DNA from: Malacoraja senta | Taxonomy: Eukaryota | DNA length: 64,000 nucleotides | NCBI GenBank assembly: GCA_038087875.1 | Contig: CM075994.1 | Span: 3,040,001-3,104,000 of the forward strand | Direction: 5' to 3' | Shown: in pieces, positions 1-64,000 of the stretch | Layout: each line of letters begins with the position of its first letter | Numbering within the stretch: position 1 is the stretch's first letter | Program-made: the position numbers and the translations under genes | Notes under the pieces: model-generated | Databases searched by the model: none | The model's input: only the letters and a program-made list of their open reading frames with translations | What the model was told of the DNA's origin: nothing

Positions 1-157
1 TCAGCGCGTGAGGCAGCATCTATGGAGCGAAGGAAATAGTCAACATTTCGACCCGAAACGTTGCCTATTTCATTCGATCCACAGATGCTGCCTCGCCCCC
101 TGAGTTTCTCCAGCATTTTGTCTATCTTCGATTTTCCAGCATCTGCAGTTCCTTCTT
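1..157. repeat. Palindromic short interspersed repeat (Penelope-LTR-derived / MITE-like hairpin)
   Basis: Arm aggcagcatctatggagcgaaggaaatag is the imperfect inverse of ctatttcattcgatccacagatgctgcct, centred on tttcgacccgaaac. Related copies recur near 5945, 8525, 13825, 25935, 27670, 30870 and 50360. Confidence 0.6.
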
Positions 158-162
158 ATAGA

Positions 163-800
163 ATAGTCCCAATTGCCTGCGTTTGGCCCGTATCACTCTA
201 AACCTTTCGTATTCATGTATCTGTCCAAGTGTTTTTTAAATATAGTTATAGAACCTGCTTCAAACACGTCCTCTGGCAAATCGTTCCATATACCCACGAC
301 CATCCGCCTGAAAAAAATGCCCCTCAGCCTCCTATTTGCTATTTCCTTCTCACCATGAACATTTGTTTCCGGCTTCTTGATTCCCCTATTCTGGGAAAAA
401 TACTGTGGATCTTCCATATATATTCCCCGCATTATCAAACACACCTCCATAATACCATCTGTTAACATCCTACGCTTCAAGGGATAAAGTTCTGGCCTGC
501 CCAACCTCTCCTTATATTTCAGGCCCTCAAATTCAGCCAACATACTCGTAAATCTTCACGGTACTCTTTTAATCTTAACAATATCTTTCAAATAGTATGA
601 TGACCACACATTGGCACAATACTTCAAATTCGGCCTCGCCCACGTCGTATATAACAGCAGCATATAATCGCAACATCCATACTCAATACCCAGACTATTA
701 AAGGAGAATATGCCGAAATCCCTCCAGAACACCTTATCTAACGGTGTTGGCACCAACAAGGCACTATGTACGTGGTGTCCTAGATACATCTACGCTGTAA
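163..800 (-). mobile_element. Degenerate CR1 LINE 3' fragment (RT C-terminus)
   Basis: ORFs 556-789 (LYTTWARPNLKYCANVWS) and 193-543 (YKERLGR...RMVVGIWNDLP...FKKHLDRYM) match the CR1 ORF2 C-terminal motifs seen in better-preserved copies in this window. Confidence 0.85.
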
Positions 801-2762
801 AAACTCTCTGGAGCCAATGGTTAATATGTTCAATTCCCTTAATATCGTTTCAAAATATGCAGCATGTCTATATTCTGCCTCCGGCTTTCTTCTTGTGAGC
901 GCATCTAGTAAAGGCGCTGCACAATTGGACTCGATCGTGGGCATGGTCAACTAACCCTCGAACATACATCCGGAGAGCTAATATAATGTACTCCAGATCC
1001 CAAAATCTACTGTGTCTTGTGTCTCAAACATATAAAATTTGCCAAGTTTAGCGGTAATATTAGGTCGCCGATTTTTCCTATATGTAAAAGAAAATAGCTG
1101 ACGTCGAGTCTTCGCCTCCCTTGAAAAGCTGGCACTGTTCTGTTCCATTCTGCAATGTGGCTCTAAATGGAAGAAAAACAGACGTCTACGCGTAGCGGGA
1201 AACATCACTTAGATTAGTTACATGACAGCAATAAACACAAGGATGTAAAGTTCACACTCCATATCCCGGAACGAGTATGTAAACAATACAAGAGGACGAT
1301 TTGTACAAGTTATTAGGATTATACGTTGCGATAAGAATTAGACAACACTTAAAGTAGGGTTGTTTTTTTTACCATACCTTACATCTAGCTTCGTATGCAC
1401 GAAGATGACAATAATTAATGGGCAGTACATTTTATGTCAGTCATCCTTTCGATGACCAATTTATTGTATCAGCAGTCCTGAGACTTCCATGTCTGGACAT
1501 AGGAACAGGGGAGTTAGACACTGACTAGTCGACAAATGCATTTCGCTTACAGCCCTTCGGCCTTTACCAGATTTGTTCAATGTGACCATTGCTTTCAAGA
1601 AATAAAGTGGCGTCAAGTATTGTCCCTGATACCTATTTAATAATGTTATATTATTAATATTCCCACCGCGACCCCCTATTACCCCATTCCTCCAGTTCCC
1701 TTCTGCCTACATTCCGGTTTCCGCCCTCACGGTTTACGCATCCTCACTCCTTATTACATATTAATTTATTATCACTTCATGTACGCCTAAACCTATTGCT
1801 TCACTTTCATCTCTGGTTTTGTCCAGGCATCTGCCAAATGCCCCTTAACTAATTCTACGTATCCCTTGGTTCGGCTCTCAGCTCTCGTCCAGGCTTCTCC
1901 CCTTCTATGACCGTTCTGAAGACGAATGCATGCAAGGGATGGTGCCCAAACACCCGAGTGAAACAGGCAGTCTGTATTTTTGCTCGATATTCCAGCATAG
2001 TGAATCCCTAATGTCTAATTAATAGTTTTGTAAATAGTTTCTGGTAAATTATTTGAAAGTATTTGTTATATTTGCTATGGGACTTCGTTAAATATGTTTA
2101 CATTCTTGAAAAGTAACGGCTAGACAGATGATTTTAAGTTTTAAAGAAAATGTGTAGAGGCCGTTCGGACCCGAGTATTCTGCAAATGCTGCTCCTGATG
2201 CAATCAGTCGCATGAGTGCCCTGAACATAAAGTCGATTCCGCATAAAACGGAACAGTGCATGGTTTTATCTGGACAAGCAAGGGAATGGAGATGGCACGT
2301 GAATGGAGGAAAGGGCAGTTTGCGTATTTTATTGAACTATTATTCGAAAGCATGGTTACAATTATGTTGAAAATATGTTTGGAACAGCATTTTAAATTGT
2401 CTCAATCCAAATGAGTGTTGATTTTTATATACTGCAGACAACGTAAAATATACTAATTCAACCAGCCTATTATGTGTATGGTACTTTCAGGTGTAATTCT
2501 TGATTGGTCATATTAATGTTCTAACATTCGGTAATCGATTTCGTCCAACAATCTTCCCCAAAAATCTAATTGTCCAAAGCCCACTATTTTGCAATTTTGT
2601 GTCATTTTTTTATTACAGTTATTACCTTCTACTTCCGTAAATGGATGAAACATGGATACATAATGTGATAAAATACTATTTAGTTTTTTAGAGTTTATAT
2701 ATTTTTTATTTTCCATACTGGGCCATCACAAATATATATATATATACATATATGTTTTCTAG

Positions 2763-2789
2763 ATACCAAAACAGACAATTGTATAGCAG
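2763..2789 (+). CDS. Putative micro-exon, 27 bp, phase 1-1 (DTKTDNCIA)
   Basis: Acceptor ttttctag, donor CAG|gtgatg; open frame. Confidence 0.45.
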
Positions 2790-3233
2790 GTGATGTAATT
2801 ATTGGAACGTTTTAACTTATTTCCTTCTGATAATTTGCTCTGAAAAGTTTTTAAGACTTTCGCATTCTGAAAAGTACCGATAGCTCGTTGGACAGCTGAC
2901 GAAAACACCAGGTGTTAGATATATGACGCAAAAATATATAACTAAAATTATTAGCAGGGCCACTAATATTTCAATGGACTGATATATCTACCTACAACTT
3001 AGTAGTTATTTCATTCCCACAGTTACTCATCTGAATTGCCAAATAATTTGAGCATATGGTTTCCTTTCAAACGCAAAACTCCGCGCACGCAGCGAATTGT
3101 TGGTCAAGTGCCCCTCAATACAGTCGGATATGTGGTTCTGTGCTGCAGCGCAGATGTTCCGCATGGCATAAAATGAGAGGAGTGTTTTTTCTCTTCTTCT
3201 TTCAATGCAAATTCACGCACTTTGTCCTTTTAG

Positions 3234-3257
3234 ATCAGTGTCGCCTCGCACAAGGAA
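3234..3257 (+). CDS. Putative micro-exon, 24 bp, phase 1-1 (DQCRLAQG)
   Basis: Acceptor ctttgtccttttag, donor gtaatt; open frame. Confidence 0.5.
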
Positions 3258-3884
3258 GTAATTGCTGGACTGCTAAAATAATATTCTGACTATCATCGGT
3301 TTACTTCTCCCAATAGTATCGAAATTGAATAAGTGGAAACGCAGTGAAAGCCAGGAGGGGGTTATCTGTGCTTTTCGTTAGTGCTTTGTTTATTCTCGTC
3401 CCGGTTGGCGAGGGTGCCTGTGACATTTTCCTGTGAGTAACGCACTCAATAAATGTATTCATATCTTCAAAGGAAAGTCTCGCAGAATCGAAATGCCTAT
3501 TGTTGCTTACAGCAAAAACAATGTGATTGCCAATGGCACATTAGATAGGACAAACATCAAACAAGATATTGTATCTGATGATTGCAAAGCAGGACATACA
3601 GACAGACAGAGAATTTAATTGGCTGGGATAACCGAAAGATATGATGAAATGTGAGCATTTCTCGGTCCAACACGCGCATAATGTTTACATCATGGCGTCA
3701 ACATTCATAATGCTGAAGGATGACGACACTGTCTATTGCAAGTAGAGGTGGGTGCAGGCTTATAGTCAATTTTGATCGGCAGAAAATTAAAAATAGTTTG
3801 AATATCACCGTCTTTCAACAATTGTGATTAAACATATATGTGTGAAACAAAGTTACTGAAATACGCTTGCACTTATAATTTCAG

Positions 3885-3920
3885 AAATGCAGACTCTGAA
3901 AGGGAAATTGGGCATAACAG
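3885..3920 (+). CDS. Micro-exon, 36 bp, phase 1-1 (KMQTLKGKLGIT)
   Basis: Acceptor ataatttcag, donor CAG|gtaaat; open frame. Confidence 0.7.
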
Positions 3921-4076
3921 GTAAATATATACTATTCAATTGCATAATTGAAATGATAGTAAGTAGCTTACAATTTGTGGCATGATTTATGTTCTTTTTA
4001 AAACACAGTTGTCGATGTTCTTCCTGTATACCTAAAACATGTCTTTCATTAATTTGAAAAACAATTAAACGTTGAT

Positions 4077-5702
4077 ACTTGTCAAGTCTAGTCAAGTCAA
4101 GTCAAATCACTTTATTTCTGTAGCACAGTTAAAAAACAACTCTCGTTGACCAAAGTGCTTTACATTGGTGGAGGTACTAACGTTATACAACATTGGTTCA
4201 TAGATTACGTACATACAGAAATACATACACATAGCCCTCACTCAGAGGACGTCAAGAAAGGCTCGACAGTAAAGGTCAGATTTAAGTCTCGACTTAAAGG
4301 AGTCGATGGAGGGGGCAGTTCTGATGGGAAGAGGGCTGCTGTCCCACAGTCTAGGAGCTGCAACCGCAAAGTCGCGGTCGCCCCTGAGCGTATGCCTAGA
4401 CCGCGGGATTTTCAGTAACCCCAAGTCGGCCGATCTGAGGGACCTGGAGGTGGTGTGGTGGGTATGCAGACTCTGATGTAGGTGGGGGCAAGCCCGTTAA
4501 GGGCTTTTTAGACATAACGGAGGATCTTTAAATTTATTCTGAACCGCTCAGGAAGCCCGCGGAGAGAGGCCAGAATCGGGGTGATGTGGTCCCTTTTTCG
4601 TGTGCACGTCAGGAGTCGCGATGCGGCGCTTTGGACCAGTTGCAGGCGGGACAGGGAAAATTGGCTGATTCCAGTGTAGATGGAGTTGCAGTAATCTAGG
4701 CGGGAGGAGATAAACGTGTGGATGATCTTTTCGTGGTCGTCAAATTGGAGGAAATGTTTTAATTTAGCTATCGTCCGAAGCTGGAAGAAGTTAGCTTTTA
4801 CCACGGCATTGACTTGTTTGTCAAATGTCAATGCTGCGTAAAATATCACACCAAGGTTTTTGACGTGAGGTTTGAGTAATGGGGTAAGGCTTCCAAAACT
4901 GCCTGCTATCATGTTGATTCAGTCCGAGGGGCCGAGAAGGATGGCTTCAGACTTACTCTCGTTCAGTTGGAGGAAGTTCTGAACACTTTATATCCTCGAG
5001 GCAGCGGATAAGGTTGAGCAGATTTGATCGGTTTTTGGGCTTCAGGGGAGATAGAGTTGTGTATCAACCGCGTATCAATGGAAGGAAATGCCTTTGAATG
5101 ACGGCCTAAGGGGAGCATATTCAGGCAGAAGAGAATGGGGCCAAGGATGGAAGCTTGTGGAACCCCACAGCAGAGGCTAGCTGGGGAGGAGAAAGATTTG
5201 CCTATGTTAGTAGAGAAACTCAATTTGAGGTAGGGGATGAACCAGCTCAGGGCCGTGGCATCAATACCAAACCCGTACCGGAGACGGTCAATAAGATGGT
5301 GTGGTCGACAGTATCAAATGCTGCGCTGAGGTCGAGAAGGAGCAGGATTGCACAGTCGCCGGAGTGAACGGTGAGCAGTGGGTCATTATGTACCTTCAAC
5401 AAGCCAGACTCTGTGCTGTGGTGGGCCCTGAAACCTGATTGGAAAGTTTCCAAGATAGTATTTAGGTGAAGGTATGGTAGAAGATGACTTAAAATTAATT
5501 TTTGAAGGACTTTTAAAAGGAAAGGCTGTTTTGACATGGGTCTGTAGTTGCTTGGCAAGGTGGGGTAGGGTTAGGTTTTTTCAGGATGGGCTGGACCACC
5601 GCATGCTTGAAACAGGAAGGAACAGTTCCAGTGGCCAGAGAACTGTTGAAGATGGCGAGGATGCTGGGACCAGCTATTGTAATGGCATCCTTTAGAAGGG
5701 CA
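4077..5702 (-). mobile_element. 5'-truncated L2-clade LINE
   Basis: Motifs FQSGFRAHHSTES, LLDLSAAFDTVDH, GVPQASILGPILF, FISSRLDYCNS and AVAAPRLWDS; 3' tail of (TTGAC)n with AATAAA on the minus strand near 4080-4117. Confidence 0.9.
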
Positions 5703-5944
5703 AAGGTAATTTTTGTTGGTACTTATACAAACAAAACTGATATCGTCCAATCACTTATATCTGCACATGCACTATAATATGACCTTCATACCTCCGGAAT
5801 CGTTACCATTAATAAATCACTCCTTCATTTTAATTTGTTATATTTTTTAAAGTCTCTCTTTATCAGTCGTCTAAGACTATCAGAAAACGTTATTATTTTA
5901 AACGAAACCCGAATCTAAGATTGACAGAATATTATGGATTATCT

Positions 5945-6175
5945 AAGCGGGTCGGGCTTCATCTCTAGAGAAAAAGCGTAGGTGACGTTTCGGATCGGAA
6001 ATCTTCTTCAGACTTAAACCTGAAATCCTTGGTATCCTACCCTAAATTTATATTTTCTCTCGAGATGCTGCCTGACACAATGAGTTGTTTTAGAGATGCT
6101 ACGTGTCACGCTGAGGTACTTCAGCCTGTTTTGTCCATCTTCTGTATAAAACAGCATCTGGAGATCCGTTCAGCC
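5945..6175. repeat. Penelope-associated palindromic repeat with a hammerhead-like core on the minus strand
   Basis: Reverse complement of 5981-6014 reads agtCTGAAGAagatttccgatccGAAACGTCacc; gatgctgcctgac arm downstream. Confidence 0.55.
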
Positions 6176-6282
6176 CAGACTGTAAGCTGTATGCCTTTTA
6201 GTTATTTATTCTGGACTTCAGTATACAGTGGCATGAAAGCGCCCTAACTTTTGCTTTATTTATTGTATACATGCTACAACAG

Positions 6283-6306
6283 AGGAGGAGCTGAAAAAAA
6301 AAGAAT
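6283..6306 (+). CDS. Micro-exon, 24 bp, phase 1-1 (EEELKKKE)
   Basis: Acceptor caacag after a T-rich tract, donor gtgagt. Confidence 0.7.
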
Positions 6307-6412
6307 GTGAGTTTATTTAGAGTGCAAGAATGATTGACAATCTGATTGTCTTATCACTTGAGGATACATGTTACAATTTTAAGTGCAATAAACCGACGAC
6401 TGTATATTTCAG

Positions 6413-6451
6413 CTACCATTTTGGAGCTTCAGAATAAACTAAAGACCACCG
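6413..6451 (+). CDS. Micro-exon, 39 bp, phase 1-1 (STILELQNKLKTT)
   Basis: Acceptor tatatttcag, consensus donor G|gtaagt. Confidence 0.75.
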
Positions 6452-6909
6452 GTAAGTGAGAACAATAATGAAGTCCGTTGTTATTACTGACAACAACAAC
6501 AAAAACGTTGTCCAAATAACATAGGTGATTGTAAAATGTATCTCAGCTCGCACGTTAGACAACGTCAGATCTATAAATCAATACAATTGCAAATTGTTTA
6601 CATTTTGTCAAATGATTACGAATGTGCATGCAACATCAGGGAATCGTATCTTTTCTCCTACCTCCGCACGTCAACGACCCTACACACTTGTGGGCGCAGG
6701 TTGCTTTTTGTAAGCCCTTTTAACGCCTTCTCCCAATTACTTTCCCGTAGCGCAAATTTATCATTCTGCCATTTGTCACCAACACTATCGCTAGGTACCA
6801 CAGTTACTTGACTCACCAACCACTTCGCACACGGACTGTCGTTATTGAATTTCAATTCTATAATTTACAAAAAAAAAATCTCTGAATGTCATACGATTTT
6901 CCTTCTTAT

Positions 6910-7232
6910 AAACAATAGACAATAGACAATAGGTGCAGGATTACGCCATTCGCCCCTTCGAGCCAGCACCGCCATTCAATGTGATCATGGCTGATCATCC
7001 CCCATCAGTACCCCGTTCCTGCCTTCTCCCCATATCCCCTGACTACGCTCTCTTTAAGAGCCCTATATAGCTCTCTCTTGAAAGTATCCAGGGAATCGGC
7101 CTCCACCGCACTGAGGCAGAGAATTCCACAGACTCACAATTCTCCGTGTGAAAAAGTGTTTCCTCACCTCCGTTCTGAATGCCTTACCGCTTATCTTAAA
7201 CAGTGACCCCCTGGTTCTGGACTCCCCCAACA
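6910..7232 (-). mobile_element. CR1 3' end fragment
   Basis: Reverse complement of the CR1 3' UTR (atgatcagccatgatcacattgaatggcggtgctggctcgaaggg) with a (CTATTGT)n tail. Confidence 0.9.
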
Positions 7233-7496
7233 ATTCTTCTTATTTACTGACTTTATATTCAAGTTAAATCTGCAACAAAATGTCCGGGGAACGTATCTAG
7301 ATGGGAATTTTTGTTGGGAAACTGTAAGGAAATAAATCGCACACAAGAGGGATTTATATGCGCTTCACAAACAGATTTGCTAACACCGACGTTTCAGCTC
7401 ATAGCATCTCCTGTTTGAATCGTGCAAATTAAAGAATGGAAAGGGTGAACTAACCACAAGCTGTTCATATCATTCACTTCCATTTAATTTCAACAG

Positions 7497-7520
7497 AAGA
7501 TAACTTGGCAAGCAAAGAAG
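7497..7520 (+). CDS. Micro-exon, 24 bp, phase 1-1 (EDNLASKE)
   Basis: Acceptor tttaatttcaacag, consensus donor AAG|gtgagt. Confidence 0.75.
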
Positions 7521-8258
7521 GTGAGTTTATGGAAATGAATGTGAAGTGGGAAATATGATTTACAGTATTCTTGATAAACTGCATAGAATAATCGGTGACC
7601 TTGCTTCAGCACGGATGTTGTCTACTTTAACCTGGTTTCCCAACCGAGGCAGCAAGTAGACTATTTTAAATTATTGTTGTCTATTGCCTAGATCCATCTA
7701 AAGAAAATCAATTTAGTTGCAGGCATATGGCAAATATGCTATCCCTTTTACACTTTTAAATAAACATCTGCAAATATGTTAAAATGACAAGGTGTTGTGG
7801 TGGAAATGCTTATCCAGAACCAACGAGTAACGTCAAAATAAACAGTCGAAACCTATAATCTATAACGGCCAGAAACCATTTAACGCCAGGCGAGTAAAAA
7901 CAACGCAAATAAATTGCAATTCATACCGTTGCTAGAAGATGGATCTGTATTTTGTTTAATGTTTTAATTTTTTAATTTTTTATATAAATCAGATATTCCG
8001 TGATTTTTCAAGATGAATGTATTTATTAATAACAATGAAATCTTATTTTTCTAATTTATTTTCTTTATTTCTTTATTTTTCTTATCTATAAATATAAATA
8101 AATAATTAGAGGCAACGTTAATATGTAACCGATAAAGGAGGATCCCAGCTACTTTGGTAACTGGGTACCCGGAACCCTGCATACTTAATATGTAATCGTT
8201 ACAGAAAGTTTGTATTGGGTTGGACTATGATATGCAGATACCTCTAATTTAAAAAAAT

Positions 8259-8262
<4 letters not shown>

Positions 8263-8352
<90 letters not shown>
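8263..8352. repeat. (TA)n microsatellite
   Basis: Direct observation. Confidence 0.98.
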
Positions 8353-8794
8353 GGTGATTGTAAAACAATTGCGAATTGATTAATAACACATTGAAGAGTG
8401 ATTTACTCTTTGGAGTAACATAAGTTTAAAAGCATAATTTATTGAGATATATCCTTCTGAAGCAAAGGCCTGGAAGCGCCTCAAATTAGTCCAACAGAAT
8501 CAATATCATCTGTCAGTTTGACTTAAAACGCTGGAGTAACGCAATGGGTCAGGGAATAATTCTGAAGAAAAGGAACATGTTACCTTTCGGGTCGGACCCC
8601 TTTTTCAGATTGTACAGATTGATCAGACCAAATACAAACAGCCAGAAGAAAGCACCGAAACGTCAGCAATTACATTTCTACAGAGACGCTGCCTGACGTG
8701 CGGAGGTTCTCCAACATTGTGTGTCTCTCTTCGGTATAAGCCACCATCATTATTCCTTACCAACGCATCCACTGTCAGTATTTTTGCTGTTTGT

Positions 8795-11370
8795 AGAAAT
8801 AAGAGAGGAATTGACAAATAGGGGGTATAAAGATGGAGTTGAAGGGGAAGTGACTACAGGAAAAATTACAAAAGATTCTAGAATTAATGGGAAGGAAAGT
8901 TCGAGAATGGACAACAGAGTAAGATCAGCGCCAATGGCGAGCGGTGCGAGGGGGGAGTGAATACGGAGGTCAAAGTGCTGTATATGAATGCGCATAGTAT
9001 AAGGAATCAAGTGCACGAGCTTGAGGCTCAGTTAGAAACTGGCTAATATGATGTTGTGGGAAGTACTGAGACATGGCAGCAAGAGGGCCAGGGTAGCGAA
9101 CTGAATATTCAAGGGTATACCTCCTATCTGGAAGAAAGACAGATGCGCAGAGCGGATGGGGTTGCCCTATTGGTGAGGAATGAAATGCAGTGCATTGCAA
9201 GTGGTGATATTGAAACAGGAAATGTGGAGTCAATATGGATAGATCTAAGGAATTTTAAGGGTCAAAATACCCTAATGGGACTAATCTGCAGGGCCCCATA
9301 CAGTATCCTGGACATAGGGCGCAAGATGAACAGGAGTTAAAATTGGCATGTACAAAAGTAATGCTGTGGTTGTTATTGGAGATTTCAACAGGCAGGTAGA
9401 CTGGGAAAATCAGGTTGGTACTGGACCCAAAGAAAGGGACTTTGTAGAGTGCCTTCGTGATGGAATATTAGAACAACAGCTTGTATTTGAGCCTACCAGG
9501 GAGAAGGCGATTCTGGATTTAGTGTTATGTAATGAACCGGATTTGATAAAGGACCTCGACGTTAATGAGCCATTAGGAGACAGTGACCATAACATGGTCA
9601 GGATTAACCTACAATTGGAGAGGGAGAAGGATAGGTCGGAGGTGTCAATGTTGCAGTTGAATAAAGGGGACTATGGGGCCATGAGGGGGGAGCTGCCCAA
9701 AATTGACTGGAAAGATACACTACCAGGGATGACTGGAACAAAAATGGCAGGTATTTCTAGGAATAATCCAGAAGGTGCAGGATCAGTTCATTCATAGGAG
9801 GAAGAAAGGGACGACCATGACTGAACAGGGACGTCTGAGACAGTATAAAAATTAAAGCGGAGAAGTAGAACGTAGCAAAGATGAGCGGGTAGCAAGATGA
9901 TTGGGTAATGTATAAAGAACAACAGAGGATAACCAAAAAGACAGTACGGGAAGAAAAGGTGATGTACGAAGGTAAGCTAGTCAAGAATATAAAGCAGGAT
10001 AGTAAAAGCTTCTTTAGGTATGTGAAGAGGAAAAAAATAGTTAAGACCAAAGTTAGTCCCTTGAAGACTGAAAAAGGTGAATTTATTATTCGGAACAAGG
10101 AAATGGAGGATGAGTTGAACATGTAATTTGGATCTGTCTTCACTAAGGAGGACACAAACAATGTTCCTGATATTGTAGTGGCCAGAGGATCTGGGATGAG
10201 GGAGGAACTGAGGGAGATCCACATTAGGCAGGAAATTGTGTCGGATATACTGATGGGACTGAAGGCTGATAAATCCCCAGGGCCTGATGGTCTGCATCCC
10301 AGGTTACTAAAGGATGTGGCTCTAGAAATCGTAGATGCATTGGTGATAATGTTCCAAAGTTCTGTTGACACAGCAGCAGTTCCTGTGGATTGGAGGATAG
10401 CTAATGTTATCCCACATTTTAAGAAAGGCGACAGAGAGACAACAGGGAATTACAGACCAGTTATCCTGACATCGGTGGTGGGGAAGATGCTGGAGTCAAT
10501 TATAAAGGATGATATAACCGAAAATGGACAAGGGTGAGCAAGTGGATGTAATGTACCTGGACTTTCAGAAATCATTTGAAAAGGTCCACCATAGGAGATT
10601 AGTGGGAAGAATTAGGGCACATGGTATTGGGGGTACAGTGTTGACATGGATAGAGAAGTGGTTGGCAGAAAGGAAACAAAAAGTAGGGATTAACGGGTCC
10701 TGTGAACTGTGAGTAGGATGCTATGAGAATGCAGGGTGACAAGGACTGGTTGGGGGAGTGGTCGGATACATAGTCGATGAAGTTAAATGAGGATAAATGT
10801 GAGGTTATCCAATTTGGTAGCTAAAACAGGAAGGCAGATTACTACAAAGGGGAAGTACAACGGGATCTGGTGGTCCTTGTTCATCAGTCTATGAAAGTAA
10901 GCATGCAGGTACAGCAGGCAGTGAAGAAAGCGAATGGCATGTTGGCCTTTATAACAAGATGAAACGAATATAGGAGCAAAGAGGTCCTGCAGTTGTACAG
11001 AGCCCTAGTTTCGAAGGATGAGAGGGGATTTCATTGAAACATATAATATTGTTAAGGGTTTGGACACGCTAGAGGGAGGAAACGTGTTCCCGATGTTGAG
11101 GGAGTCCGGAACCAGGGGCCACTGTAAGAATAAGGAGTAAGCCATTTAGAACGGAGACGAGGAAACACTTTTTCTCACAGAGAGTGGTGAGTCTGTGGAA
11201 TTCTCTGTCTCAGAGGGTGGTGGAGGCAGGTTCTCTGGATGCTTTCAAGAGAGAGCTAGATAGGGCTCTTAAAATTAGCGGAGTCAGGGGATATGGGGAG
11301 AAGCCGTGAACGGGGTACTGATTGGGCATGATCAGCAATGATCACATTGAATGGCGGAGCTGGCTCGAAG
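8795..11370 (+). mobile_element. Degenerate CR1 LINE (ORF2 endonuclease and RT, with stops and deletions)
   Basis: Motifs VIGDFN, LGDSDHNMV, KSPGPDGLHPR, NYRPVILTSVVGK and LDFQKSFEKV; CR1 3' UTR near 11330. Confidence 0.92.
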
Positions 11371-12120
11371 TCGGTTTGCTGTACATTTATTCTGTCAGCA
11401 AATAAAATGTTGGCATGCTCAGCAAAGATTTCTGACACAGCCACTGTCTTTCAGTTGATTGAAAATTGTACAATTTGCCACAATGAAGAGGCGATTAGCA
11501 TTAATTAATTAATCGAGTGGTAATGGCAAAGATCACACTTTCAAGCTGCGGCTTGGCATGGACCTGGTCACATTTCCTCCAGATCCACATTTATGCTTTG
11601 GTTTGACATCTGCAGCTTTTATGGTACCTATTCAGTTGGCGTTATGAATCATACGCATATGTTCTGCGAATACGAAAGAAAACGCAAAAGTTGCATTAAA
11701 CATTAAACATTTCGCAATCGTTGACTCACCTTGTATGGACTCAGAACAAGTTTGCAATCGTGTGCAAACTCGATTTCGGAACACGCCGTCAATTTGTTCA
11801 GGCAGTCCCTTACAATGGCTAATTAAAAATAAACACCCCACACACTATTTTACTTATTTGTAATGGCAATTTAATTTGATTGTGTACTGCAGGAGTCCCC
11901 AGGCCACTAGTATCCATTTTTACTTGGATATCTGTGTTATATTTTAATGCGTATTCATTGTCCATCCAATTCACATTGAACTTATTTTACCATTGTCAAA
12001 AAACTTTTGAAAGCTCATGAATTATTCTTCAACTTTTCCAGGGAAATTGTTGAAAACATTATACTGTACTACTACATACAGGACACGGTGCAGGTCTGCG
12101 CCAATTATTTAGTTCCAGTC

Positions 12121-12531
12121 GTTCAGCATTTCCGAGAAATGTTCCTTAGACCGTTAGTCTACACCCAAAACAAAATTCGGAAATAAATCTGCAAGCAATG
12201 TTATGACTTCCTGCGGGATGTTAACAGGTCCACTGGACCAAATGACATTCTTCCCTGTTCAGCATTTCCGAGAAATGTTCCTTAGACCGTTAGTCTACAC
12301 CCAAAACAAATTTCGGAAATAAATCTGCAAGCAATGTTATGACTTCCTGCGGGATGTTAACAGGTCCACTGGACCAAATGACATTCTTCCCTGTTCAGCA
12401 TTTCCGAGGAATGTTCCTTAGACCGTTAGTCTACACCCAAAACAAATTTCGGAAATAAATCTGCAAGCAATGTTATGACTTCCTGCGGGATGTTAACAGG
12501 TCCACTGGACCAAATGACATTCTTCCCTGTT
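12121..12531. repeat. Tandem repeat, 3 x 136 bp, near-identical
   Basis: Unit gttcagcatttccgag...gacattcttccct starts at 12121, 12257 and 12393. Confidence 0.95.
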
Positions 12532-12881
12532 AGACAATGTTTCCATGACATTTAGAAAAACGATTGAACGTGAACACATTAATTTCCTGCAACTGACCTT
12601 ATTTTGACCATGCATAACGATTACGTATTCCCATGAAATAAAGTGAACAGATCGCGCTGACCTCCATCAACGTAAGGGAAGATGACCTGTCAATATAAAA
12701 TTGAATTACAATCAAAATCACGTTATCTTCTTTACAGTATAAATTAATCCGATCGCAAGATCATCCATATTTCAATGAAAACTTGTTATTTCCTAACGTT
12801 GGACGTTCTTCACCGCAAATGCGTACAGTAATTATAATGCGATAGCTAATTGGCACATATGCATCGCTATTATTATTCTAG

Positions 12882-12908
12882 GGCTTAAAAGAGACCTCAC
12901 AGGCATCG
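12882..12908 (+). CDS. Micro-exon, 27 bp, phase 1-1 (GLKRDLTGI)
   Basis: Acceptor tattattctag, donor G|gtaagt. Confidence 0.7.
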
Positions 12909-13339
12909 GTAAGTAATATAAATTGTACAGGAACTCCTTAACATGCATTTCATGCTTATGCACAGTTCAAATTCATCTTAATGTCAATCGTCAATCGTCT
13001 GGCGGAAAATTGCAGTTATCGAGAAACGTTAGGTTTCTGTCCACCCGTATTGTAAAGTGGTTTATCTCAAATCGTCCCTAAAATTCTATGTAAACTTCAC
13101 CTATGGTTTCTCGCAGCACAATTCGCGCGCGCATGCACACGCACACACACATATACAAACATACATGGCCAGCGCAAATCAGAGCAGTTGAAATATGTTG
13201 TTAGGAGAGTGATTAACTGAAAATCACGTTCGTGAAGATTGTATTATGACATGGCGGAAGAATGAGCAGGAAGTCCGAATCAACCATCCATCTGAACCTC
13301 AGGTTGCCTAGTTAATGGGGCATCGAGAATCAGATGAGA

Positions 13340-13615
13340 TTGGTTTAAGGATAGGGGGGGATGTTTAAAAGGAACCTGAGGGGTAACTTTTTCAACCAAA
13401 AATATGGTGGGTGAATGAAACGAGCTGCCAGAGGAGGTAGATGTTACATGTATTATCGCAACTTTTAAGAAACATTCGACAGGTATATTGGTAGGACACG
13501 TTTAGAGGGATATGGACCAAACGCAGGAAGGTGGGACTAGTTTAGGTTAGACATGTTGGTCGGTGTGGGCTTGTTGGAGCGAAGGATCTGCTTCGACATT
13601 GCTTGACTCTGTGAC
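13340..13615 (+). mobile_element. Old CR1 3' fragment
   Basis: gaggggtaactttttc...gagctgccagaggaggtag...tttagagggatatggacc resembles the CR1 ORF2 end and 3' UTR. Confidence 0.75.
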
Positions 13616-13760
13616 CATAATTCACCGATATATGCCAACATATTCCCTTTATATGTTTAAAAGTGCGACACCGGGAACATGGATAATAAAAACGAACTCT
13701 GAACAAATGGTGATTGATTGAATTGTATTGAATAAAGAATGATCGGTTTTATGATTTCAG

Positions 13761-13793
13761 AAACGGACGTTCCGAAAAGCCCTCGCAGAAGAG
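13761..13793 (+). CDS. Micro-exon, 33 bp, phase 1-1 (ETDVPKSPRR)
   Basis: Acceptor ttttatgatttcag, donor GAG|gtaaca. Confidence 0.55.
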
Positions 13794-15624
13794 GTAACAG
13801 AAAGAAACAATGTATTTGTTATGTAGACTGAAAATGCTGGATTACTCAGCAGGGCAGGCAGCATCTCTGGAGAGAAGGGATGGTTGACCCTTTGGGACGA
13901 GACTCTACTTCAGACTGATTGCATACAGTGTATTATAATTGATTTTGAATGAAGAAGCTGAAAGAACTTCAGAATGTTGTGCATGTGGAAACATGTGCTA
14001 CATTGTAGAAAAACAAGGTGACATCGAGTTTCAATTATTTTCAAAATTGTGATTTGTGAACTGAAATTCAGTCACTCCATGTACCAATTAACCTGATCAA
14101 TTAGCACCAGTTCATTAAATCGTCAAGCGTTTCGGGTTCTTGTCTATTAATTTCAATATATTATCGGAAATATTCCACGAATATAAGAAATATTCACAAG
14201 GACTTGCACAACGTAGTCAGTGCACAAGAAATACATAGCAACTCTTCCTTTTAATGAACCCCGCACCGAAAGCTGCTATATGATATGCAGTGTGCAGATT
14301 ATACAAATTAAGCAATACTGAAGTACTCCCAAACTGTTATTTCAGATTAGATTGCATTCTATTACTACCAGATTGCCTTCTAGGCGCCATATTTTAGCAA
14401 TGATGATAACTGATCCATCAGCACAGATTCACACCTTTGGTAACATCTGCTTACGAAGTAAGTGATTTTGAAGTATATTCTATCGCTTTGGAATAAACTC
14501 TTTATATTTGATCGAAGGTCTTTTAATATTCCCTATTTCTTTTTGTGTTGACCTTCAAAAATCAAGTTGAAATTTTCCGGGTTCTTTAAATATTCGACCG
14601 AATTTCTTCTAAATCCGGTGACGTTTTTTACCTGAGCCGAGGATTTTGTGTTGCTATCTATTGACCTGACCACCACATAATGGGGCTGTATCATCCCTCA
14701 GCTGAGAACGTCACTTCATCATGGAATACATTTAGACGTATTTACTTATTCAGTTTGTTTGATCGCCCGATGACTTTTGAACGCACTTCATAATTCAGGG
14801 GTAGCAAGGGAAATATTTCACCATTGCATTAGTCCGTGAGCTGAGAGACTCATTTCCAACAACAGTTAAAACCTGCCGAAGACGTATAGTTTCAGGAACC
14901 TAAATTCGCAATGATATCTGGCTACAGAATGTTTTAACGGATTACTCATTACAATTAACATCCATTCATCCATATAAAATATACGGAGCAAAGGCTAAAG
15001 TAGGGAAACCTATCTTGCTGAAAACATGAATAGCATGCCACCAAGTGGTATAAAATAATTTGCAGCCGCCGTGCAGATCTGCAAACACAAAAGCCTATAT
15101 TTTCCCAGGCCCAATTTAAGTAACTGGATGATCAATCAAAGTGAAATTGCGATACGTAGCTTCACAATCTTCACCTTTCACAGCAGAAATTAAGCTGTAA
15201 AATATAGAACCCGAGCATCTGCAGGATGCAACGTGCATGATAAATGATAACCAGGGATAGCGTTCTCCATTCATTCATACATTTTACAACGGATTAGCAT
15301 AAGATTAACAGATCTGGAATAAATACATTTCCTATAAGCTTCTACCACTTCAGATTTTTAAAAGAATGTCACAACTTATAAGATGAATGGGAGGAAATGT
15401 AGTCACCCAAAGGCTAGCGAATCATTAGAATTCTTCAGGCAAAGGAATTTAGGCAGACACTTAGCATATTGGGAAAAGAGATTGATATTTTTAGATACGT
15501 CGAGTTAGTCGAAGAATTTGTATCTACTGCAGAAAAAGACATTGAAATAAGTGACCAATCATAGCGTGGTTTTAGATGGAGAGGACATGGAGTGCATAAA
15601 CCCTATATTTCATTATATTCGTTC

Positions 15625-16110
15625 GCCAGGTTAATTCCTGGGGTGGCGGGATTAACGTATGATGCATGAATGGGTCGACTAAGTTTATATTCGCTGGTAT
15701 TTAAAAACGATGAGAGGGGATCTTATAGAAACATATATCATTCTTAGAGGATTGGACAGGTTAGATGCAAGACAAATGTTCTCGATATAGGGGGAGTCCA
15801 GAACCAGGCGTCTCAATTTAAGATTAAGAGTTAGGCGGTTTAGGACTGAGATGAGACATTTGTTTATTACCCTGAGAATTGTGAATCTGTAAAATTATCT
15901 GCCACAGAGTGCAGTGGAGGTTTTCATTGAATGTGTTCAAGAGAGTCTTAGATTTAGCTCTTCAGGCGAAGGGAATCAAGGGTATGGGGGGGAAAGCCGG
16001 AACAGTGTAATGATTTTGGATGATCAGCCATGATCATATTGAATGGCAGTTCTGGATCGCAGGGCGGAATGCCCTACTACTGCACCTATTTTCTATGTTT
16101 CTATGTTCCT
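15625..16110 (+). mobile_element. CR1 3' fragment
   Basis: gagaggggatcttatagaaac...atgatcagccatgatcatattgaatggc...tttctatgtttctatg tail. Confidence 0.9.
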
Positions 16111-16434
16111 ATGCTTCCTCTGATTCTTCTCAGCACCATCTGTATCATGGAGATAAGCTGTGTCGCCAGAGCTTCAGTAACAGCTGTGTTTATGTTATTT
16201 AGAACAGCATCCACGTAAACCTCTATTGCATTTCCTCCTGTGCTCTTGCGTTTTCATTATCTAATGCATTAAATTTAATTATTAACATTGTTAAAAAATA
16301 AACTGCGTGATGAGGCAGATTACGCTAAAGCGGGAAAGTAAATGATGACACGATGCTTCATTGTGCTGCAGGACATTAGGATATATTTATTGTACTGTCG
16401 AATACACACTCCAAACTTTCCGAGTTGACAGTGC

Positions 16435-17510
16435 CTGTAACGGTGGACCACCAGCTTCCTGACAGACAGGAAGCAGCATGTGAGGCTGGGAAAGCACATC
16501 TTGGACGTGCAAACGCCCAGCATAGGAGCACCGCCAGGCTACGTACATTCTCCTCTCCTCAACTCTCTCTGCACCAACGACTGCACCTCCACAGACACCT
16601 CTGTCAAGCTTCTCAAGTTTGCGAACGACACAAACCTGATTGGACTGATCCAGGATGGGGAGGAATCTGCCTACAGACAGGAAGTGTAACAGCTGGCGTC
16701 CTGGTGCCGTCGCAACAACCTAGAAATCAATACTCTTAAGCCAGTGGAATTAATTGTAGACTTTAGGAGAGCTCCACCTCCCCTCACCCCACGCACCGTC
16801 AACAACACCACAGTCACAGCTGTGGAGTATTTTAAGTTCCTGGGAACCATCATCTCCAAGGACCTTAAGTGGGGGGCTACCATCGACTCCACAGTCAAAA
16901 AGGCACAACAAAGGATGTATTTCCTACGGCAGCCGAGGAAGCACAATCTGCCACAGGCAATGATTGTCCAATTCTACACGGCCATTATAGAGTCTGTTTG
17001 TCACCTTCTCCGTCATGGTCTGGTTTGGCTCAGCCACCAAGCACGACACCTGGAGGCTGCAGCGAATCGACCGATCAGCAGATAAAGTTATTGGCTGCAA
17101 ACTTCCCTCCATTGACGAAACTTACGCTGCAAGGGCCAGGAACCGAGCGGGCAAGATCATCTCTGATCCCTCTCATTCTGGCTTCAATCTCTTTGAACCA
17201 CTTCCCTCTGGATGGCGACTCCGGATTGTCAAAGCTGCTACAGCAGACATAAAAACTGTTTTTATCCAGGAGTAGTTGCTCTAATCAACAGCCAAAGATC
17301 TGTGGCCTCCCTTTGATCTGGTATTTTGTTGGTTCACATGCTTGATCAATGGTGTTTTATCATTAATGTTTTATTATTATTAATGTTTAGTGTTTTCTGA
17401 GTCATTCGTAACTGTCACTGTATCCCATGTTGTTACTTGTGGGCGGAGCACCAAGGCAAATTCTTTGTATGTGAATACTTGGCCAATAAACCTACTTACT
17501 TACTTACTTA
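16435..17510 (+). mobile_element. Rex1/Babar-clade LINE, 5'-truncated
   Basis: Motifs LLKFANDT, ELIVDFRR, FKFLGTIISKDLKW, KAQQRMYFLRQ and FYTAIIES; AATAAA followed by a (CTTA)n tail. Confidence 0.88.
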
Positions 17511-17748
17511 ACAGCTTTACAAAATATATGTATGATTTATACCACGGATGATTGAGTACAATAAATAGGTAATCAGATAAAACAATTGAGTTGACGTTGA
17601 AAATTGAAAGAAAACATTCGTGGATTAAAACAATTGGCAGTTATCGTGAATATATACAGAAAGGAGGATTCATAATTGAAGAACACAAATCGTATTAAAA
17701 TTCTTGATATCATATGAGTAGGTGAGATGAAAGAAAGGATTTGGTTAA

Positions 17749-17906
17749 TGTGATGTATGTAATATAATTAGCATATGTTATGTCTTGTGCGAGGGGACGC
17801 ATGCGCTGAAACTCAAGGTGGCGTCCTGGAATAAAGAAGTTTGTTAGTGTTCTCCCGTGTCCGAGTGTTATTTTGAAGTCAGTTCCAAGCACCCAAATAC
17901 ACAACA
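17749..17906 (+). repeat. 5' LTR (158 bp)
   Basis: TG...CA termini, internal AATAAA, followed by the PBS; roughly 90% similar by eye to 24704-24864. Confidence 0.9.
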
Positions 17907-18596
17907 ATTGGCGACGAGGATAAAAGAACAGAAAAGGAAAGAAGGACTGTCAAGAAAGAAAAAAGTTCAAGCGACGCGGTTGTGTTTGGAGACAAAGTGG
18001 AACGGCACCAAGCAAAAATTTGGCTCCAAATTGTTTTGAATTGGCACCAAAGAAAGTAAAGGTCGGGACGGGAATCAAGAGCGCAAGGAGAGCCAGTGAG
18101 ACAGTAATTAAGTATCACCGATGAACGCAGCCAAAACCTTGAGGACTAAACAGCAGGACAGCGACGGTGTCCAACTTACCTGGAACGTTTTCCAGGGCCG
18201 TGCAGCCACGGCAAAGGGGCAGAAGAGGCCCAGCAGCCGCCACCGACTTCGGGTGAGTTCCAGGGCCGTGTATCGTGTAGGCCACGGACAAGTCCAGTGA
18301 CCACACCGACTTCGAACGTTTTCCAGGGCTGTGCAGCCCACAGCCTGGCCCAAGCAGCAGCCACAGACGTCGGGTGAGGGCCTTGTACCGGGTAGGCCAC
18401 GGACAGGTCCGGAGAAGCCACCGATGAAAGAGGACCGTGTAGCCCACGGCCAGCCCCAGTAGCAGCCAAAGACGTCAGGTGAGGGCCTAGTATCGTGCAG
18501 GCCACGGACAGCTCCGGAGAAGCCACCGACGAAAGCCGAGTCTTCAGCCCGGTCGGTAGCAGAGACAGCCCGGTGGGAGGAGAACGCGGAGAAAGC

Positions 18597-21372
18597 AGGA
18601 GGGATAGAGAGAAATGAAAAGGAGGTGGGGTAGTGTTGCTGGTTAGAGAGGAGATTAACGCAGTGGAAAGGAAGGACATTAGCTTGGAGGATGTGGAATC
18701 GGTATGGGTAGAGCTGCGAAACACTAAGGGGCAGAAACCGCTGGTGGGTGTTGTGTACAGGCCACCTAGCAGTAGTAGTGAAGTTGGGGATGGCATCAAA
18801 CAGGAAATTAGAAATGCGTGCAACAAAGGCAAAACAGTTATAATGGGTGACTTCAATCTATATATAGATTGGGTGAATCAATTTGGCAGGGGAGCTGAGG
18901 AAGAGGATTTCTTGGAATGTATGCGGGATAGTTATCTAAACCAACATGTAGAGGAACCAACGAGAGAGCAGGCTATTCTAGACTGGGTATTGAGTAATGA
19001 GGAAGGGTTAGTTAGCAGTCTTGTTGTGCGTGCCCCCTTGGGCAAGAGTGACCATAATATGGTTGAGTACTTCATTAGGATGGAGAGTGACATTGTTAAT
19101 TCAGAAACAACGGTTCTGAACTTAAAGAAAGGTAACTTTGAGGGTATGAGACGTGAATTGGCCAAGATTGACTGGCAATTATTTCTAAAAGGGTTGACGG
19201 TGGATATGCAATGGAAGGCATTTGAAGACTGCATGGATGAACTACAAAAATTGTTTATCCCAGTTTGGCAAAAGAATAAATCAGGGAAGGTAGTGCATCC
19301 GTGGATAACAAGGGAAATCAGGGATAGTATCAAAGCAAAAGATGATGCGTACACATTAGCCATAAAAAGCAGCATACCAGAGGACTGGGAGAAATTCATA
19401 GACCAGCAGAGGAGGACAAAGGGCTTAATTAGGAAAGGCAAAATAGATTATGAAAGAAAACTGGCAGGGAACATAAAAACTGACTGCAAAAGTTTTTATA
19501 GATATGTGAAGAGAAAGAGATTAGTTAAAACAAATGTAGGTCCCTTGCAGTGAGAAACAGGTGACTTGATCATGGGGAACAAGGATATGGCGGAACAATT
19601 GAATAACTACTTTGGTTCCGTCTTCACTATGGAAGACATAAATAATCTGCCGGAAATAGCAGGGGACCGCGGGTCAAAGGAGATGGAGGCACTGAGTGTA
19701 ATCCAGGTTAGTCGGGAAGTGGTGTTGGATAAATTAAATAGATTAAAGGCCGATAAATCACGAGGGCCAGATAGGCTGCATCCCAGAGTACTTAAGGAAG
19801 TAGCTCCAGAAATAGTGGATGCATTAGTGATAATTTTTCAAAACTCTTTAGATTCTGGAGTAGTTCCTGAGGATTGGAGGGTAGCAAACGTAACCCCACT
19901 TTTTAAGAAGGGAGGGAGAGAGAAAACGGGGAATTACAGACCAGTTAGTCTAACATCGTTAGTGGGGAAACTGCTAGAGTCAGTTATTAAAGATGCGTTA
20001 GCAGCACATTTGGAAAGTGGTGAAATCATTGGACAAAGTCAGCATGGATTTACCAAAGGTAAATCATGTCTGACGAATCTTATAGAATTTTTTGAGGATG
20101 TAACTAGTAGAGTGGATAGGGGAGAACCAGTGGATGTGTTGTATCTGGACTTTCAGAAGGCTTTCGACAAGGTCCCACATAAGGGATTAGTATACAAACT
20201 TAAAGCACACGGTATTGGGGGTTCAGTATTGATGTGGATAGAGAACTGGCTGGAAAACAGGAAGCAAAGAGTAGGAGTAAACGGGTCCTTTTCACAATGG
20301 CAGGCAGTGACTAGTGGGGTACCGCAAGGCTCAGTGCTGGGACCCCAGCTATTTACAATTTATATTAATCATATGGATGAGGGAATTGAAGGCAACATCT
20401 CCAAATTTGCGGATGACACTAAGCTGGGGGGCAGTATTAGCTGTGAGGAGGATGCTAGGAGACTGCAAGGTGACTTGGATAGGCAGGGTGAGTGGGCAAA
20501 TGTTTGGCAGATGCAGTATAATGTGGATAAATGTGAGGTTATCCACTTTGGTGGCAAAAACAGGAAAGCAGACTATTATCTAAATGGTGGCCGATTAGGA
20601 AAAGGGGAGACGCAGCGAGACCTGGGTGTCATGGTACACCAGTCATTGAAAGTAGGCATGCAGGTGCAGCAGGCAGTGAAGAAAGCGAATGGTATGTTAG
20701 CTTTCATAGCAAAAGGATTTGAGTATAGGAGCAGGGAGGTTCTACTGCAGTTGTCGTCTTGCTACTTGTATTTCTACTGCAGTTGTACTCCAGGTGTGGT
20801 AATGGTGAGACCACACCTGGAGTATTGCGTGCAGTTTTGGTCTCCAAATCTGAGGAAGGACATTATAGCCATAGAGGGCAGAGAAGGTTCACCAGACTGA
20901 TTCCTGGGATGTCAGGACTTTCATATGAAGAAAGACTGGATAGACTTGGCTTATACTCGCTAGAATTTAGGAGATTGAGAGGGGATCTTATAGAAACGTA
21001 CAAAATTCTTATGGGGTTGGACAGGCTAGATGCACGAAGATTGTTCCCGATGTTGGGGAAGTCCAGGACAGGGGGTCACAGGTTAAGGATAAGGGGGGAA
21101 ATCCTTTAAGACCGAGATGAGAAAAAACTATTTCACACAAAGAGTGGTGAATCTCTGGAACTCTCTGCCACAGAGGGTTGTTGAGGCCAGTTCATTGGCT
21201 ACATTTAAGAGGGAGTTAGATGTGGCCCTTGCGGCTAAAGAGATCAGGGGGTATGGAGAGAACGCAGGTACGGGATACTGAGTTGGATGATCAGCCATGA
21301 TCATATTGAATGGCGGTGCAAGCTCAAAGGGCCGAATGGTCTACTCCTGCACCTATTTTCTATGTATCTATG
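18597..21372 (+). mobile_element. Young 5'-truncated CR1 (family A) nested in the LTR element
   Basis: ORFs 18633-19553 (EN; IMGDFN, SDHNMV) and 19566-20900 (RT; SKFADDTK); 3' tail tttctatgtatctatgta. Confidence 0.95.
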
Positions 21373-22478
21373 TAAAGGCCGGTCGCGCGAGAAACGGCAG
21401 AGAGCCGAGAACGCCCGGTTGCAAGAGACGGCCGAGAGCGGGGAAAGCCCGGACGTGAGAGGAAATCCGGCCCCGAGTGAAGAGTGGGACCGCGCGAGAG
21501 AAGCAGGACACAGCACTCAAGCACACAGCACAAAGCACTTGGGCCGATTGAGAAGGCCGGCCGCGCAAGAGAAGCGGACCGGCCGAGTGAGAAGCCGGCC
21601 GAGAGCGAAGCGGGTCCGCGGAAGGGAAGCGGGACATAGCGCTTACCCAGCCCCGCCGGCGGGGTACAGTCCCGACGCGAGAGAAAGCCGGACGAGGGAG
21701 AAGCGGGTCCGCGCGAGAGAAGCGGGACACAGTGCTTACCCAGCTCCCGACGGCAGGGCACAATCCCGAAAAGCGGAGCAGCCAGGCGGGCCGTGGAGCC
21801 AGCAACGAGCCGAGCAGCGGGGCCCAGCAGAGTGACGCCGCGCAGTGGAGCCAGCGACGGGCGGAGTAGCGGGGAGCCAGAGACTCGCCTTCCGCAGGGC
21901 GTGCACGGGAGACAGCAGGAAAGTAAATCGGCGGAGTAGCGGATGTCGGCGACAGCCAGAAGAGCAGTGAAGCTAGCGGTGGCCCGGGAGGCCCGGTGGA
22001 GGGAGTGGAGGCAGCAGCAGAGGTCCGGAGTGGCCTACATTAACGGTATACTCAAGAGAAGGTCCGGAGAATGCTCCAGCATCTTCAAAAGTAACGGTGG
22101 GGACAGTTCGAGAGGTCGAGGAGGCGCCGGAGTCCATAGGCCGACAAGCCTGACCGGTGAATTCCTTCAAAGCAAAAGTGGGACTGTTGAACGTAATGCA
22201 TTGTTCGCTATTCCTTCACAGTAAAAGCGGGACTGTTTGGATTTAATGCATGGGTCACGGTTATTAATACTAAATCTGTGTACATAGCAGGAATATGGTT
22301 TAAATTGTTCTAGTTGGCTATTAAAATGGAGGTTGGTTATTAGTATACATCTATCATTATAAGAAGTGGAAATAGTCAGTGGGCTGGATCACTTCTTAGT
22401 GTGTAAAAGGATTAAGTCCAGTGCAGAAAACACAGTGACAGAACAGAACATAGTGCACCTGAATAGCAACAGGGTAGC

Positions 22479-22650
22479 ATGACTTTTTTTAATTGGAGGA
22501 AAGGTGCCCCAGTAAGATTCTGGGTCTAATTTTGAGGAATGGACTGTATTCTTGGAGGCATGTTTCATTTCCAATTATATCACTGCAGATGAGAAGAGGA
22601 GAGCATGGTTCATATTAGGCTTAGGAAGAGAGTGTTATCAGACCTTACCT
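22479..22650 (+). pseudogene. Gypsy Gag N-terminal remnant
   Basis: Manual translation IGGKVPQ*DSGSNFEEWTVFLEACFISNYITADEKRRAWFILGLGRECYQTL resembles Gypsy (Mag-like) Gag N-termini. Confidence 0.65.
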
Positions 22651-22759
22651 ACAAAGTGAGAAAAGTCAAGTGCCAAGTGACAAAGGTCAAAGGCAAAGGA
22701 AAAAAACTCAAATGCCAAGTGACAAAGGTCAAAGGCAAAGGAATAAAAGTCAAATGCAT

Positions 22760-23980
22760 AGGTGCATTGCCATCCAGAGTGCAACCCTAACTATTCAAGC
22801 TGCATTCTAGGGTATGAAGGTACGGAGAGAGATTTGGAACAAACAGAAGGCAGCAACGATAATACAAGCAGCATTTAGAATGCACAGAGTAAACCGTCCA
22901 CACAGGGCAATGAGATTGGCAGCTATAATAGTACAAACCCATTATAGGGCACACATTCAAATGTAAAGTGATCGCAAGACATACATGACGGTACACAGCA
23001 GTGTTGTGCTGCTTCAGGCTGCATATCGAGGAATGCTTGTTCGAATGCAATTGCTGTGCATGCACAAATCTGCCAAGATCATACAGACTTATTTTCAGAT
23101 GCACAAATAGCGTCAGTGTTTCAAGAAACTACGCTGATCTGCCATTGCGGCACAGCAACGATACAGAGCTTGCCAGATAAGAGATGTCCAAGTGAGACAA
23201 TATAATAGTTTGAGAAAAACTGTGGTTTGTATTCAGGCCTTCTACCGCGCGATTAAAGCCAGAGAATTGGTTGAAAAAATCAAGGCTGCACGCTGTATGA
23301 AGTCATTCTTAATGACGTGCATTATAAGAAAACATGTATTGATAAAAACGCGGCTGTAGTCACTCTGCAAATGCATATCGTGATTACCGATCAAAGGTAC
23401 GTTACAGAGCTATGCTACAAGCAGTCATTTCGAACCAGAGTTGATACAAAGCATGTAAAATAGGACATTCCAAGTGTGTGCAATATCAGTCCATGAGGTA
23501 TGTTTCTATTACCATTCAGACTGCCTACAAGGATGTGGTGGTAAGGCAATGGGTTATGCAAAAGAGAGCTACTATAAAAAGGCAGTCAGTGCTCCGTATG
23601 AGTTGGAATAGGAAAGACTTCCTCAAACTGCATTATACAGCAGTTATAGTGCAGTCTCACTACCGTGCTTATAAAGCAAGAAAACTATACGGTGCACAAA
23701 TCAAAGCCACTGTTGTTTTGCAAATACAATATAGATCTTACATGTTGATGAAGAACCAGAGATGTGACTTCACTGGACAAATAGATGAATAACAGAAAAG
23801 GCTTAAACGATACAAAAGGCTTAAACGATATACGACAGACTTCCTCAAACTGAAATATACCGCAATTGTAGTGCAGTCCCACTACCTTGCTTATGAAGCA
23901 AGAAAACTATACAGAGCGCAATTCAATGCCACTATTGTTTTGCAAAGACAATATAGATCCTACTTCTTGATGAATAACCA
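22760..23980 (+). pseudogene. ASPM: Captured ASPM-like IQ-motif array with stops and frameshifts
   Basis: Manual translation: IQAAF*GMKVRR, IQAAFRMHR, VQTHYRAH, LQAAYRGMLVR, IQTYFQMHK, AQQRYRA, IQAFYRAIKAR, IQTAYK, VQSHYRAYKAR, LQIQYRSY. Spacing and motif style resemble the large IQ exon of ASPM. Confidence 0.75.
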
Positions 23981-24703
23981 GAAAGGTAATTTAAGAAGAC
24001 AAATAGATGAACAACAGAAAAGGATTAAATGGTACAAAGAACGATTAAATACATGTGTGACGATGAGCAAAAAGGTGTTAAAAGAAAAGTCTAATGAAGA
24101 GAGGCTTGTCGGTCGAGACAAAACAATGCAGGACCGATTGCGATTAGGACACTCACTTTAGTCCAGCATGGAGCCTCCTACACTGAGCAATGGACAAATG
24201 GTTATGCATTGCAGAATGTCATTAAACAACAAGAGCAGATAAATACGCAGCGAATGGAAATTGAACAACAGGGGAAGTTGCTAGAAAACGAAAACTTGCA
24301 GCCATGGGTCAGATCCCATCTACAAAGAGGAAACCAAAGCAAATACATGAACCAGAAAATGAAACGCAGAATATCAGGAACAGGAATAAATTTGCAAATT
24401 AGATTAGGACATTTAAAAGGGAAGAAGCAGAGATACATGCAGAGCTAGAGGGATTAGAATGTGTTAGCAATGTATACATAAATGAGCGGAAAATGATAAC
24501 ACATAAAGCAAGTGGTAATGTATTTGGTTTAAGGAAGATGAGTGGAATGAAAAATTATATGCTAAGTTTAGATACCATTATTACAGTTATGATGATGTAA
24601 TTTAAGATGTCCGCAATAATACAATTTTGCAACAGTGTGTTAATCAATTATATTTAATGTAATATAAATGGTGTTATCCGCCTCCAATTTAAAGTGGGAG
24701 CAG

Positions 24704-24864
24704 TGTGATCTATGTAATATAATTAGCATATGTTATGTCTTGTGCGAGTGGACGCATGCGCTGAGGAGAATCGAGGTGGCGTCCTGGTATAAAGAAGCGT
24801 GTTTGTGTACTACCGTGTCCGAGTGTTATTTTAAAGTCAGTTCCAAGCACCCAAATACACAACG
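24704..24864 (+). repeat. 3' LTR (161 bp)
   Basis: Direct repeat of 17749-17906, preceded by the purine-rich tract; ends CG rather than CA. Confidence 0.9.
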
Positions 24865-25558
24865 GGTAACTTCAAGATAAATTGCAAATTGCAAAAGTCA
24901 AGGATGAACACAGTGCCGAAGACCGCTTGCATAAAACATAGTCGGTTATGCACAGTGATACTTTTAACGCTGGTGCTGTGTAAATAGAAAACTTAATAAA
25001 TGTTAACGTGTCTGAATTATAGTCGTTCCAAACTGCTTCCGCTGCAATCACATATCGAATGAGTTCTCAATTCATCGTTTCTTCATAAGCTCTCTATGAA
25101 TACTTAATTCGACATCGCTAAAATTCCAGTTTTTACATAATAATCTCAATGCTAAAGCGGCCTTTGATTTCGTTTTAGATTTTTTTTTGCCCAATGTAGA
25201 TTTTCTTCCGTACATGCCACAATTCTAGAATATGAATATCGTAATTTTATGATGTCAGATAATTCTGTGTACCTGCTACTTTTTATTTAATTTACCATTT
25301 CATGTGACATTGAACGACGATACGCGAAGTACTTTCCAATCGGATTTTTGCAGAAAATTAATCTACTTCAATCTCCAGAATGTCAAAGTTTTCATCGTTC
25401 TAGATGGCGAGATTATATCTATACTTCACGAAACATGTTGTGTGGATTTCTGCGTTCCTTCTGCTTCCTATAGTGCACCTACTATTGCCACCTTTGTTTG
25501 TTCTGGAATTAAACCTTAACATATAGCAGTTAATTAACTCGAAATGTTTGCCTTTAAG

Positions 25559-25594
25559 ATATCGAAACATTGCAAAGGCTGCTTAGAAAAGCAG
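25559..25594 (+). CDS. Micro-exon, 36 bp, phase 1-1 (DIETLQRLLRKA)
   Basis: Acceptor tttgcctttaag, donor CAG|gtgaga. Confidence 0.75.
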
Positions 25595-25934
25595 GTGAGA
25601 AAGATATTGCCCTCACTTCCAATGAGCGAACAGGTGTCAACTCTGGAGTCGAGTAAATCTCGCGGTGGGGGTTTCTTTCTCTTTATAACGCGGGAATGGT
25701 AAATTTATATTGTGAACTAATGTGGGATATGATGAAACTGTTTGACTGCAAACTTTCTTAACCTTATTGCGTCTTGGTATAATATCCATGCTTGGTAAAG
25801 CCATATGTTTATGTTCTGGTAAATATATGTTTGAAATTAATCCTCTACTTTTTCTCATTGTACTGCATCGGTCTGGATGAAATTTCCATCTACGAAGCGG
25901 CTTTGATTTATTTAAATGATCAATGAATCAGCGG

Positions 25935-26085
25935 AGGTAGACACACATGCTGGAGAAACTCAGCGGGTCGAGACCCGAAACGTCACCTATTCCTTCGCTC
26001 CACTGATGCTGCCTCACCCGCTGACTTTCTCCAGCATTTTTGTCTACCTTCGATTTTTGCAGCATCTGCAGTTCTTTCTTAAACA
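25935..26085. repeat. Penelope-associated palindromic repeat
   Basis: tgctggagaaactcagcggg...acccgaaacgtcacc...cccgctgactttctccagca; same family as 1-157. Confidence 0.65.
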
Positions 26086-27450
26086 ACGAATCAGCAGGAT
26101 TCCTTAGCACATCAAGATTTTGTTTTCATTTGATGGAGGCGAGTTTGTTTTGTTGAAACGATTAAAAAAAACGTGATGAATGATACGAAATGTGGAGGCA
26201 AAATCTTGATCATGATTTTGTCTGAATCAAGAGCGAGGTTTGGTGCTTTCCTTTGTGCAATCTAGTTGTGCGGCACGATGGTACTGAGATAGTCATGTTT
26301 GCTTTTGGTTGTCCATTCGTAAACACATATCATGATTGGTCGCGGCAAGCCTGCAGCTCTTTGAGTTTCGCAAGTTCCATTCTGATGTGATTCTGTGTAT
26401 TACATTGGGTGCTGACTTCCCTGTATCTGCGCTCACAAATTGCATGTTTCGTACAAAATACTGGCCATGCCTATTGGATAGTTTGGCTTGATGATTTGTT
26501 GATTTTTAATTGATGATAGAATTATTCTAATCATGGCTGTCTGGTCACGTGTTATGCTGAAACGAATGATCATAATGTCGGTGCGTTAAAATACGTCATG
26601 AATGCCCTATGACAAAATTAGGGACATTTGCCAGACCTATTTTGAACATATCTCATTTATAGTGGTAACGGTGTCACCAGATAGCAAAACATTGTGAGGC
26701 AGTGACAATATCAGGATGGGTAAGCGCAAGAATCAACGTGAAAACCCATCGTTGTACGCCCAGAAAATTTTCAAAATGTTGTTCCTATGACTCAAATAGC
26801 GGCATGGCATTCCACGATGGGAATCATATGCCATCACAAGTCTTTGGCGACAATGTCAGTGGATAGCTAGGGAGAAGCATATCCCTTAATAATAATATAT
26901 TCACCATTGTATGCGGTCCTACATCCCAACATGATCTCAATAAATACGGCGTTACATAGATGAGTGACGTAGATTGTTACCTCATACAGACTTGAGTACC
27001 AACTATTTTGCTCATGTACAACATCAAATGACAATAGAAGTGATCGATGAATTGTGCTGGCTTTATATACTGTTGCCGTATTCAACGCATTACTCGATCG
27101 ATCAGCAGTAAGCCGTTGCTTAAACAGTGGCATTTATCAGATTTTAAAAAGTGATGGTTAAGTTTGAATTATATGCCCATAATATGATGTCTCAAATTAG
27201 AATTATGTGAAACAGTATTATATGCTTTAATAAAACACCAAGCCGATAACTCCGTGTCCATAATTTATGTGTGAGCAGAACTTTTCATAATGGGTGAAAC
27301 GATTGACTCATATCACGATCTGAACTCAATGTGCCTGAAATCATGTAGATCTTTGTTACTCCGGTAACCGAAGTAGTCCTATCTTGGCAAAATGAGTACA
27401 GCAATGCCCAGAAGTCAATCTCACATGAGCCAATCATATTGATTCTATAG

Positions 27451-27477
27451 AGGAGAAGTCGGCCAAATTGGATGCAG
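27451..27477 (+). CDS. Micro-exon, 27 bp, phase 1-1 (EEKSAKLDA)
   Basis: Acceptor gattctatag, donor CAG|gtaaga. Confidence 0.75.
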
Positions 27478-28181
27478 GTAAGACCATAATATGATTCTTG
27501 ATTGGAAATAAATTTCGATGACTGTGGCAGAGTCACCATCCTGTGCAAAATGTGTTTTGTGGGAGAGGCAGACAATGTCAATATATATTTTATAATTTTG
27601 ACCAATGGTTGAATATGAAGAGATTTTGCTTCCACCCTTCTGTTTGGTACCCGAATAAGACGTTGCGAAATATAGAAAATGCTGGCATAAGTCAGCGTGT
27701 CTGACAGCATCTCCGGAGAAAGGGTGTAGGTGACATTTCGGGTCGAAAGACTTTTTCAGACTGAAAAATATACGTACATATGTGTGTGTTTGTGTGTGGG
27801 GGGGGTGACTAAATGATGAAATAAGACCAGAACAAATAAGTCATTTCAGTTATCTTGTTTGGAAGTATTTCAATTAAAATATCCACTGGGGAAACACGCT
27901 TTATACGGAATATCTACTTAAATGCCTTTCGAATTTGAGTGAAACGGTATCGTTTTCTTTCACAATTCTGAGTGAGTTGGTTGATTGCGAGCATAACAAT
28001 GTGAAACAATATGTTACTTAGTCGAGTATCACTTAACCAAGCTTACTAATTTCCCTTCTCCCACATGAAATTATGCTCACTCAAAAGCGGCAATATTGCG
28101 ATTAGATCGCAAATGGATTGTCAGTGATCTATATCACCAAAATAATACAATTGCAGTAATTATGGCTGTATTTTTCCACAG

Positions 28182-28217
28182 TCCTTCAGAGACTTAAACA
28201 TACTTTGCAAGAAAAAG
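28182..28217 (+). CDS. Micro-exon, 36 bp, phase 1-1 (VLQRLKHTLQEK)
   Basis: Acceptor tttttccacag, donor AAG|gttagg. Confidence 0.75.
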
Positions 28218-29289
28218 GTTAGGTTAATTAATCAAATTATTTCTGAGGACTTGCCTTATTCAAGAATATTTAACGACTTGTACAAAACGCGTTGTTTCAA
28301 TATGCTTGTATTATATTTTATTCATTTGTCAAACATTATTAAGTAGATTCGTTGAAAATCATACGCCACCGGTACTGTTGCATTAATGCCCACAATACCT
28401 GCTTTAGCTGTGCTTGGCGTGTTGGAATTATCACGTCAATCCGCCAACGTGCAATAGAATTAATTACGCAAAGTTGAAATTGGGAAAACTGATCAATCTA
28501 TTCGTGGATGTTTAAGCATCTATGAGCCGGACAGTAATATTATTTGGAAAATATAGGTAAGAAAATCTATCTGGGAAACAAATGCAGGCTCTAGCTGGAT
28601 GCATCCCGCAAATATATCAAACGAACTTTTGGTTAAACAGCTGACTATCAAAGGATCAAGTATTGATGGGTCACTTCGATAAATCAAGAATATAAGTTTA
28701 CCTAATTGGATTTGCTCCATTCACTCCAGCTTTATAGTCGTTTCTTATGATTTTCGCTGTTTATTGCAATATGTTGGAGCTTTCTCTTGATTATGATGTG
28801 GTCGTCGTGCATTATATTTGCGTCTGTGCAATAGGTCTGTGCTCGCGGTCTCAATGTCACTAGGGAAGTAGCCTGCAAACGACGATCAGGCTCGTTATTT
28901 CATCGTTAACGCTGCAAAAGTCCGCAATCTTTTCTTTCCGAATGGTTATGTAGTTCTAATACGTTTGTCATCGTTCAGATCTTTTCTGTTTGTCAGTTTC
29001 AAGTTATTTCGATAGGTAAACAATGTTTACCAGTTGACGTTAATATCCATTGTTCAGCCAACGTTTAAGTTAGAAGCCAGTATATATTATTTTTGAAACT
29101 ATCTTAATCGAGATGTAATTTATCTCACTTGCCAACTATATACTTATCTTGTCCTCTTCCTGTTTGTGTTGTTTTTATTTTGCGCAAAACGTTACCGCTA
29201 AGCACTACGCTTTTTCGCCAACTTACAAGCCATTCTCCTGTGCTGTAAGTTCCGTAAGTTTTATTCCGATCGAAGACATATTACAAAAG

Positions 29290-30080
29290 TTCTTCGCATG
29301 TCATTTGCCGGGACGGCGACGTCGTTTCCGGCACCCGCTGTCGGCACCCGCTGTCAATCACGGGCGTGGAGAATAAAGCTGCAGAAGCGGAGTAGCAGAG
29401 TGTGGGCAGGGGCTGTGTTCGCGCGCGGAGGCTGTGCTCAGGGACGGCGGCGGCGATCACCACGACGAGCCGGGCGCCGCTGAGAGCAGCCAGGCCTGGG
29501 AGCCGATGAGTGCGAAAGGAGCCGGGACGGGAGCCGTTGAATGAGTCCGGTGCCGGGTCCTGGAGCCGGGTCCTGGAGCCGGGTCCTGGAGCCGGTGAGA
29601 GCGATAGGAGCCGGGACCAGGAGCCGCAGAACCTACCCCTTCCCCCTCCCACACCTTCAATACCTTCCCCTTCCCACCCCTACCCCACTCTCCAAACTCC
29701 CCCTCCCACAATCCCCTGCCCCTCTCACACACCCATCCCACTCACCACTTCGCCCGCTACCACACAAACCCCTCCCACATACACACCATCCACTACCCCC
29801 ACACCTCCTCCCCCGCAATCCCACACTCCTCCACATACACCCCTCCCCCAGACACCTCACACGCCCCCCTTCCCACAGACGCCACCCCCACACACATCGC
29901 CTAACCGCTAAACCCCCTCCCCAACCCCTGCCTCCCCCTCTCACCCCCCTTCACCTCACACCCCCTACCCAACACACCCCCTCCCCACACACCCCCTTAC
30001 CCACCCATCACCGTACCCCACACTCACCCTCCCTACCCAACCAGCTCCCTCACGCCCCCTCCACCACACCCCCCTCCACG
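29290..30080. repeat. CpG-rich segment with (ggagccgggtcct)n followed by a C-rich low-complexity tract; unclassified repeat
   Basis: GC-rich island in AT-rich surroundings; runs of C at 29636-30078. Confidence 0.6.
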
Positions 30081-30746
30081 ACTTTTCTTACAGATAATCG
30101 AGCAAATTGGACATATTATCTTATTTCAATGCCTATTCAGATAACAACAGTGCATTGATCCGTACATTTATCGCCGATCCTATCCATCTCGTTCTCAATT
30201 TGATTGATATGAGATCTTTTTGCAATCATTCACTAATATGTATGAATTTTCGACGCATTTTACACTGTATCGTTTAAACATATATATTAATAAAATATCC
30301 ATGCAATTTCATAGGGTATTAGATCTCCAAATAAGCATAGGCCTACTGGTCACTTCAAGCCTCAACACATGCATACAATATTAATTAAGGTATTCCTTTA
30401 TAACGTGCGAATGAAGCCGACGGCAAATCCATAGCTTGATCAATCTGTTTCTGACTGAGCGGGAAGGAAACGACATGTTCAGCTGCGGGTTGTATGGATT
30501 CGACTACGCACCATCCTTCTCAATCATCTTAGAAGTTTAGTACAGAACACGCTTAAATATATCGACACCAAAATAATTGCATATCCCCTACCATGCAGTA
30601 ACAAGCAGTGGAACAATGCAACATATGGAACTTAAGGATATATAAACATAACTATGTTTGCGCTCAGAAAAACCACGCTCGGAATATTTTTACACGCTGT
30701 CAATATGCTTTATGTCTATATCGACGTAAATTTAATTATATTACAG

Positions 30747-30773
30747 ACACCGCTCTCGAGAAACAGGCCGACG
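30747..30773 (+). CDS. Micro-exon, 27 bp, phase 1-1 (DTALEKQAD)
   Basis: Acceptor ttatattacag, donor G|gtacag. Confidence 0.7.
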
Positions 30774-31209
30774 GTACAGTATGACATTATAGTAATTTTG
30801 CATATGTTGTTGCTTATCATCTGTAAGCAAACATATATTGATTTAGTTGACATCAGGAACTATAGGTATTGGAATCTTGAATACTGCACAAATTGAAGGA
30901 GTAACAGGCACGTTCAGTCGCATCTGTGCAGGGAATGGATAGGGTGATGTTTCAGATCGGGAGCCTTCTGCTGGACCGCTCAGTTCCTCCAGCAGACTGA
31001 TTGTTGTTTCAGGTTCCCATATAAACTGTCCCACTGAGACTCCATCATTCTCAAAGTCCGCGGGTTCGTAGGCATACATATCTTTCACCACTGTAAATAG
31101 TGAAGAAAATATTAATTTAACACATCTGTTGTACCTCCATATGTAAACAATTTGGTGCCAATACATTGTCGAAGTACCAAAACTGCAACGTTCCATTCAA
31201 GTTTCCTAT

Positions 31210-34200
31210 GTGAGGAAGCCGCTGATTGGTGGAAGAGGACAAAGAGAAAGCAGCTGATTGGTGGAAGAGGACAAAGAGGAAGCAGCTGATTGGGAGTCAG
31301 ATCCCTGCTGATTTCCTCCACCAGTTTTGTATTGTATCCAGGGTAAGGGGGGAGTATGAGGGCCAGGGCAGTTTACTGTTCTGGATGTCAGATGTGGGAG
31401 GTCATGGAGTCTGATAGCCCTCCAGACGTTCACATCTGTGTCAGGTGCGTAGAGATGGGGTTCCTAAGGGACCGTGTTAGGAACCTGGAGCAGCAGCTCG
31501 ATGACCTCTGTCTGATCAGGGTGAGTGAGGAGGTCATAGAAAAGAGGTATAGAGAGGTGGCCACTCCAAGACCACGGGAGGCAGACAAGTGGGTCACGGT
31601 TAGGAAGGGCAAGGGGCAGAGGCAGGGACTAGTGAGTACCCCGGTGGCTGTACACCTTGAAAATAAGTACTCCTGTTTGAGTACTGTTGAGGGGGACAGC
31701 CTTCCTGCGGGTAGCAACAGCGGCCGGGCCTCCGGCACAGAGACCAGCCCTATTGCTGAGAAGGGTAGGGAAAAGAAGAGGAGGGCAATAGTAATAGGGA
31801 ACTCTATGGTTAGGGGGTCGGATAGGCGATTCTGTGGACGCAGTCAGGAGACCCGAATGGTAGTTTGCCTCCCTGGTGCCAGGGTCAGGGATGTGTCTGA
31901 ACGCGTCCAAGATATCCTGAAATCGGAGGGAGAGGAGCCTGAGGTTGTGGTACATATAGGTACCAATGACATAGGTAGAAAAAGAGAAGAGGTCTTGAAA
32001 GGAGAATTTAGGGAGTTGGGAGGAGAGTTAAGGAGAAGGTCTACAAAGGTAACAATCTCAGGATTACTACCTGCGCCACGTGACGGTGAGAGTAGGAATG
32101 GAGTGAGGTGGAGGATAAATGCGTGGCTGAGGAACTGGTGCAGCGGGCAGGGATTCAAATTTCTGGATCATTGGGATTTATTTTGGGGAAGGAGTGACCT
32201 GTACAGAAAGGACGGGATGCACTTGAACCCGAGGGGGACCAATATCCTGGCGGGGAGATTTGCAAAGGCTATTGGGGAGACTTTAAACTAGAACGGTTGG
32301 GGGGAGGGACTCAAATAGAGAAAGCTAGTGGAAAATGTGGGAGGCAGGAGGCAGAGAGGGGAAGCACTCGGACCCAAAATGTAGGGGAGAAAGAAGAAAA
32401 AGATAATAAACAGAGAATAAGTGGTGGTGGGTTTCTTAAATATGTATATTTTAATGCTAGGAGCATTGTAAGAAAGGTGGATGAGCTTAGAGCCTGGATT
32501 GACACCTGGAAGTATGATGTTGTGGCGATCAGTGAAACATGGTTGCAGGAGGGCTGTGATTGGCAAATAAATATTACAGGATTTCGTTGCTTCAGGGGTG
32601 ATAGAATTGGAGGGGCAAGAGGTGGGGGTGTTGCATTGCTTGTCAAGGAAGATATTACAGCAGTGCTTTGGCAGGGTAGATTAGAGGGCTCGTCTAGGGA
32701 GGCTATTTGGGTGGAATGGAGAAATGGGAAACGGTATTCACGAAGGAGAAGGATATGGAATTATGTGAGGTGAGGGAAACAAGCAGAGTAGCAATGGAAA
32801 CTGTGAGATTCAAAGAAGAGGAGGTGCGGACACCTTTGAAAAATATGAAAACGGATAAGTCTCCAGGTCCTGACAAGATATTCCCTAGGACATTGAGGGA
32901 AGTTAGTGTAGAAATAGCAGGGGCTATGACAGAAATATTTCAAATGTCATTAGAAACGGGAATAGTGCCGGAGGATTGGTGTACTGCGCATGTTGTTCCG
33001 TTGTTTAAAAAGGGTTCGAAGAGTAAACCTAGCAATTATAGACCTGTTAGTTTGACGTCAGTGGTGGGCAAATTAATGGAAAGGATACTTAAAGATAATA
33101 TATATAAGCATCTGGATAAGCAGGGTCTGATTAGGAACAGTCAACATGGATTTGTGCCTGGAAGGTCATGCTTGACTAATCTTCTTAAATTTTTCGAAGA
33201 GGTTACTAGGGAAATTTATGAGGGTAAAGCAGTGGATGTTGTCTGTATGGACTTCAGTAAGGCCTTTGACAAGGTTGCTCATGGAAGGTTGGTTAAGAAG
33301 ATTCAATTGTTGGGTATTAATGGTGGAGTAGCAAGATGGATTCAACAGTGGCTGAATGGGAGATCCCAGAGAGTAATGGTGGATGGCTGTTTGTCAGGTT
33401 GGAGGCCAGTGACTAGTGGGGTGCCTCAGGGGTCTGTGTTGGGTCCACTGTTGTTTGTCATGTACATCAATGATCTGGATGAAGGTGTGGAAAATTGGAT
33501 TAGTAAGTATGCAGATGATACTAAGATAGGTGGTGTTGTGGATAATGAAGTAGATTTCCAAAGTCTACAGAGAGATTTAGGCCATTAGGAAGAGTGGGCT
33601 GAAGGATGGCAGATGGAGTTTAATGCTGACAAATGTGAGGTGCTACATCTCGGCAGGACAAATCAAAATAGGACGTACACGGTAAATGGTAGCGAATTGA
33701 GGAATGCAGTTGAACAGAGGGATCTAGGAATAACTGTGCATAGTTCCCTGAAGGTGGAATCTCATGTAGATAGGGTGGTAAAGAAAGCTTTTGGTGTGCT
33801 GGCCTTTATAAATCAGAGCATTGAATATAGAAGTTGGGATGTAATGTCAAAATTGTACAAGGCATTGGTGAGGCCAATTCTGGAGTATGGAGTACAATTT
33901 TGGTCGCCTAATTATAGGAAGCATGTCAACAAAATAGAGAGAGTACAGTGGAGATTTACTAGAATGTTGCCTGGGTTTCAGCAACAAGTTACAGAGAAAG
34001 GTTGAACAAGTTAGGTCTTTATTCTTTGGAGCGCAGAAGGTTAAGAGGGGACTTGATAGAGGTCTTTAAAATTATGAGCGGGTTAGACAGAGTGGACGTG
34101 GATAAGCTTTTCCCATTGAGAGTAGGGAAGATTCAAACAAGGGGACATGACTTGAGAATTAAGGGAGAGAAGTTTAGGGGGAACATTAGGGGGGACTTCT

Positions 34201-34500
34201 TTACTCAGAGAGTGGTAGCTGTGTGGAATGAGCTTCCAGTGGAAGTGGTGGAGGCAGGTTCGATGTTATCCTTTAAAAATAGATTGGATGGGTATATGGA
34301 CGGGAAAGGAATGGAGGGTTATGGTCTGAGTGCAGGTAGATGGGACTAGGGGGAAGTATTTATTTTTAATTAAAAAAAAATAATAATAATAAAAAATAAA
34401 AAATAATAAAAAATAATGTTCGGCACGGACTTGAAGGGCCGAGATGGCCTGTCTCCGTGCTGTTATGGTTATATAATTATATGGTTATATGGTTATATGG
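31210..34500 (+). mobile_element. CR1 (family B) with 5' UTR, intact ORF1 and internally deleted ORF2
   Basis: ORF1 31356-32291; EN start 32297; jump to the RT linker near 32733; RT motif SKYADDTK; (GTTATATG)n tail near 34480-34500. Confidence 0.93.
31356..32291 (+). CDS. CR1 ORF1 protein: CxxC/CxxC zinc finger, coiled coil and SGNH esterase-like domain
   Basis: CSGC...CVRC, VIGNSMVRG, CLPGA, VVHIGTNDI and DGMHLN motifs; 311 aa open. Confidence 0.9.
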   Translation: MRARAVYCSGCQMWEVMESDSPPDVHICVRCVEMGFLRDRVRNLEQQLDDLCLIRVSEEVIEKRYREVATPRPREADKWVTVRKGKGQRQGLVSTPVAVHLENKYSCLSTVEGDSLPAGSNSGRASGTETSPIAEKGREKKRRAIVIGNSMVRGSDRRFCGRSQETRMVVCLPGARVRDVSERVQDILKSEGEEPEVVVHIGTNDIGRKREEVLKGEFRELGGELRRRSTKVTISGLLPAPRDGESRNGVRWRINAWLRNWCSGQGFKFLDHWDLFWGRSDLYRKDGMHLNPRGTNILAGRFAKAIGETLN

Positions 34501-34547
34501 ATATTCTGTCCATAGTTATACATTTGCCATGAAGATATCTGTGTAAC

Positions 34548-36550
34548 CATATAACCAAATGTTGACTGTTCCTAATCAGACCCTGCTTATCCAGATGCTT
34601 ATATATATTATCTTTAAGTATCCTTTCCATTAATTTGCCCACCACTGACGTCAAACTAACAGGTCTATAATTGCTATGTTTACTCTTCGAACCCTTTTTA
34701 AACAACGGAACAACATGCGCAGTACGCCAATCCTCCGGCACTATTCCCGTTTCTAATGACATTTGAAATATTTCTGTCATAGCCCCTGCTATTTCTACAC
34801 TAACTTCCCTCAATGTCCTAGGGAATATCCTGTCAGGACCTGGAGACTTATCCGTTTTCATATTTTTCAAAAGTGTCCGCACCTCCTCTTCTTTGAATAT
34901 CAGTTTCCATTGCTACTCTGCTTGTTTCCCTTACCTCACATAATTCCATATCCTTCTCCTTCGTGAATACCGAAGAAAAGAAATTGTTCAATATCTCCCC
35001 CATCTCTTTTGGGTCTGCAGATAGCTGTCCACTCTGACTCTCTAATGGACCAATTTTATTCCTTGTAATCCTTTTGCTATTAATATAGCTGTAGAAACCC
35101 TTTGGATTTACTTTCACCTTACTTGCCAAAGCAACCTCATATCTTCTTTTAGCTTTTCTAATTTCTTTCTTAATATTCTTTTTACATTCTTTATACTCCT
35201 CAAGCACCTCATTTACTCCATGCTGCCTATAATTATTGTAGATATCTCTCTTTTTCCGAACCAAGTGTCCAATTTCCCTTGAAAACCATGGCTCTTTCCA
35301 TTTTTTACTATTTCCTTTCAACCGAACAGGGACATAAAGATTCTGTACTCTTAAAATTTCACCNNNNNNNNNNNNNNNNNNNNNNNNNNNNNNNNNNNNN
35401 NNNNNNNNNNNNNNNNNNNNNNNNNNNNNNNNNNNNNNNNNNNNNNNNNNNNNNNNNNNNNNNNNNNNNNNNNNNNNNNNNNNNNNNNNNNNNNNNNNNN
35501 NNNNNNNNNNNNNNNNNNNNNNNNNNNNNNNNNNNNNNNNNNNNNNNNNNNNNNNNNNNNNNNTTTTCAAATTCATTATCCACAGCCCCACCTATCTTAG
35601 TATCATCTGCATACTTACTAATCCAATTTACCACACCATCATCCAGATCATTGATGTACATGACAAACAACAGTGGACCCAACACAGATCCCTGTGGCAC
35701 CCCACTAGTCACTGGCCTCCAACCTCACAAACAACCATCCACCTCTCTGGCATCTCCCATTCAGCCACTGTTGAATCCATCTTGCTACTCCACCATTAAT
35801 ACCCAACCATTGAAACTTTTTAACCTACCTTCCGTGAGGAACCTTGTCAAAGGCCTTACTGAAGTCCATATATACAACATCCACGGCTTTACCCTCATCA
35901 GTTTCCCGAGTAACCTCTTCAAAAAATTCAAGAAGATTAGTCAAACATGACCTTCCAGGCACAAATCCATGTTGACTGTTCCTAATCAGCCCCTGTTTAT
36001 CCAGATGCGTATATATATTATCTCTAAGTATCCTTTCTATTAATTTGCCCACCACTGACGTCAAACTAACAGGTCTATAATTGCTAGGTTTACTCTTAGA
36101 CCCCTTTTTAAACAATGGAACAACATGCGCAGTACGCCAATCCTCCGGCACTATTGCCGTTTCCAATGACATTTGAAATATTTCTGTCATAGCCCTTGCT
36201 ATTTCTACACTAACTTCCCTCAATGTCCTAGGGAATGTCCTGTCCGGACCTGGAGACTTATCCACTTTTATATTTCTCAAATGTGTCAGTACTTCCTCTT
36301 CTTTGAATCTCATAGTTTCCATAGCTACTCTACTTGTTTCCCTTACCTCACATAATTCAATATCCTTCTCCTTGGTGAATACCGAAGAAAAGAAATTGTT
36401 CAATATCTCCCCCATCTCTTTTGGCTCTGCAGATACCTGTCCACTCTGACTCTCTAATGGACCAATTTTATCCCGCGTTATCCTTTTGCTATTAATATAG
36501 CTGTAGAAGCCCTTTCGATTTACTTTCACCTTATTTGCCAAAGCAACCAC
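34548..36550 (-). mobile_element. CR1 family B fragments, minus strand, on both sides of the assembly gap
   Basis: ORFs 34493-34882, 34848-35591, 35359-35712 and 35825-36763 match family B ORF2. Confidence 0.9.
35364..35563. other. Assembly gap (200 N)
   Basis: Run of n. Confidence 1.
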
Positions 36551-36998
36551 TGCATTATACTGCATCTGCCAAACATTTGCCCACTCACCCAGCCTATCCA
36601 AGTCACCTTGCAGTCTCCTAGCATCCTCCTCACAGCTAACACTGCCCCCCAGCTTAGTGTCATCCGCAAACTTGGAGATGTTGCCTTCAATTCCCTCATC
36701 CAGTTCATTAATATAAATTGTAAATAGCTGGGGTCCCAGCACTGAGGCCTTGCGATACCCCACTAGTCACTGCCTGCCATTGTGAAAAGGACCCGTTTAC
36801 TCCTACTCTTTGCTTCCTGTTTGCCAGCCAGTTCTCTATCCACATCAATACTGAACCCCCAATACCGTGTGCTTTAACTTTGTATACTAATCTCTTATGT
36901 GGTACCTTGTCGAAAGCCTTCTGAAAGACCAGATACAACACATCCACTGGTTCTCCCCTATCCACTCTACTAGTTACATCCTCGAAAAATTCTATAAG
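36551..36998 (-). mobile_element. CR1 family A RT fragment
   Basis: DRGEPVDVLYL...SKFADDTKLGG; near-inverted copy of the start of 37222-38473. Confidence 0.9.
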
Positions 36999-37221
36999 AA
37001 TTTCTTCGCTTAATTTTTTTTACTGTCTCTGACGTCCCTTGTCAGCCATGGTCGCCCCTTTCTCCCCTTGATCCTGCACCTTCTGTATTATTCCTAGAAA
37101 TACCTACCATTTTTGTTCCACTGTCATCCCTGCTAGTGTATCTTTGCAGTCAACTTTGGCCATCTCCTCCCTCATGGTCCCACAATCCGCATTATTCAAC
37201 TGTAACACTGACACCCCGATC

Positions 37222-38473
37222 TCGAGGATGTAACTAGTAGAGTGGATAGGGGAGAACCAGTGGATTTGTTGTATCTGGACTTTCAGAAGGCATTCGACAA
37301 GGTACCACATAAGAGATTAGGATACAAACTTAAATCACACGGTATTGGGGGTTCAGTATTGATGTGGATAGAGAACTGGCTGGCAAACAGGAAGCAAAGA
37401 GTGGGAGTAAACGGGTCCTTTTCACAATGGCAGGCAGTGACTAGTGGGGTACCGCAAGGCTCAGTGCTGGGACCCCAGCTATTTACAATTTATATTAATG
37501 ATCTGGACGAGGGAATTGAAAGCAACATCTCCAAGTTTGCGGATGACACTAAGCTGGGGGGCAGTGTTAGCTGTGAGGAGGATGCTAGGAGACTGCAAGG
37601 TGACTTGGACAGGCTGGGTGAGTGGGCAAATGTTTGGCAGATGCCGTATAATGTGGATAAATGTGAGGTTATCCACTTTGGTGGCAAAAACGGGAAGGCA
37701 GACTATTATCTAAATGGTGGCCGATTAGGAAATGGGGAGGTGCAGCGAGACCTGGGTGTCATGGTACACCAGTCATTGAAAGTAGGCATGCAGGTGCAGC
37801 AGGCAGTGAAGAAAGCGAATGGTATGTTGGCCTTCATAGCAAGAGGATTTGAGTATAGGAGCAGGGAGGTTCTACTGCAGTTGTACAGGGTCTTGGTGAG
37901 ACCACACCTGGAGTATTGCGTACAGTTTTGGTCTCCAAATCTGAGGAAGGACATTATAGCCATAGAGGGAGTGCAGAGAAGGTTCACCAGACTGATTCCT
38001 GGGATGTCAGGACTTTCATATGAAGAAAGACTGGATAGACTTGGCTTATACTCGCTAGAATTTAGGGGATTGAGAGGGGATCTTATAGAAACGCACACAA
38101 TTCTTATGGGGTTGGACAGGCTAGATGCAGGAAGATGGTTCCCGATGCTGGGGAAGTCCAGGACAATGGATCACAGCTTAAGGATAAGGGGGAAATCCTT
38201 TATGACCGAGATGAGGAAAAACTTTTTCACACAGAGAGTGGTGAATCTCTGGAACTCTCTGCCACAGAGGGTAGTTGAGGCCAGTTCATTGGCTATATTT
38301 AAGAGGGAGTTAGATGTGGCCCTTGTGGCTAAAGGGATCAGGGGGTATGGAGAGAAGGCAGGTACGGGATACTGAGTTGGATGATCAGCCATGATCATAT
38401 TGAATGGCGGTGCAGGCTCGAGGGGCCGAATGGCCTACTCCTGCACCTATTTTCTATGTATCTATGTATCTAT
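37222..38473 (+). mobile_element. Young 5'-truncated CR1 family A insertion with a GATC target-site duplication
   Basis: Open 377-aa RT C-terminal ORF at 37242-38375; tail ctatgtatctatgtatctat; gatc at 37218-37221 and 38474-38477. Confidence 0.93.
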
Positions 38474-40470
38474 GATCTACCCTTCTCCCTCTCCAATTGT
38501 AGATTATAACTGACCATGTTATGGTCACTACCTCCAAATGGCTCATTCACCTCGAGGTCCTTTATTAAAACCCGTTCATTACATAACACTAAATCCAGAA
38601 TTGCCTTCTCCCTGGTAGGCTCCAATACAAGCTGTTCTAAGAATGCCTCACGAAGGCACTCTGCAAAGTCCCTTTCTTGGGGATCAGTATCAACCTGATC
38701 ATCCCAGTCTACCTGCACGTTAAAATCTCCCATAACATCCACAGCATTATTTTTGCTACATGCCATTTTTTACTCCTGATTCAACGCGCTCTATGTCCAG
38801 GCTACTGTTTGGAGGCCTGTAGATTACTCCCATTAGGGTCCTTTTACCCTTACAATTCCTTAGTTCTATCCAAACTGACTCCACATCTCCTGTTTCAATG
38901 TCACCCCTTGCAAGGGACTGAATTTCATTCCTCACCAACAGAGCAACCTCACCCCCCCTGCCCACCTGTCTGTCTCATCGAAAGGAGGTATCCCCTTGAA
39001 TATTCAGTTCCCAGCTCTGGCCCTATTGCAGCCATGTCTCACTAATTCCCACAACATCATTGTTACCCGTTTATAACTGAGCCTCAAGCTCGTGCACTTT
39101 ATTCCTTATACTTCGCGTATTCATAAACTGCACTTTGCCCTCCGTATTCACTTCCCCCCTCGCACCGCTCGCAATTGGCCCTGAGCTTACTCTGTTGTCC
39201 CTTCTCGAGATTTCCTTCTCGAGCTTTCCATCCCATTAATTCGATAATCTTTAGTGATTTTTCCTGTAGCCACTTCACCTTCAACTCCATCTTTAGACTC
39301 CCAATTTGTCAATCCCTCCTCCCATTCTTTAGTTTAAATCCACACGTGTAACGCTAACAAACCTGCCTGCCATAATGTCGGCCCCCCTCCAGTTGAGGTG
39401 CAACACGTTCCTTTCGTACAGGTCACCCCTACCCCAGAAGAGATCCCAGTGGTCTATAAATCTAAATCCTTTCTCCCTGCACCAGTCCCTCGGCCACACA
39501 TTCAGATCCCCTACCTCCCTGTTCCTTTCCTCACCAGCACGAGGTACTGGAAGCAATCCAGAGATAACCAACCTAGAAGTCCGGCATTTCAGTCTTCTTC
39601 CCAACTCTCTGAACTCATGTTGGATAACCTCCTTCCACTTCTTCCCTATGTCGTTTGTGCCTACGTGCACAACTACTGTCGGCTATTCACCTACTCTCTC
39701 GAGGATGTTCTGTATTCGGCTCGTGGCATCCTGAACCCTGGCACCAGGGAGGGAACAGACCATCCTCGCGTCTCGTCTGCCCCCACAGAACCTCTTGTCC
39801 GCTCCTCGAACAATGGGGTCTCCCACCACGAGGGTTCTGCCCGATGTCGGTCTCGCCGGTCGAGTCCCATCTCTAGGATTGGAGCCATAGATGTGTCCGC
39901 CGCTCGGACAGGAAACATCGTCTCCCCGGACAGTTCCCAAGAGGGCGTACCTGTTATCATTAGGCACAGCCACCTGGGTCTTTTGCACTGCACGATTTAT
40001 ACCCTTTCTCTCCGGCACACACCTTGGTTCTTCCCGTATCCTCGGCGTGACTACCACCTTGTAGGTCCTGTCCAGGTTTTCCCGGATTGCCCTGACTTCA
40101 TCCAGTGCCCCAACACGTTCCTTTAGGAGCTGAAGGTGGAACCACTTGCCACAGGTGTAGCAGCCAGAGGTTCCATCCGTGTCCCTGGGCTCCACCATTC
40201 TGCAAGCCTCACATTGTCACATCTGCCACGGCATGTGGTCACCGCGTTCTGTGCTCTCGAGATTTATGCGTAGCCTCCTCTCGTCAGCCTCCTCGCCGAA
40301 GAATCTCGAGCCAAAGACACACACTTTACTCACAAGGCACTTCCAAAGAGGCACACTTTACTCATAAGGTTGCTCCCTCACTGCCGCTCCCAAAGAGCCG
40401 TCTTTCTTATATTGACTGATAAATTGCCTAATTTACCAATTTACCAATTTACAAACCAGATTCCTAAGTT

Positions 40471-41112
40471 TTAAACTGTTTCCCCCCCTGACTCACTTCT
40501 AACTCGCCTCCCACTCGGGCTACAGCAAATCAGTGCTTTTTCCTGCTACTCTTTGCTGTTGTTTCTTCAAAATCTACGGAAGCACTGAGTTTCGTCTGTC
40601 TATGTTTTGCCGCTCTTTTTAAACTGTTTTACACCTCTGACTCACTGCTAACTCTCCTCCCATCGGGCTACAGCGAATCAGTGCCTTTTCCTGCTTTTCT
40701 TTGCTGCTGTTTCTTCAAAATCCTCGGAAGCACTGAGTTAAGTCTGTCTGTGTGTTGACGCTCCTTTTAAATTGTTTCCCCCCTCTGACTCACTTTTAAC
40801 TCTCCTTCCACACGGGTTACAGCCAATCAGTGCTTTTTCCTGCTTCTCTTTGCTGCTCTTTATACAAAATCCACGAAAGCTCTGAGTTCTGTGTGTGCTT
40901 TGCCGCTCTTTTTAAACAGTTTTACCCCTCTGACTCACATCTAACTCTGCTCCCACTCGGGCTACAGCAAATCAGTGCTTTTTCCCGCTTCTCTTTGCTG
41001 CTGTTTCTTCCAAATCCACGGAAGCTCTGAGTTAATTCTGACTGTGTTTTGCCGCTCTTTTTAAACTGTTTTCCCCAACTGACTCACTTCTAACTCTCCT
41101 CCCACTCGGGCT
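40471..41112 (-). repeat. About 4.3 x ~148 bp tandem monomers at the CR1 5' end
   Basis: Unit ttaaactgtt...ctgactcacttctaactc...cgggctacagc starts near 40471, 40619, 40767, 40912 and 41061. Confidence 0.9.
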
Positions 41113-41114
41113 GA

Positions 41115-42500
41115 GGAGAAGGGCGTTGATGAGGTATAGCAGCTCCGTTCCACCTTTCATTAAAATCTCAGCTGGTATCCCATCTGGACCGGTGGCCTTA
41201 TTTTAAGGCTCTTGTTGGCATCCTGAACCTCTGTCATAGTGGAAGGTTCTTCCATGTCTTCTCTGATTGGACTCAGGGGGGTGCGCTGGGTAATGTCTGG
41301 TTCAGTTGTGCTGTCACGGTTGAGGAGTTCTTGGAACTGCTCTTTCCATCGGGCGTTAATGGATTCATTGTCCTTCAGCATTATATTCCGTCTTTTGAGC
41401 GCAGGGGGGTTAAGCCGCGTTAGGTTGTACCATAGACGGCCTTAGTAGCGCTGATGAAGCATCTGGTGTCACTCGAGTCTGCTAATCTCAGGATTCCCCT
41501 ATCTGTCCACCAAGACGCCTTAAATTCCCTCACCCGGCTCTGGACATCCGCCTTGGCTCTGGAGTGAGCCGCTCTTCCAGCCTTACAGGGTACATCATTT
41601 TGCCAGACAAGAAAGGCATTCCATTTCTTGCAGATGAGCTGTTCTATCTATGCGTCCTTTTCGTCAAACCAGTCCTGGTGTTTTCTGGATTTGCACCCAA
41701 GGGTGTTTTTTCAGGTATCAAGGATGGTGGATTTGAACCGGATCCAATGCCCTTCAACATCATCAAGATATTCCTGTTGGAGGATTTCCCCAAGAGAAGC
41801 CTTGAAAGCGCTGATAGGTGGCAGTTTCCTTCAGGCTTTCAAAGTTCAGACTTCTCCAGATCTGCTTCGTTTGAATCCTCCTCTTCCTCTTGAGTTTGAT
41901 GGACATCATGGAGCGGATGAGGCGATGATCAGCCACCTCTCTGATGAACTGGTTCCTGATGGCAAATCCAACACCATGGATCCTGGGCTCTTCTGCAGCT
42001 TTTCCTTTCCAGAAGAAAGTGTAGACACGTTTATCCTCCTTCAGTTACCCTTCGTCTGCCCGCCGGGTTTCAGAAAGGGCAGCTATGTCAATCCGGCATT
42101 TTCTCAGTTCTCTAGCTATGATCTCGCTTCTTCTCTCTGGTCTGTTACTGGTCGCACTATCCAGCAATGTGCGCACATTCCATGCTCCAAAGTTAATTTT
42201 GATATTTCTAGGTTTCTGACGCGGTAATCCAGTCGGTAATTTGAGGCAGGCTATTTTTAGGACATTTTCTAGCCCTTTCCCCAAGTGGGGTGAGCAGAGT
42301 GGATCCTAAAGAGGACTGCTCATTCTTGGGTGTAGCTTCCGGTGGACTCTTCGGCCTCGTTCCAAGATTCCAGCGACTGAATCTGGCACCCACCGCCTAA
42401 TGTACCAGCTCATGACTAGGGTCTTCCAAATCTTACACTTCTTCCCCCGTCGCCACTTGCTGATCCAGGGTGTTAGGTGGATTCCGTATATGGAAGACGC
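41115..42500 (-). mobile_element. RTE-clade LINE fragment (endonuclease N-terminus and linker)
   Basis: FGAWNVRTLLD...RPERRSEIIAREL...IDIAALSETR and INARWKEQFQELLNR. Confidence 0.88.
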
Positions 42501-42849
42501 CGTTACTGAAAATTTGTCCCGTTATAATTGTTGGAATAAAGAACACGAAACACCTTTGCATGTCACGGGCATTTCATTTAATTGTCAATAGAAGACAATT
42601 TAATATCTTCACAGAGCGTTGACTCTTTATTTCATGGATAATTAATGTTCACGGATTTTTTGAGGTAGACAACGTGTAGGAAACAATCGAAATCTTACGT
42701 ATTATACATAATAAATTCCCATGTCTAGAAGTTCCCCATGTCGCCCATTTATTTTAACTGTGCCCAGGATACTGATGCGGCCTTTATCACGCCCTCTGCA
42801 TGTCATGTGGGATAACCTATACTTATTTTCATACATTTGATATTAACAT

Positions 42850-43295
42850 ATGATGAGCGTTTGAGTGCACTGGGCCTGTATCGCTGGAGTTCAAAACAAA
42901 GCGGGAATGGTCTCATTGAGACGTACAGCACAATGAAAGGCTTGGATGAAGTGGATGAGTAAAGGATGTTTCCACCAGTGATATAATCTAGGACTAGCGG
43001 TCATAGCCTCAGAATTAAAGGACGTTCTTTTAGGAAGGAGATGAGGATTATTATCGTTAGTGAATCTGTGGAGTTCTTTGCCTCAGAAGGCTGTGGAGAC
43101 TAAGTCAGTGGATGTTTTTTAGACAAAGTTTGATAGATTCTTGATTAGTACAGTTGTCAGAGGTTATGGGGAGAGGTCAGGGGAATGGGGTTAGCAGGGA
43201 GAGATATATCAGCCATGATTGAATGGTGGATAAGACTTGACGGGCCGAAATGCCTTATTCTGCTCCTATCACATATGATCTTATGATCTTATGAT
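42850..43295 (+). mobile_element. Old CR1 3' fragment
   Basis: atatgatgagcgtttg...cagccatgattgaatgg...(TATGATCT)n tail. Confidence 0.85.
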
Positions 43296-43704
43296 TTGTG
43301 TTGCCTCCTTGGTCAATAAATTTAGTCATCATGTGCAATATTAATATACAGCAGATTTATACTTATGGCATCACCCGCGCTCTTTCAGGTTTGGTTTTAT
43401 TCATTTTAACTGCATAGACAGTATCTGGTTGATTTTGATAAACGTTCAAAGCTCACGAACATGTTGAGAACCATGCCATAACTGGCTAAAATAAAATGAT
43501 TCATTTTCTAGGCCAAAAATTGCTTCCAAATAGATTGGTCATCGGTCTATTAGTCCGCAAATTATTGTATTGCCATGTTTGGGCTTCCGTTCCAAATAAG
43601 GCAAGCATTATGTATAGTTTACATAACATTTAATAAAACACTAATAACAAAACATAATTAAGTGGAAGCAATCAAATGGTAACACGATTTGTGTTCGTTT
43701 TCAG

Positions 43705-43740
43705 ACGTGGCGACGGTAACTGCACAGCTGCAAGATTGTG
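43705..43740 (+). CDS. Micro-exon, 36 bp, phase 1-1 (DVATVTAQLQDC)
   Basis: Acceptor ttcgttttcag, donor G|gtacgt. Confidence 0.72.
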
Positions 43741-44123
43741 GTACGTTTGCCTACCCATCTGTTTCTCATGTGGATATCAGCAATCCAGCAAAATATATGG
43801 CATACCTGATTTGATCATCCGTGGACTGCGTCCTGCAGAACGTATCTTCCTGTCTGAAACTTTTCTGTGTGTAAAGTCCGACATTGTTTACATTTTGCAA
43901 ACGATTTCATGCATACTCAATATATTGACGCCTTTTAGAAATACATGCGGCATATGAAGCATGCTATAAAAATTGGGTGGTAACAATTCCAGTTTTCCCA
44001 TGTCTAAAATGTTTGAATTAACTTAAAAGAAAATTATTCACGTACTGTTATTCTACAATGTAATGATTGTTCATTTGTTCCCTGATACTCTGATGATTAT
44101 CAACGCCACTATAATTATTTTAG

Positions 44124-44150
44124 CGAAAAGTCTACTCGAGAAGAAAACTG
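44124..44150 (+). CDS. Micro-exon, 27 bp, phase 1-1 (AKSLLEKKT)
   Basis: Acceptor attattttag, donor CTG|gtgagg. Confidence 0.75.
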
Positions 44151-45188
44151 GTGAGGAAATGCGTAATCATTGTTCGGTTTAAATTTGTATATTTTCAATA
44201 AAATCATATCGTTGCCAAGCAATTTCGTTGAGCTGTGGCACACTGCACATTCTTAGATATATTAAACATGGATTATTTTCCACTAGAGGTGCACTCATGG
44301 GGTTTAAGGTGAATGACTGTCATCCTTCAGGGCCTTTCCTTTTATTCCTTCTCAATTGCTCCATGAAGTTGGCTTCTGCATGTTGGAACATGAAAGCTGA
44401 AGAAGAACGGGTAGTTAAGCCGGCAACATTGATCTTCCGGGAGCAGTTGCATTCAGCAAAGTGTCCGACAATGAGTTATTGTCATCGGTAGCTCGAGTAT
44501 TGCTTGCGTCACATTATTTACGTCAAGGCTAGCAGTCATAAGGAGCAACAAACATAAACATTGGATTGGAATAATGCGTTCGCGGACATGGTCCACTTAA
44601 AATCTTTATTTCCCTTTGCACTATATTCATTATATTTTGGACATTTGTAACATTTCCAATTCAATGTTTGGATTAATATTAATGTGCTTACATTTTAGTT
44701 GCTGACTTTTATATCGTTTAATTCTGTTATGTACTTTAGTGATACAACGTATGGCTAGTAACTAGACCAATGCTCTTTCGTGTCAATTATCTAGCTTCGT
44801 CACGAAGACGTGCTACTTTTATTCGACTGTAGGCACAGTTCGTTCACATCTGGAATTTGCATCGTTGATTCCTGTTGAGACGAAAACTGGCATAAGTTCC
44901 GGAGATGAAACGTTCAGAAGAAACATAAATTAGGTTTTGAGGAATATGTTATTTCTGAGTAAGTTCCAACAAGTTATGAATGTCTTAGAGCTATAGAAAT
45001 AATGGTTTCCCAATACACATGCAACAGCACTTCATTGACATTGGCAACGACACATCACTTTTCTGATTTATGTTGGATATACATCAATTGTATTGTGGTC
45101 CAGCACTTCAGGACTTAAAATATCACAATGTAATTCCACTAAAATGTAGCTTTCCATATATGTTTTAATGTTTCTGATTTACCCACAG

Positions 45189-45224
45189 AACTAGATGATG
45201 TGACTAAAGCTCTACTCGACGCTG
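45189..45224 (+). CDS. Micro-exon, 36 bp, phase 1-1 (ELDDVTKALLDA)
   Basis: Acceptor tttacccacag, donor CTG|gtacgt. Confidence 0.75.
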
Positions 45225-46068
45225 GTACGTGGGGAAGTATCATTCAAATTGTTCTGTTATATCCTGCGTCGGAATAGAAGATCAATGTTCAGCTTCTTAC
45301 TGAGATGTTGTTTGAAGAACAAGCAGTATAATTGTTTTATATTTTAATACTTGGCAAACATATTGATTATAAAATAAACAGCACCATGTTATCGTGAAAT
45401 CTATGCATTTCAAAGTGCAAAAACAGTAAGAGTTTAAAAACGAACCACTTCCCAATCTCCCGGAAATCTTAGGGGATGTTGTTAAGGAATACACAATGTC
45501 AGGGGATTTTAGGGGATTAAAACCATACATACAAAAATAGTAACGTTTGTTTTAGTGCAACAATTGTATGTAACAACAGTACATCAAAGCAGTGGCTATT
45601 TCGATTGAAACAAAAAAAATGATTTTCGCACAACGCAAATGATTCGGAGCGAAATTCCATTTAACTCCTTATAAAACATATTAATTATTCAAACGAATAA
45701 ATATATAATAAAATATATTCATATAATACGGAAAAGGAATCTTGTAGAAATGGTGGCGTGACGTTTATCAAATTATGTATACACAGCAGCTCAACTCTTG
45801 GGGTTATGATTTTTTTTGGAACAGCAATCGAAGAAAGGACAGACGCACACTTTAGTATGATGGTGTCATCCATAACACATTGCAAATTATCAATGTTAGA
45901 GCCCATATCGCTAGTCATCCCTTTGTTTCACAAGCAAATATATTCGTTGTATTAAGGAGAGTGGAAATAAGTATTAACATTTCGGATGGTGAATGTAGGG
46001 CTCCTTGGATTGGTTAGATGCTTTGCTGCGAAAATATGCATGAATCAATAACTATTTATGTTTGATAG

Positions 46069-46095
46069 AACGAACTTTAAGCCGGAAAAAAAAAG
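46069..46095 (+). CDS. Micro-exon, 27 bp, phase 1-1 (ERTLSRKKK)
   Basis: Acceptor tttatgtttgatag, donor AAG|gtaatc. Confidence 0.72.
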
Positions 46096-46237
46096 GTAAT
46101 CTCAGGCACGAGAGGCTGCTTTTTTTACGGCTGAATATTACCAAATTGTACAGAATATTTTCGAAGTAATAATTTCAAACGACTATTAATTTAATTCCAC
46201 TGTTAGTAATTGTATTAAACATTTTTCTCACATTTAG

Positions 46238-46264
46238 AAATAATTGAACACGTGGAAGAGGACG
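46238..46264 (+). CDS. Micro-exon, 27 bp, phase 1-1 (EIIEHVEED)
   Basis: Acceptor ttttctcacatttag, donor G|gtgagg. Confidence 0.72.
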
Positions 46265-47252
46265 GTGAGGAACTATGTTTTAAAGAGCCAATAAGTATGC
46301 TAATAGATATAGGATAGGGTGGGTCATCCTCAATGGAAAGCAGTCAATGCGGTGACTACGTTATTTATTAATGTAAGAGAGCCACAGTTACAATATATAT
46401 TGAGAATCGGTTTTTTTTCTGGGAAGGGACTTTAAATATCAAATGTTTAGTGTGCTGCGTAACAAGTCTAAAGGAGTTCTGAAGAGTTGAGTTTTCACAC
46501 CAGCTGGTTGTGAATACCTGGACTAAGCTCTCAAAAGGCATGATGTTGACCGATACAATAATAACGATTGAAAGACGTTTCCACAAGCACTTGGATAGGG
46601 AAGGAGTGGAGGAAACGGGCGTAATTCAGTCAAGTGGGATTTTAAAAAGTAGTGCACCGCATTTGGCATGGATAAGGGTACGATTTTATTATTCTAATTT
46701 CTTAAAGGGGAATTGTTCAATGTGAAAAAGGTAACCTAGGAAAGTCAATTTTTACTTAGCAACAGACCACACGTTGAGAAAGTGACATGTTTTTAATACC
46801 TAGGTCATTCAATCGATATTATGCATGGAAATAAGGCTGCTACCGTATTGGGTAGCATCGAAGTTCAGCTCGGTAATGTTTTAGCGATCACTCCTTGCGA
46901 ATTTCATAAGGACGTTAAGACACTTGTTCCTCTCTGTGTTTAGCAGCGATAGTGAAAGCAGTTGGAACTACACCAAACATGACCATCTTATTACTTGCAT
47001 ATTTGCTTCCTTTCATTGCATGAAAACGAACGAAAGCAAAGTGTCATGTAACCACAATATAATCATTATATCTAACGCTCATAAATTATTTGTTTAAGAT
47101 ATCGCATGTACGCCGTTGCTTTGGAATAATGAGTTGATGTCTACGTCCATAAAACAGCAATCATGCCGAGTATCGTATCATCAGGCTGGGAAATATAGTA
47201 CAGACAATTTAGACTCTAAATTACCATATTTATTGTTTTCTTCATCACGCAG

Positions 47253-47279
47253 AGAGAGTGGCGCTTGAGATACAGAGAG
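47253..47279 (+). CDS. Micro-exon, 27 bp, phase 1-1 (ERVALEIQR)
   Basis: Acceptor ttttcttcatcacgcag, donor GAG|gtgaat. Confidence 0.7.
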
Positions 47280-48449
47280 GTGAATACTTTTATATTATTT
47301 CGCCTTGATATAAAACGGGTCTTGACTGCCGGACCAGTTTCACACGATAACTGGGAAAACGTGCAATATTACATTTGCACATATGCCACTGTAAATGTAG
47401 CTTTCGTGCCAAATGGTACGTGTGTATTTGAAACAATATGATATTTCAAATTTACTTACTGGGCCAATATTCCGCACAATAATCGGCCCATTTTATTTTG
47501 CACAAATAACTTTCCCTCAAATTTAATCGGCAACATTTCTTTACCTCACCTTTGCGATACGAGCTCTGAGCAGACATTGTTATGTGCGTGAGAAGACTAT
47601 GCCAAAACGATGTTAACCTCTATCCTGATTGCAATGTGAATTGCAAATCGAATTTCACTATATCTTAATTGGTATATTTGACAATAAACTGAACTTGAAT
47701 TATATATGATGGAAGCGTATTATTGCGTTGGCATTTAATTGATCATGGAACTTTGGAACGTACTTTTGACTCTCTCTTCTTGCGAATTGATGCGTCTTGT
47801 TCATGTATGCATTCATGCTGTACTTTACTTGCAGTTCCAGGATTTAGATTGTGTGTTGCCGCTATCATAACTCGAAGCGCGGAGGGCACATGATGTTTGC
47901 AGAAGTCCCAGTATCATGTTTACCATAACTTTGACCTCGATTATTTGGAATTTTAACTCGAATTAACCAATAGGACAAAACACAATTTTACAAGGATGCC
48001 ATTTTGACATGGTTTTGTTTTTTTGTTTTTTTAATCCACATGGCAGGCTTTATTTTGGTCGTCTTTATTACAGGTGAAAGGCAATACTGCAAAATGACAA
48101 TTTAAAATCAGGAGACGTTTCCTTGGAAAGAAAGTCAGAATGAATTACTACTCGTCTTTATTGTTGGATTTTCTCTTTGTTCCCTTCCGAAGTACTAAAG
48201 TGAAGCGTGGCTAAGGAGTTGCCTGAAACGTTGAAAAATGCAGTGAATGCTTCACGCTAAAATTTAATCAACTATTGTTAGCATGCGTTTTCGGCAAGTC
48301 CTGAGGATATATTCTTCCCTGAAATTACGTGTAGAGCGCAATGACGAAATCACGATTTGAATAACTTTGCTGCCTATTAACGGGGAATGTGCAAAGCATT
48401 GATTAATGTTTGCCCGTATTTAATTCACAATATTTGCATTTTATGTTAG

Positions 48450-48485
48450 AGAAAGAGAGATTGGCTAGAGTTCAAGAGGATATTG
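48450..48485 (+). CDS. Micro-exon, 36 bp, phase 1-1 (EKERLARVQEDI)
   Basis: Acceptor ttttatgttag, donor TTG|gtaaag. Confidence 0.72.
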
Positions 48486-48771
48486 GTAAAGTTGACATTT
48501 AATTATTTATTTTCTTTATAAAACGTATTTAAATGTGTTAAGAAAAAATACAAAAAAGAATGGCATACTTGTATGTTCAAACAAAATCTGTAGATAAAAC
48601 AGAGTGTTAGCCGATAAGGCAACAAAAAACATTAAACATTTTAGGAATGCATATCGCCTTCTACTGATTTCATAATTGTTCATAACAATTCCCGTCCACC
48701 AATTTGTGCACTTCTACTTTCGCTATATTGTGATATCACATGTATTGTTAACGGCTCACGTTTTTCAACAG

Positions 48772-48798
48772 AGGAACTGCTGGCTTTAGAATTTCTAG
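48772..48798 (+). CDS. Micro-exon, 27 bp, phase 1-1 (EELLALEFL)
   Basis: Acceptor tttttcaacag, donor TAG|gtagtg. Confidence 0.65.
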
Positions 48799-49684
48799 GT
48801 AGTGTATCATCGTGAATATACTAATCTCTAAAAATCTGCAGAAAACTGCCACATTAGCATTTTTAAAATCTCCTTCTCTATTGTCCTTCGCGGATGAAAT
48901 ATGTCATCTTTTATAACTGTGTGTTACCTGAGACCTACAAACCGCCACTGTATACGTAAGTCCTAATTTAGTTCCGCAATGCATATTAGTATAATAATAG
49001 TTTTTCACCACATAATATCTGACTGACAGGAATTTATTAGCATTTTTATCAGTTCATGTCTCATATTTACGCTCATTGTAACTCCTCTACCATTTGAATG
49101 TTCTTCTTAAATTTAGCTGAATCTTTAATTAACATCATTCATTCGCATAAAACCTGTTTCATCGTTAATATAAAGTCATGCAAATAGACGAATGAAATGT
49201 TTTCGCTGCATTTGTCGAAGTTGTTAATGTGACCCTCAAACCGAATATCAGATTGGAGACGTGCTGCACAAACTGTCCATTTCAATCCCTGAATGGACAT
49301 CTTAATGGAATCACTTCATACAATACTTTTGTAATTCTTGTCGCCAGCCTTCAATAATTATTCTAAAGAGTACAAACAATTGAAGATCGACAATTAATTA
49401 TTATGTGTCTGCATCAACAGATTCATAATAAGTACATTCTGGTTAACATTGCGTTTGGAATAATCATGTCAACGTTGCCAGTCATTTAAGCTGTACAACG
49501 CGAGGAAGGCGATCTGCTCTTCATTCCTTGTTTTTTGTACCTGTTTCAATTGAAATGAAAAGCCTAGCAAGCTCCTATCATGATAGCATCACACCTGCAA
49601 CGATTCATTATTACAGACGTTATTTACGCAGTCACCTCCTTTTTTTTAAACATTTTAATACAATGTTCATCAACCCTTCTACAG

Positions 49685-49711
49685 AAATAAAAAGCCTCCG
49701 TGATAACTGCG
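49685..49711 (+). CDS. Micro-exon, 27 bp, phase 1-1 (EIKSLRDNC)
   Basis: Acceptor cccttctacag, donor G|gtaagt. Confidence 0.72.
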
Positions 49712-49834
49712 GTAAGTGCGACATTTTAGCTATATTTCACTAGCGCTCGCTTCCTTGCTCTACTACAAAACCTTAACTCAAGTGTGAAACATGAATGCCA
49801 ATATGCAAAACGGTAAATATAGCGTCTATCCAAA

Positions 49835-50095
49835 CATCCATTCATCCATCCATCCACGGTCTCTCCGTCCATCCGTACATCCGTACACCGGTCCTTCCTG
49901 TCTGTCTGTATGTCTGTCTGTATGTCTGTGTGTCTGTCTGTCTGTCTATCTGTCTGTCTGTCTGTCCGTCTGTCTGTCGGTCTGTCTGTCTGTATGTCTG
50001 TCTGTCTCTATATCTGCTGTCTGTCTGTCTGACTGTCCGACTGTCTGACTCTCTGACTGTCTGTCTGACTGTCTGTCTGTCTTTCGCTCTATCTA
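49835..50095. repeat. Compound microsatellite (ATCC)n / (TGTC)n
   Basis: Direct observation. Confidence 0.95.
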
Positions 50096-51582
50096 TCAAT
50101 CATATATATTAACGACAAACAAATGATTTAAAGTTCTTGGACTTTTCTAGGCACATCGTAACATATCGCACTGTTCAATGAAGTTAGTCCCATTCCTGAA
50201 CCGAATCCATGAAAATGGTAAGACGCCATTCACAATGAGAGATACTAAGACTCAAGGGTCGATGCCTTATTGTCACATGTACCGGATATAACGTGGAAAA
50301 TTGAAATTCTTACTTGACGCCGTTTGACTGGCACGTTAGACGAAACTCTAACGACAATAATTAGTCTAAAGAAGGGTCTCGACCCGAAAGGTCACCCATT
50401 CCTTCTCACTAGCCTGTCCCTCTGAGTTACTCCAGCATTCTGTGTCTATCGTAGCAATAATATGAAATACATTAGCAGTTATTACAGGTAAACTAAATCG
50501 TAATAATAGCAAAACGAAGGGACACAAAGCACCCATTGTAGTAGAAAGTCCGTACTTGTTACGTACCCTTGCATTAGCTGAGATAGTGTTGTGCAGGATG
50601 GTTCAAGAAACTGAGTAGAAATGGTTCATTTCTGAGTACAAATTTCTACTCAATTGCCTTGACGTCAATTTTACCAAATATCTGTCGTGGACCGCTCGCT
50701 TTGAAGAGGCCATTATGAAGGCACGCTTCCAGTCCCCTCCGAGAATGAGGAATTCGGCATGTCACAATGACCTTTACAGATGTCTATAAATGCATTATAC
50801 AAAACATACTGTCCGGTTGCATCACTGTTTGGAACCAGGTTTACCCAAGATTCCAATTAATTGCAGGGAATAGATGTAGCCCTTTCCATCACAAAACTCA
50901 ATGCCTCACCGTCGACACCACGATGCATCGAAAATCTAGAGGACTGCTGGCTATAATATTTATAGTTAGTGTGTACATCTAGATATGTAAAACTCAGCAG
51001 ACAAATGCCACATTAACATTTTGAATATCTGGTTCACTGTTGTCCTTCGCGGGTGGAAATATGCCCTCCTATCTAAATTTGCTATGCATACAACCACAGA
51101 ATAGTAAGATTAAACGAGAACTTACCAGTTTGAAGTTTGATCTTTATTTTATGAGGAGTTACGTAGGTGATTACGCGAAGAACACCGTCAGTGCGCCTGC
51201 GCGTCAATCTTCAAAGCAGCGGTGTGAAATCACAAAAACAACAAACGAAGTAATATAGTAGCATAATAAAACGAGTAATTCAAGAACTTCCATCTGACCT
51301 TTATGATAGAGGGTTGGGTCGTGGAGGGCACGTAATCACCTACGTAACCCCTCATAAAATAAAGATAAACTTCAAACTGGTAAGTTCTCGTTTAATCTTA
51401 CTATTTTACTTCCGAGTCACGTTAGTGACTACGTGAAGATTTTAAAGCTTTGTGATTTCATGCCGCAGACAAATCCCGGCTTCTCACTGCATTGATTGAC
51501 TCGGAACATTTGTACCACAAATGCAGTAATATATTTATTTTAATAATGACAATTAATCAGAACCCCTTTAAACCAGAGGAAT

Positions 51583-52564
51583 TTACACAGAACTTAAAAT
51601 AGTTTGTGCAAACAATCCCGCATTGACAATAGGCCGATGGTAAAACTGTTGAAACATCAACTCATTGGACCACCCGGCGGCTGCGAGAATATGGTCGACG
51701 GGGACGTCTTTCGCCCTGGCCGCCGACGTTGCTGCTGCCCTAGACGAGTGAGACGTAAAAACATCAGTGTTAATACCAGCAGCTGTTAAGACTTCTTTCA
51801 ACCATCTTGAAATAGTCTGTACTGAGACTCTTTTGTGTGATTTCTTGTGTGTGATAAACAACCCAGTTTCCGTATTTCTCAAAACCTTTGTGACCTCAAT
51901 GTATTGTAACAAATATGCCTTAATACAGAGACAAGGATCATTTGGATATGCTGCTAGCACAAGGTTAAATCCTGTCACACCTGGCGTACTTTGCTTTAGT
52001 AGGTCATAAATATAGAATTTAACATTATCTTCAGTTACTTCCATCCTGTCTATTTGTAATTTTTGAAATGTCTGCACTCGTTGTGCTGTCACTAATGCCA
52101 TAAGCATGACCACTTTCATACTGAGTTTGGCCAAAGGCAAAGACACACTTGGTGACCATTCACGAAGTAGCTTCAGAACCACACTCACATCCCAGATTGT
52201 CATGTACATCGGCTTAGGAGGTCTGGAATTAAAAAATTCCTTTCATTAGTCTGGAGACAAGTGGGTGAGACCCAATTGGATTTATTTCTGAATCCACAAC
52301 CAAATATGAGGACAATGCACTTCTGGCTGAATTAATTGCACTATAACTCAAGCCTTTATCATAATAAAGTGTTGACAGAAATTCTAATACATTTGAAATA
52401 TCTGCCGTACTGTATTCAACATTCTTTTGTACACAGAACTCTTCCCATTTCTTAATATAAGAAAGGTACTGTTTTTGAGTGCTCTTCCTCCAGGCTGCCG
52501 TAAGCATGTCCACAGTACGCTCAGATAGTCCGCGCCCCAGAAAAGGCCTTCTTAAAACCTGCAA
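51583..52564 (-). pseudogene. DIRS tyrosine recombinase, split by a frameshift
   Basis: N-terminal domain AWRKSTQKQY...YSAINSARSALS; catalytic domain AQRVQT, HSSRAAATS (HxxR) and AAGWS...FQQFYHR. Confidence 0.9.
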
Positions 52565-54400
52565 ATCAACAAATCCAAACGATCATATAATGGATGTTGT
52601 TCCCCTGTCACCGGGTGCAGCAGTAGATTGCTTCTTTTTGGGACTTTCATCAAAGTTTGTGTCGTTAATTCTAATATTAAAGGATACCATGGCTGTGTAG
52701 GCCAATCTGGTACCAACATTACCCCTGAAGCAGCATCGTGCCTGATTTTAAGCAAACATCGGCTTATGAGGCAGAAAGGTGGAAATGCATATAAAAACAT
52801 ACCACCCCAATGTAGCGAGAAAGCATCAACCGCTACTGCTCCTGGATCTGGTTCCCATGACACATATCTCGATAGTTGATGATTTAGTCTAGATGCGAAC
52901 AAGTCGATGTCTGGCATTCCAAATCTGATTATTATGTCATTGAATACCTCTCGATTTAACATCCATTCTTTATTATCATGGAACTTTCTTGATCTGGTGT
53001 CTGCTGTCGTATTCCATCTACCTGGTAGATGAATAGCTGAAATCCAAATATTATTTTCGATACACCAAGACCAAATTTGATTATCCATTTTGTCACATGA
53101 CCGACTTGATTCCACCCATATGATTAATATAGGCAACTGCTGTTGTGTTATCAATTTGAACTTGAACATGCAGATTAGTTGGGTTAGAACAGTAAGCTTG
53201 GAGTCCATAGAAACATCCTAAAAGCTCCAAATAGTTAATTCCCCATGTCTGCAGTAACAATGACTCTTCCTGATTCCATTTGCCTCCGCAGCTGGATGCT
53301 AAGTCAGTTGCACCCCATCCTAGTGCACTGGCATCAGTTTGTAATATCATGGAAGGTTGTTCAATCAGTACTTTGCTGAAAATGCTTGAGACATGTAGAA
53401 TCCACCACTGCAGATCAGAAACAGCATTTGTTGTTAGTTGCATGGTTCTATCAAAATGACCAGCATTCATCCTCAGTGCCTGTTCTTTAATTCTCTGCAG
53501 CTGTTGATAATGTAATGGCCCGTATTGGACTGCTGGGAATGCTGCTACTAATTTTTCCAGTACTCTAGACACCTCTCCGATGGAAGGTTTTTGCTCGTTT
53601 AGCAGATTTCTGCAATCTTCAATCAACTCCACCCTTTTTTCTCTGGGCAAAGTAATTTTCATTTGAACTGAATCAACTGTGAACCATAAATAATCAATTG
53701 AGGTACATGGTATTAACATTGATTTCTTTGGATGAATTAGAAACCCCAGAATTTCAAAAGTGGATTTCACAATTGAAACAGATGATTCTGTTGACTCCTT
53801 TGTCCTTCCTCTAATCAGGACATCATCCAAGTATGCCATTAGTACATGCCCCTGGCTTCTCAGCAACCCCAAAATTGATTTTAACAATTTGGTGAATATT
53901 CTGGGAGCTGAAGTTAACCCATTAGGCAGAGCTTTCAACTGCTATAACTGGTTCATCCAGGTAAATTTAAGATACGTCCTATCTTCCAAATGAACAGACA
54001 ATGAATAATATGCATCTTTTAGATCTATAGTTGCCATATAACATGCTTCTGAAATAAGCTGCTTGGCAGTCACAAACGTCTCCATTTTTAAATGTCTAAA
54101 CTGAACAAAAGGATTCAGACTTGTCAAGTCTAGAATAATCCTACATCCTCCATCTTTTTTTGATCGAGGGAATACATTTGACACAAATTGTTGAGTTTGA
54201 TAAATTCATTTTTCAATAACACCTTTTTTATATAGGTTTTCGAGTGCAGCTTGAACCTCCATTACTTCTTTTTGTGCAAAGTGGAGAATTCTGCTAGGAA
54301 CATGCTGGACAGGCACATCATAATTTGGATTGAATTCATTTCGAAATCCTTGTATACTATTCAGAATTACAGGATCTGAAGTAATCTGCTTCCAATCTTT
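52552..54400 (-). pseudogene. DIRS pol: RT, RNase H and adenine-methyltransferase-like domain (stop near 53942, frameshifts)
   Basis: IDLKDAYY, LPNGLTSAPRIFTK, YLDD, QTDASALGWGA, INYLELL, DNTTAVAYINHMGG, IDLFASRLN, YAFPPF and PDWPTQPWY. Confidence 0.92.
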
Positions 54401-55659
54401 ATAGAAGAGATGTAATCTGCCTCCAACTGTTGGGGTTAATCCCCGTTAGTATATTCCCATGAGAACCAGGTCCACCTACCTCCTGTGCCATTTGAGTGCC
54501 CTGTGGTCCCTGGATTCTCCCGGGAGGACCCACACCGGTTCTTGCTCCCGCTGCAGGTCGCCAGCTACGTCCCTGCGATGATGAGCGACTTGGTCCTGGT
54601 CCAGGATCAGTATGACGTCTGAAAGGATACCTCCTCTTTACAGACTTTCCAACCATCGATGTTTTCATCAATCCGGCTGTTTTCGCTTCATCCTCCAACT
54701 CCTTAATACATCTCCCGAGATCCTCTCCAAAGAGTAAGTTGGGTAATTGAATATTACTTGGTTTGCAGAGTGCTGCGAATTTCGGATTGATAGTAGGCCG
54801 AATAACACCCTTCCTCAGACAATTGATCTCGAAGTGGGCGCTGCATAGCAACCCCAGTGCTTCCTGAAGCAACTCCGTCATCTCCTGGCTTCTATCCGTT
54901 ATTCTGGCAAAAGCATTTATTCCAGAACCCAGCAGCTTTAATATTCTCTGCAATTTTACTTCTTGAGCTCCCATAGTCATGCTCATCTGACTCCAGATCA
55001 CTTGATTCACTGCTGGTGCTTTCAACAACACACATTTACTTGGAGTTTCATGCTTTCTTGAAGTATCATCCATCTCCTGCTGTTCCAGCTGATGGGAAAC
55101 CAAGTAATTTATTAGGTAGGCCACTTCTTCTCCTAATGGCTCTCCTGATCCTGACGGGGCAGCGAATCGTGCTGCCAGAGGTGGAATATCTGGCAGCTGC
55201 AGTTCTTCGCCTTGTTCAGCCTCACCGTCAGAGTCGGGGTCTGAACTCTCATGACCCGGGGCACGCGCCTCACCCCTGAGGGTGCATTCCAACAGCCCTT
55301 TGCTAGGTGCTGCTGAGCTGCTTTCTGCAGCCTGGCTTTTGCTACACTCCTCACTGAGTGTGCTTTTTTCCAAAAGCCTGTGTATGAGGCTTTCCATTTG
55401 TGATATCCGCTCGAAAGCAGTATCCAGCCCTGGAGCTACCTCCATTGCCTGGGACACCTCCTCCGTGGGCCGTCTGGATTTGAACTTCGCCTTGCGCCCG
55501 ACTGGCGCTGACTGCGTTCTTTTCAGCCCCAAGTCCACAGTCGCGATGCTCACCGCTGGCGACTGTACTGGGGTCAGAGGCGGCTGGTCGCCGACCGCAA
55601 TATCGCGACTTTCTACCGGCTGAGTCGCCTCGCCTCCTCCCCTTGCCCGTTTTTTCCAT
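54399..55659 (-). pseudogene. DIRS Gag-like ORF1
   Basis: Long ORF upstream of RT (LKAPAVNQVIW, LLFGEDL). The probable ATG at 55659 is out of frame with the main ORF. Confidence 0.7.
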
Positions 55660-55993
55660 GGCGCCTGTGGAAAAAATCCCCACAGACCCATAGCAAACGG
55701 ACACGGAAATACTTTCAAAAAATGTATACTTACCTTGTAGTTAAAAACTACAATTCCACTAAAGGAGCTCTGCTCCTCGCGTCCATTTGCGCCAATGCGT
55801 GTGACGTAATGACGCGCAGGCGCACTGGCGGGGTTCTTCACGTAGTCACTCACGTGACTCCGAAGTAAAATAGGCACCATATGGTTGGATGTTAATTTAC
55901 CTTCGAAATACAAATTCGTAAAACAACAGGTTTTCAGCACACATTATCTGACTGAAAGTTATTCATCAGCATCATTTAGGAACTCAGTCCTTA

Positions 55994-56460
55994 CAGTCTA
56001 TTCAGAATATATTCAGACCGCCTCAATTTTTCCACATTTTGTTTCGTTACAGCATAATTTCAAAATGGATTATCTATAATTTTAATCATCAATCTACACA
56101 CAATACCACAGGAGGAGGAAGCGAAAACAGGTGTTCAGAAATTGTTCAAAATAATTAAAAAGATGTAACAGAAATATCACATTTACATAAGTATTCAGAC
56201 CCTTTACTCGGTACTATGTTGAGGCACATTTTGCAGCGATCACAGCCTCAAGTCTTTTAGGTAGGGCATACCAGTATTTGGGTAATTTCTCCCATTCTTT
56301 CCTGCAGATCCTCTCAAGCTCTGTCAGGTTGGATCCGGAGCGTCGATGCACAGCTATTTTCATAGATGTTCGATTGGGTTCAAGTTCGGGCTCTGGCTGG
56401 GCCACTCAATGACCATCACAGACTTACCACGAAGCCCCTCCTGCGTTTTCATGGCAGTGT
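55994..56460 (-). mobile_element. Tc1-like DNA transposon fragment (one TIR and the transposase C-terminus)
   Basis: TA|CAGT terminus; repeated tattcagacc motif; [13 protein letters not shown] and NLTELERICRKEWEKLP...RLEAVIAAK. Confidence 0.85.
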
Positions 56461-56569
56461 GCTTCTGAAAACGCGTTTGCTCATTGCTTGAATGCCATGC
56501 AGCAAGAAGATTGAATAGATTTCAATTCGTTCGTCGAGCAGCCAACATAATCTAAGACTTCTCCCGTGC

Positions 56570-56915
56570 CGGTCAATCCTTCTTCCCCACCCTATCCTTT
56601 CTGGCAATATACGCAGGACCTTGACAATGTGCACCTGCAGACTCAGCGACAGGTAATATCCCCCTGCCATCAGGCTTCTGATCGGCAATTCCATAAGCTA
56701 GCGATTGATCTCTAAACAGTTGCGACACTATCTCTAGAATTGTTGCACTACAATGCTGAGAACTGTATTCTGCACATTGCACTTTATCCTTTATTATAGC
56801 TATTGTACACGTGTTTGTGTCGATTGTATTTATGTGTAGTATTATGTGACCTGACTGAGTAGCATGCAAAAAAAACATTTTCATTGCACATCGGTACAGG
56901 TAACAATAATAACCT
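56570..56915 (+). mobile_element. Old Rex1-like LINE 3' fragment
   Basis: ccatcaggcttctg...tgttgcactacaatgctgagaac...gtaacaataataaa. Confidence 0.55.
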
Positions 56916-58847
56916 TGGATATAAACGTAAAGATCAAACATTGATCGATTCGATGGTATTTCAATGGTTCATGAATTACTTCAGCCATCGCTGCTTCTAT
57001 TAACCAAACAACACAATCGAAACTGCCACACCATTTCCACCGTTTTTATTGGTTTGTGCAATAACATATTGCATTGGCCAACCACCTTTCACGTTAACAG
57101 TTGATAATGGCCTTTAATTTCACAAGGATAATGTGTCTGATTATCGTGCTTCGATAACAATATTCAAACCTCTTTCAGTTCATACACCTTGCATAAATAT
57201 TATGTAATCTAATATTTGACTATCCGATACAATTATGTTTACATCGGCAAAAGCAATGTATTACAAATTATTTGTTAATATACTTAGTTATGATTATCTA
57301 TTATAAATATGATTCACGAAACACAGATGACGTTAAATTACACGCTCACATTTGGTATCGTTATGTCAGCAGGTATTTGTTCTTATTCGTAGCAACATTT
57401 TATTGCGCAGGTGCACGTGCATGTGCGTTTCTATGTTTATAGTCGAGGTTACGCTTGGAGCGCTGCAAGATACAGTCTTTATCTTTTCTGTCGATGTTAA
57501 GTTCGAAATGATGCAAGACGATGTTCGTTGTTCGTTGTCTGGATTTAATTATAACATAAAATACGCATTTATACGTGAGCGTGAAAGTGGTGTGGAGAAT
57601 TAACATGGCAGTGTAATTGTAGGCTCTTGAAGCAAATATAGTGGGAAATGGGCACAACTGAATTTAGAAACATCCCGGGTAACAGCCAGAATAACATTAA
57701 GGACTGAAGTCGTGTTACTCTGGTTTATCAGCCAAAAAATGAGTGATGTCATGGATTTACCAATGTTATTTAATTATATACTTTATATTTAATAATCGAT
57801 TCATTTAACTGTTCAGAGCAAAGAAAAAACTGAAAAGAATGTAAACAATGGAGGTCAGAAAAATAGAAAACATGTGGCACATATAAAATGCAGACTGCAT
57901 GAAAAAAACGATATTATATGAATGTGCTTAAATCTAGTTTATAGACACGGCGAAATTAAGGTTTCAGCGTATAGGCATAGATTAATCAAAACATATATAT
58001 TCTTTAAGCTATATGCAACGAGTCGAATAAATCAATCCAATTCAATTGCATGATTAGTATTGTGTCAAAGAACAATATTCCAGCAATTCTGTTTAGCCGA
58101 TTGCTTGCATCTCCGTTGGTTAACTCCGTTGACAGTATAAGGGCATTTCAATTCTTCACAAGGAGGTATATTGTATGCTATAAACTATTTTAAAGGGCTT
58201 TCATTTGTCATCCCATCAATAGAGCTGACTGAAATATTCCAAGGGCCCAGGGTTTTATTGGAAATGTTTATTAAAACTATTGTCTGATATACATCCGGTG
58301 ATATTATCATGGAATCTCTCAAGATGTTGAATTGTTTTGAAATGTTATCCTTTAATAATTTGGACCAACCTAGAGAGAGCAGCCGGGAACCTGCTACAGC
58401 TTCCCGTGTCATGTTACACCGGTATATCAGTATATACACAAACATTCGTACCACAACGTTAAAAGTTTAAATCATTAAGACAAATATGTAGTCAACTAAA
58501 TCAAATCTAAAATAAACTAATTTTAACTCATCTCGTCTTCCACGATGAGGGCGTGCCTAGCAGAGCATAAAACAGCATAAAACAGTACTGAACGACACTA
58601 TTACTATCATATGACATGTTTCGCCACCAGACTGATACGTACGTCGTTCCAAAATGCTTGTCCCAGCGGCGCGCGTTTTCGCTGTTCGCATTGTGAAACT
58701 ACAGCACCATTCAGCTGAACCAAACTAGCAAATTTAGCAAATCGGAACATCGAAGACAGGAACCCAACCCAAAATATGTGCCATTTCCGCAGTTCGCCAA
58801 CAGTGTCAACATTCGAATACTGTAAACACAAAGGTGCCATTATTACA

Positions 58848-61800
58848 TACATACATAGATACATAGAAAATAGGTGCAGGAGTAGGCCATTCGGCCCTTC
58901 GAGCCTGCACCGCCATTCAATATGATCATGGCTGATCATCCAACTCAGTATCCCGTACCTGCCTTCACTCCATACCCCCTGATCCCTTTACCCACAAGGG
59001 CCACATCTAACTCCGCTTAAATATAGCCAATGAACTAGCCTCACTACCCTCTGTGGCAGAGAGTTCCAGAGATTCACCACTCTCTGTGTGAAAACGTTTT
59101 TTCTCATCTTGGTCTTAAAGGATTTCCCCCTTATCCTTAAGCTGTGACCTCTTGTCCTGGACTTCCCCAACATCGGGAACAATCTTCCTGCATCTAGCCT
59201 GTCCAACCCCATAAGAATTTGGTACGTTTCTATAAGATCCCCTCTCAATCTCCTAAATTCTAGCGAGTATAAGCCAAGTCTATCCAGTCTCTTCTTCATA
59301 TGAAAGTCCTGACATCCCAGGAATCAGTCTGGTGAACCTTCTCTGCACTCCCTCTATGGCTATAATGTCCTTCCTCAGTTTTGGAGACCAAAACAGTACG
59401 CAATACTCCAGGTGTGGTCTCACCAAGACCCTGTACAACTGCAGTAGGACCTCCCTGCTCCTATACTCAAATCCTTTTGCTATGAAAGCTAACATACCAT
59501 TCCCTTTCTCACTGCCTGCTGCACCTGCATGCCTACTTTCAATGACTGGTGTACATGACAGCCAGGTCTCGCTGCATCTCCCCTTTTCCTAATCGGCCAC
59601 CATTTAGATAATAGTCAGCTTTCCTGTTTTTGCCACCAAAGTGGATAACCTCACATTTATCCACATTATACTGCATCTGCCAAACATTTGCCCACTCACC
59701 CAGCCTATCCAAGTCACCTTGCAGTCTCGTAGCATCCTCCTCACAGCTAACACTGCCCCCCAGCTTAGTGTCATCCCAAACTTGGGGATGTTGCCTTCAA
59801 TTCCCGCATCCAGTTCATTAATATAAATTGTAAATAGCTGGGCATTGAGCATTGCGGTACCCCACTAGTCACTGCCTGCCATTGTGAAAAGGACCCGTTT
59901 ACTCGTACTCTTTGCTTCCTGTTTGCCAGCCAGTTCTCTATCCACATCAATACTGAACCCCCAATACCGTGTGCTTTAAGTGTGTATACTAATCTCTTAA
60001 TTGGGACCTTGTCGAAAGTCTTCTGAAAGTCCAGATACAAAACATCACTGGTTCTCCCCTATCCACTCTACTAGTTACATCCTCGAAAAATTCTATAAGA
60101 TTCGTCAGACATGATGTACCTTTCGTAAATCCATGCTGACTTTGTCCAATGATTTCACCACTTTCCAAATGTGCTGCTATCCCATCTTTAATAACTGACT
60201 CTAGCAGTTTCCCCACTACCGATGTTAGACTAACTGGTCTGTAATTCCCCGTTTTCTCTCTCCCTCCCTTCTTAAAAAGTGGGGTTACGTTTGCTACTCT
60301 CCAATCTTCAGGAACTACTCCAGAATCTAAAGAGTTTTGACAAATTATCACTAATGCATCCACTATTTCTGGAGCTACTTCCTTAAGTACTCTGGGATGC
60401 AGCCTATCTGGCCCTGGTGATTTATCGGCCTTTAATCCATTCAATTTACCCAACACCACTTCCCAACTAACCTGGATTTCACTCAGTTCCTCCATCTCCT
60501 TTGACACGCGGTCCCCTGCTATTTCCGGCAGATTATTTATGTCGTCCTTAGTGAAGATGGAACCAAAGTAGTTATTCCATTGGTCCGCCATATCCTTGTT
60601 CCCCATGATCAATTCACCCGTTTCTGACTGCAAGGGACCTACATTTGTTTTAACTAATCTCTTTCTCTTCACTTATCTATAAAAACCTTTGCAGTCAGTT
60701 TTTATGTTCCCTGCCAGTTTTCTTTCATAATCTATTTTCCCTTTCCTAATTAAGCCCTTTGTCCTCCTCTGCAGGTATCTGAATTTCTCCCAGTCCTCTA
60801 GTATGCTGCTTTTTCTGGCTAACTTGTACGCATCATCTTTTGCTTTGATACTATCCCTGATTACCCTTGTTATCCACGGATGCACTACTACCTTCCCTGA
60901 TTATTCTTTTGCCAAACTGGATGAACAATTTTGTAGTTCATCCATGCAGTCTTTAAATGCGTTCCATTGCATATCCACCGTCAAACCTTTTAGAACTAAT
61001 TGCCAGTCATTCTTGGCTAATTCACGTCTCATACCCTCAAAGATACCTTTCTTTAAGTTCAGAACCGTTGTTTCTGAATTAACAATGTCACTCTCCATCC
61101 TAATGAAGAACTCAACTATATTATGGTCACTCTTGCCCAAGGGGGCACGCACAACAAGACTGCTAACTAACCCTTCCTCATTACTCAATACCCAGTCCAG
61201 AATAGCCTGATCTCTCGTTGGTTCCTCGACATGTTCGGTTTAGATAACTATCCCGCATACATTCCAAGATATCCTCTTCCTCAGCACCCCTGCCAATTTG
61301 ATTCACCCAATCTATATGTAGATTGAAGTCACCCATTATAACTGTTTTGCCTTTGTTGCACGCATTTCTAATTACCTGTTTGATGCCATCCCCAACTTCA
61401 CTACTACTGCTAGGTGGCCTGTACACAACACCCACCAGCGTTTTCTGCCCCTTAGTGTTTCGCAGCTCTACCCATACCGATTCCCACATCCTCCAAGCTA
61501 ATGTCCTTCCTTTCCACTGCGTTAATCTCCTCTCTAACAGCAACGCTACCCCACCACCTTTTCTTTTCTTCTATCCCTCCTGAATATTGAATATCCCTGG
61601 ATGTTCAGCTCCCAGCCTTGGTCACCCTGGAGCCATGTCTCCGTGATCCCGACTATATCATAATCATTAATAGCTATCTGTACGTTCAACTCATCCACCT
61701 TATTACGAACGCTCCTTGCATTGAGACACAAATCCTTCAGGTTTGTTTTTACAACGCTCTTACCCCTTATACAATTATGTTGTAAAGTGGCCCTTTTGAT

Positions 61801-62030
61801 TTTTGCCCTGGATTTGTCTGCCTGCCACTTTTACTTTTCACCTTGCTACCTATTGCTTCGCCGCATTTTACACCCCTCTGTTTCTCTGCTCACCCATTTA
61901 AGAACCCCACCACCTCTTATTCTCTGTTTATTATTGTTTTCTTCTTTCCTCCCTACATGTTGGGTCTGAGTGCTTTCCTTCTCTGCCTCCCTGCCTCACA
62001 CACTGTCTAATAGCTTTCTCTATTTGAGTA
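58848..62030 (-). mobile_element. CR1 family A, near-complete ORF2 with many frameshifts
   Basis: From MCLNARSVRNK...ITETWL through RT to the 3' UTR and tail; highly similar to 18597-21372. Confidence 0.95.
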
Positions 62031-62589
62031 CAAACTTTAGCAAATAATAACGTGCAAATAATAACGTGCATTTAAACAATGGTTGTTAAAACCCATTTAT
62101 GTAATGAAAAAATCAAAGCATGACTCTTAATCCATACAAAATCACACGCACATACTGGGTTATCATGATAGATCGCAAATGTCCAATAGGAGAGAACATC
62201 GTTAGTCTCTCTTGCCTCTCTGTGCTTCCTGTACCGCTCACTTATGACATTAGACTCGACAAAGTAGTCCGCTCTTGTTCTGCTGTCTGTGCTGTGTGTG
62301 TTTGTCCTCCCCGTGACCGCGTAGGTTTTCTCCGACATCTGCTTACGCTGTACTAAAATGTGATAGAAACCTGACTAAGCCGATCAATAGGAATAACAAA
62401 TGTTCGTGATTTCGTATTTGAATAAACTACCAGCAATTTTGACGCTTACAGAAAATGTCTGGTAATATCTCCGACGTTTGATTTAAGTCAAACACTTCTC
62501 TGGAAACAATAACGACCAATAAACAACATCAGAACAATATTGGTTTATGTTTAGCTTTGAGTTCTATATCTCCGTCCTCGACCAGGTCA

Positions 62590-63397
62590 TTTTTCGTAAT
62601 ACGACAAAAGGATCTCGATACAATGATTGAGTGGTCACAACAATGGGGCATGCAGTTCAACCTTTCCAAATGTGAAACCATGCGTGTCACCAGAAAGAGG
62701 AATCCAGGGGAAACATCTTACAATATACTTGGTGCCACCCTTGAAGAATCCAAACAAACCAAGTATCTTGGTATCAAATTGCAGAATGATCTGCGTTGGA
62801 ATGATCAGACTCATCATGCAACGGTGAAAGCAACAGGTGTCCTAAATTTTCAGAGGCGCAACTTTCATCATTGTTCAACTTCTGTCAAGGAGAAGCAATA
62901 CTTCACCTAATTTGGACTACGCAGTTGCAGCATGGGCCCCATACACAAAGAAAAAAATTATTCCATCGAACGTGTCCAAAGACAGGCAGATCGATTTGTT
63001 ACTAACACCTATGAAAGAGAAGCGAGTGTTACCAAACTTCTGAATTCTCTGGGGTGGAACCCTCTCCAAGACAGTCGTGAAACTCACCGTTTGACCTGTT
63101 TTTACTAAATGTTAAATGGTCAGCTCAACATAGATTACAAGACCTACACCAAATCCAAACCAATTAGGAGCAATCGATCCAATTTGTGATTCCAGCTACC
63201 AAGACAGATGTGTACAGCAATTCGTTCTCCCCCCGCACAATTAAAGCATGGATAATCTCCACCCTACTATAGTTACCCAAACAGATGCAACAAAATTTCT
63301 TCCAAAAACCCATTCTTACTTAAGTCCTCCCTCCATCACCTCCAGTTTAAATTCCATTTTGAATATTTTGGAGGACCAAGAAACCAAGAACCAAGAA
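62590..63397 (+). mobile_element. CR1-superfamily LINE 3' fragment from a distinct clade
   Basis: DLDTMIEWSQQWGMQFNLSKC, KYLGIKLQNDLRW and LNFQRRNF; (AAGAACC)n tail. Confidence 0.8.
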
Positions 63398-63900
63398 GTG
63401 GTGTAATCTGCAAACATGCACGGAGACTTGGATATGGTCGTATTGTCCTGATTGGAAAAGATTGTATAAGTATAGTAGTAAGAGATGAAGGGACCGAGAA
63501 GGCAATCCTTGCCGGGGCACCCCCCAATGCTCTGGCGGCCATTATTATGGCAGGGTTCTATTGTCACATATCCTCATTGCTTATAATCTATGGGTAAGAA
63601 AGTTGTGGATTCAATGTGTTATGTCATTGGTCCAGGTGTTTGGAGATGAGTTTGGATTATGGTATGATGTTGAGCGTGGAGCCGCAGTCGATAAATAGGA
63701 CTCCAACCTTGTTGTCTATGTATTCCAGGGATGAAGTTAAAACTAGGGAGATGGCATCGGCCTGGGGAACTTCTGCAACGCTAAGCAAACTGCAGTTGAT
63801 CAGTGCTGTCTGGCAGGCTGCATAAATATGTGGCATTATTGATTAAGAAGGACAGGCGATGTTTATTCAGGAATCATGCTGAAGATCCGTCGATAGCATG
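63398..63900 (-). mobile_element. Degenerate Rex1/Babar RT fragment
   Basis: Manual translation DQLQFA*R...DAISLVL...VLFIDCGSTLNIIP*SKLISK...MFAD. Confidence 0.7.
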
Positions 63901-64000
63901 AATTTGTTCATTATTTAGCGTGGTTTTCATCTTGACGCTTTAGTCATATTTTATGAATTAGATGTCTTTGATCTCTGCTACATGGTCCACTCCCGATTTC

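Follow-up and report, generated by a model that had tools for sequence, protein, structure and literature searches.

The stretch of the skate Malacoraja senta genome considered here (64,000 nucleotides, contig CM075994.1 or C18, positions 3,040,001 to 3,104,000 of the forward strand; "the window") raises the question of whether 21 tiny segments are exons of one hidden gene and, if so, what they encode. They had originally been read as symmetric phase-1 micro-exons specifying the coiled-coil tail or stalk of a receptor-like protein. All 21 coordinates check out on the + strand of the window: each segment is directly preceded by AG and directly followed by GT, and is symmetric, in phase 1 (Table 1). 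Among them are six of 36 nt and three of 24 nt. Joined, they give 630 nt that read through without a stop in the phase-1 frame, the two alternative frames containing 13 and 15. Twenty of the 21 lie outside sequence repeated within the examined DNA; the exception is the segment at 48772, because a decayed copy of that exon sits at about 50940. The region 43265-49827, covered by two DNA runs, is single-copy sequence.

Table 1. Features of the window; exon scores are those of the model trained on flank exons
Feature	Position	Strand	Score
27-nt phase-1 micro-exon, weaker	2763..2789	+	11.7
24-nt phase-1 micro-exon, weakest	3234..3257	+	9.7
36-nt phase-1 micro-exon	3885..3920	+	20.1
24-nt phase-1 micro-exon	6283..6306	+	16.1
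39-nt phase-1 micro-exon, 24+39 = 63 nt	6413..6451	+	21.9
24-nt phase-1 micro-exon	7497..7520	+	19.2
27-nt phase-1 micro-exon	12882..12908	+	19.7
33-nt phase-1 micro-exon, Pro-containing hinge, S-P-R motif	13761..13793	+	14.9
36-nt phase-1 micro-exon	25559..25594	+	20.3
27-nt phase-1 micro-exon	27451..27477	+	21.9
36-nt phase-1 micro-exon	28182..28217	+	19.0
27-nt phase-1 micro-exon	30747..30773	+	20.0
36-nt phase-1 micro-exon	43705..43740	+	16.7
27-nt phase-1 micro-exon	44124..44150	+	16.2
36-nt phase-1 micro-exon	45189..45224	+	18.4
27-nt phase-1 micro-exon	46069..46095	+	18.2
27-nt phase-1 micro-exon	46238..46264	+	12.5
27-nt phase-1 micro-exon	47253..47279	+	18.2
36-nt phase-1 micro-exon	48450..48485	+	19.5
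27-nt phase-1 micro-exon, weak donor, decayed duplicate at about 50940	48772..48798	+	10.4
27-nt phase-1 micro-exon, last symmetric exon found in window	49685..49711	+	13.5
Candidate 67-nt exon, missed in the original prediction	50151..50217	+	donor 9.6, acceptor 5.4
Decayed duplicate of 48772 exon and downstream intron, directly before DIRS-type insertion	50938..51076	+	74% identity

The segments had been selected by eye, a caveat attached to the original prediction. With a generic vertebrate splice model (21-42 nt), 20 of 29 segments on the + strand are divisible by 3, against 5 of 19 on the - strand. Out of sample, an intron-only model trained on the 21 segments and run on the flanking DNA finds candidates of 27 or 36 nt in 55 of 336 cases on the + strand versus 11 of 285 on the - strand (Fisher P 1.9e-7), an excess that is absent 5' of -51 kb (4/66 vs 3/59). 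The reverse test, in which a model trained on 75 flank exons was run on the window, shows no significant strand excess with intron features alone (14/95 vs 11/91, P 0.67), an outcome that speaks against the prediction. When splice features and residue composition are used, the 16 best-scoring phase-1 candidates of the + strand all belong to the 21 segments, and at score 14 the + strand yields 17 candidates in phase 1 versus 0, 1 and 1 across the three phases of the - strand. The window peptide has a heptad hydrophobicity of 5.3 of 8, compared with 4.2 +/- 0.2 in shuffles (0 of 1000 as high). Almost certainly the segments are real exons, the weakest being those at 3234, 48772 and 2763.

The segments belong to a chain of at least 97 candidate exons, extending over 310 kb of the + strand in the window and its flanks, the end of which was not reached. 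The original reading understated both the length of this chain, about one fifth of which falls within the window, and its place in a multigene family. Ninety-six of them join into 928 residues without a stop, and the 97th is at C18:3299939. Among 95 exons, 51 are of 27 nt, 27 of 36 nt and 3 of 21 nt; 94 are 36 nt or shorter and all 95 are symmetric. Introns within the chain reach 26 kb, and it is interrupted by gaps of 21-27 kb. A head-to-head FoxG3 gene is found about 40 kb from the chain start, with nothing receptor-like between the two. An ATG-containing 27-nt candidate exon occurs at C18:2989442, and a chain exon beyond that at 49685 lies at window-relative position 71346. Neural micro-exons regulated by Srrm3/4 are enriched for a TGC motif just upstream of the acceptor; this enrichment is absent from the skate chain (24 of 67 short exons and 10 of 29 longer ones, background 0.33).

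Of 27 exons of 36 nt, 25 have a 27-nt exon as their next neighbour, an order expected 14.6 times (0 of 20000 permutations reach 25), and 36-36 neighbours never occur, versus 7.3 expected (P 5e-5). Neither 9 nor 12 residues is a multiple of the heptad; only the pair is, its 21 residues making three heptads with Ile, Leu; Leu/Gln, Ala; and Leu, Lys at the a/d positions. In the 25 units the hydrophobic fraction at five of these positions is 0.80, 0.96, 0.48, 0.44 and 0.88, while the sixth is Lys in 15. For the product of 95 exons the strongest hydrophobic period is 3.52 and the a/d score 4.67, compared with 4.08 +/- 0.10 (0 of 300 shuffles as high). Very probably the chain encodes a coiled-coil rod. 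A residue-based a/d rule separates dimeric from trimeric coiled coils, and the pattern here appears dimer-like rather than trimer-like. On these points the original reading was right: a host gene hidden in a cartilaginous fish, whose phase-1 symmetric micro-exons specify a coiled coil with a period of 21 residues. Since every exon is symmetric, one can be gained, lost or skipped without a frameshift, and changes that add or remove a whole pair also keep the heptad register.

Duplicated blocks of exon plus intron are present (e.g. window-relative 78789-79363 vs 95238-95808, 84%). Together with the decayed copy of the 48772 exon, which has lost its donor and carries an indel, they show serial duplication to be the mode of growth. 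Identity between repeat exons is up to 89%, their 40-nt flanks being mostly near background. pN is lower than pS among nine 36-nt exons (0.38 vs 0.45) and among twelve 27-nt exons (0.42 vs 0.58), the ratio being only mildly below 1 and the exon pairs compared not independent. A genome search with a first set of exon-with-splice-site patterns gave 9 matches, all on the + strand of C18 (control 3), and two further sets gave 22 matches each (control 0 each), 16 of each lying outside the examined chain DNA and all on four contigs. The matching exons span 2.8 Mb of C18, a second large contig (C5) and two small ones, on both strands. PRY-SPRY, B-box and AIG1-like GTPase genes abound on C18; the matching exons are a multigene family of the skate genome, set among TRIM/B30.2 and GTPase clusters.

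We are somewhat inclined to the following overall explanation. The window would lie in the central part of a very large locus that is riddled with transposons. This locus would belong to the family described above, whose members would encode long alpha-helical coiled-coil rods almost wholly in phase-1 micro-exons. The rod would have grown via tandem duplication of exon-plus-intron units, the exons being kept while flanks decay, and would lose units in the same manner. If expressed, the product would most likely be a cytosolic parallel dimer, a spacer or scaffold; were the chain one gene, it would have at least 930 residues and measure about 140 nm. That it is a rod protein without a membrane anchor is likely; the chain product contains no hydrophobic segment (maximum 19-residue hydropathy 0.51). 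A B30.2 (PRY-SPRY) recognition domain at its C-terminus is slightly more probable than not. No B30.2 exon occurs in the examined 360 kb around the chain; among the 150 candidates scored, of about 690, the PRY-SPRY closest to it on the + strand (C18:4559072-4559554) is separated from the final exon of the examined chain by 1.26 Mb, and none is near the C5 matches among the matches listed. The product would act like a TRIM or a BG/butyrophilin tail devoid of RING or Ig/membrane parts, in innate immune sensing, an immune role having not quite an even chance. By inspection there is no RING/B-box ORF upstream of the chain, and B-box matches on C18 (150 of 561 candidates scored) are only at 10.1-11.0 Mb.

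A profile of the chain product scores that product at E 6e-18 and a 10% changed version at 4e-13; at 20% changed it is not detected. It found no match among 2828 candidates of 71-2000 residues in a database that includes a skate protein set. As a query, no single 40-residue stretch of exons retrieves the gene's own product (best E 27). More tentatively, cartilaginous fishes could possess an unrecognised, expanded family of giant B30.2-capped genes that build length-adjustable molecular rulers, a membrane-free branch of the TRIM/butyrophilin/BG group. Such genes would span hundreds of kilobases with 100 or more micro-exons each, their 12- and 9-residue modules interlocking. Paralogues would come to differ in length through the birth and death of exons, and a single gene would adjust its length by skipping exons in pairs; the branch would be ancient, occupying megabases of genome and invisible to annotation.

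The chain may be one gene or several. The candidate stop exon at 50151-50217 and the 21-27 kb gaps may split it into a tandem array of shorter genes of about 200-400 residues each, which would encode pure rods without a globular domain, i.e., tropomyosin- or golgin-like structural filaments or tethers. We hold this to be unlikely. One member would end at the 67-nt exon, where phase-1 entry gives a stop after two full codons, so that a gene or short isoform could end there. This candidate has a strong donor (exon median 8.4), but its acceptor is in the weakest quarter (median 8.6) and it is single copy in the genome. Large gaps follow it and recur at +135 to +161 kb, yet no first or last exon was found in any gap. 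The start-type exon at -46907 reappears, as in a new gene, at +248138 (only 2 genome matches) and +259939, and exon blocks end in similar length patterns; their block-end sequence similarity, however, is not significant (P 0.09, 0.81, 0.92). Matches on both strands and several contigs do signify multiple genes.

A second possibility, less probable still, is the cytoplasmic tail of a BG/butyrophilin-like type I membrane protein, whose signal, IgV and TM exons would lie outside the examined DNA or have been missed; they could even sit on the far side of FoxG3, and this would make FoxG3 a gene nested inside an intron. In the excerpts of PMC4046983 and PMC5938342, BG tails are arrays of 13-36 split-codon heptad micro-exons and butyrophilins end in B30.2, in which C18 is rich. 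Against this, 21-nt exons number 3 of 95 here versus nearly all in BG. The absence of Ig, TM, B30.2 and lectin exons from the window, remarked on originally, holds, and the flank inspection proposed at that time found none in 345 kb: none of 145 phase-1 acceptor-anchored ORFs belongs to an Ig, B30.2 or lectin family, the three matches being all transposon-type. No upstream Ig exon is seen among exons or ORFs up to 100 kb upstream, the stretch from FoxG3 to the first micro-exon and the chain gaps contain neither an Ig nor a TM exon, and among the candidates scored for C18 (150 of 1517 for V-set, 150 of 289 for C2-set) there is no listed match. The search for transmembrane or signal exons gave nothing convincing; it produced 11 weak candidates, all of them elsewhere than upstream of the chain. 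The examined DNA therefore does not support a BG/butyrophilin or CD23-type receptor, nor the original assignment to a receptor tail or stalk.

The chain might instead form the extracellular stalk of a type II or secreted recognition protein (a CD23/DC-SIGN-like lectin, a scavenger receptor or a C1q-/fibrinogen-domain protein). Its 21-residue periodicity does resemble the CD23 stalk, and the excerpt of PMC514892 names a Fugu lectin with an extra-large coiled coil. This is nevertheless highly improbable, given the dimer-like a/d pattern, the lack of a TM or signal exon and the lack of enrichment in N-glycosylation sites (1 vs 2.7 expected, not significant). Lectin_C gave 29 matches from 112 of 112 candidates, none on C18 or near the C5 cluster, in a search that can miss short split exons, and C1q (45 of 45 scored), Fibrinogen_C (49 of 49) and SRCR (150 of 309) gave no match there either. 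A dead gene with recognisable exons, or chance splice-like sites in AT-rich intronic DNA, would fit the lack of a database homologue, the non-significant intron test in the window, the heavy load of transposons, with 46% of the window repeated within the examined DNA, and the decayed exon copies, but is just as improbable in view of out-of-sample lengths that peak, on a single strand, at 27 and 36 exactly, the strictness of the 36-27 order, a heptad register held across the longest introns, exons conserved above their flanks and splice sites intact in paralogues megabases away.

As regards the favoured cytosolic rod, the family escapes both standard annotation and homology search and sits in apparent transposon deserts (0.9% coding). 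Its split-heptad design predicts exon skipping in 36+27 pairs. It is an extreme test case of how the vertebrate spliceosome defines long runs of tiny exons among multi-kilobase introns. A true B30.2 end would bear on the origin of butyrophilin/BG tails and on the innate immune gene repertoires of sharks and skates.

Among known systems, each CD23 stalk repeat of 21 residues is one 63-nt exon, whereas the skate uses a 36+27 pair and no lectin or TM exon was found. CD23/DC-SIGN-type necks and, from the excerpt of PMC514892, Fugu XLCMCL share with it a long repeat-built coiled-coil stalk. Chicken BG genes, of the butyrophilin/B7 family, are described in the excerpts of PMC4046983 and PMC5938342 as carrying, downstream of the exons for signal, IgV and TM, 13-38 tail micro-exons per gene that each encode one heptad in 21 (18-24) nt. 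On that description, BG and the skate chain have in common a multigene cluster, a long coiled coil spread over many symmetric micro-exons whose first codon is split, exon numbers that vary and possible truncation by alternative splicing. The skate differs in its paired unit and in its approximately 97 consecutive exons over 310 kb, which would be roughly three times the longest BG tail described there, with no Ig/TM exon found. Butyrophilins have only a few heptads (PMC4046983, excerpt). Mammalian butyrophilins and TRIM-B30.2 proteins place a coiled coil before B30.2, as the skate product putatively does on a contig with PRY-SPRY and B-box genes; the RING/B-box of TRIMs is not seen at the chain. 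The micro-exon genes of schistosomes, confined to these parasites in the excerpt of PMC8293314, encode small proteins, secreted or at the surface, that have signal peptides and a high dN/dS. Like the skate chain, they are coded largely by symmetric exons no longer than 36 nt, form families in transposon-rich DNA and show exon duplication; the skate product differs in being a periodic coiled coil of a vertebrate, and no signal peptide was found for it. The resemblance is one of design, an analogy and not homology.

All 21 segments of the original prediction have canonical ends and their claimed lengths, which sum to 630 nt, and the spliced product is stop-free in the phase-1 frame only. Because these segments had been picked by eye, an out-of-sample test was run, in which an intron-only splice model trained on them was applied to the flanks. 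Candidate lengths on the + strand then peak sharply at 27 and 36 nt (34 and 21 candidates, with 3-16 at each other length). A comparable density of candidates on the minus strand would have spoken against the prediction, but candidates of 27 or 36 nt amount to 55 of 336 on the + strand versus 11 of 285 on the - strand (P 1.9e-7), which has no such peaks. The + strand excess ends at about -51 kb, counted from the start of the window. When unselected flank candidates of these two lengths are read in the three phases, phase 1 is open most often (19, 31 and 23 of 37 downstream; 9, 16 and 9 of 18 upstream).

In the reverse test, an intron-only model trained on 75 flank exons was applied to the window. 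Intron features alone do not separate the strands there (14 of 95 versus 11 of 91, P 0.67). With residue composition added, the top 16 phase-1 candidates all belong to the 21 segments, and at a score of 14 the count is 17 for + strand phase 1, as opposed to 0, 1 and 1 for the three phases of the - strand. What scores in + strand phases 0 and 2 is for the most part the phase-1 exons in a different frame. The open frame of 96 exons, set against shuffles (mean 55 open), was dropped as evidence, since the exons had been selected stop-free and the comparison is circular. Two sequencing runs look like DNA, with even coverage of introns, and are not informative on expression.

The window (G000:C18:3040001-3104000) lies in an assembly of 1.94 Gb and 6182 contigs, and was analysed together with its flanks, 100 kb on the upstream side and 196 kb on the downstream side. 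Across this DNA a chain of 97 candidate exons runs from C18:2989442 (window-relative -50558) to C18:3299939, or 310 kb, and is still open at the 3' side; the final 6 kb of this DNA, inspected for a B30.2 end, contain an LTR element and a further exon of 27 nt. The first 95 exons include 51 of 27 nt, 27 of 36 nt and 10 of 24 nt. Introns have a median of 1.6 kb and reach 26.6 kb, leaving a coding share of 0.9%. Some of the 97 are uncertain (window-relative -16494, 129329, 163325, 176594 and 203128, for example), and the count excludes two more candidates in the window, one of 36 nt at 24272 and one of 21 nt at 23520. The first exon contains an ATG and could be the start of the gene. An exon type from near the beginning of the chain is seen again at +248 and +260 kb; similarity between block ends of the chain is not significant, and a search of its gaps for first or last exons proved none. 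The 67-nt candidate of the table is also open from phase 0 to 1 and carries an ATG, so that other roles are possible. A purine-rich, AG/GT-bounded 37-nt candidate at window 57817-57853 (+) has a strong donor (9.5) and is not symmetric; it is possibly an untranslated or first exon.

Features of the window and flanks (L002 and L031, pieces of flanking DNA with their own numbering; duplicates in window-relative positions)
Feature	Position	Strand	Detail
Repeats of the window			LINE reverse transcriptases; GDSL-type LINE ORF1; DIRS-like element
DIRS-like retrotransposon	window 51100-55940	-	gag-like ORF, reverse transcriptase, tyrosine recombinase
Degenerate gypsy-type LTR retrotransposon	L031:1780-5760	+	between last two exons of listed chain
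FoxG3 (foxg1b-type) forkhead gene	L002:8025-9116	-	intact, single-exon, 363 aa; ~91 kb upstream of window
67-nt exon candidate	window 50151-50217	+	just past last of the 21 segments; would stop the frame
Exon + intron duplicate	78789-79363 with 95238-95808		84%
Exon + intron duplicate	71055-71542 with 72338-72840		
Exon + intron duplicate	67928-68263 with 71265-71602		
Exon + intron duplicate inside window	48770-48916 with 50938-51076		74%; copy without its donor

The order of exons in the chain is far from free. A 36-nt exon never directly follows another (0 cases versus 7.3 expected), and in 25 of 27 cases the exon next after it is one of 27 nt. Such a 36+27 pair encodes 21 residues, that is, three heptads. 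Among 25 of these units, the share with a hydrophobic residue is 80% at position 2 (chiefly Ile), 96% at position 5 (chiefly Leu), 48% at position 9, 44% at position 12 and 88% at position 16; Lys occupies position 19 in 15 units. Parallel dimers are favoured where a is Ile and d is Leu, and a coiled-coil core containing Ala or Lys makes for a looser rod. The strongest hydrophobic period of the chain peptide is 3.52 residues, and its composition is rich in Glu (14%), Lys (13%) and Leu (12%), with Pro under 1%; S-P-R motifs occur in two Pro-containing hinges. A hydrophobic segment was sought in the peptide and none was found. At a helical rise of 0.148 nm per residue, 930 residues would form a rod of about 140 nm. 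The Srrm-type TGC signature is absent near the exons.

Self-comparison reveals duplicates on the same strand, each consisting of an exon with flanking intron (see the table). Intron blocks of 1-4 kb that carry the 24-nt exons are tandemly duplicated at low copy number at window 63541-64383 and in the flanking piece L012 (window-relative 67800-73700), where one exon copy, near 68008, is degenerate. Older repeat exons are up to 89% identical and most of their flanks are at background; amino-acid-changing differences between repeat exons are modestly fewer than silent ones. The pattern is one of birth and death of exons, with selection acting on them.

About 46% of the window is sequence repeated within the DNA analysed. 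A Dam-like methyltransferase match in its DIRS-like element is below cut-off, and a second DIRS-like copy lies at window-relative 194912-197310 (72%). Within one of the chain's introns sits a Pif1 helicase fragment (Helitron-like; L023:6351-7133, +, in flanking DNA). Window 23608-24038 and 40469-41112 hold open-frame tandem repeats (222-nt and 149-nt units); the former resembles a basic, IQ-like repeat and is possibly part of a mobile element. A 200-base assembly gap at window 35364-35563 has LINE fragments of changing orientation on either side, and with four further gaps in the flanks exons may be missing or misordered.

Upstream, the product of the forkhead gene shares 98% identity over its C-terminal half with a FoxG1-like protein of Leucoraja erinacea, and some of its best matches in bony fishes bear the name G1b. 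Passages of PMC10789856 equate foxg1b with FoxG3; FoxG naming and fish lectins are touched on in passages of PMC5901865 and PMC514892. The chain is therefore head-to-head with FoxG3. The paralogue is assigned by sequence only, because none of the synteny markers LSM, Cation_efflux and Striatin is on C18 among the matches listed.

The original prediction took the segments for the tail or stalk of a receptor-like gene and proposed a look in the flanks for Ig, transmembrane, B30.2 or lectin exons. The flanks do not support this reading. Only 3 of 145 ORFs opening at a good phase-1 acceptor in 345 kb match Pfam, all of them transposon-type, and no credible transmembrane or signal exon was found in the window and flanks. 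Searches for lectin, C1q, fibrinogen, SRCR, V-set and C2-set domains give nothing at the array among the matches listed (for the large families SRCR, V-set and C2-set, 150 of 309, 1517 and 289 candidates scored), nor is there a kinase domain on C18 among the 147 of 601 candidates scored. Two hydrophobic stretches in flanking DNA were rejected: an ORF at L005:8642-8779 as a transmembrane exon, being repeat-like DNA without usable splice sites, and a run past the L019:670 exon as a C-terminal anchor, being intron read-through beyond a good 36-nt donor. That the chain ends in B30.2 is judged slightly probable.

Two alignments of the chain's peptides were searched against proteins. The A2 profile finds no match in one search; its two hits in another, of a representative library (a bacterium and an unnamed record), are perfect tandem repeats and were rejected as artefacts of summed weak matches. 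Because A2 is blind even to the chain's own product (E 4e4), its results carry no weight. A3, the sole sensitive and informative protein search, finds no match among candidates of 71-2000 residues; this speaks weakly against an annotated, near-identical product in that size range. The literature searched (titles, abstract starts and passages, with most subscription papers and supplements outside) holds no description of such a gene type.

Patterns joining both exon consensuses with splice sites were run over the 6182 contigs and gave 4, 9, 22 and 22 matches (controls 0, 3, 0 and 0), confined to four contigs: C18, C5, C4876 and C4996. Matches span 3.12 to 5.82 Mb on C18, where the one at 5.08 Mb is on the - strand, and 15.41-17.80 Mb on C5. 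Because they lie in opposite orientations and on separate contigs, several genes are involved; the small contigs C4876 and C4996 may be alternative haplotypes. In intronless or retroposed form the 36+27 motif has 0 matches. Among the matches listed, C18 also carries PRY-SPRY domains from 4.56 Mb onward and, between 10.1 and 11.0 Mb, B-boxes. Its 12 AIG1-like GTPase ORFs, each a single exon and most of 900-1270 codons, lie at 1.05-1.37 and 7.0-7.6 Mb and are an expanded large-GTPase family. Such clusters are typical of fast-evolving immune genes. The TRIM/PRY-SPRY expansion is very large, covering C18 4.56-11.63 Mb and many small contigs, with about 690 PRY or SPRY and 561 B-box candidates genome-wide.

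The locus represents a large skate gene family that is real, apparently unannotated and built of micro-exons encoding a coiled coil. Its architecture is well supported from the DNA; expression, gene boundaries, terminal domain and function are putative. Schistosome micro-exon genes, as described in passages of PMC8293314, match the locus in exon statistics only. The closest design is that of the BG genes, which, according to passages of PMC4046983 and PMC5938342, are clustered and have tails of 13-38 split-codon 21-nt exons that form a coiled coil behind Ig and transmembrane exons. The skate locus differs in all three of Ig exons, transmembrane exon and 21-nt exon length, and for this reason is not classed with BG or butyrophilin. 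The skate rod may nevertheless work like the BG and butyrophilin tails.

Follow-up and report, generated by a model that had tools for sequence, protein, structure and literature searches.

A pol-less Gypsy family in a skate genome that carries captured ASPM and spliced TLK2 sequence behind a remnant of Gag

A 64,000-nt stretch of the Malacoraja senta genome (hereafter the window; assembly GCA_038087875.1, contig CM075994.1) contains, at 17749-24864, an LTR element in which an array of IQ motifs lies behind a remnant of Gag. The original prediction was that a Gypsy derivative had transduced part of a host mRNA resembling that of ASPM, and that it might once have encoded a Gag-IQ fusion protein. 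The locus raises the questions of what kind of element this is, from where its captured sequence was derived, and whether the protein that it may have encoded contributed to its spread.

The element lies on the forward strand and is bounded by paired LTRs of approximately the predicted 160 bp (17749-17906 and 24704-24864) that are identical at 145 of 158 aligned bases; the ends are of the TG...CA type, with the 3' LTR of this copy ending in CG and that of most other copies in CA. Flanking the LTRs are GTTAA (17744-17748) and GGTAA (24865-24869), a target-site duplication that agrees at four of five positions. As predicted, a PBS-like motif, TGGCGACGAGG (17907-17921), directly follows the 5' LTR and a polypurine tract (PPT, 24688-24703) directly precedes the 3' LTR, and both share motif and position with pol-bearing relatives. 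The 5' UTR is made up of a first part with 105-nt repeats (17922-18596) and a second, repeat-rich part (21374-22478), divided by a nested, 5'-truncated CR1 LINE with endonuclease and reverse transcriptase (RT) that occurs in this copy only (18597-21373), and without which the element measures about 4.3 kb. There follow the broken N-terminal remnant of Gag (22479-22651), about 135 nt shorter at its 3' end than in other copies, a tandem linker (22652-22758) with a 21-nt (7-residue) unit arranged as 21/42-nt units, the IQ block (22759-23766), part of a 222-nt junction duplication (23767-23985), a tail (23986-24503), and a 3' UTR from the parent Gypsy family (24504-24687). Stops and frameshifts in the IQ block leave this copy disabled, as had been noted. 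Rfam and tRNA scans were empty.

No match to Gypsy pol was found in the window element at E ≤ 1, in agreement with the predicted absence of a recognisable protease, RT or integrase, and we therefore rejected an autonomous Gypsy element, given that protease, RT, RNase H and integrase are not encoded. Pfam found nothing in the Gag remnant of the window; the remnant, predicted at 22479-22650, was confirmed through the Gag of the family, which aligns across 80 aa, at 60% identity, with a Gag-Pol protein (P0278) of the RT-RNaseH-integrase order. A pol-bearing Gypsy family of the same genome (L085-L093) has LTR ends, PBS, PPT, 5' and 3' UTRs and the Gag N-terminus in common with the family described here (LTRs 74-81% identical, Gag 59-70%, PBS and PPT the same). 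It retains a complete Gag and pol, broken in those copies that were seen, and carries no ASPM or TLK2 sequence. The data support the window element as a copy of a pol-less Ty3/Gypsy LTR family, and uphold the proposed Gypsy derivation.

Genome-wide we scored at least 150 copies. Perfect 5-bp target duplications flank 29 of 37 LTR-paired elements (16/23 and 13/14, three duplicate pairs included), and there are several subfamilies of differing structure, each with new insertions. Pol-like matches were present in the stretches of 6 of 79 copies examined, all of them 25-36% identical to P0278, five lying outside the LTRs or on the opposite strand and one within a 5' UTR. Because new target duplications arose without a pol of the family's own, it was very probably mobilised in trans by the pol-bearing family, whose members would have supplied the copying machinery.

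The ASPM-like character of the array was borne out. Pfam recognised IQ in the block (E 5.7e-14 and 1.6e-6), eight IQ motif matches were counted in it, where 500 base shuffles gave 0.3 on average and never more than 4, and the top protein match was ASPM, the captured piece corresponding to approximately residues 2802-3142 of Amblyraja ASPM (P0161), or about 350 of 3,700 residues. In early-branching copies the block is 81-86% identical to skate ASPM, versus 66-69% to that of stingrays, and in a tree the element clade (98/92) is nested within the skate ASPMs (100/100). Taken together these comparisons identify a skate ASPM as the donor. The element as an ASPM gene or paralogue was rejected, since Pfam finds IQ alone, and not the ASH and CH domains, the full IQ array or the C-terminal repeats. 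An ASH family search, three protein stretches and a pattern search did not find the host ASPM gene in this assembly, which is not proof of its absence, and because host ASPM DNA was not found the changes in the ASPM piece are not polarisable. The first part of the block is strongly basic (40 K+R versus 6 D+E in 193 aa). The short duplicated linker that had been described is present, and its 7-residue unit was itself born from ASPM sequence.

A coiled-coil-like tail had also been described, and it proved to be a second captured gene. Pfam did not identify it, and a match to chain 5o0y_A (E 6e-50) did so as TLK2, of which it contains the coiled-coil region, the kinase domain lying outside the captured part. 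Given that five host exons (G000:C10:14380646-14388587) are joined in the element with their four GT-AG introns missing, TLK2 was captured from spliced mRNA. Thus the claim that part of a host mRNA was transduced holds for TLK2; capture at the RNA level is established for this donor only, because the ASPM piece spans no testable intron. Inheritance of the tail from the pol-bearing relatives was ruled out, except for its last 24 residues. Identity between the TLK2 pieces and the host gene ranges from 85 to 97%, crown copies having drifted from it by 8-15%. TLK2 is complete to both ends in only 42 of the 69 copies with TLK2 sequence, its middle is in another reading frame in most copies, and in one large subfamily it breaks off at about 255 or 389 nt, which shows the last TLK2 coil to be dispensable.

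Short sequences appear to be common to the two sides of the switch points: about 10 of 13 nt (raw match) where TLK2 meets the 3' UTR, TGTG between ASPM and TLK2, and Gln codons between Gag and ASPM, the ASPM side being read back from protein. The duplication of the ASPM/TLK2 junction consists of a short TLK2 start followed by the ASPM end again. Capture in all likelihood proceeded by template switching, at short shared sequences, inside a particle. It was reasonable to consider instead that the IQ block was an independent ASPM retrocopy inserted in an old LTR element, given that the window copy does carry a later insertion, the CR1. However, the block sits at the same junction in 76 of 79 copies, which occupy different sites, and it is joined directly and in frame, with no poly-A and no target duplication of its own; these shared junctions refute the proposal almost beyond doubt.

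Both donors were in their native frame at capture. In 21 of 79 copies the frame that opens at the Gag start extends into the IQ motifs, so the Gag-IQ fusion that was predicted was once encoded, and ASPM is in frame with TLK2 in other copies; none of the 79 has a full-length frame, the longest from the Gag start being 477 aa. Early-branching copies keep the steps by which Gag was reduced, from Gag with zinc knuckles joined to ASPM, to the birth of the 7-residue linker, to the loss of the knuckles, leaving only about 85 residues of Gag and a short basic repeat. Lineages that succeeded nevertheless did without the knuckles, the middle of Gag or the last coil of TLK2. Two structure models of the parent Gag were of low confidence (pLDDT 45 and 42) and a fold search was without match, and the capsid-domain borders therefore rest on weak Pfam hits.

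Changes inherited by several copies were compared with private ones after removal of five near-identical duplicates. In TLK2, polarised against the host gene, inherited changes were 25 nonsynonymous to 20 synonymous and private changes 167 to 41 (Fisher p 0.0009), with a stratified ratio (relative dN/dS) of 0.39 (p 0.009). With all blocks pooled the relative dN/dS was 0.59 (p 0.011), at a six-copy threshold set after the fact, and neither Gag (p 0.40) nor ASPM (p 0.09) was significant singly. The frame-shifted TLK2 middle gave no comparable signal (11:1), and the three recurrent indel haplotypes of TLK2 sum to +3, -24 and -30. None of 82 clade-defining changes was a stop, versus 53 of 920 private ones (p 0.018), and two non-CpG stop calls are common to 8-9 copies. 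A first, tree-based test of nonsynonymous against synonymous changes did not reach significance (pooled p 0.27; for ASPM the ratio was about 0.9). Inherited changes thus include fewer amino-acid changes than private ones, and these counts argue that selection probably acted on the protein in replicating lineages.

The reading that we favour, and consider reasonably likely, is that the window element is a disabled member of a pol-less Gypsy family with a Gag-start/ASPM/spliced TLK2 frame, that pol-bearing relatives copied it, and that the fusion protein was made and was selected during the spread of the family. As to its action, we propose tentatively that the protein may have worked in cis on its own RNA, the Gag stub entering helper particles, with the basic IQ rod and TLK2 coils replacing the RNA grip and self-association once provided by the deleted parts of Gag. 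Calmodulin binding or spindle targeting of the fusion is possible. A more elaborate proposal, which we think unlikely, is that a Gag mostly rebuilt from host parts, as a selected protein of stub, ASPM calmodulin-binding rod and TLK2 coil, would load the RNA of the element into helper particles and steer those particles to the spindles or chromatin of germ cells in division.

On the other hand, the protein might have been without use, the captured pieces having arrived open, the master lineages having been short-lived, and an open frame perhaps shielding the RNA from decay. The non-significant tree-based test, the parts lost in successful lineages and the displaced frame of the TLK2 middle are all consistent with this, but an excess of synonymous changes among inherited ones, limited to TLK2 in the host frame, is unexpected if openness alone mattered, and we regard the proposal as rather unlikely. 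An advantage at the RNA level, in which sense fragments of two genes essential to cell division make piRNA silencing costly to the host or turn small RNAs on the donors, finds parallels in partial accounts of Drosophila telomeric elements with captured genes, which have higher copy number and piRNAs directed at the donor (PMC13534243), and of plant captured fragments that produce such conflict (PMC13317346), and the 85-97% identity of the TLK2 pieces to the host gene speaks for it. It predicts conservation of nucleotides, however, and not of amino acids or frame; ASPM and TLK2 are not silencing genes; and in the excerpted Drosophila account targeting is lost at about 80% identity, a level to be set against the drift of the crown copies (PMC13534243). 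We consider it improbable.

Less probable still is that a single copy became a domesticated chimeric gene of the host, the rest being its retrocopies and the constraint reflecting host function. A Leucoraja RefSeq gene model has the same structure (XP_055489032.1), and maize Bs1 has been called a functional hybrid gene in part of one report (PMC5131818), but the Leucoraja model is only 290 aa, 0 of 79 copies are intact, and subfamilies of differing structure were each inserted anew.

Literature searches found no paper on this skate family. Acutely transforming retroviruses with gag-onc fusions are a familiar analogy, being defective, helper-dependent genomes with a Gag stub on a piece of a host growth or division gene, whereas the present family is Gypsy, has no env, and captured non-catalytic rods. 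Multi-gene capture by LTR elements is already known, as the available excerpts of two reports describe. The LTR-mediated retrocopies that Tan et al. (2016) describe in animals are partial mRNAs between LTR-element ends with short junction similarity, several donors per element and further copying, and the partial donors, TLK2 intron loss and lack of poly-A or own target duplication in this family agree with them; those loci are described as young and single or low-copy, in contrast to the copy number, subfamilies, Gag-led frame and signs of constraint seen here (PMC5131818). Maize Bs1, also an LTR element, contains three gene pieces taken up by transduction, a hybrid frame and switch points common to all copies; it is a plant element of one to five copies in these excerpts, and differs from this far more numerous vertebrate family, in which both donors entered in native frame (PMC5131818, PMC13317346). 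Among vertebrates, the LTR elements CrocERV29 (KIT ligand) and CrocERV31 (nectin3) have captured host mRNA on which purifying selection acts, but they are retroviruses with one donor each, in 9 and 6 copies, whose captured frame lies after pol or in place of env, and fusion to Gag is not described in the excerpted account (PMC4299795).

The capture of genes by LTR elements is commonly viewed as a rare, low-copy event, and yet the present family, with at least 150 copies, goes back to a double capture. Given that the steps survive in one genome, it becomes possible to ask directly whether captured host domains raise transposon fitness. That the two donors both have roles in cell division suggests that they are abundant wherever the element replicates, or else that the cells in question are a setting in which their domains are useful. 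On a practical level, skate RefSeq labels these copies 'ASPM homolog' in error, and they will mislead efforts to map ASPM and TLK2 or to study their expression in skates.

The element at window positions 17749-24864 has the anatomy set out in the original prediction, with paired LTRs (145 of 158 aligned bases identical), a PBS-like motif, a purine tract and a nested CR1 bearing endonuclease and reverse transcriptase (~18597-21373), and is besides flanked by a near-perfect 5-bp target duplication. The IQ repeats were also borne out (Pfam E = 5.7e-14, above all 500 shuffles), as was the disabled state of this copy, which carries stops all along its length, single-base shifts near 22.84, 23.34, 23.37, 24.15 and 24.42 kb, and a Gag/linker border ~135 nt shorter than that of another copy. 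Elsewhere the window holds a DIRS-like element on the minus strand (51583-55943; Gag-like ORF, reverse transcriptase, a weak Dam-like methyltransferase match and tyrosine recombinase), a plus-strand CR1-type LINE (31347-33588) whose retained ORF1 encodes a GDSL esterase domain (E = 6e-14) ahead of reverse transcriptase sequence, tandem arrays at 12121-12531 (136 nt, 3 copies, 99%) and 40469-41112 (149 nt, 4.4 copies), and a run of N, which may be an assembly gap, between LINE fragments (~35170-35370).

ASPM had been proposed as the source of the IQ array, and ray ASPM was indeed the best match among 1.84 billion representatives. One natural copy matched Amblyraja ASPM 2793-3142 at 81% without large gaps, versus 66-69% for stingray and sawfish ASPM and 58-65% for shark ASPM, and identity to Amblyraja ASPM reached 86% in the earliest-branching copy. 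Ten element copies placed in a tree with 16 ASPMs formed a single clade (98/92) nested within the skate ASPMs (100/100). Given this nesting, ASPM was likely captured after skates split from other rays. Five queries of the species' own assembly found no host ASPM gene.

The coiled-coil-like tail that follows the IQ block proved to be a second captured gene, matching human TLK2 (chain 5o0y_A, residues 68-271) with E = 6e-50, or 1.8e-15 for the window's own tail. A pattern search of the assembly gave a single host locus with kinase motifs downstream, which we take to be TLK2 rather than TLK1 from the 5o0y match and the known features of TLK1. There, five exons separated by four GT-AG introns span 7.9 kb; in the element they lie end to end, window 23991-24503 matching them at 77-89% and two early-branching copies at 89-100%. 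Because the exons abut without the introns, the TLK2 piece was taken from spliced RNA, and the predicted capture of host mRNA thus holds for the tail. Six early copies differ from host TLK2 by 2.9-8.0%, later ones by ~8-15% and the window copy by 12%. The captured piece leaves out the kinase domain and presumably includes only the last part of the first coil, so that binding of the element protein to host TLK is doubtful. It is through this coil that human TLK2 dimerises (PMC6023931; PMC11879137).

The proposed genome-wide count, over 1.94 Gb, returned at least 150 copies with the Gag query (best 150 of 422 candidates scored), at least 150 with the tail (best 150 of 386) and at least 40 with the IQ DNA (best 40 of 269), raw counts that segmental duplication inflates. 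Gag is largely retained in 76 of 79 copies (78 fetched plus that in the window) and the ASPM block likewise in 76; 55 keep 100 or more tail residues. Both LTRs could be identified in 23 of 39 and 14 of 40 fetched stretches, with perfect 5-bp target duplications around 16 of the 23 (three duplicate pairs included) and 13 of the 14; LTR-to-LTR distance was 0.011-0.114 (median 0.039; window copy 0.087). Twelve further copies, at ~9.84-9.98 Mb of one contig and on unplaced contigs, were amplified with their flanks; the 5' LTR is absent from the stretch fetched, those compared are 94-99% identical over long stretches, and most carry in the IQ block an insertion that we take to be L1-like. The family is present in another skate assembly, since the Leucoraja RefSeq protein XP_055489032.1, there called 'ASPM homolog', consists of the Gag, linker and IQ parts of an element copy.

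The suggested Gypsy ancestry was upheld. The family Gag is 60% identical to that of a Gypsy Gag-Pol, and this protein as query found pol-bearing relatives with the same PBS and purine tract, LTRs 74-81% identical, Gag 59-70% identical and ~430 nt matching at the 3' end; the examined copies of these also carry breaks. Early-branching copies confirm a Gag-IQ fusion, reading Gag 1-85, an in-frame loss of ~116 residues, basic repeats and two zinc knuckles into ASPM. The first knuckle is kept in 4 of 79 copies and lost in the rest, the window copy included, and the 7-residue linker was born by duplication of an ASPM motif, visible in a later copy. The earliest copies already contain TLK2 and therefore do not show which of the two captures came first. 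Another Gypsy family, with LTR ends unlike those of this one, keeps Gag-Pol frames of ~1,350-1,380 aa open; a single copy that was checked has LTRs 98.5% identical, and the family was therefore probably active recently. In the 5' UTR of one subfamily, a 358-nt piece has an 85% match in a Gypsy family more distantly related, which suggests recombination between Gypsy families.

The test of dN/dS gave a divided answer. Private changes, which mostly arose after insertion, served as the neutral standard, and against them clade-defining changes did not differ significantly in N/S (p = 0.27), but included no stops (0/82 versus 53/920, p = 0.018). With changes common to at least six copies, a threshold set after that first test, CpG sites excluded and transitions and transversions stratified, relative dN/dS was 0.59 pooled (p = 0.011), and 0.67 for Gag (p = 0.40), 0.61 for ASPM (p = 0.09) and 0.47 for the tail (p = 0.05). 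When polarised against the host gene, inherited changes in the host-frame parts of TLK2 numbered 25 N:20 S and private ones 167:41 (Fisher p = 0.0009; stratified ratio 0.39, p = 0.009); the frame-shifted middle had 11:1. Frame is regained across that middle in 33 of 42 full-length copies; the three repeated indel haplotypes there have sums of +3, -24 and -30 and are only partly independent of one another. The distance between blocks is divisible by three in 42/68 and 35/45 copies, against 14/46 for the non-coding 5' region and 19/39 for the 3' region, the 21-nt unit being of single origin. Counting against selection are the late choice of threshold, two putative stops common to several copies, the loss of the end of TLK2 from a large subfamily, and the finding that none of the 79 copies examined is intact. 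As judged from these substitution patterns, constraint on the fusion protein would be moderate and short of what a conserved gene shows.

In line with the scheme of Tan et al. (PMC5131818), the captures very likely arose when templates were switched between the element RNA and mRNAs packaged alongside it; a short stretch of common sequence is visible where TLK2 meets the 3' UTR, and one is inferred at each of the two remaining junctions. Helper enzymes very likely spread the copies. As our best proposal, the fusion protein may have been a cis-acting packaging aid in which the basic IQ rod replaced the lost knuckles. ASPM IQ motifs bind calmodulin, and Aspm loss in the mouse depletes germ cells (PMC10047693), which makes a germ-line setting for the element in skates plausible.

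LTR elements that capture several genes are already in print, as Bs1 with one to five copies (PMC5131818); crocodilian ERV captures are reported under purifying selection (PMC4299795), and gene-capturing Drosophila elements reach higher copy numbers (PMC13534243). We found no published description of this skate family in the literature searched, which consisted mainly of open-access papers. The double capture of ASPM and TLK2 in a high-copy vertebrate LTR family is real and well supported.

Follow-up and report, generated by a model that had tools for sequence, protein, structure and literature searches.

The segments that an earlier note picked out of this window, a stretch of 64,000 nucleotides, are each very short, and they raise two questions: whether they are coding exons at all, and whether the five 36+27-nt pairs and the one 39+24-nt pair in which they were arranged express the rule by which a gene was assembled. 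As regards the first, lengths and splice ends were borne out for all 12 segments, each having the stated length, being preceded by AG, ending in G|GT and being free of stops in phase 1. An untrained splice matrix found 11 candidates of 27 nt and five of 36 nt on the + strand of the window against one and none on the - strand, and these 16 compare with a mean of 1.4 and a maximum of 6 in 400 block shuffles. When 264 kb were scanned, the + strand held 41 candidates of 27 nt and 20 of 36 nt, the - strand 4 and 6, respectively. In the gene to which the segments belong, 36 is followed by 27 in 20 of 23 cases, an order reached in none of 5000 permutations.

Every segment being short, chance AG..GT matches in intergenic DNA had to be considered, yet this is scarcely credible given the excess over the shuffle maximum, the strand asymmetry, and the collinearity with annotated proteins from two species and the dN/dS values below 0.5 described hereafter; at the level of the family, the chance reading was refuted. 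The named segments are likely to be genuine coding micro-exons that lie in the central part of one very large shark-and-ray gene. The predicted features are listed in Table 1.

Table 1. Predicted micro-exons, further candidates and the assembly gap in the window (candidate score cut-off for the exon model, 15).
Feature	Position	Strand	Remarks
27-nt exon, phase 1	2763..2789	+	score 21.9
36-nt exon	3885..3920	+	partners in two paralogues
24-nt exon, missing from the earlier list	6283..6306	+	score 25.5; last base T, not G; sits ahead of the 39+24 pair
39-nt exon	6413..6451	+	score 17.6
24-nt exon	7497..7520	+	splice signals and score
27-nt exon, unpaired	12882..12908	+	score 19.4; paralogue partner not found
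33-nt candidate, borderline, outside model	13761..13793	+	score 14.9
36-nt exon, pair 1	25559..25594	+	signals, paralogue comparison
27-nt exon, pair 1	27451..27477	+	signals, paralogues; covered by DNA contig without differences
36-nt exon, pair 2	28182..28217	+	signals, paralogue comparison
27-nt exon, pair 2	30747..30773	+	splice signals and score
assembly gap, 200 N, intronic	35364..35563	.	may conceal exons
36-nt exon, pair 3	43705..43740	+	69% and 61% identity to partners
27-nt exon, pair 3	44124..44150	+	splice signals and score
36-nt exon, pair 4	45189..45224	+	splice signals and score
27-nt exon, pair 4	46069..46095	+	signals, paralogue comparison
27-nt exon, extra, breaks 63-nt period	46238..46264	+	score 30.0; partners in two paralogues
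27-nt exon, extra, breaks 63-nt period	47253..47279	+	score 27.9; collinear, weakly similar partners (41%, 52%)
27-nt candidate, hydrophobic, outside model	48047..48073	+	score 13.4; no paralogue partner
36-nt exon, pair 5	48450..48485	+	signals, paralogue comparison
27-nt exon, pair 5, weak donor	48772..48798	+	score 16.6; paralogue comparison
27-nt exon, extra, behind pair 5	49685..49711	+	score 28.4; 78% and 81% identity to partners

The gene of the window comprises approximately 73 predicted phase-1 micro-exons in an array of about 220 kb, the 12 named segments among them, and belongs to a cluster of about six tandem paralogous arrays in this cartilaginous fish, with some 470 predicted exons over more than 1.4 Mb (30-130 exons per array, spread over 90-310 kb). 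The picked exons of five arrays lie on the + strand in 488 cases and on the - strand in 20, a ratio that is partly circular as the matrices were trained on + strand exons. Array C contains a 15-exon block duplicated at 99-100% identity, which was kept in the 488-exon, heptad-position, intron-likeness and hydropathy figures and left out of the pairing, interval, class and dN/dS counts, leaving 473 exons. The exons of the window are 41-81% identical to their paralogue partners, and dN/dS between paralogous exons is 0.24-0.41 in all five comparisons (16-89 exon pairs each). The comparison among individuals that the earlier note had proposed was made with two possibly related DNA runs, X1 and X2, of one study: they span 43265-49827, and the covered exons are identical. 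The interval 25000-25843, which contains exon 25559, is covered in neither, which proves nothing about absence.

Two paralogues possess a conserved ATG exon, lacking a signal peptide by reading, and a conserved terminal stop; for the gene of the window, searches for a start and a terminal exon found neither. Beyond about -50.5 kb on the upstream side, nothing corresponds to the first ~30 exons of the paralogues, and a gap follows directly behind the last candidates at +173.6 kb. A 6-nt ATG candidate at -48.2 kb was rejected, lying (by reading) within a decayed LINE. Searches with the start exons returned no named protein; their matches were a Logan frame of 40 residues that carries no name (E 5e-18) and a repeat protein hit by chance. 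No retrocopy was found with the 3' end of a paralogue.

With its ends missing, the array could be a copy of the longer paralogues that is truncated at the 5' end or decaying, or else a mis-scaffolded piece of them, and make no protein; several partner exons are likewise absent between 2763 and 7497, the scaffold is interrupted by gaps at -83, +35, +125 and +174 kb, and it holds near-identical duplicated blocks, with an inverted piece at another copy. Such a fate is nonetheless doubtful: the 73 predicted exons are still open with splice signals while the introns can no longer be aligned with those of the paralogues, dN/dS is 0.24-0.40 against three paralogues (a value that sums both lineages), the array has undergone later duplications of its own at 75-85% intron identity, and the exons covered by the two DNA runs show no difference.

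Alternatively, several arrays could be transcribed together over 0.5-1 Mb as far as the B30.2 exon at +693.6 kb and encode a single giant headed rod to which the window would contribute a part, in line with the common strand and phase 1 of all arrays and with the ATG exon at +188.9 kb, which is symmetric (120 nt) and could be internal. Against this, the homology between A2 and B2 starts some 2.5 kb ahead of an upstream exon that both conserve (with an in-frame stop in A2) and stops about 1.6 kb past the conserved stop and AATAAA, the model from Narcine starts where the B30.2-bearing array starts, and an RRM gene lies between arrays on the other strand, so that a single unit appears unlikely. 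Further along, at 1.45-1.53 Mb downstream, Phostensin, RING/B-box and PRY-SPRY genes and a weak zinc-ribbon match are located, neighbours that we take to be MHC class I framework genes. The neighbours of the locus are not named in the accessible portion of PMC10789856.

Within the cluster, one paralogue has a B30.2 exon at its end, the only one of the family type in 1.83 Mb, situated 645 kb downstream behind another array; a second close copy lies 2 Mb further on, and these two are the only close copies among the 150 scored of 681 candidates in the genome. The family B30.2 is divergent and was found through homology search. Its best match among solved structures is BTN3A1 (E 7e-22). No such exon was found for the gene of the window, whose 3' end adjoins the gap. 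A PRY-SPRY exon at +1519 kb was set aside as part of a TRIM gene.

Annotated relatives carry the names 'zinc-binding protein A33-like' in the electric ray Narcine bancroftii (XP_069775384-90) and 'TRIM39-like' in the catshark Scyliorhinus canicula (XP_038672306-10), automatic names that rest on the B30.2 domain, which is 62% and 48% identical to that of the family, respectively. The predicted chain of the B30.2-bearing array aligns exon by exon with the RefSeq proteins of both species, also across a stretch in which five successive 27-nt exons separate two of 36 nt. Being 353-460 residues long, these relatives match the short headed paralogue instead of the gene of the window, and searches found no named protein for the long paralogues. 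Pfam gave PRY/SPRY only on two annotated relatives, with no RING, B-box or Ig-V, and RING/B-box motifs occur solely in the two downstream TRIM genes, being absent from the start exon of the paralogues. A search with motif patterns through the 51,265 six-frame segments of 2.0 Mb found no Ig-V motif; a single match of 44 residues, far off, looks like chance. The 19-residue hydropathy of the window gene model does not exceed 0.51, giving no membrane segment, and the highest values are 0.44-1.52 in the other arrays and 0.59 and 1.34 in the annotated relatives. A C-type lectin neck was rejected as well, as 29 of 112 genome candidates matched and none lies on the contig, with the proviso that short lectin exons can escape.

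What the exons encode is suggested by their hydrophobic positions. In 130 exons of 36 nt, positions 2, 5 and 9 are hydrophobic in 80, 83 and 67%, and position 4 is hydrophobic in 86% of the 108 exons of 27 nt that follow a 36, so that the core over 36+27 reads a-d-a-a of three heptads. The best hydrophobic period of the window stretch is 3.52; along the gene, a peak at 3.46-3.54 is present in only 25 of 48 local windows. AlphaFold2 gave the Narcine protein helices at 3-53, 62-147 and 158-195 followed by a beta domain (mean pLDDT 62.9). Two copies of residues 1-205 were predicted to form a parallel in-register pair (score 0.38 against 0.00 for the best control; the runs shared no less than 19% of contacts, with pLDDT of 54 or more), whose best contacts, 128, 131, 135, 138 and 142, coincide with the a and d positions predicted for 27+36. 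Of the microbial test cases, 21 of 30 solved pairs and none of 23 single chains attained the mark for the pair score, and of the eukaryotic ones 17 of 29 and none of 30; the pass may reflect memorisation by the model, because coiled coils are common among solved structures. The ESM Atlas gave no lead for the Narcine rod (best feature score 0.76). The claim that a 36+27 pair keeps the heptad register is hence supported by both the core positions and the paired fold. Since all predicted introns are in phase 1 and all predicted exons are multiples of three, the reading frame would survive the gain, loss or skipping of any exon or block: 36+27 would add three heptads, 27+27 would add 18 residues as one stutter, and a lone 27 would shift the register or form a hinge, changes that the rod presumably tolerates.

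Turning to the second question, 36+27 is the unit met most often and not a rule. Over the five arrays, with the duplicated block removed, 36 is followed by 27 in 106 of 127 cases, so the module is real. Its exclusivity fails at the level of gene prediction, where intervening exons of the kind that the earlier note had named as a refutation are present, for the extra exons 46238 and 47253 fall between 46069 and 48450 and break the 63-nt period, and 49685 comes after 48772. All three score like the named exons and have collinear partners of equal length in two paralogues; the intron ahead of the 46238-type exon measures 140-156 nt in all three copies. In both paralogues, one additional 27-nt exon lies in the interval that corresponds to that between 30747 and 43705, which the gap interrupts in the window. 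A 36-nt partner is wanting for 159 of 265 exons of 27 nt. A two-class model of the 27-nt exons holds statistically and is ambiguous for 46238 and 47253.

The earlier note had gone further, proposing a gene grown as a string of 63-nt two-exon cassettes, with co-skipped pairs tuning the rod in steps of 21 residues. Besides the 106 of 127 cases, this scheme accommodates at least nine successive 36/27 alternations at +92 to +125 kb of the window gene, the predominance of odd over even counts of 27-nt exons between successive 36-nt exons (58 to 25), the alternation of neighbouring 27-nt exons between the two sequence classes (77 of 113; permutation mean 56) and recent two-exon duplications in paralogues. 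It is distinctly improbable all the same, as 36+27 pairs take in only 212 of 473 exons, and only 45 of the 121 intervals from one 36-nt exon to the next (14 of 22 in the window gene) come to a multiple of seven residues. The splicing part is not supported: where RefSeq models of a related gene differ internally between isoforms, each of the three differences is one small unit, of 6, 9 and 9 residues, and not one is of 21, three events from automatic models of a paralogue different from the window gene, and the catshark difference sits directly ahead of a 12-residue unit that is retained.

Duplication of a two-exon cassette did occur in paralogues, where a 0.78-kb unit of one 27- and one 36-nt exon stands in three tandem copies (90-92% identity) and array C has alternating 36/27 exons with shared introns (~66-86%), but no intron likeness was detected at E 1e-4 among the five pairs of the window itself. 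Single-exon and nine-exon duplications are present too. The rod is likely to have grown as single exons, pairs of exons or larger blocks were duplicated again and again; its length would depend chiefly on how the number of exon copies changed in evolution, with splicing removing single exons.

Taken together, the exon-like signals, paralogy, collinearity with proteins of two species, recent cassette duplications and the B30.2 exon of one paralogue point to micro-exons in the middle of a gene of ~220 kb with about six tandem paralogues, probably encoding a long, soluble, parallel coiled-coil rod grown by duplication, with 36+27 as the commonest unit. If this holds, long genes would occupy over 1.4 Mb of the cartilaginous-fish genome next to MHC-type framework genes, overlooked by gene finders because every coding exon is shorter than 60 nt, the databases having held short, misnamed family members only. 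The arrays would also offer a clean natural system for the tolerance of coiled coils to insertions of 7, 9, 18 and 21 residues and for the splicing of long micro-exon runs. No paper on the family was found in the literature covered, most subscription journals lying outside it.

Among known systems, the micro-exon genes (MEGs) of schistosomes have symmetric micro-exons that allow in-frame skipping; they encode small secreted parasite proteins with a signal peptide and undergo extensive exon skipping. They bear no sequence relation to the arrays and have neither a heptad pattern nor a B30.2 domain. C-type lectins with exon-coded necks, of the CD23 type, place a lectin domain after the repeats, and none is found on the contig, while TRIM proteins begin with a RING and a B-box, neither of which was found in the arrays or their relatives. 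Butyrophilins (BTN3A1 and relatives), as described in the accessible part of PMC12841164, share heptad repeats followed by B30.2, but their rod has tens of residues where hundreds are predicted here, their IgV, IgC and membrane segment were not found here, and most arrays, including that of the window, have no visible B30.2 exon.

A close parallel is the tail of chicken BG, which, in the portions of PMC4046983 and PMC5938342 available, is built from 13-38 exons per gene of 21 nt (a few of 18 or 24), with an Ig-V domain and a membrane segment ahead of it. Both systems have a long coiled coil, predicted in the arrays, that is built from many tiny symmetric exons with codons split between exons, both vary in exon number among tandem paralogues, and both form multigene clusters, MHC-linked in BG and beside putative MHC-type framework genes here. 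The arrays differ in having predicted exons of 27, 36 and 24 nt, 30-130 per array, with the Ig and membrane parts not found, and in showing single-exon differences in the RefSeq models of relatives where the BG sources, as far as seen, describe intron read-through.

On architecture alone, the family likely plays the role of the cytoplasmic half of BG and butyrophilins, that of a dimeric spacer, some members carrying a B30.2 binding head and the headless ones likely acting as scaffolds or pairing partners. A bolder and rather speculative proposal is that this MHC-adjacent megabase cluster of receptor-less 'BG-tail' genes in sharks and rays combines giant headless coils of ~1000 residues with short B30.2-headed proteins, its hundreds of phase-1 micro-exons being shuffled by duplication and single-exon skipping and the register deciding pairing, and that it represents a soluble ancestral or sister state of the butyrophilin and BG tails and an unrecognised, diversified immune scaffold. 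The array family apparently represents a receptor-less form, not described before, of the heptad-exon design seen in BG and butyrophilins, and the cluster would bear on the origin of the tails that heptad exons encode in butyrophilins and in chicken BG.

All 12 candidate micro-exons listed in the earlier note were confirmed at their reported lengths, each being preceded by AG, closing on a final G followed by GT, and open in phase 1. With an untrained splice matrix, 11 candidates of 27 nt and five of 36 nt were detected on the forward strand of the window, as against one and none, respectively, on the reverse strand, while 400 block shuffles of the window returned a mean of 1.4 and a maximum of 6 candidates. 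Onward from 25559, the predicted exon sizes run 36, 27, 36, 27, 36, 27, 36, 27, 27, 27, 36, 27, and 27. The proposal that the exons come as 36+27 nt cassettes was partly confirmed: the pairs are real, but the description is incomplete, omitting the predicted exons 46238, 47253, and 49685, which have collinear partners of equal length in two paralogues (the intron preceding 46238 being short in all three copies, at 142, 140, and 156 nt). A 200-N assembly gap lies between exons 30747 and 43705; the stretch 43265-49827 is covered by DNA contigs from two runs of one study, with differences confined to introns.

The window occupies 3,040,001-3,104,000 of contig C18 in a genome of 1.94 Gb; the analysis took in 1.83 Mb surrounding it, as well as 0.2 Mb from a second site. 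Candidate micro-exons on the forward strand extend, in window coordinates, from about -50.5 to +1381 kb. When trained on the best exons of this strand, a scan predicted 488 exons there versus 20 on the reverse in five regions. The window's own array is labelled A1, and A2, B1, B2, and C denote regions with paralogous arrays. Removal of a 99-100% duplicated block left 473 exons (265 measure 27 nt, 127 measure 36 nt, 53 measure 24 nt, and 28 have other sizes), and 16 more candidates at +1364 to +1381 kb stand outside these counts. The introns of A2 and B2 are collinear at about 70%, and the two share an ATG exon without a signal peptide as well as a terminal exon that carries AATAAA and a conserved stop. 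A1 matches their second half exon by exon; its own start and end were searched for and not found. B1 contains two arrays, and the B30.2 exon that closes the first, at +693.6 kb, is in phase 1. The dN/dS of paralogous exons was 0.24-0.41 in all five comparisons, the exon pairs having been picked by nucleotide identity.

Positions of arrays, neighbouring gene, and mobile elements (kb values in window coordinates)
Feature	Position	Strand	Remarks
Array A1 (window's own)	-50.5 to about +168 kb	+	predicted to hold 73 exons coding for about 716 residues
Array A2	+188 to +502 kb	+	
Array B2	+882 to +1144 kb	+	
Additional family copy	C18:5.62-5.71 Mb	+	beyond gap; B30.2 71% identical
Forkhead gene, intronless	L021:8025-9134, -91 kb	-	40 kb upstream of first exon candidate; Pfam E 4e-39
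DIRS-like retroelement	51586-55943	-	gag-like frame, reverse transcriptase, tyrosine recombinase
CR1-like LINE copies in long introns	18600-21100, 31300-38400, 59000-62000		

Across the arrays, a 36-nt exon is followed by a 27-nt exon in 106 of 127 cases, and in 20 of 23 within A1, a figure reached by none of 5000 permutations. Conversely, 159 of the 265 27-nt exons lack a preceding 36, there are 113 27-27 adjacencies, and 212 of the 473 exons belong to 36+27 pairs. Counted from one 36 to the next, the 27-nt exons in between numbered 0 (10 times), 1 (39), 2 (12), 3 (17), 4 (3), or 5 (2); as odd counts exceed even ones, this suggests that extra exons were often added in twos. Hydrophobic residues occupy positions 2, 5, and 9 in the 36-nt exon and position 4 in the next 27-nt exon, a spacing that makes the pair three heptads. 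Of 121 intervals from one 36 to the next, 45 are multiples of seven residues (in A1 alone, 14 of 22), the next most frequent remainders modulo 7 being 4 (20) and 5 (19). In PMC4786415, an 18-residue unit is described as a stutter accommodated by helices, and 2-residue insertions as forcing a local break. The distance from 45189 to 48450, 39 residues, would amount to five heptads and one stutter.

Cassette duplication was shown to be one mode of growth among several in this family, because intron likeness, by which duplication units were recognised, reveals units of differing sizes: a single 24-nt exon present three times in A1 (introns 74-76%), a unit of two exons in A2 (86%), and in B1 a duplicated block of nine exons (77-82%, with 94% in one flank). 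The two-exon cassette invoked in the earlier note holds for the family, in the alternating 36/27 exons of C (introns alike at about 66-86%) and a 0.78-kb 27+36 unit standing three in tandem in a distant copy (90-92%), but the five pairs of the window itself showed no intron likeness to one another.

Only two longer relatives emerged among 120 candidates, from the electric ray Narcine bancroftii (62%) and the catshark Scyliorhinus canicula (48%), which points to a cartilaginous fish, more likely a ray, as the host. Among RefSeq isoforms of the B30.2-bearing relative (five Narcine and three Scyliorhinus sequences) there are three internal differences, of 6, 9, and 9 residues, the remaining ones being N-terminal; these are few events, in automatic models of another paralogue. 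The Narcine 9-residue piece aligns with a single predicted exon of 27 nt; for the catshark model, the match is to a run of five 27-nt exons flanked by two 36-nt exons. Such isoforms would back the predicted exon boundaries and appear to speak against skipping in pairs only; the idea that splicing tunes rod length in 21-residue steps thus found no support in differences of these sizes.

AlphaFold2 predicted three long helices followed by a beta domain for the Narcine protein (mean pLDDT 62.9). Two copies of residues 1-205 scored 0.38 versus 0.00 for the best control, the runs agreeing in at least 19% of contacts with pLDDT of at least 54; among microbial proteins, 21 of 30 solved pairs and none of 23 single chains attain the mark for this pair score, and among eukaryotic ones 17 of 29 and none of 30. 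The modelled pair is parallel and in register, with its best contacts on predicted core positions. The result supports a dimeric coiled coil without demonstrating one; the model is of a relative, and likeness to solved coiled coils may be its source. The window's gene would most likely encode a soluble coiled-coil rod with its length set by exon copy number; each gain, loss, or skip of a symmetric phase-1 exon would leave the frame intact, with heptad-neutral or stutter-forming units presumably favoured, not obligatory. A B30.2 head (best match BTN3A1, E 7e-22) is carried by some family members, others showing none. From their architecture, the rods may act as spacers, scaffolds, or pairing partners.

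Several features of the assembly were also recorded. In the paralogues, a 78% conserved stretch that precedes the ATG exon (L024:3800-4120 and L093:8100-8450) is likely the promoter and first exon. Near-identical blocks flanking assembly gaps at L056-L062 (between +510 and +565 kb) and L142-L150 (between +1169 and +1246 kb), which contain an RRM gene and 15 micro-exons at 99-100%, are probably false assembly duplications. Family exons on the reverse strand in L164-L168 (C18:5.569-5.609 Mb), one of them also present on contig C4996, adjoin a gap past which the copy lies on the forward strand, possibly an inverted scaffold join. Within the window, the intronic stretch 22400-24800 bears IQ calmodulin-binding motifs (Pfam E 2.5e-6), which we take to be ASPM-like; it is a dispersed repeat with 40 or more copies, 84-92% identical, possibly a mobile element carrying a captured host gene piece. 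The DIRS-like element has a below-cut-off match to a Dam-like methyltransferase, and of the CR1-like frames one has an esterase (GDSL) domain and another a reverse transcriptase.

Among the neighbours, to which the names FoxG, RBM4, AHNAK, nurim, and ZNRD1 were tentatively given, the forkhead gene is presumably FoxG-like, and an RRM gene sits between arrays. At about -213 kb (L133/L132) lies a 2406-residue repeat-rich open frame, its repeats presumably AHNAK-like, with a death-domain-like frame close by, and at about -278 kb (L139) a 932-residue open frame resembling the polymerase of a retrovirus or LTR element. Phostensin, RING/B-box, and PRY-SPRY genes occur 1.45-1.52 Mb downstream; their mammalian counterparts are positioned in the MHC class I region. 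A very large PRY-SPRY family is spread over C18 at 6.5-11.6 Mb and many unplaced contigs (686-696 candidates, many of them on C18; 150 scored).

Our literature search returned no paper on this micro-exon family. Judged by PMC4046983, PMC5938342, and PMC12841164 on chicken BG and the butyrophilins, the family resembles their cytoplasmic half, but their Ig and membrane features were sought in it and not found, nor was the RING/B-box of TRIMs. The cluster is regarded as a variant of the BG/butyrophilin-like design, apparently not described before.
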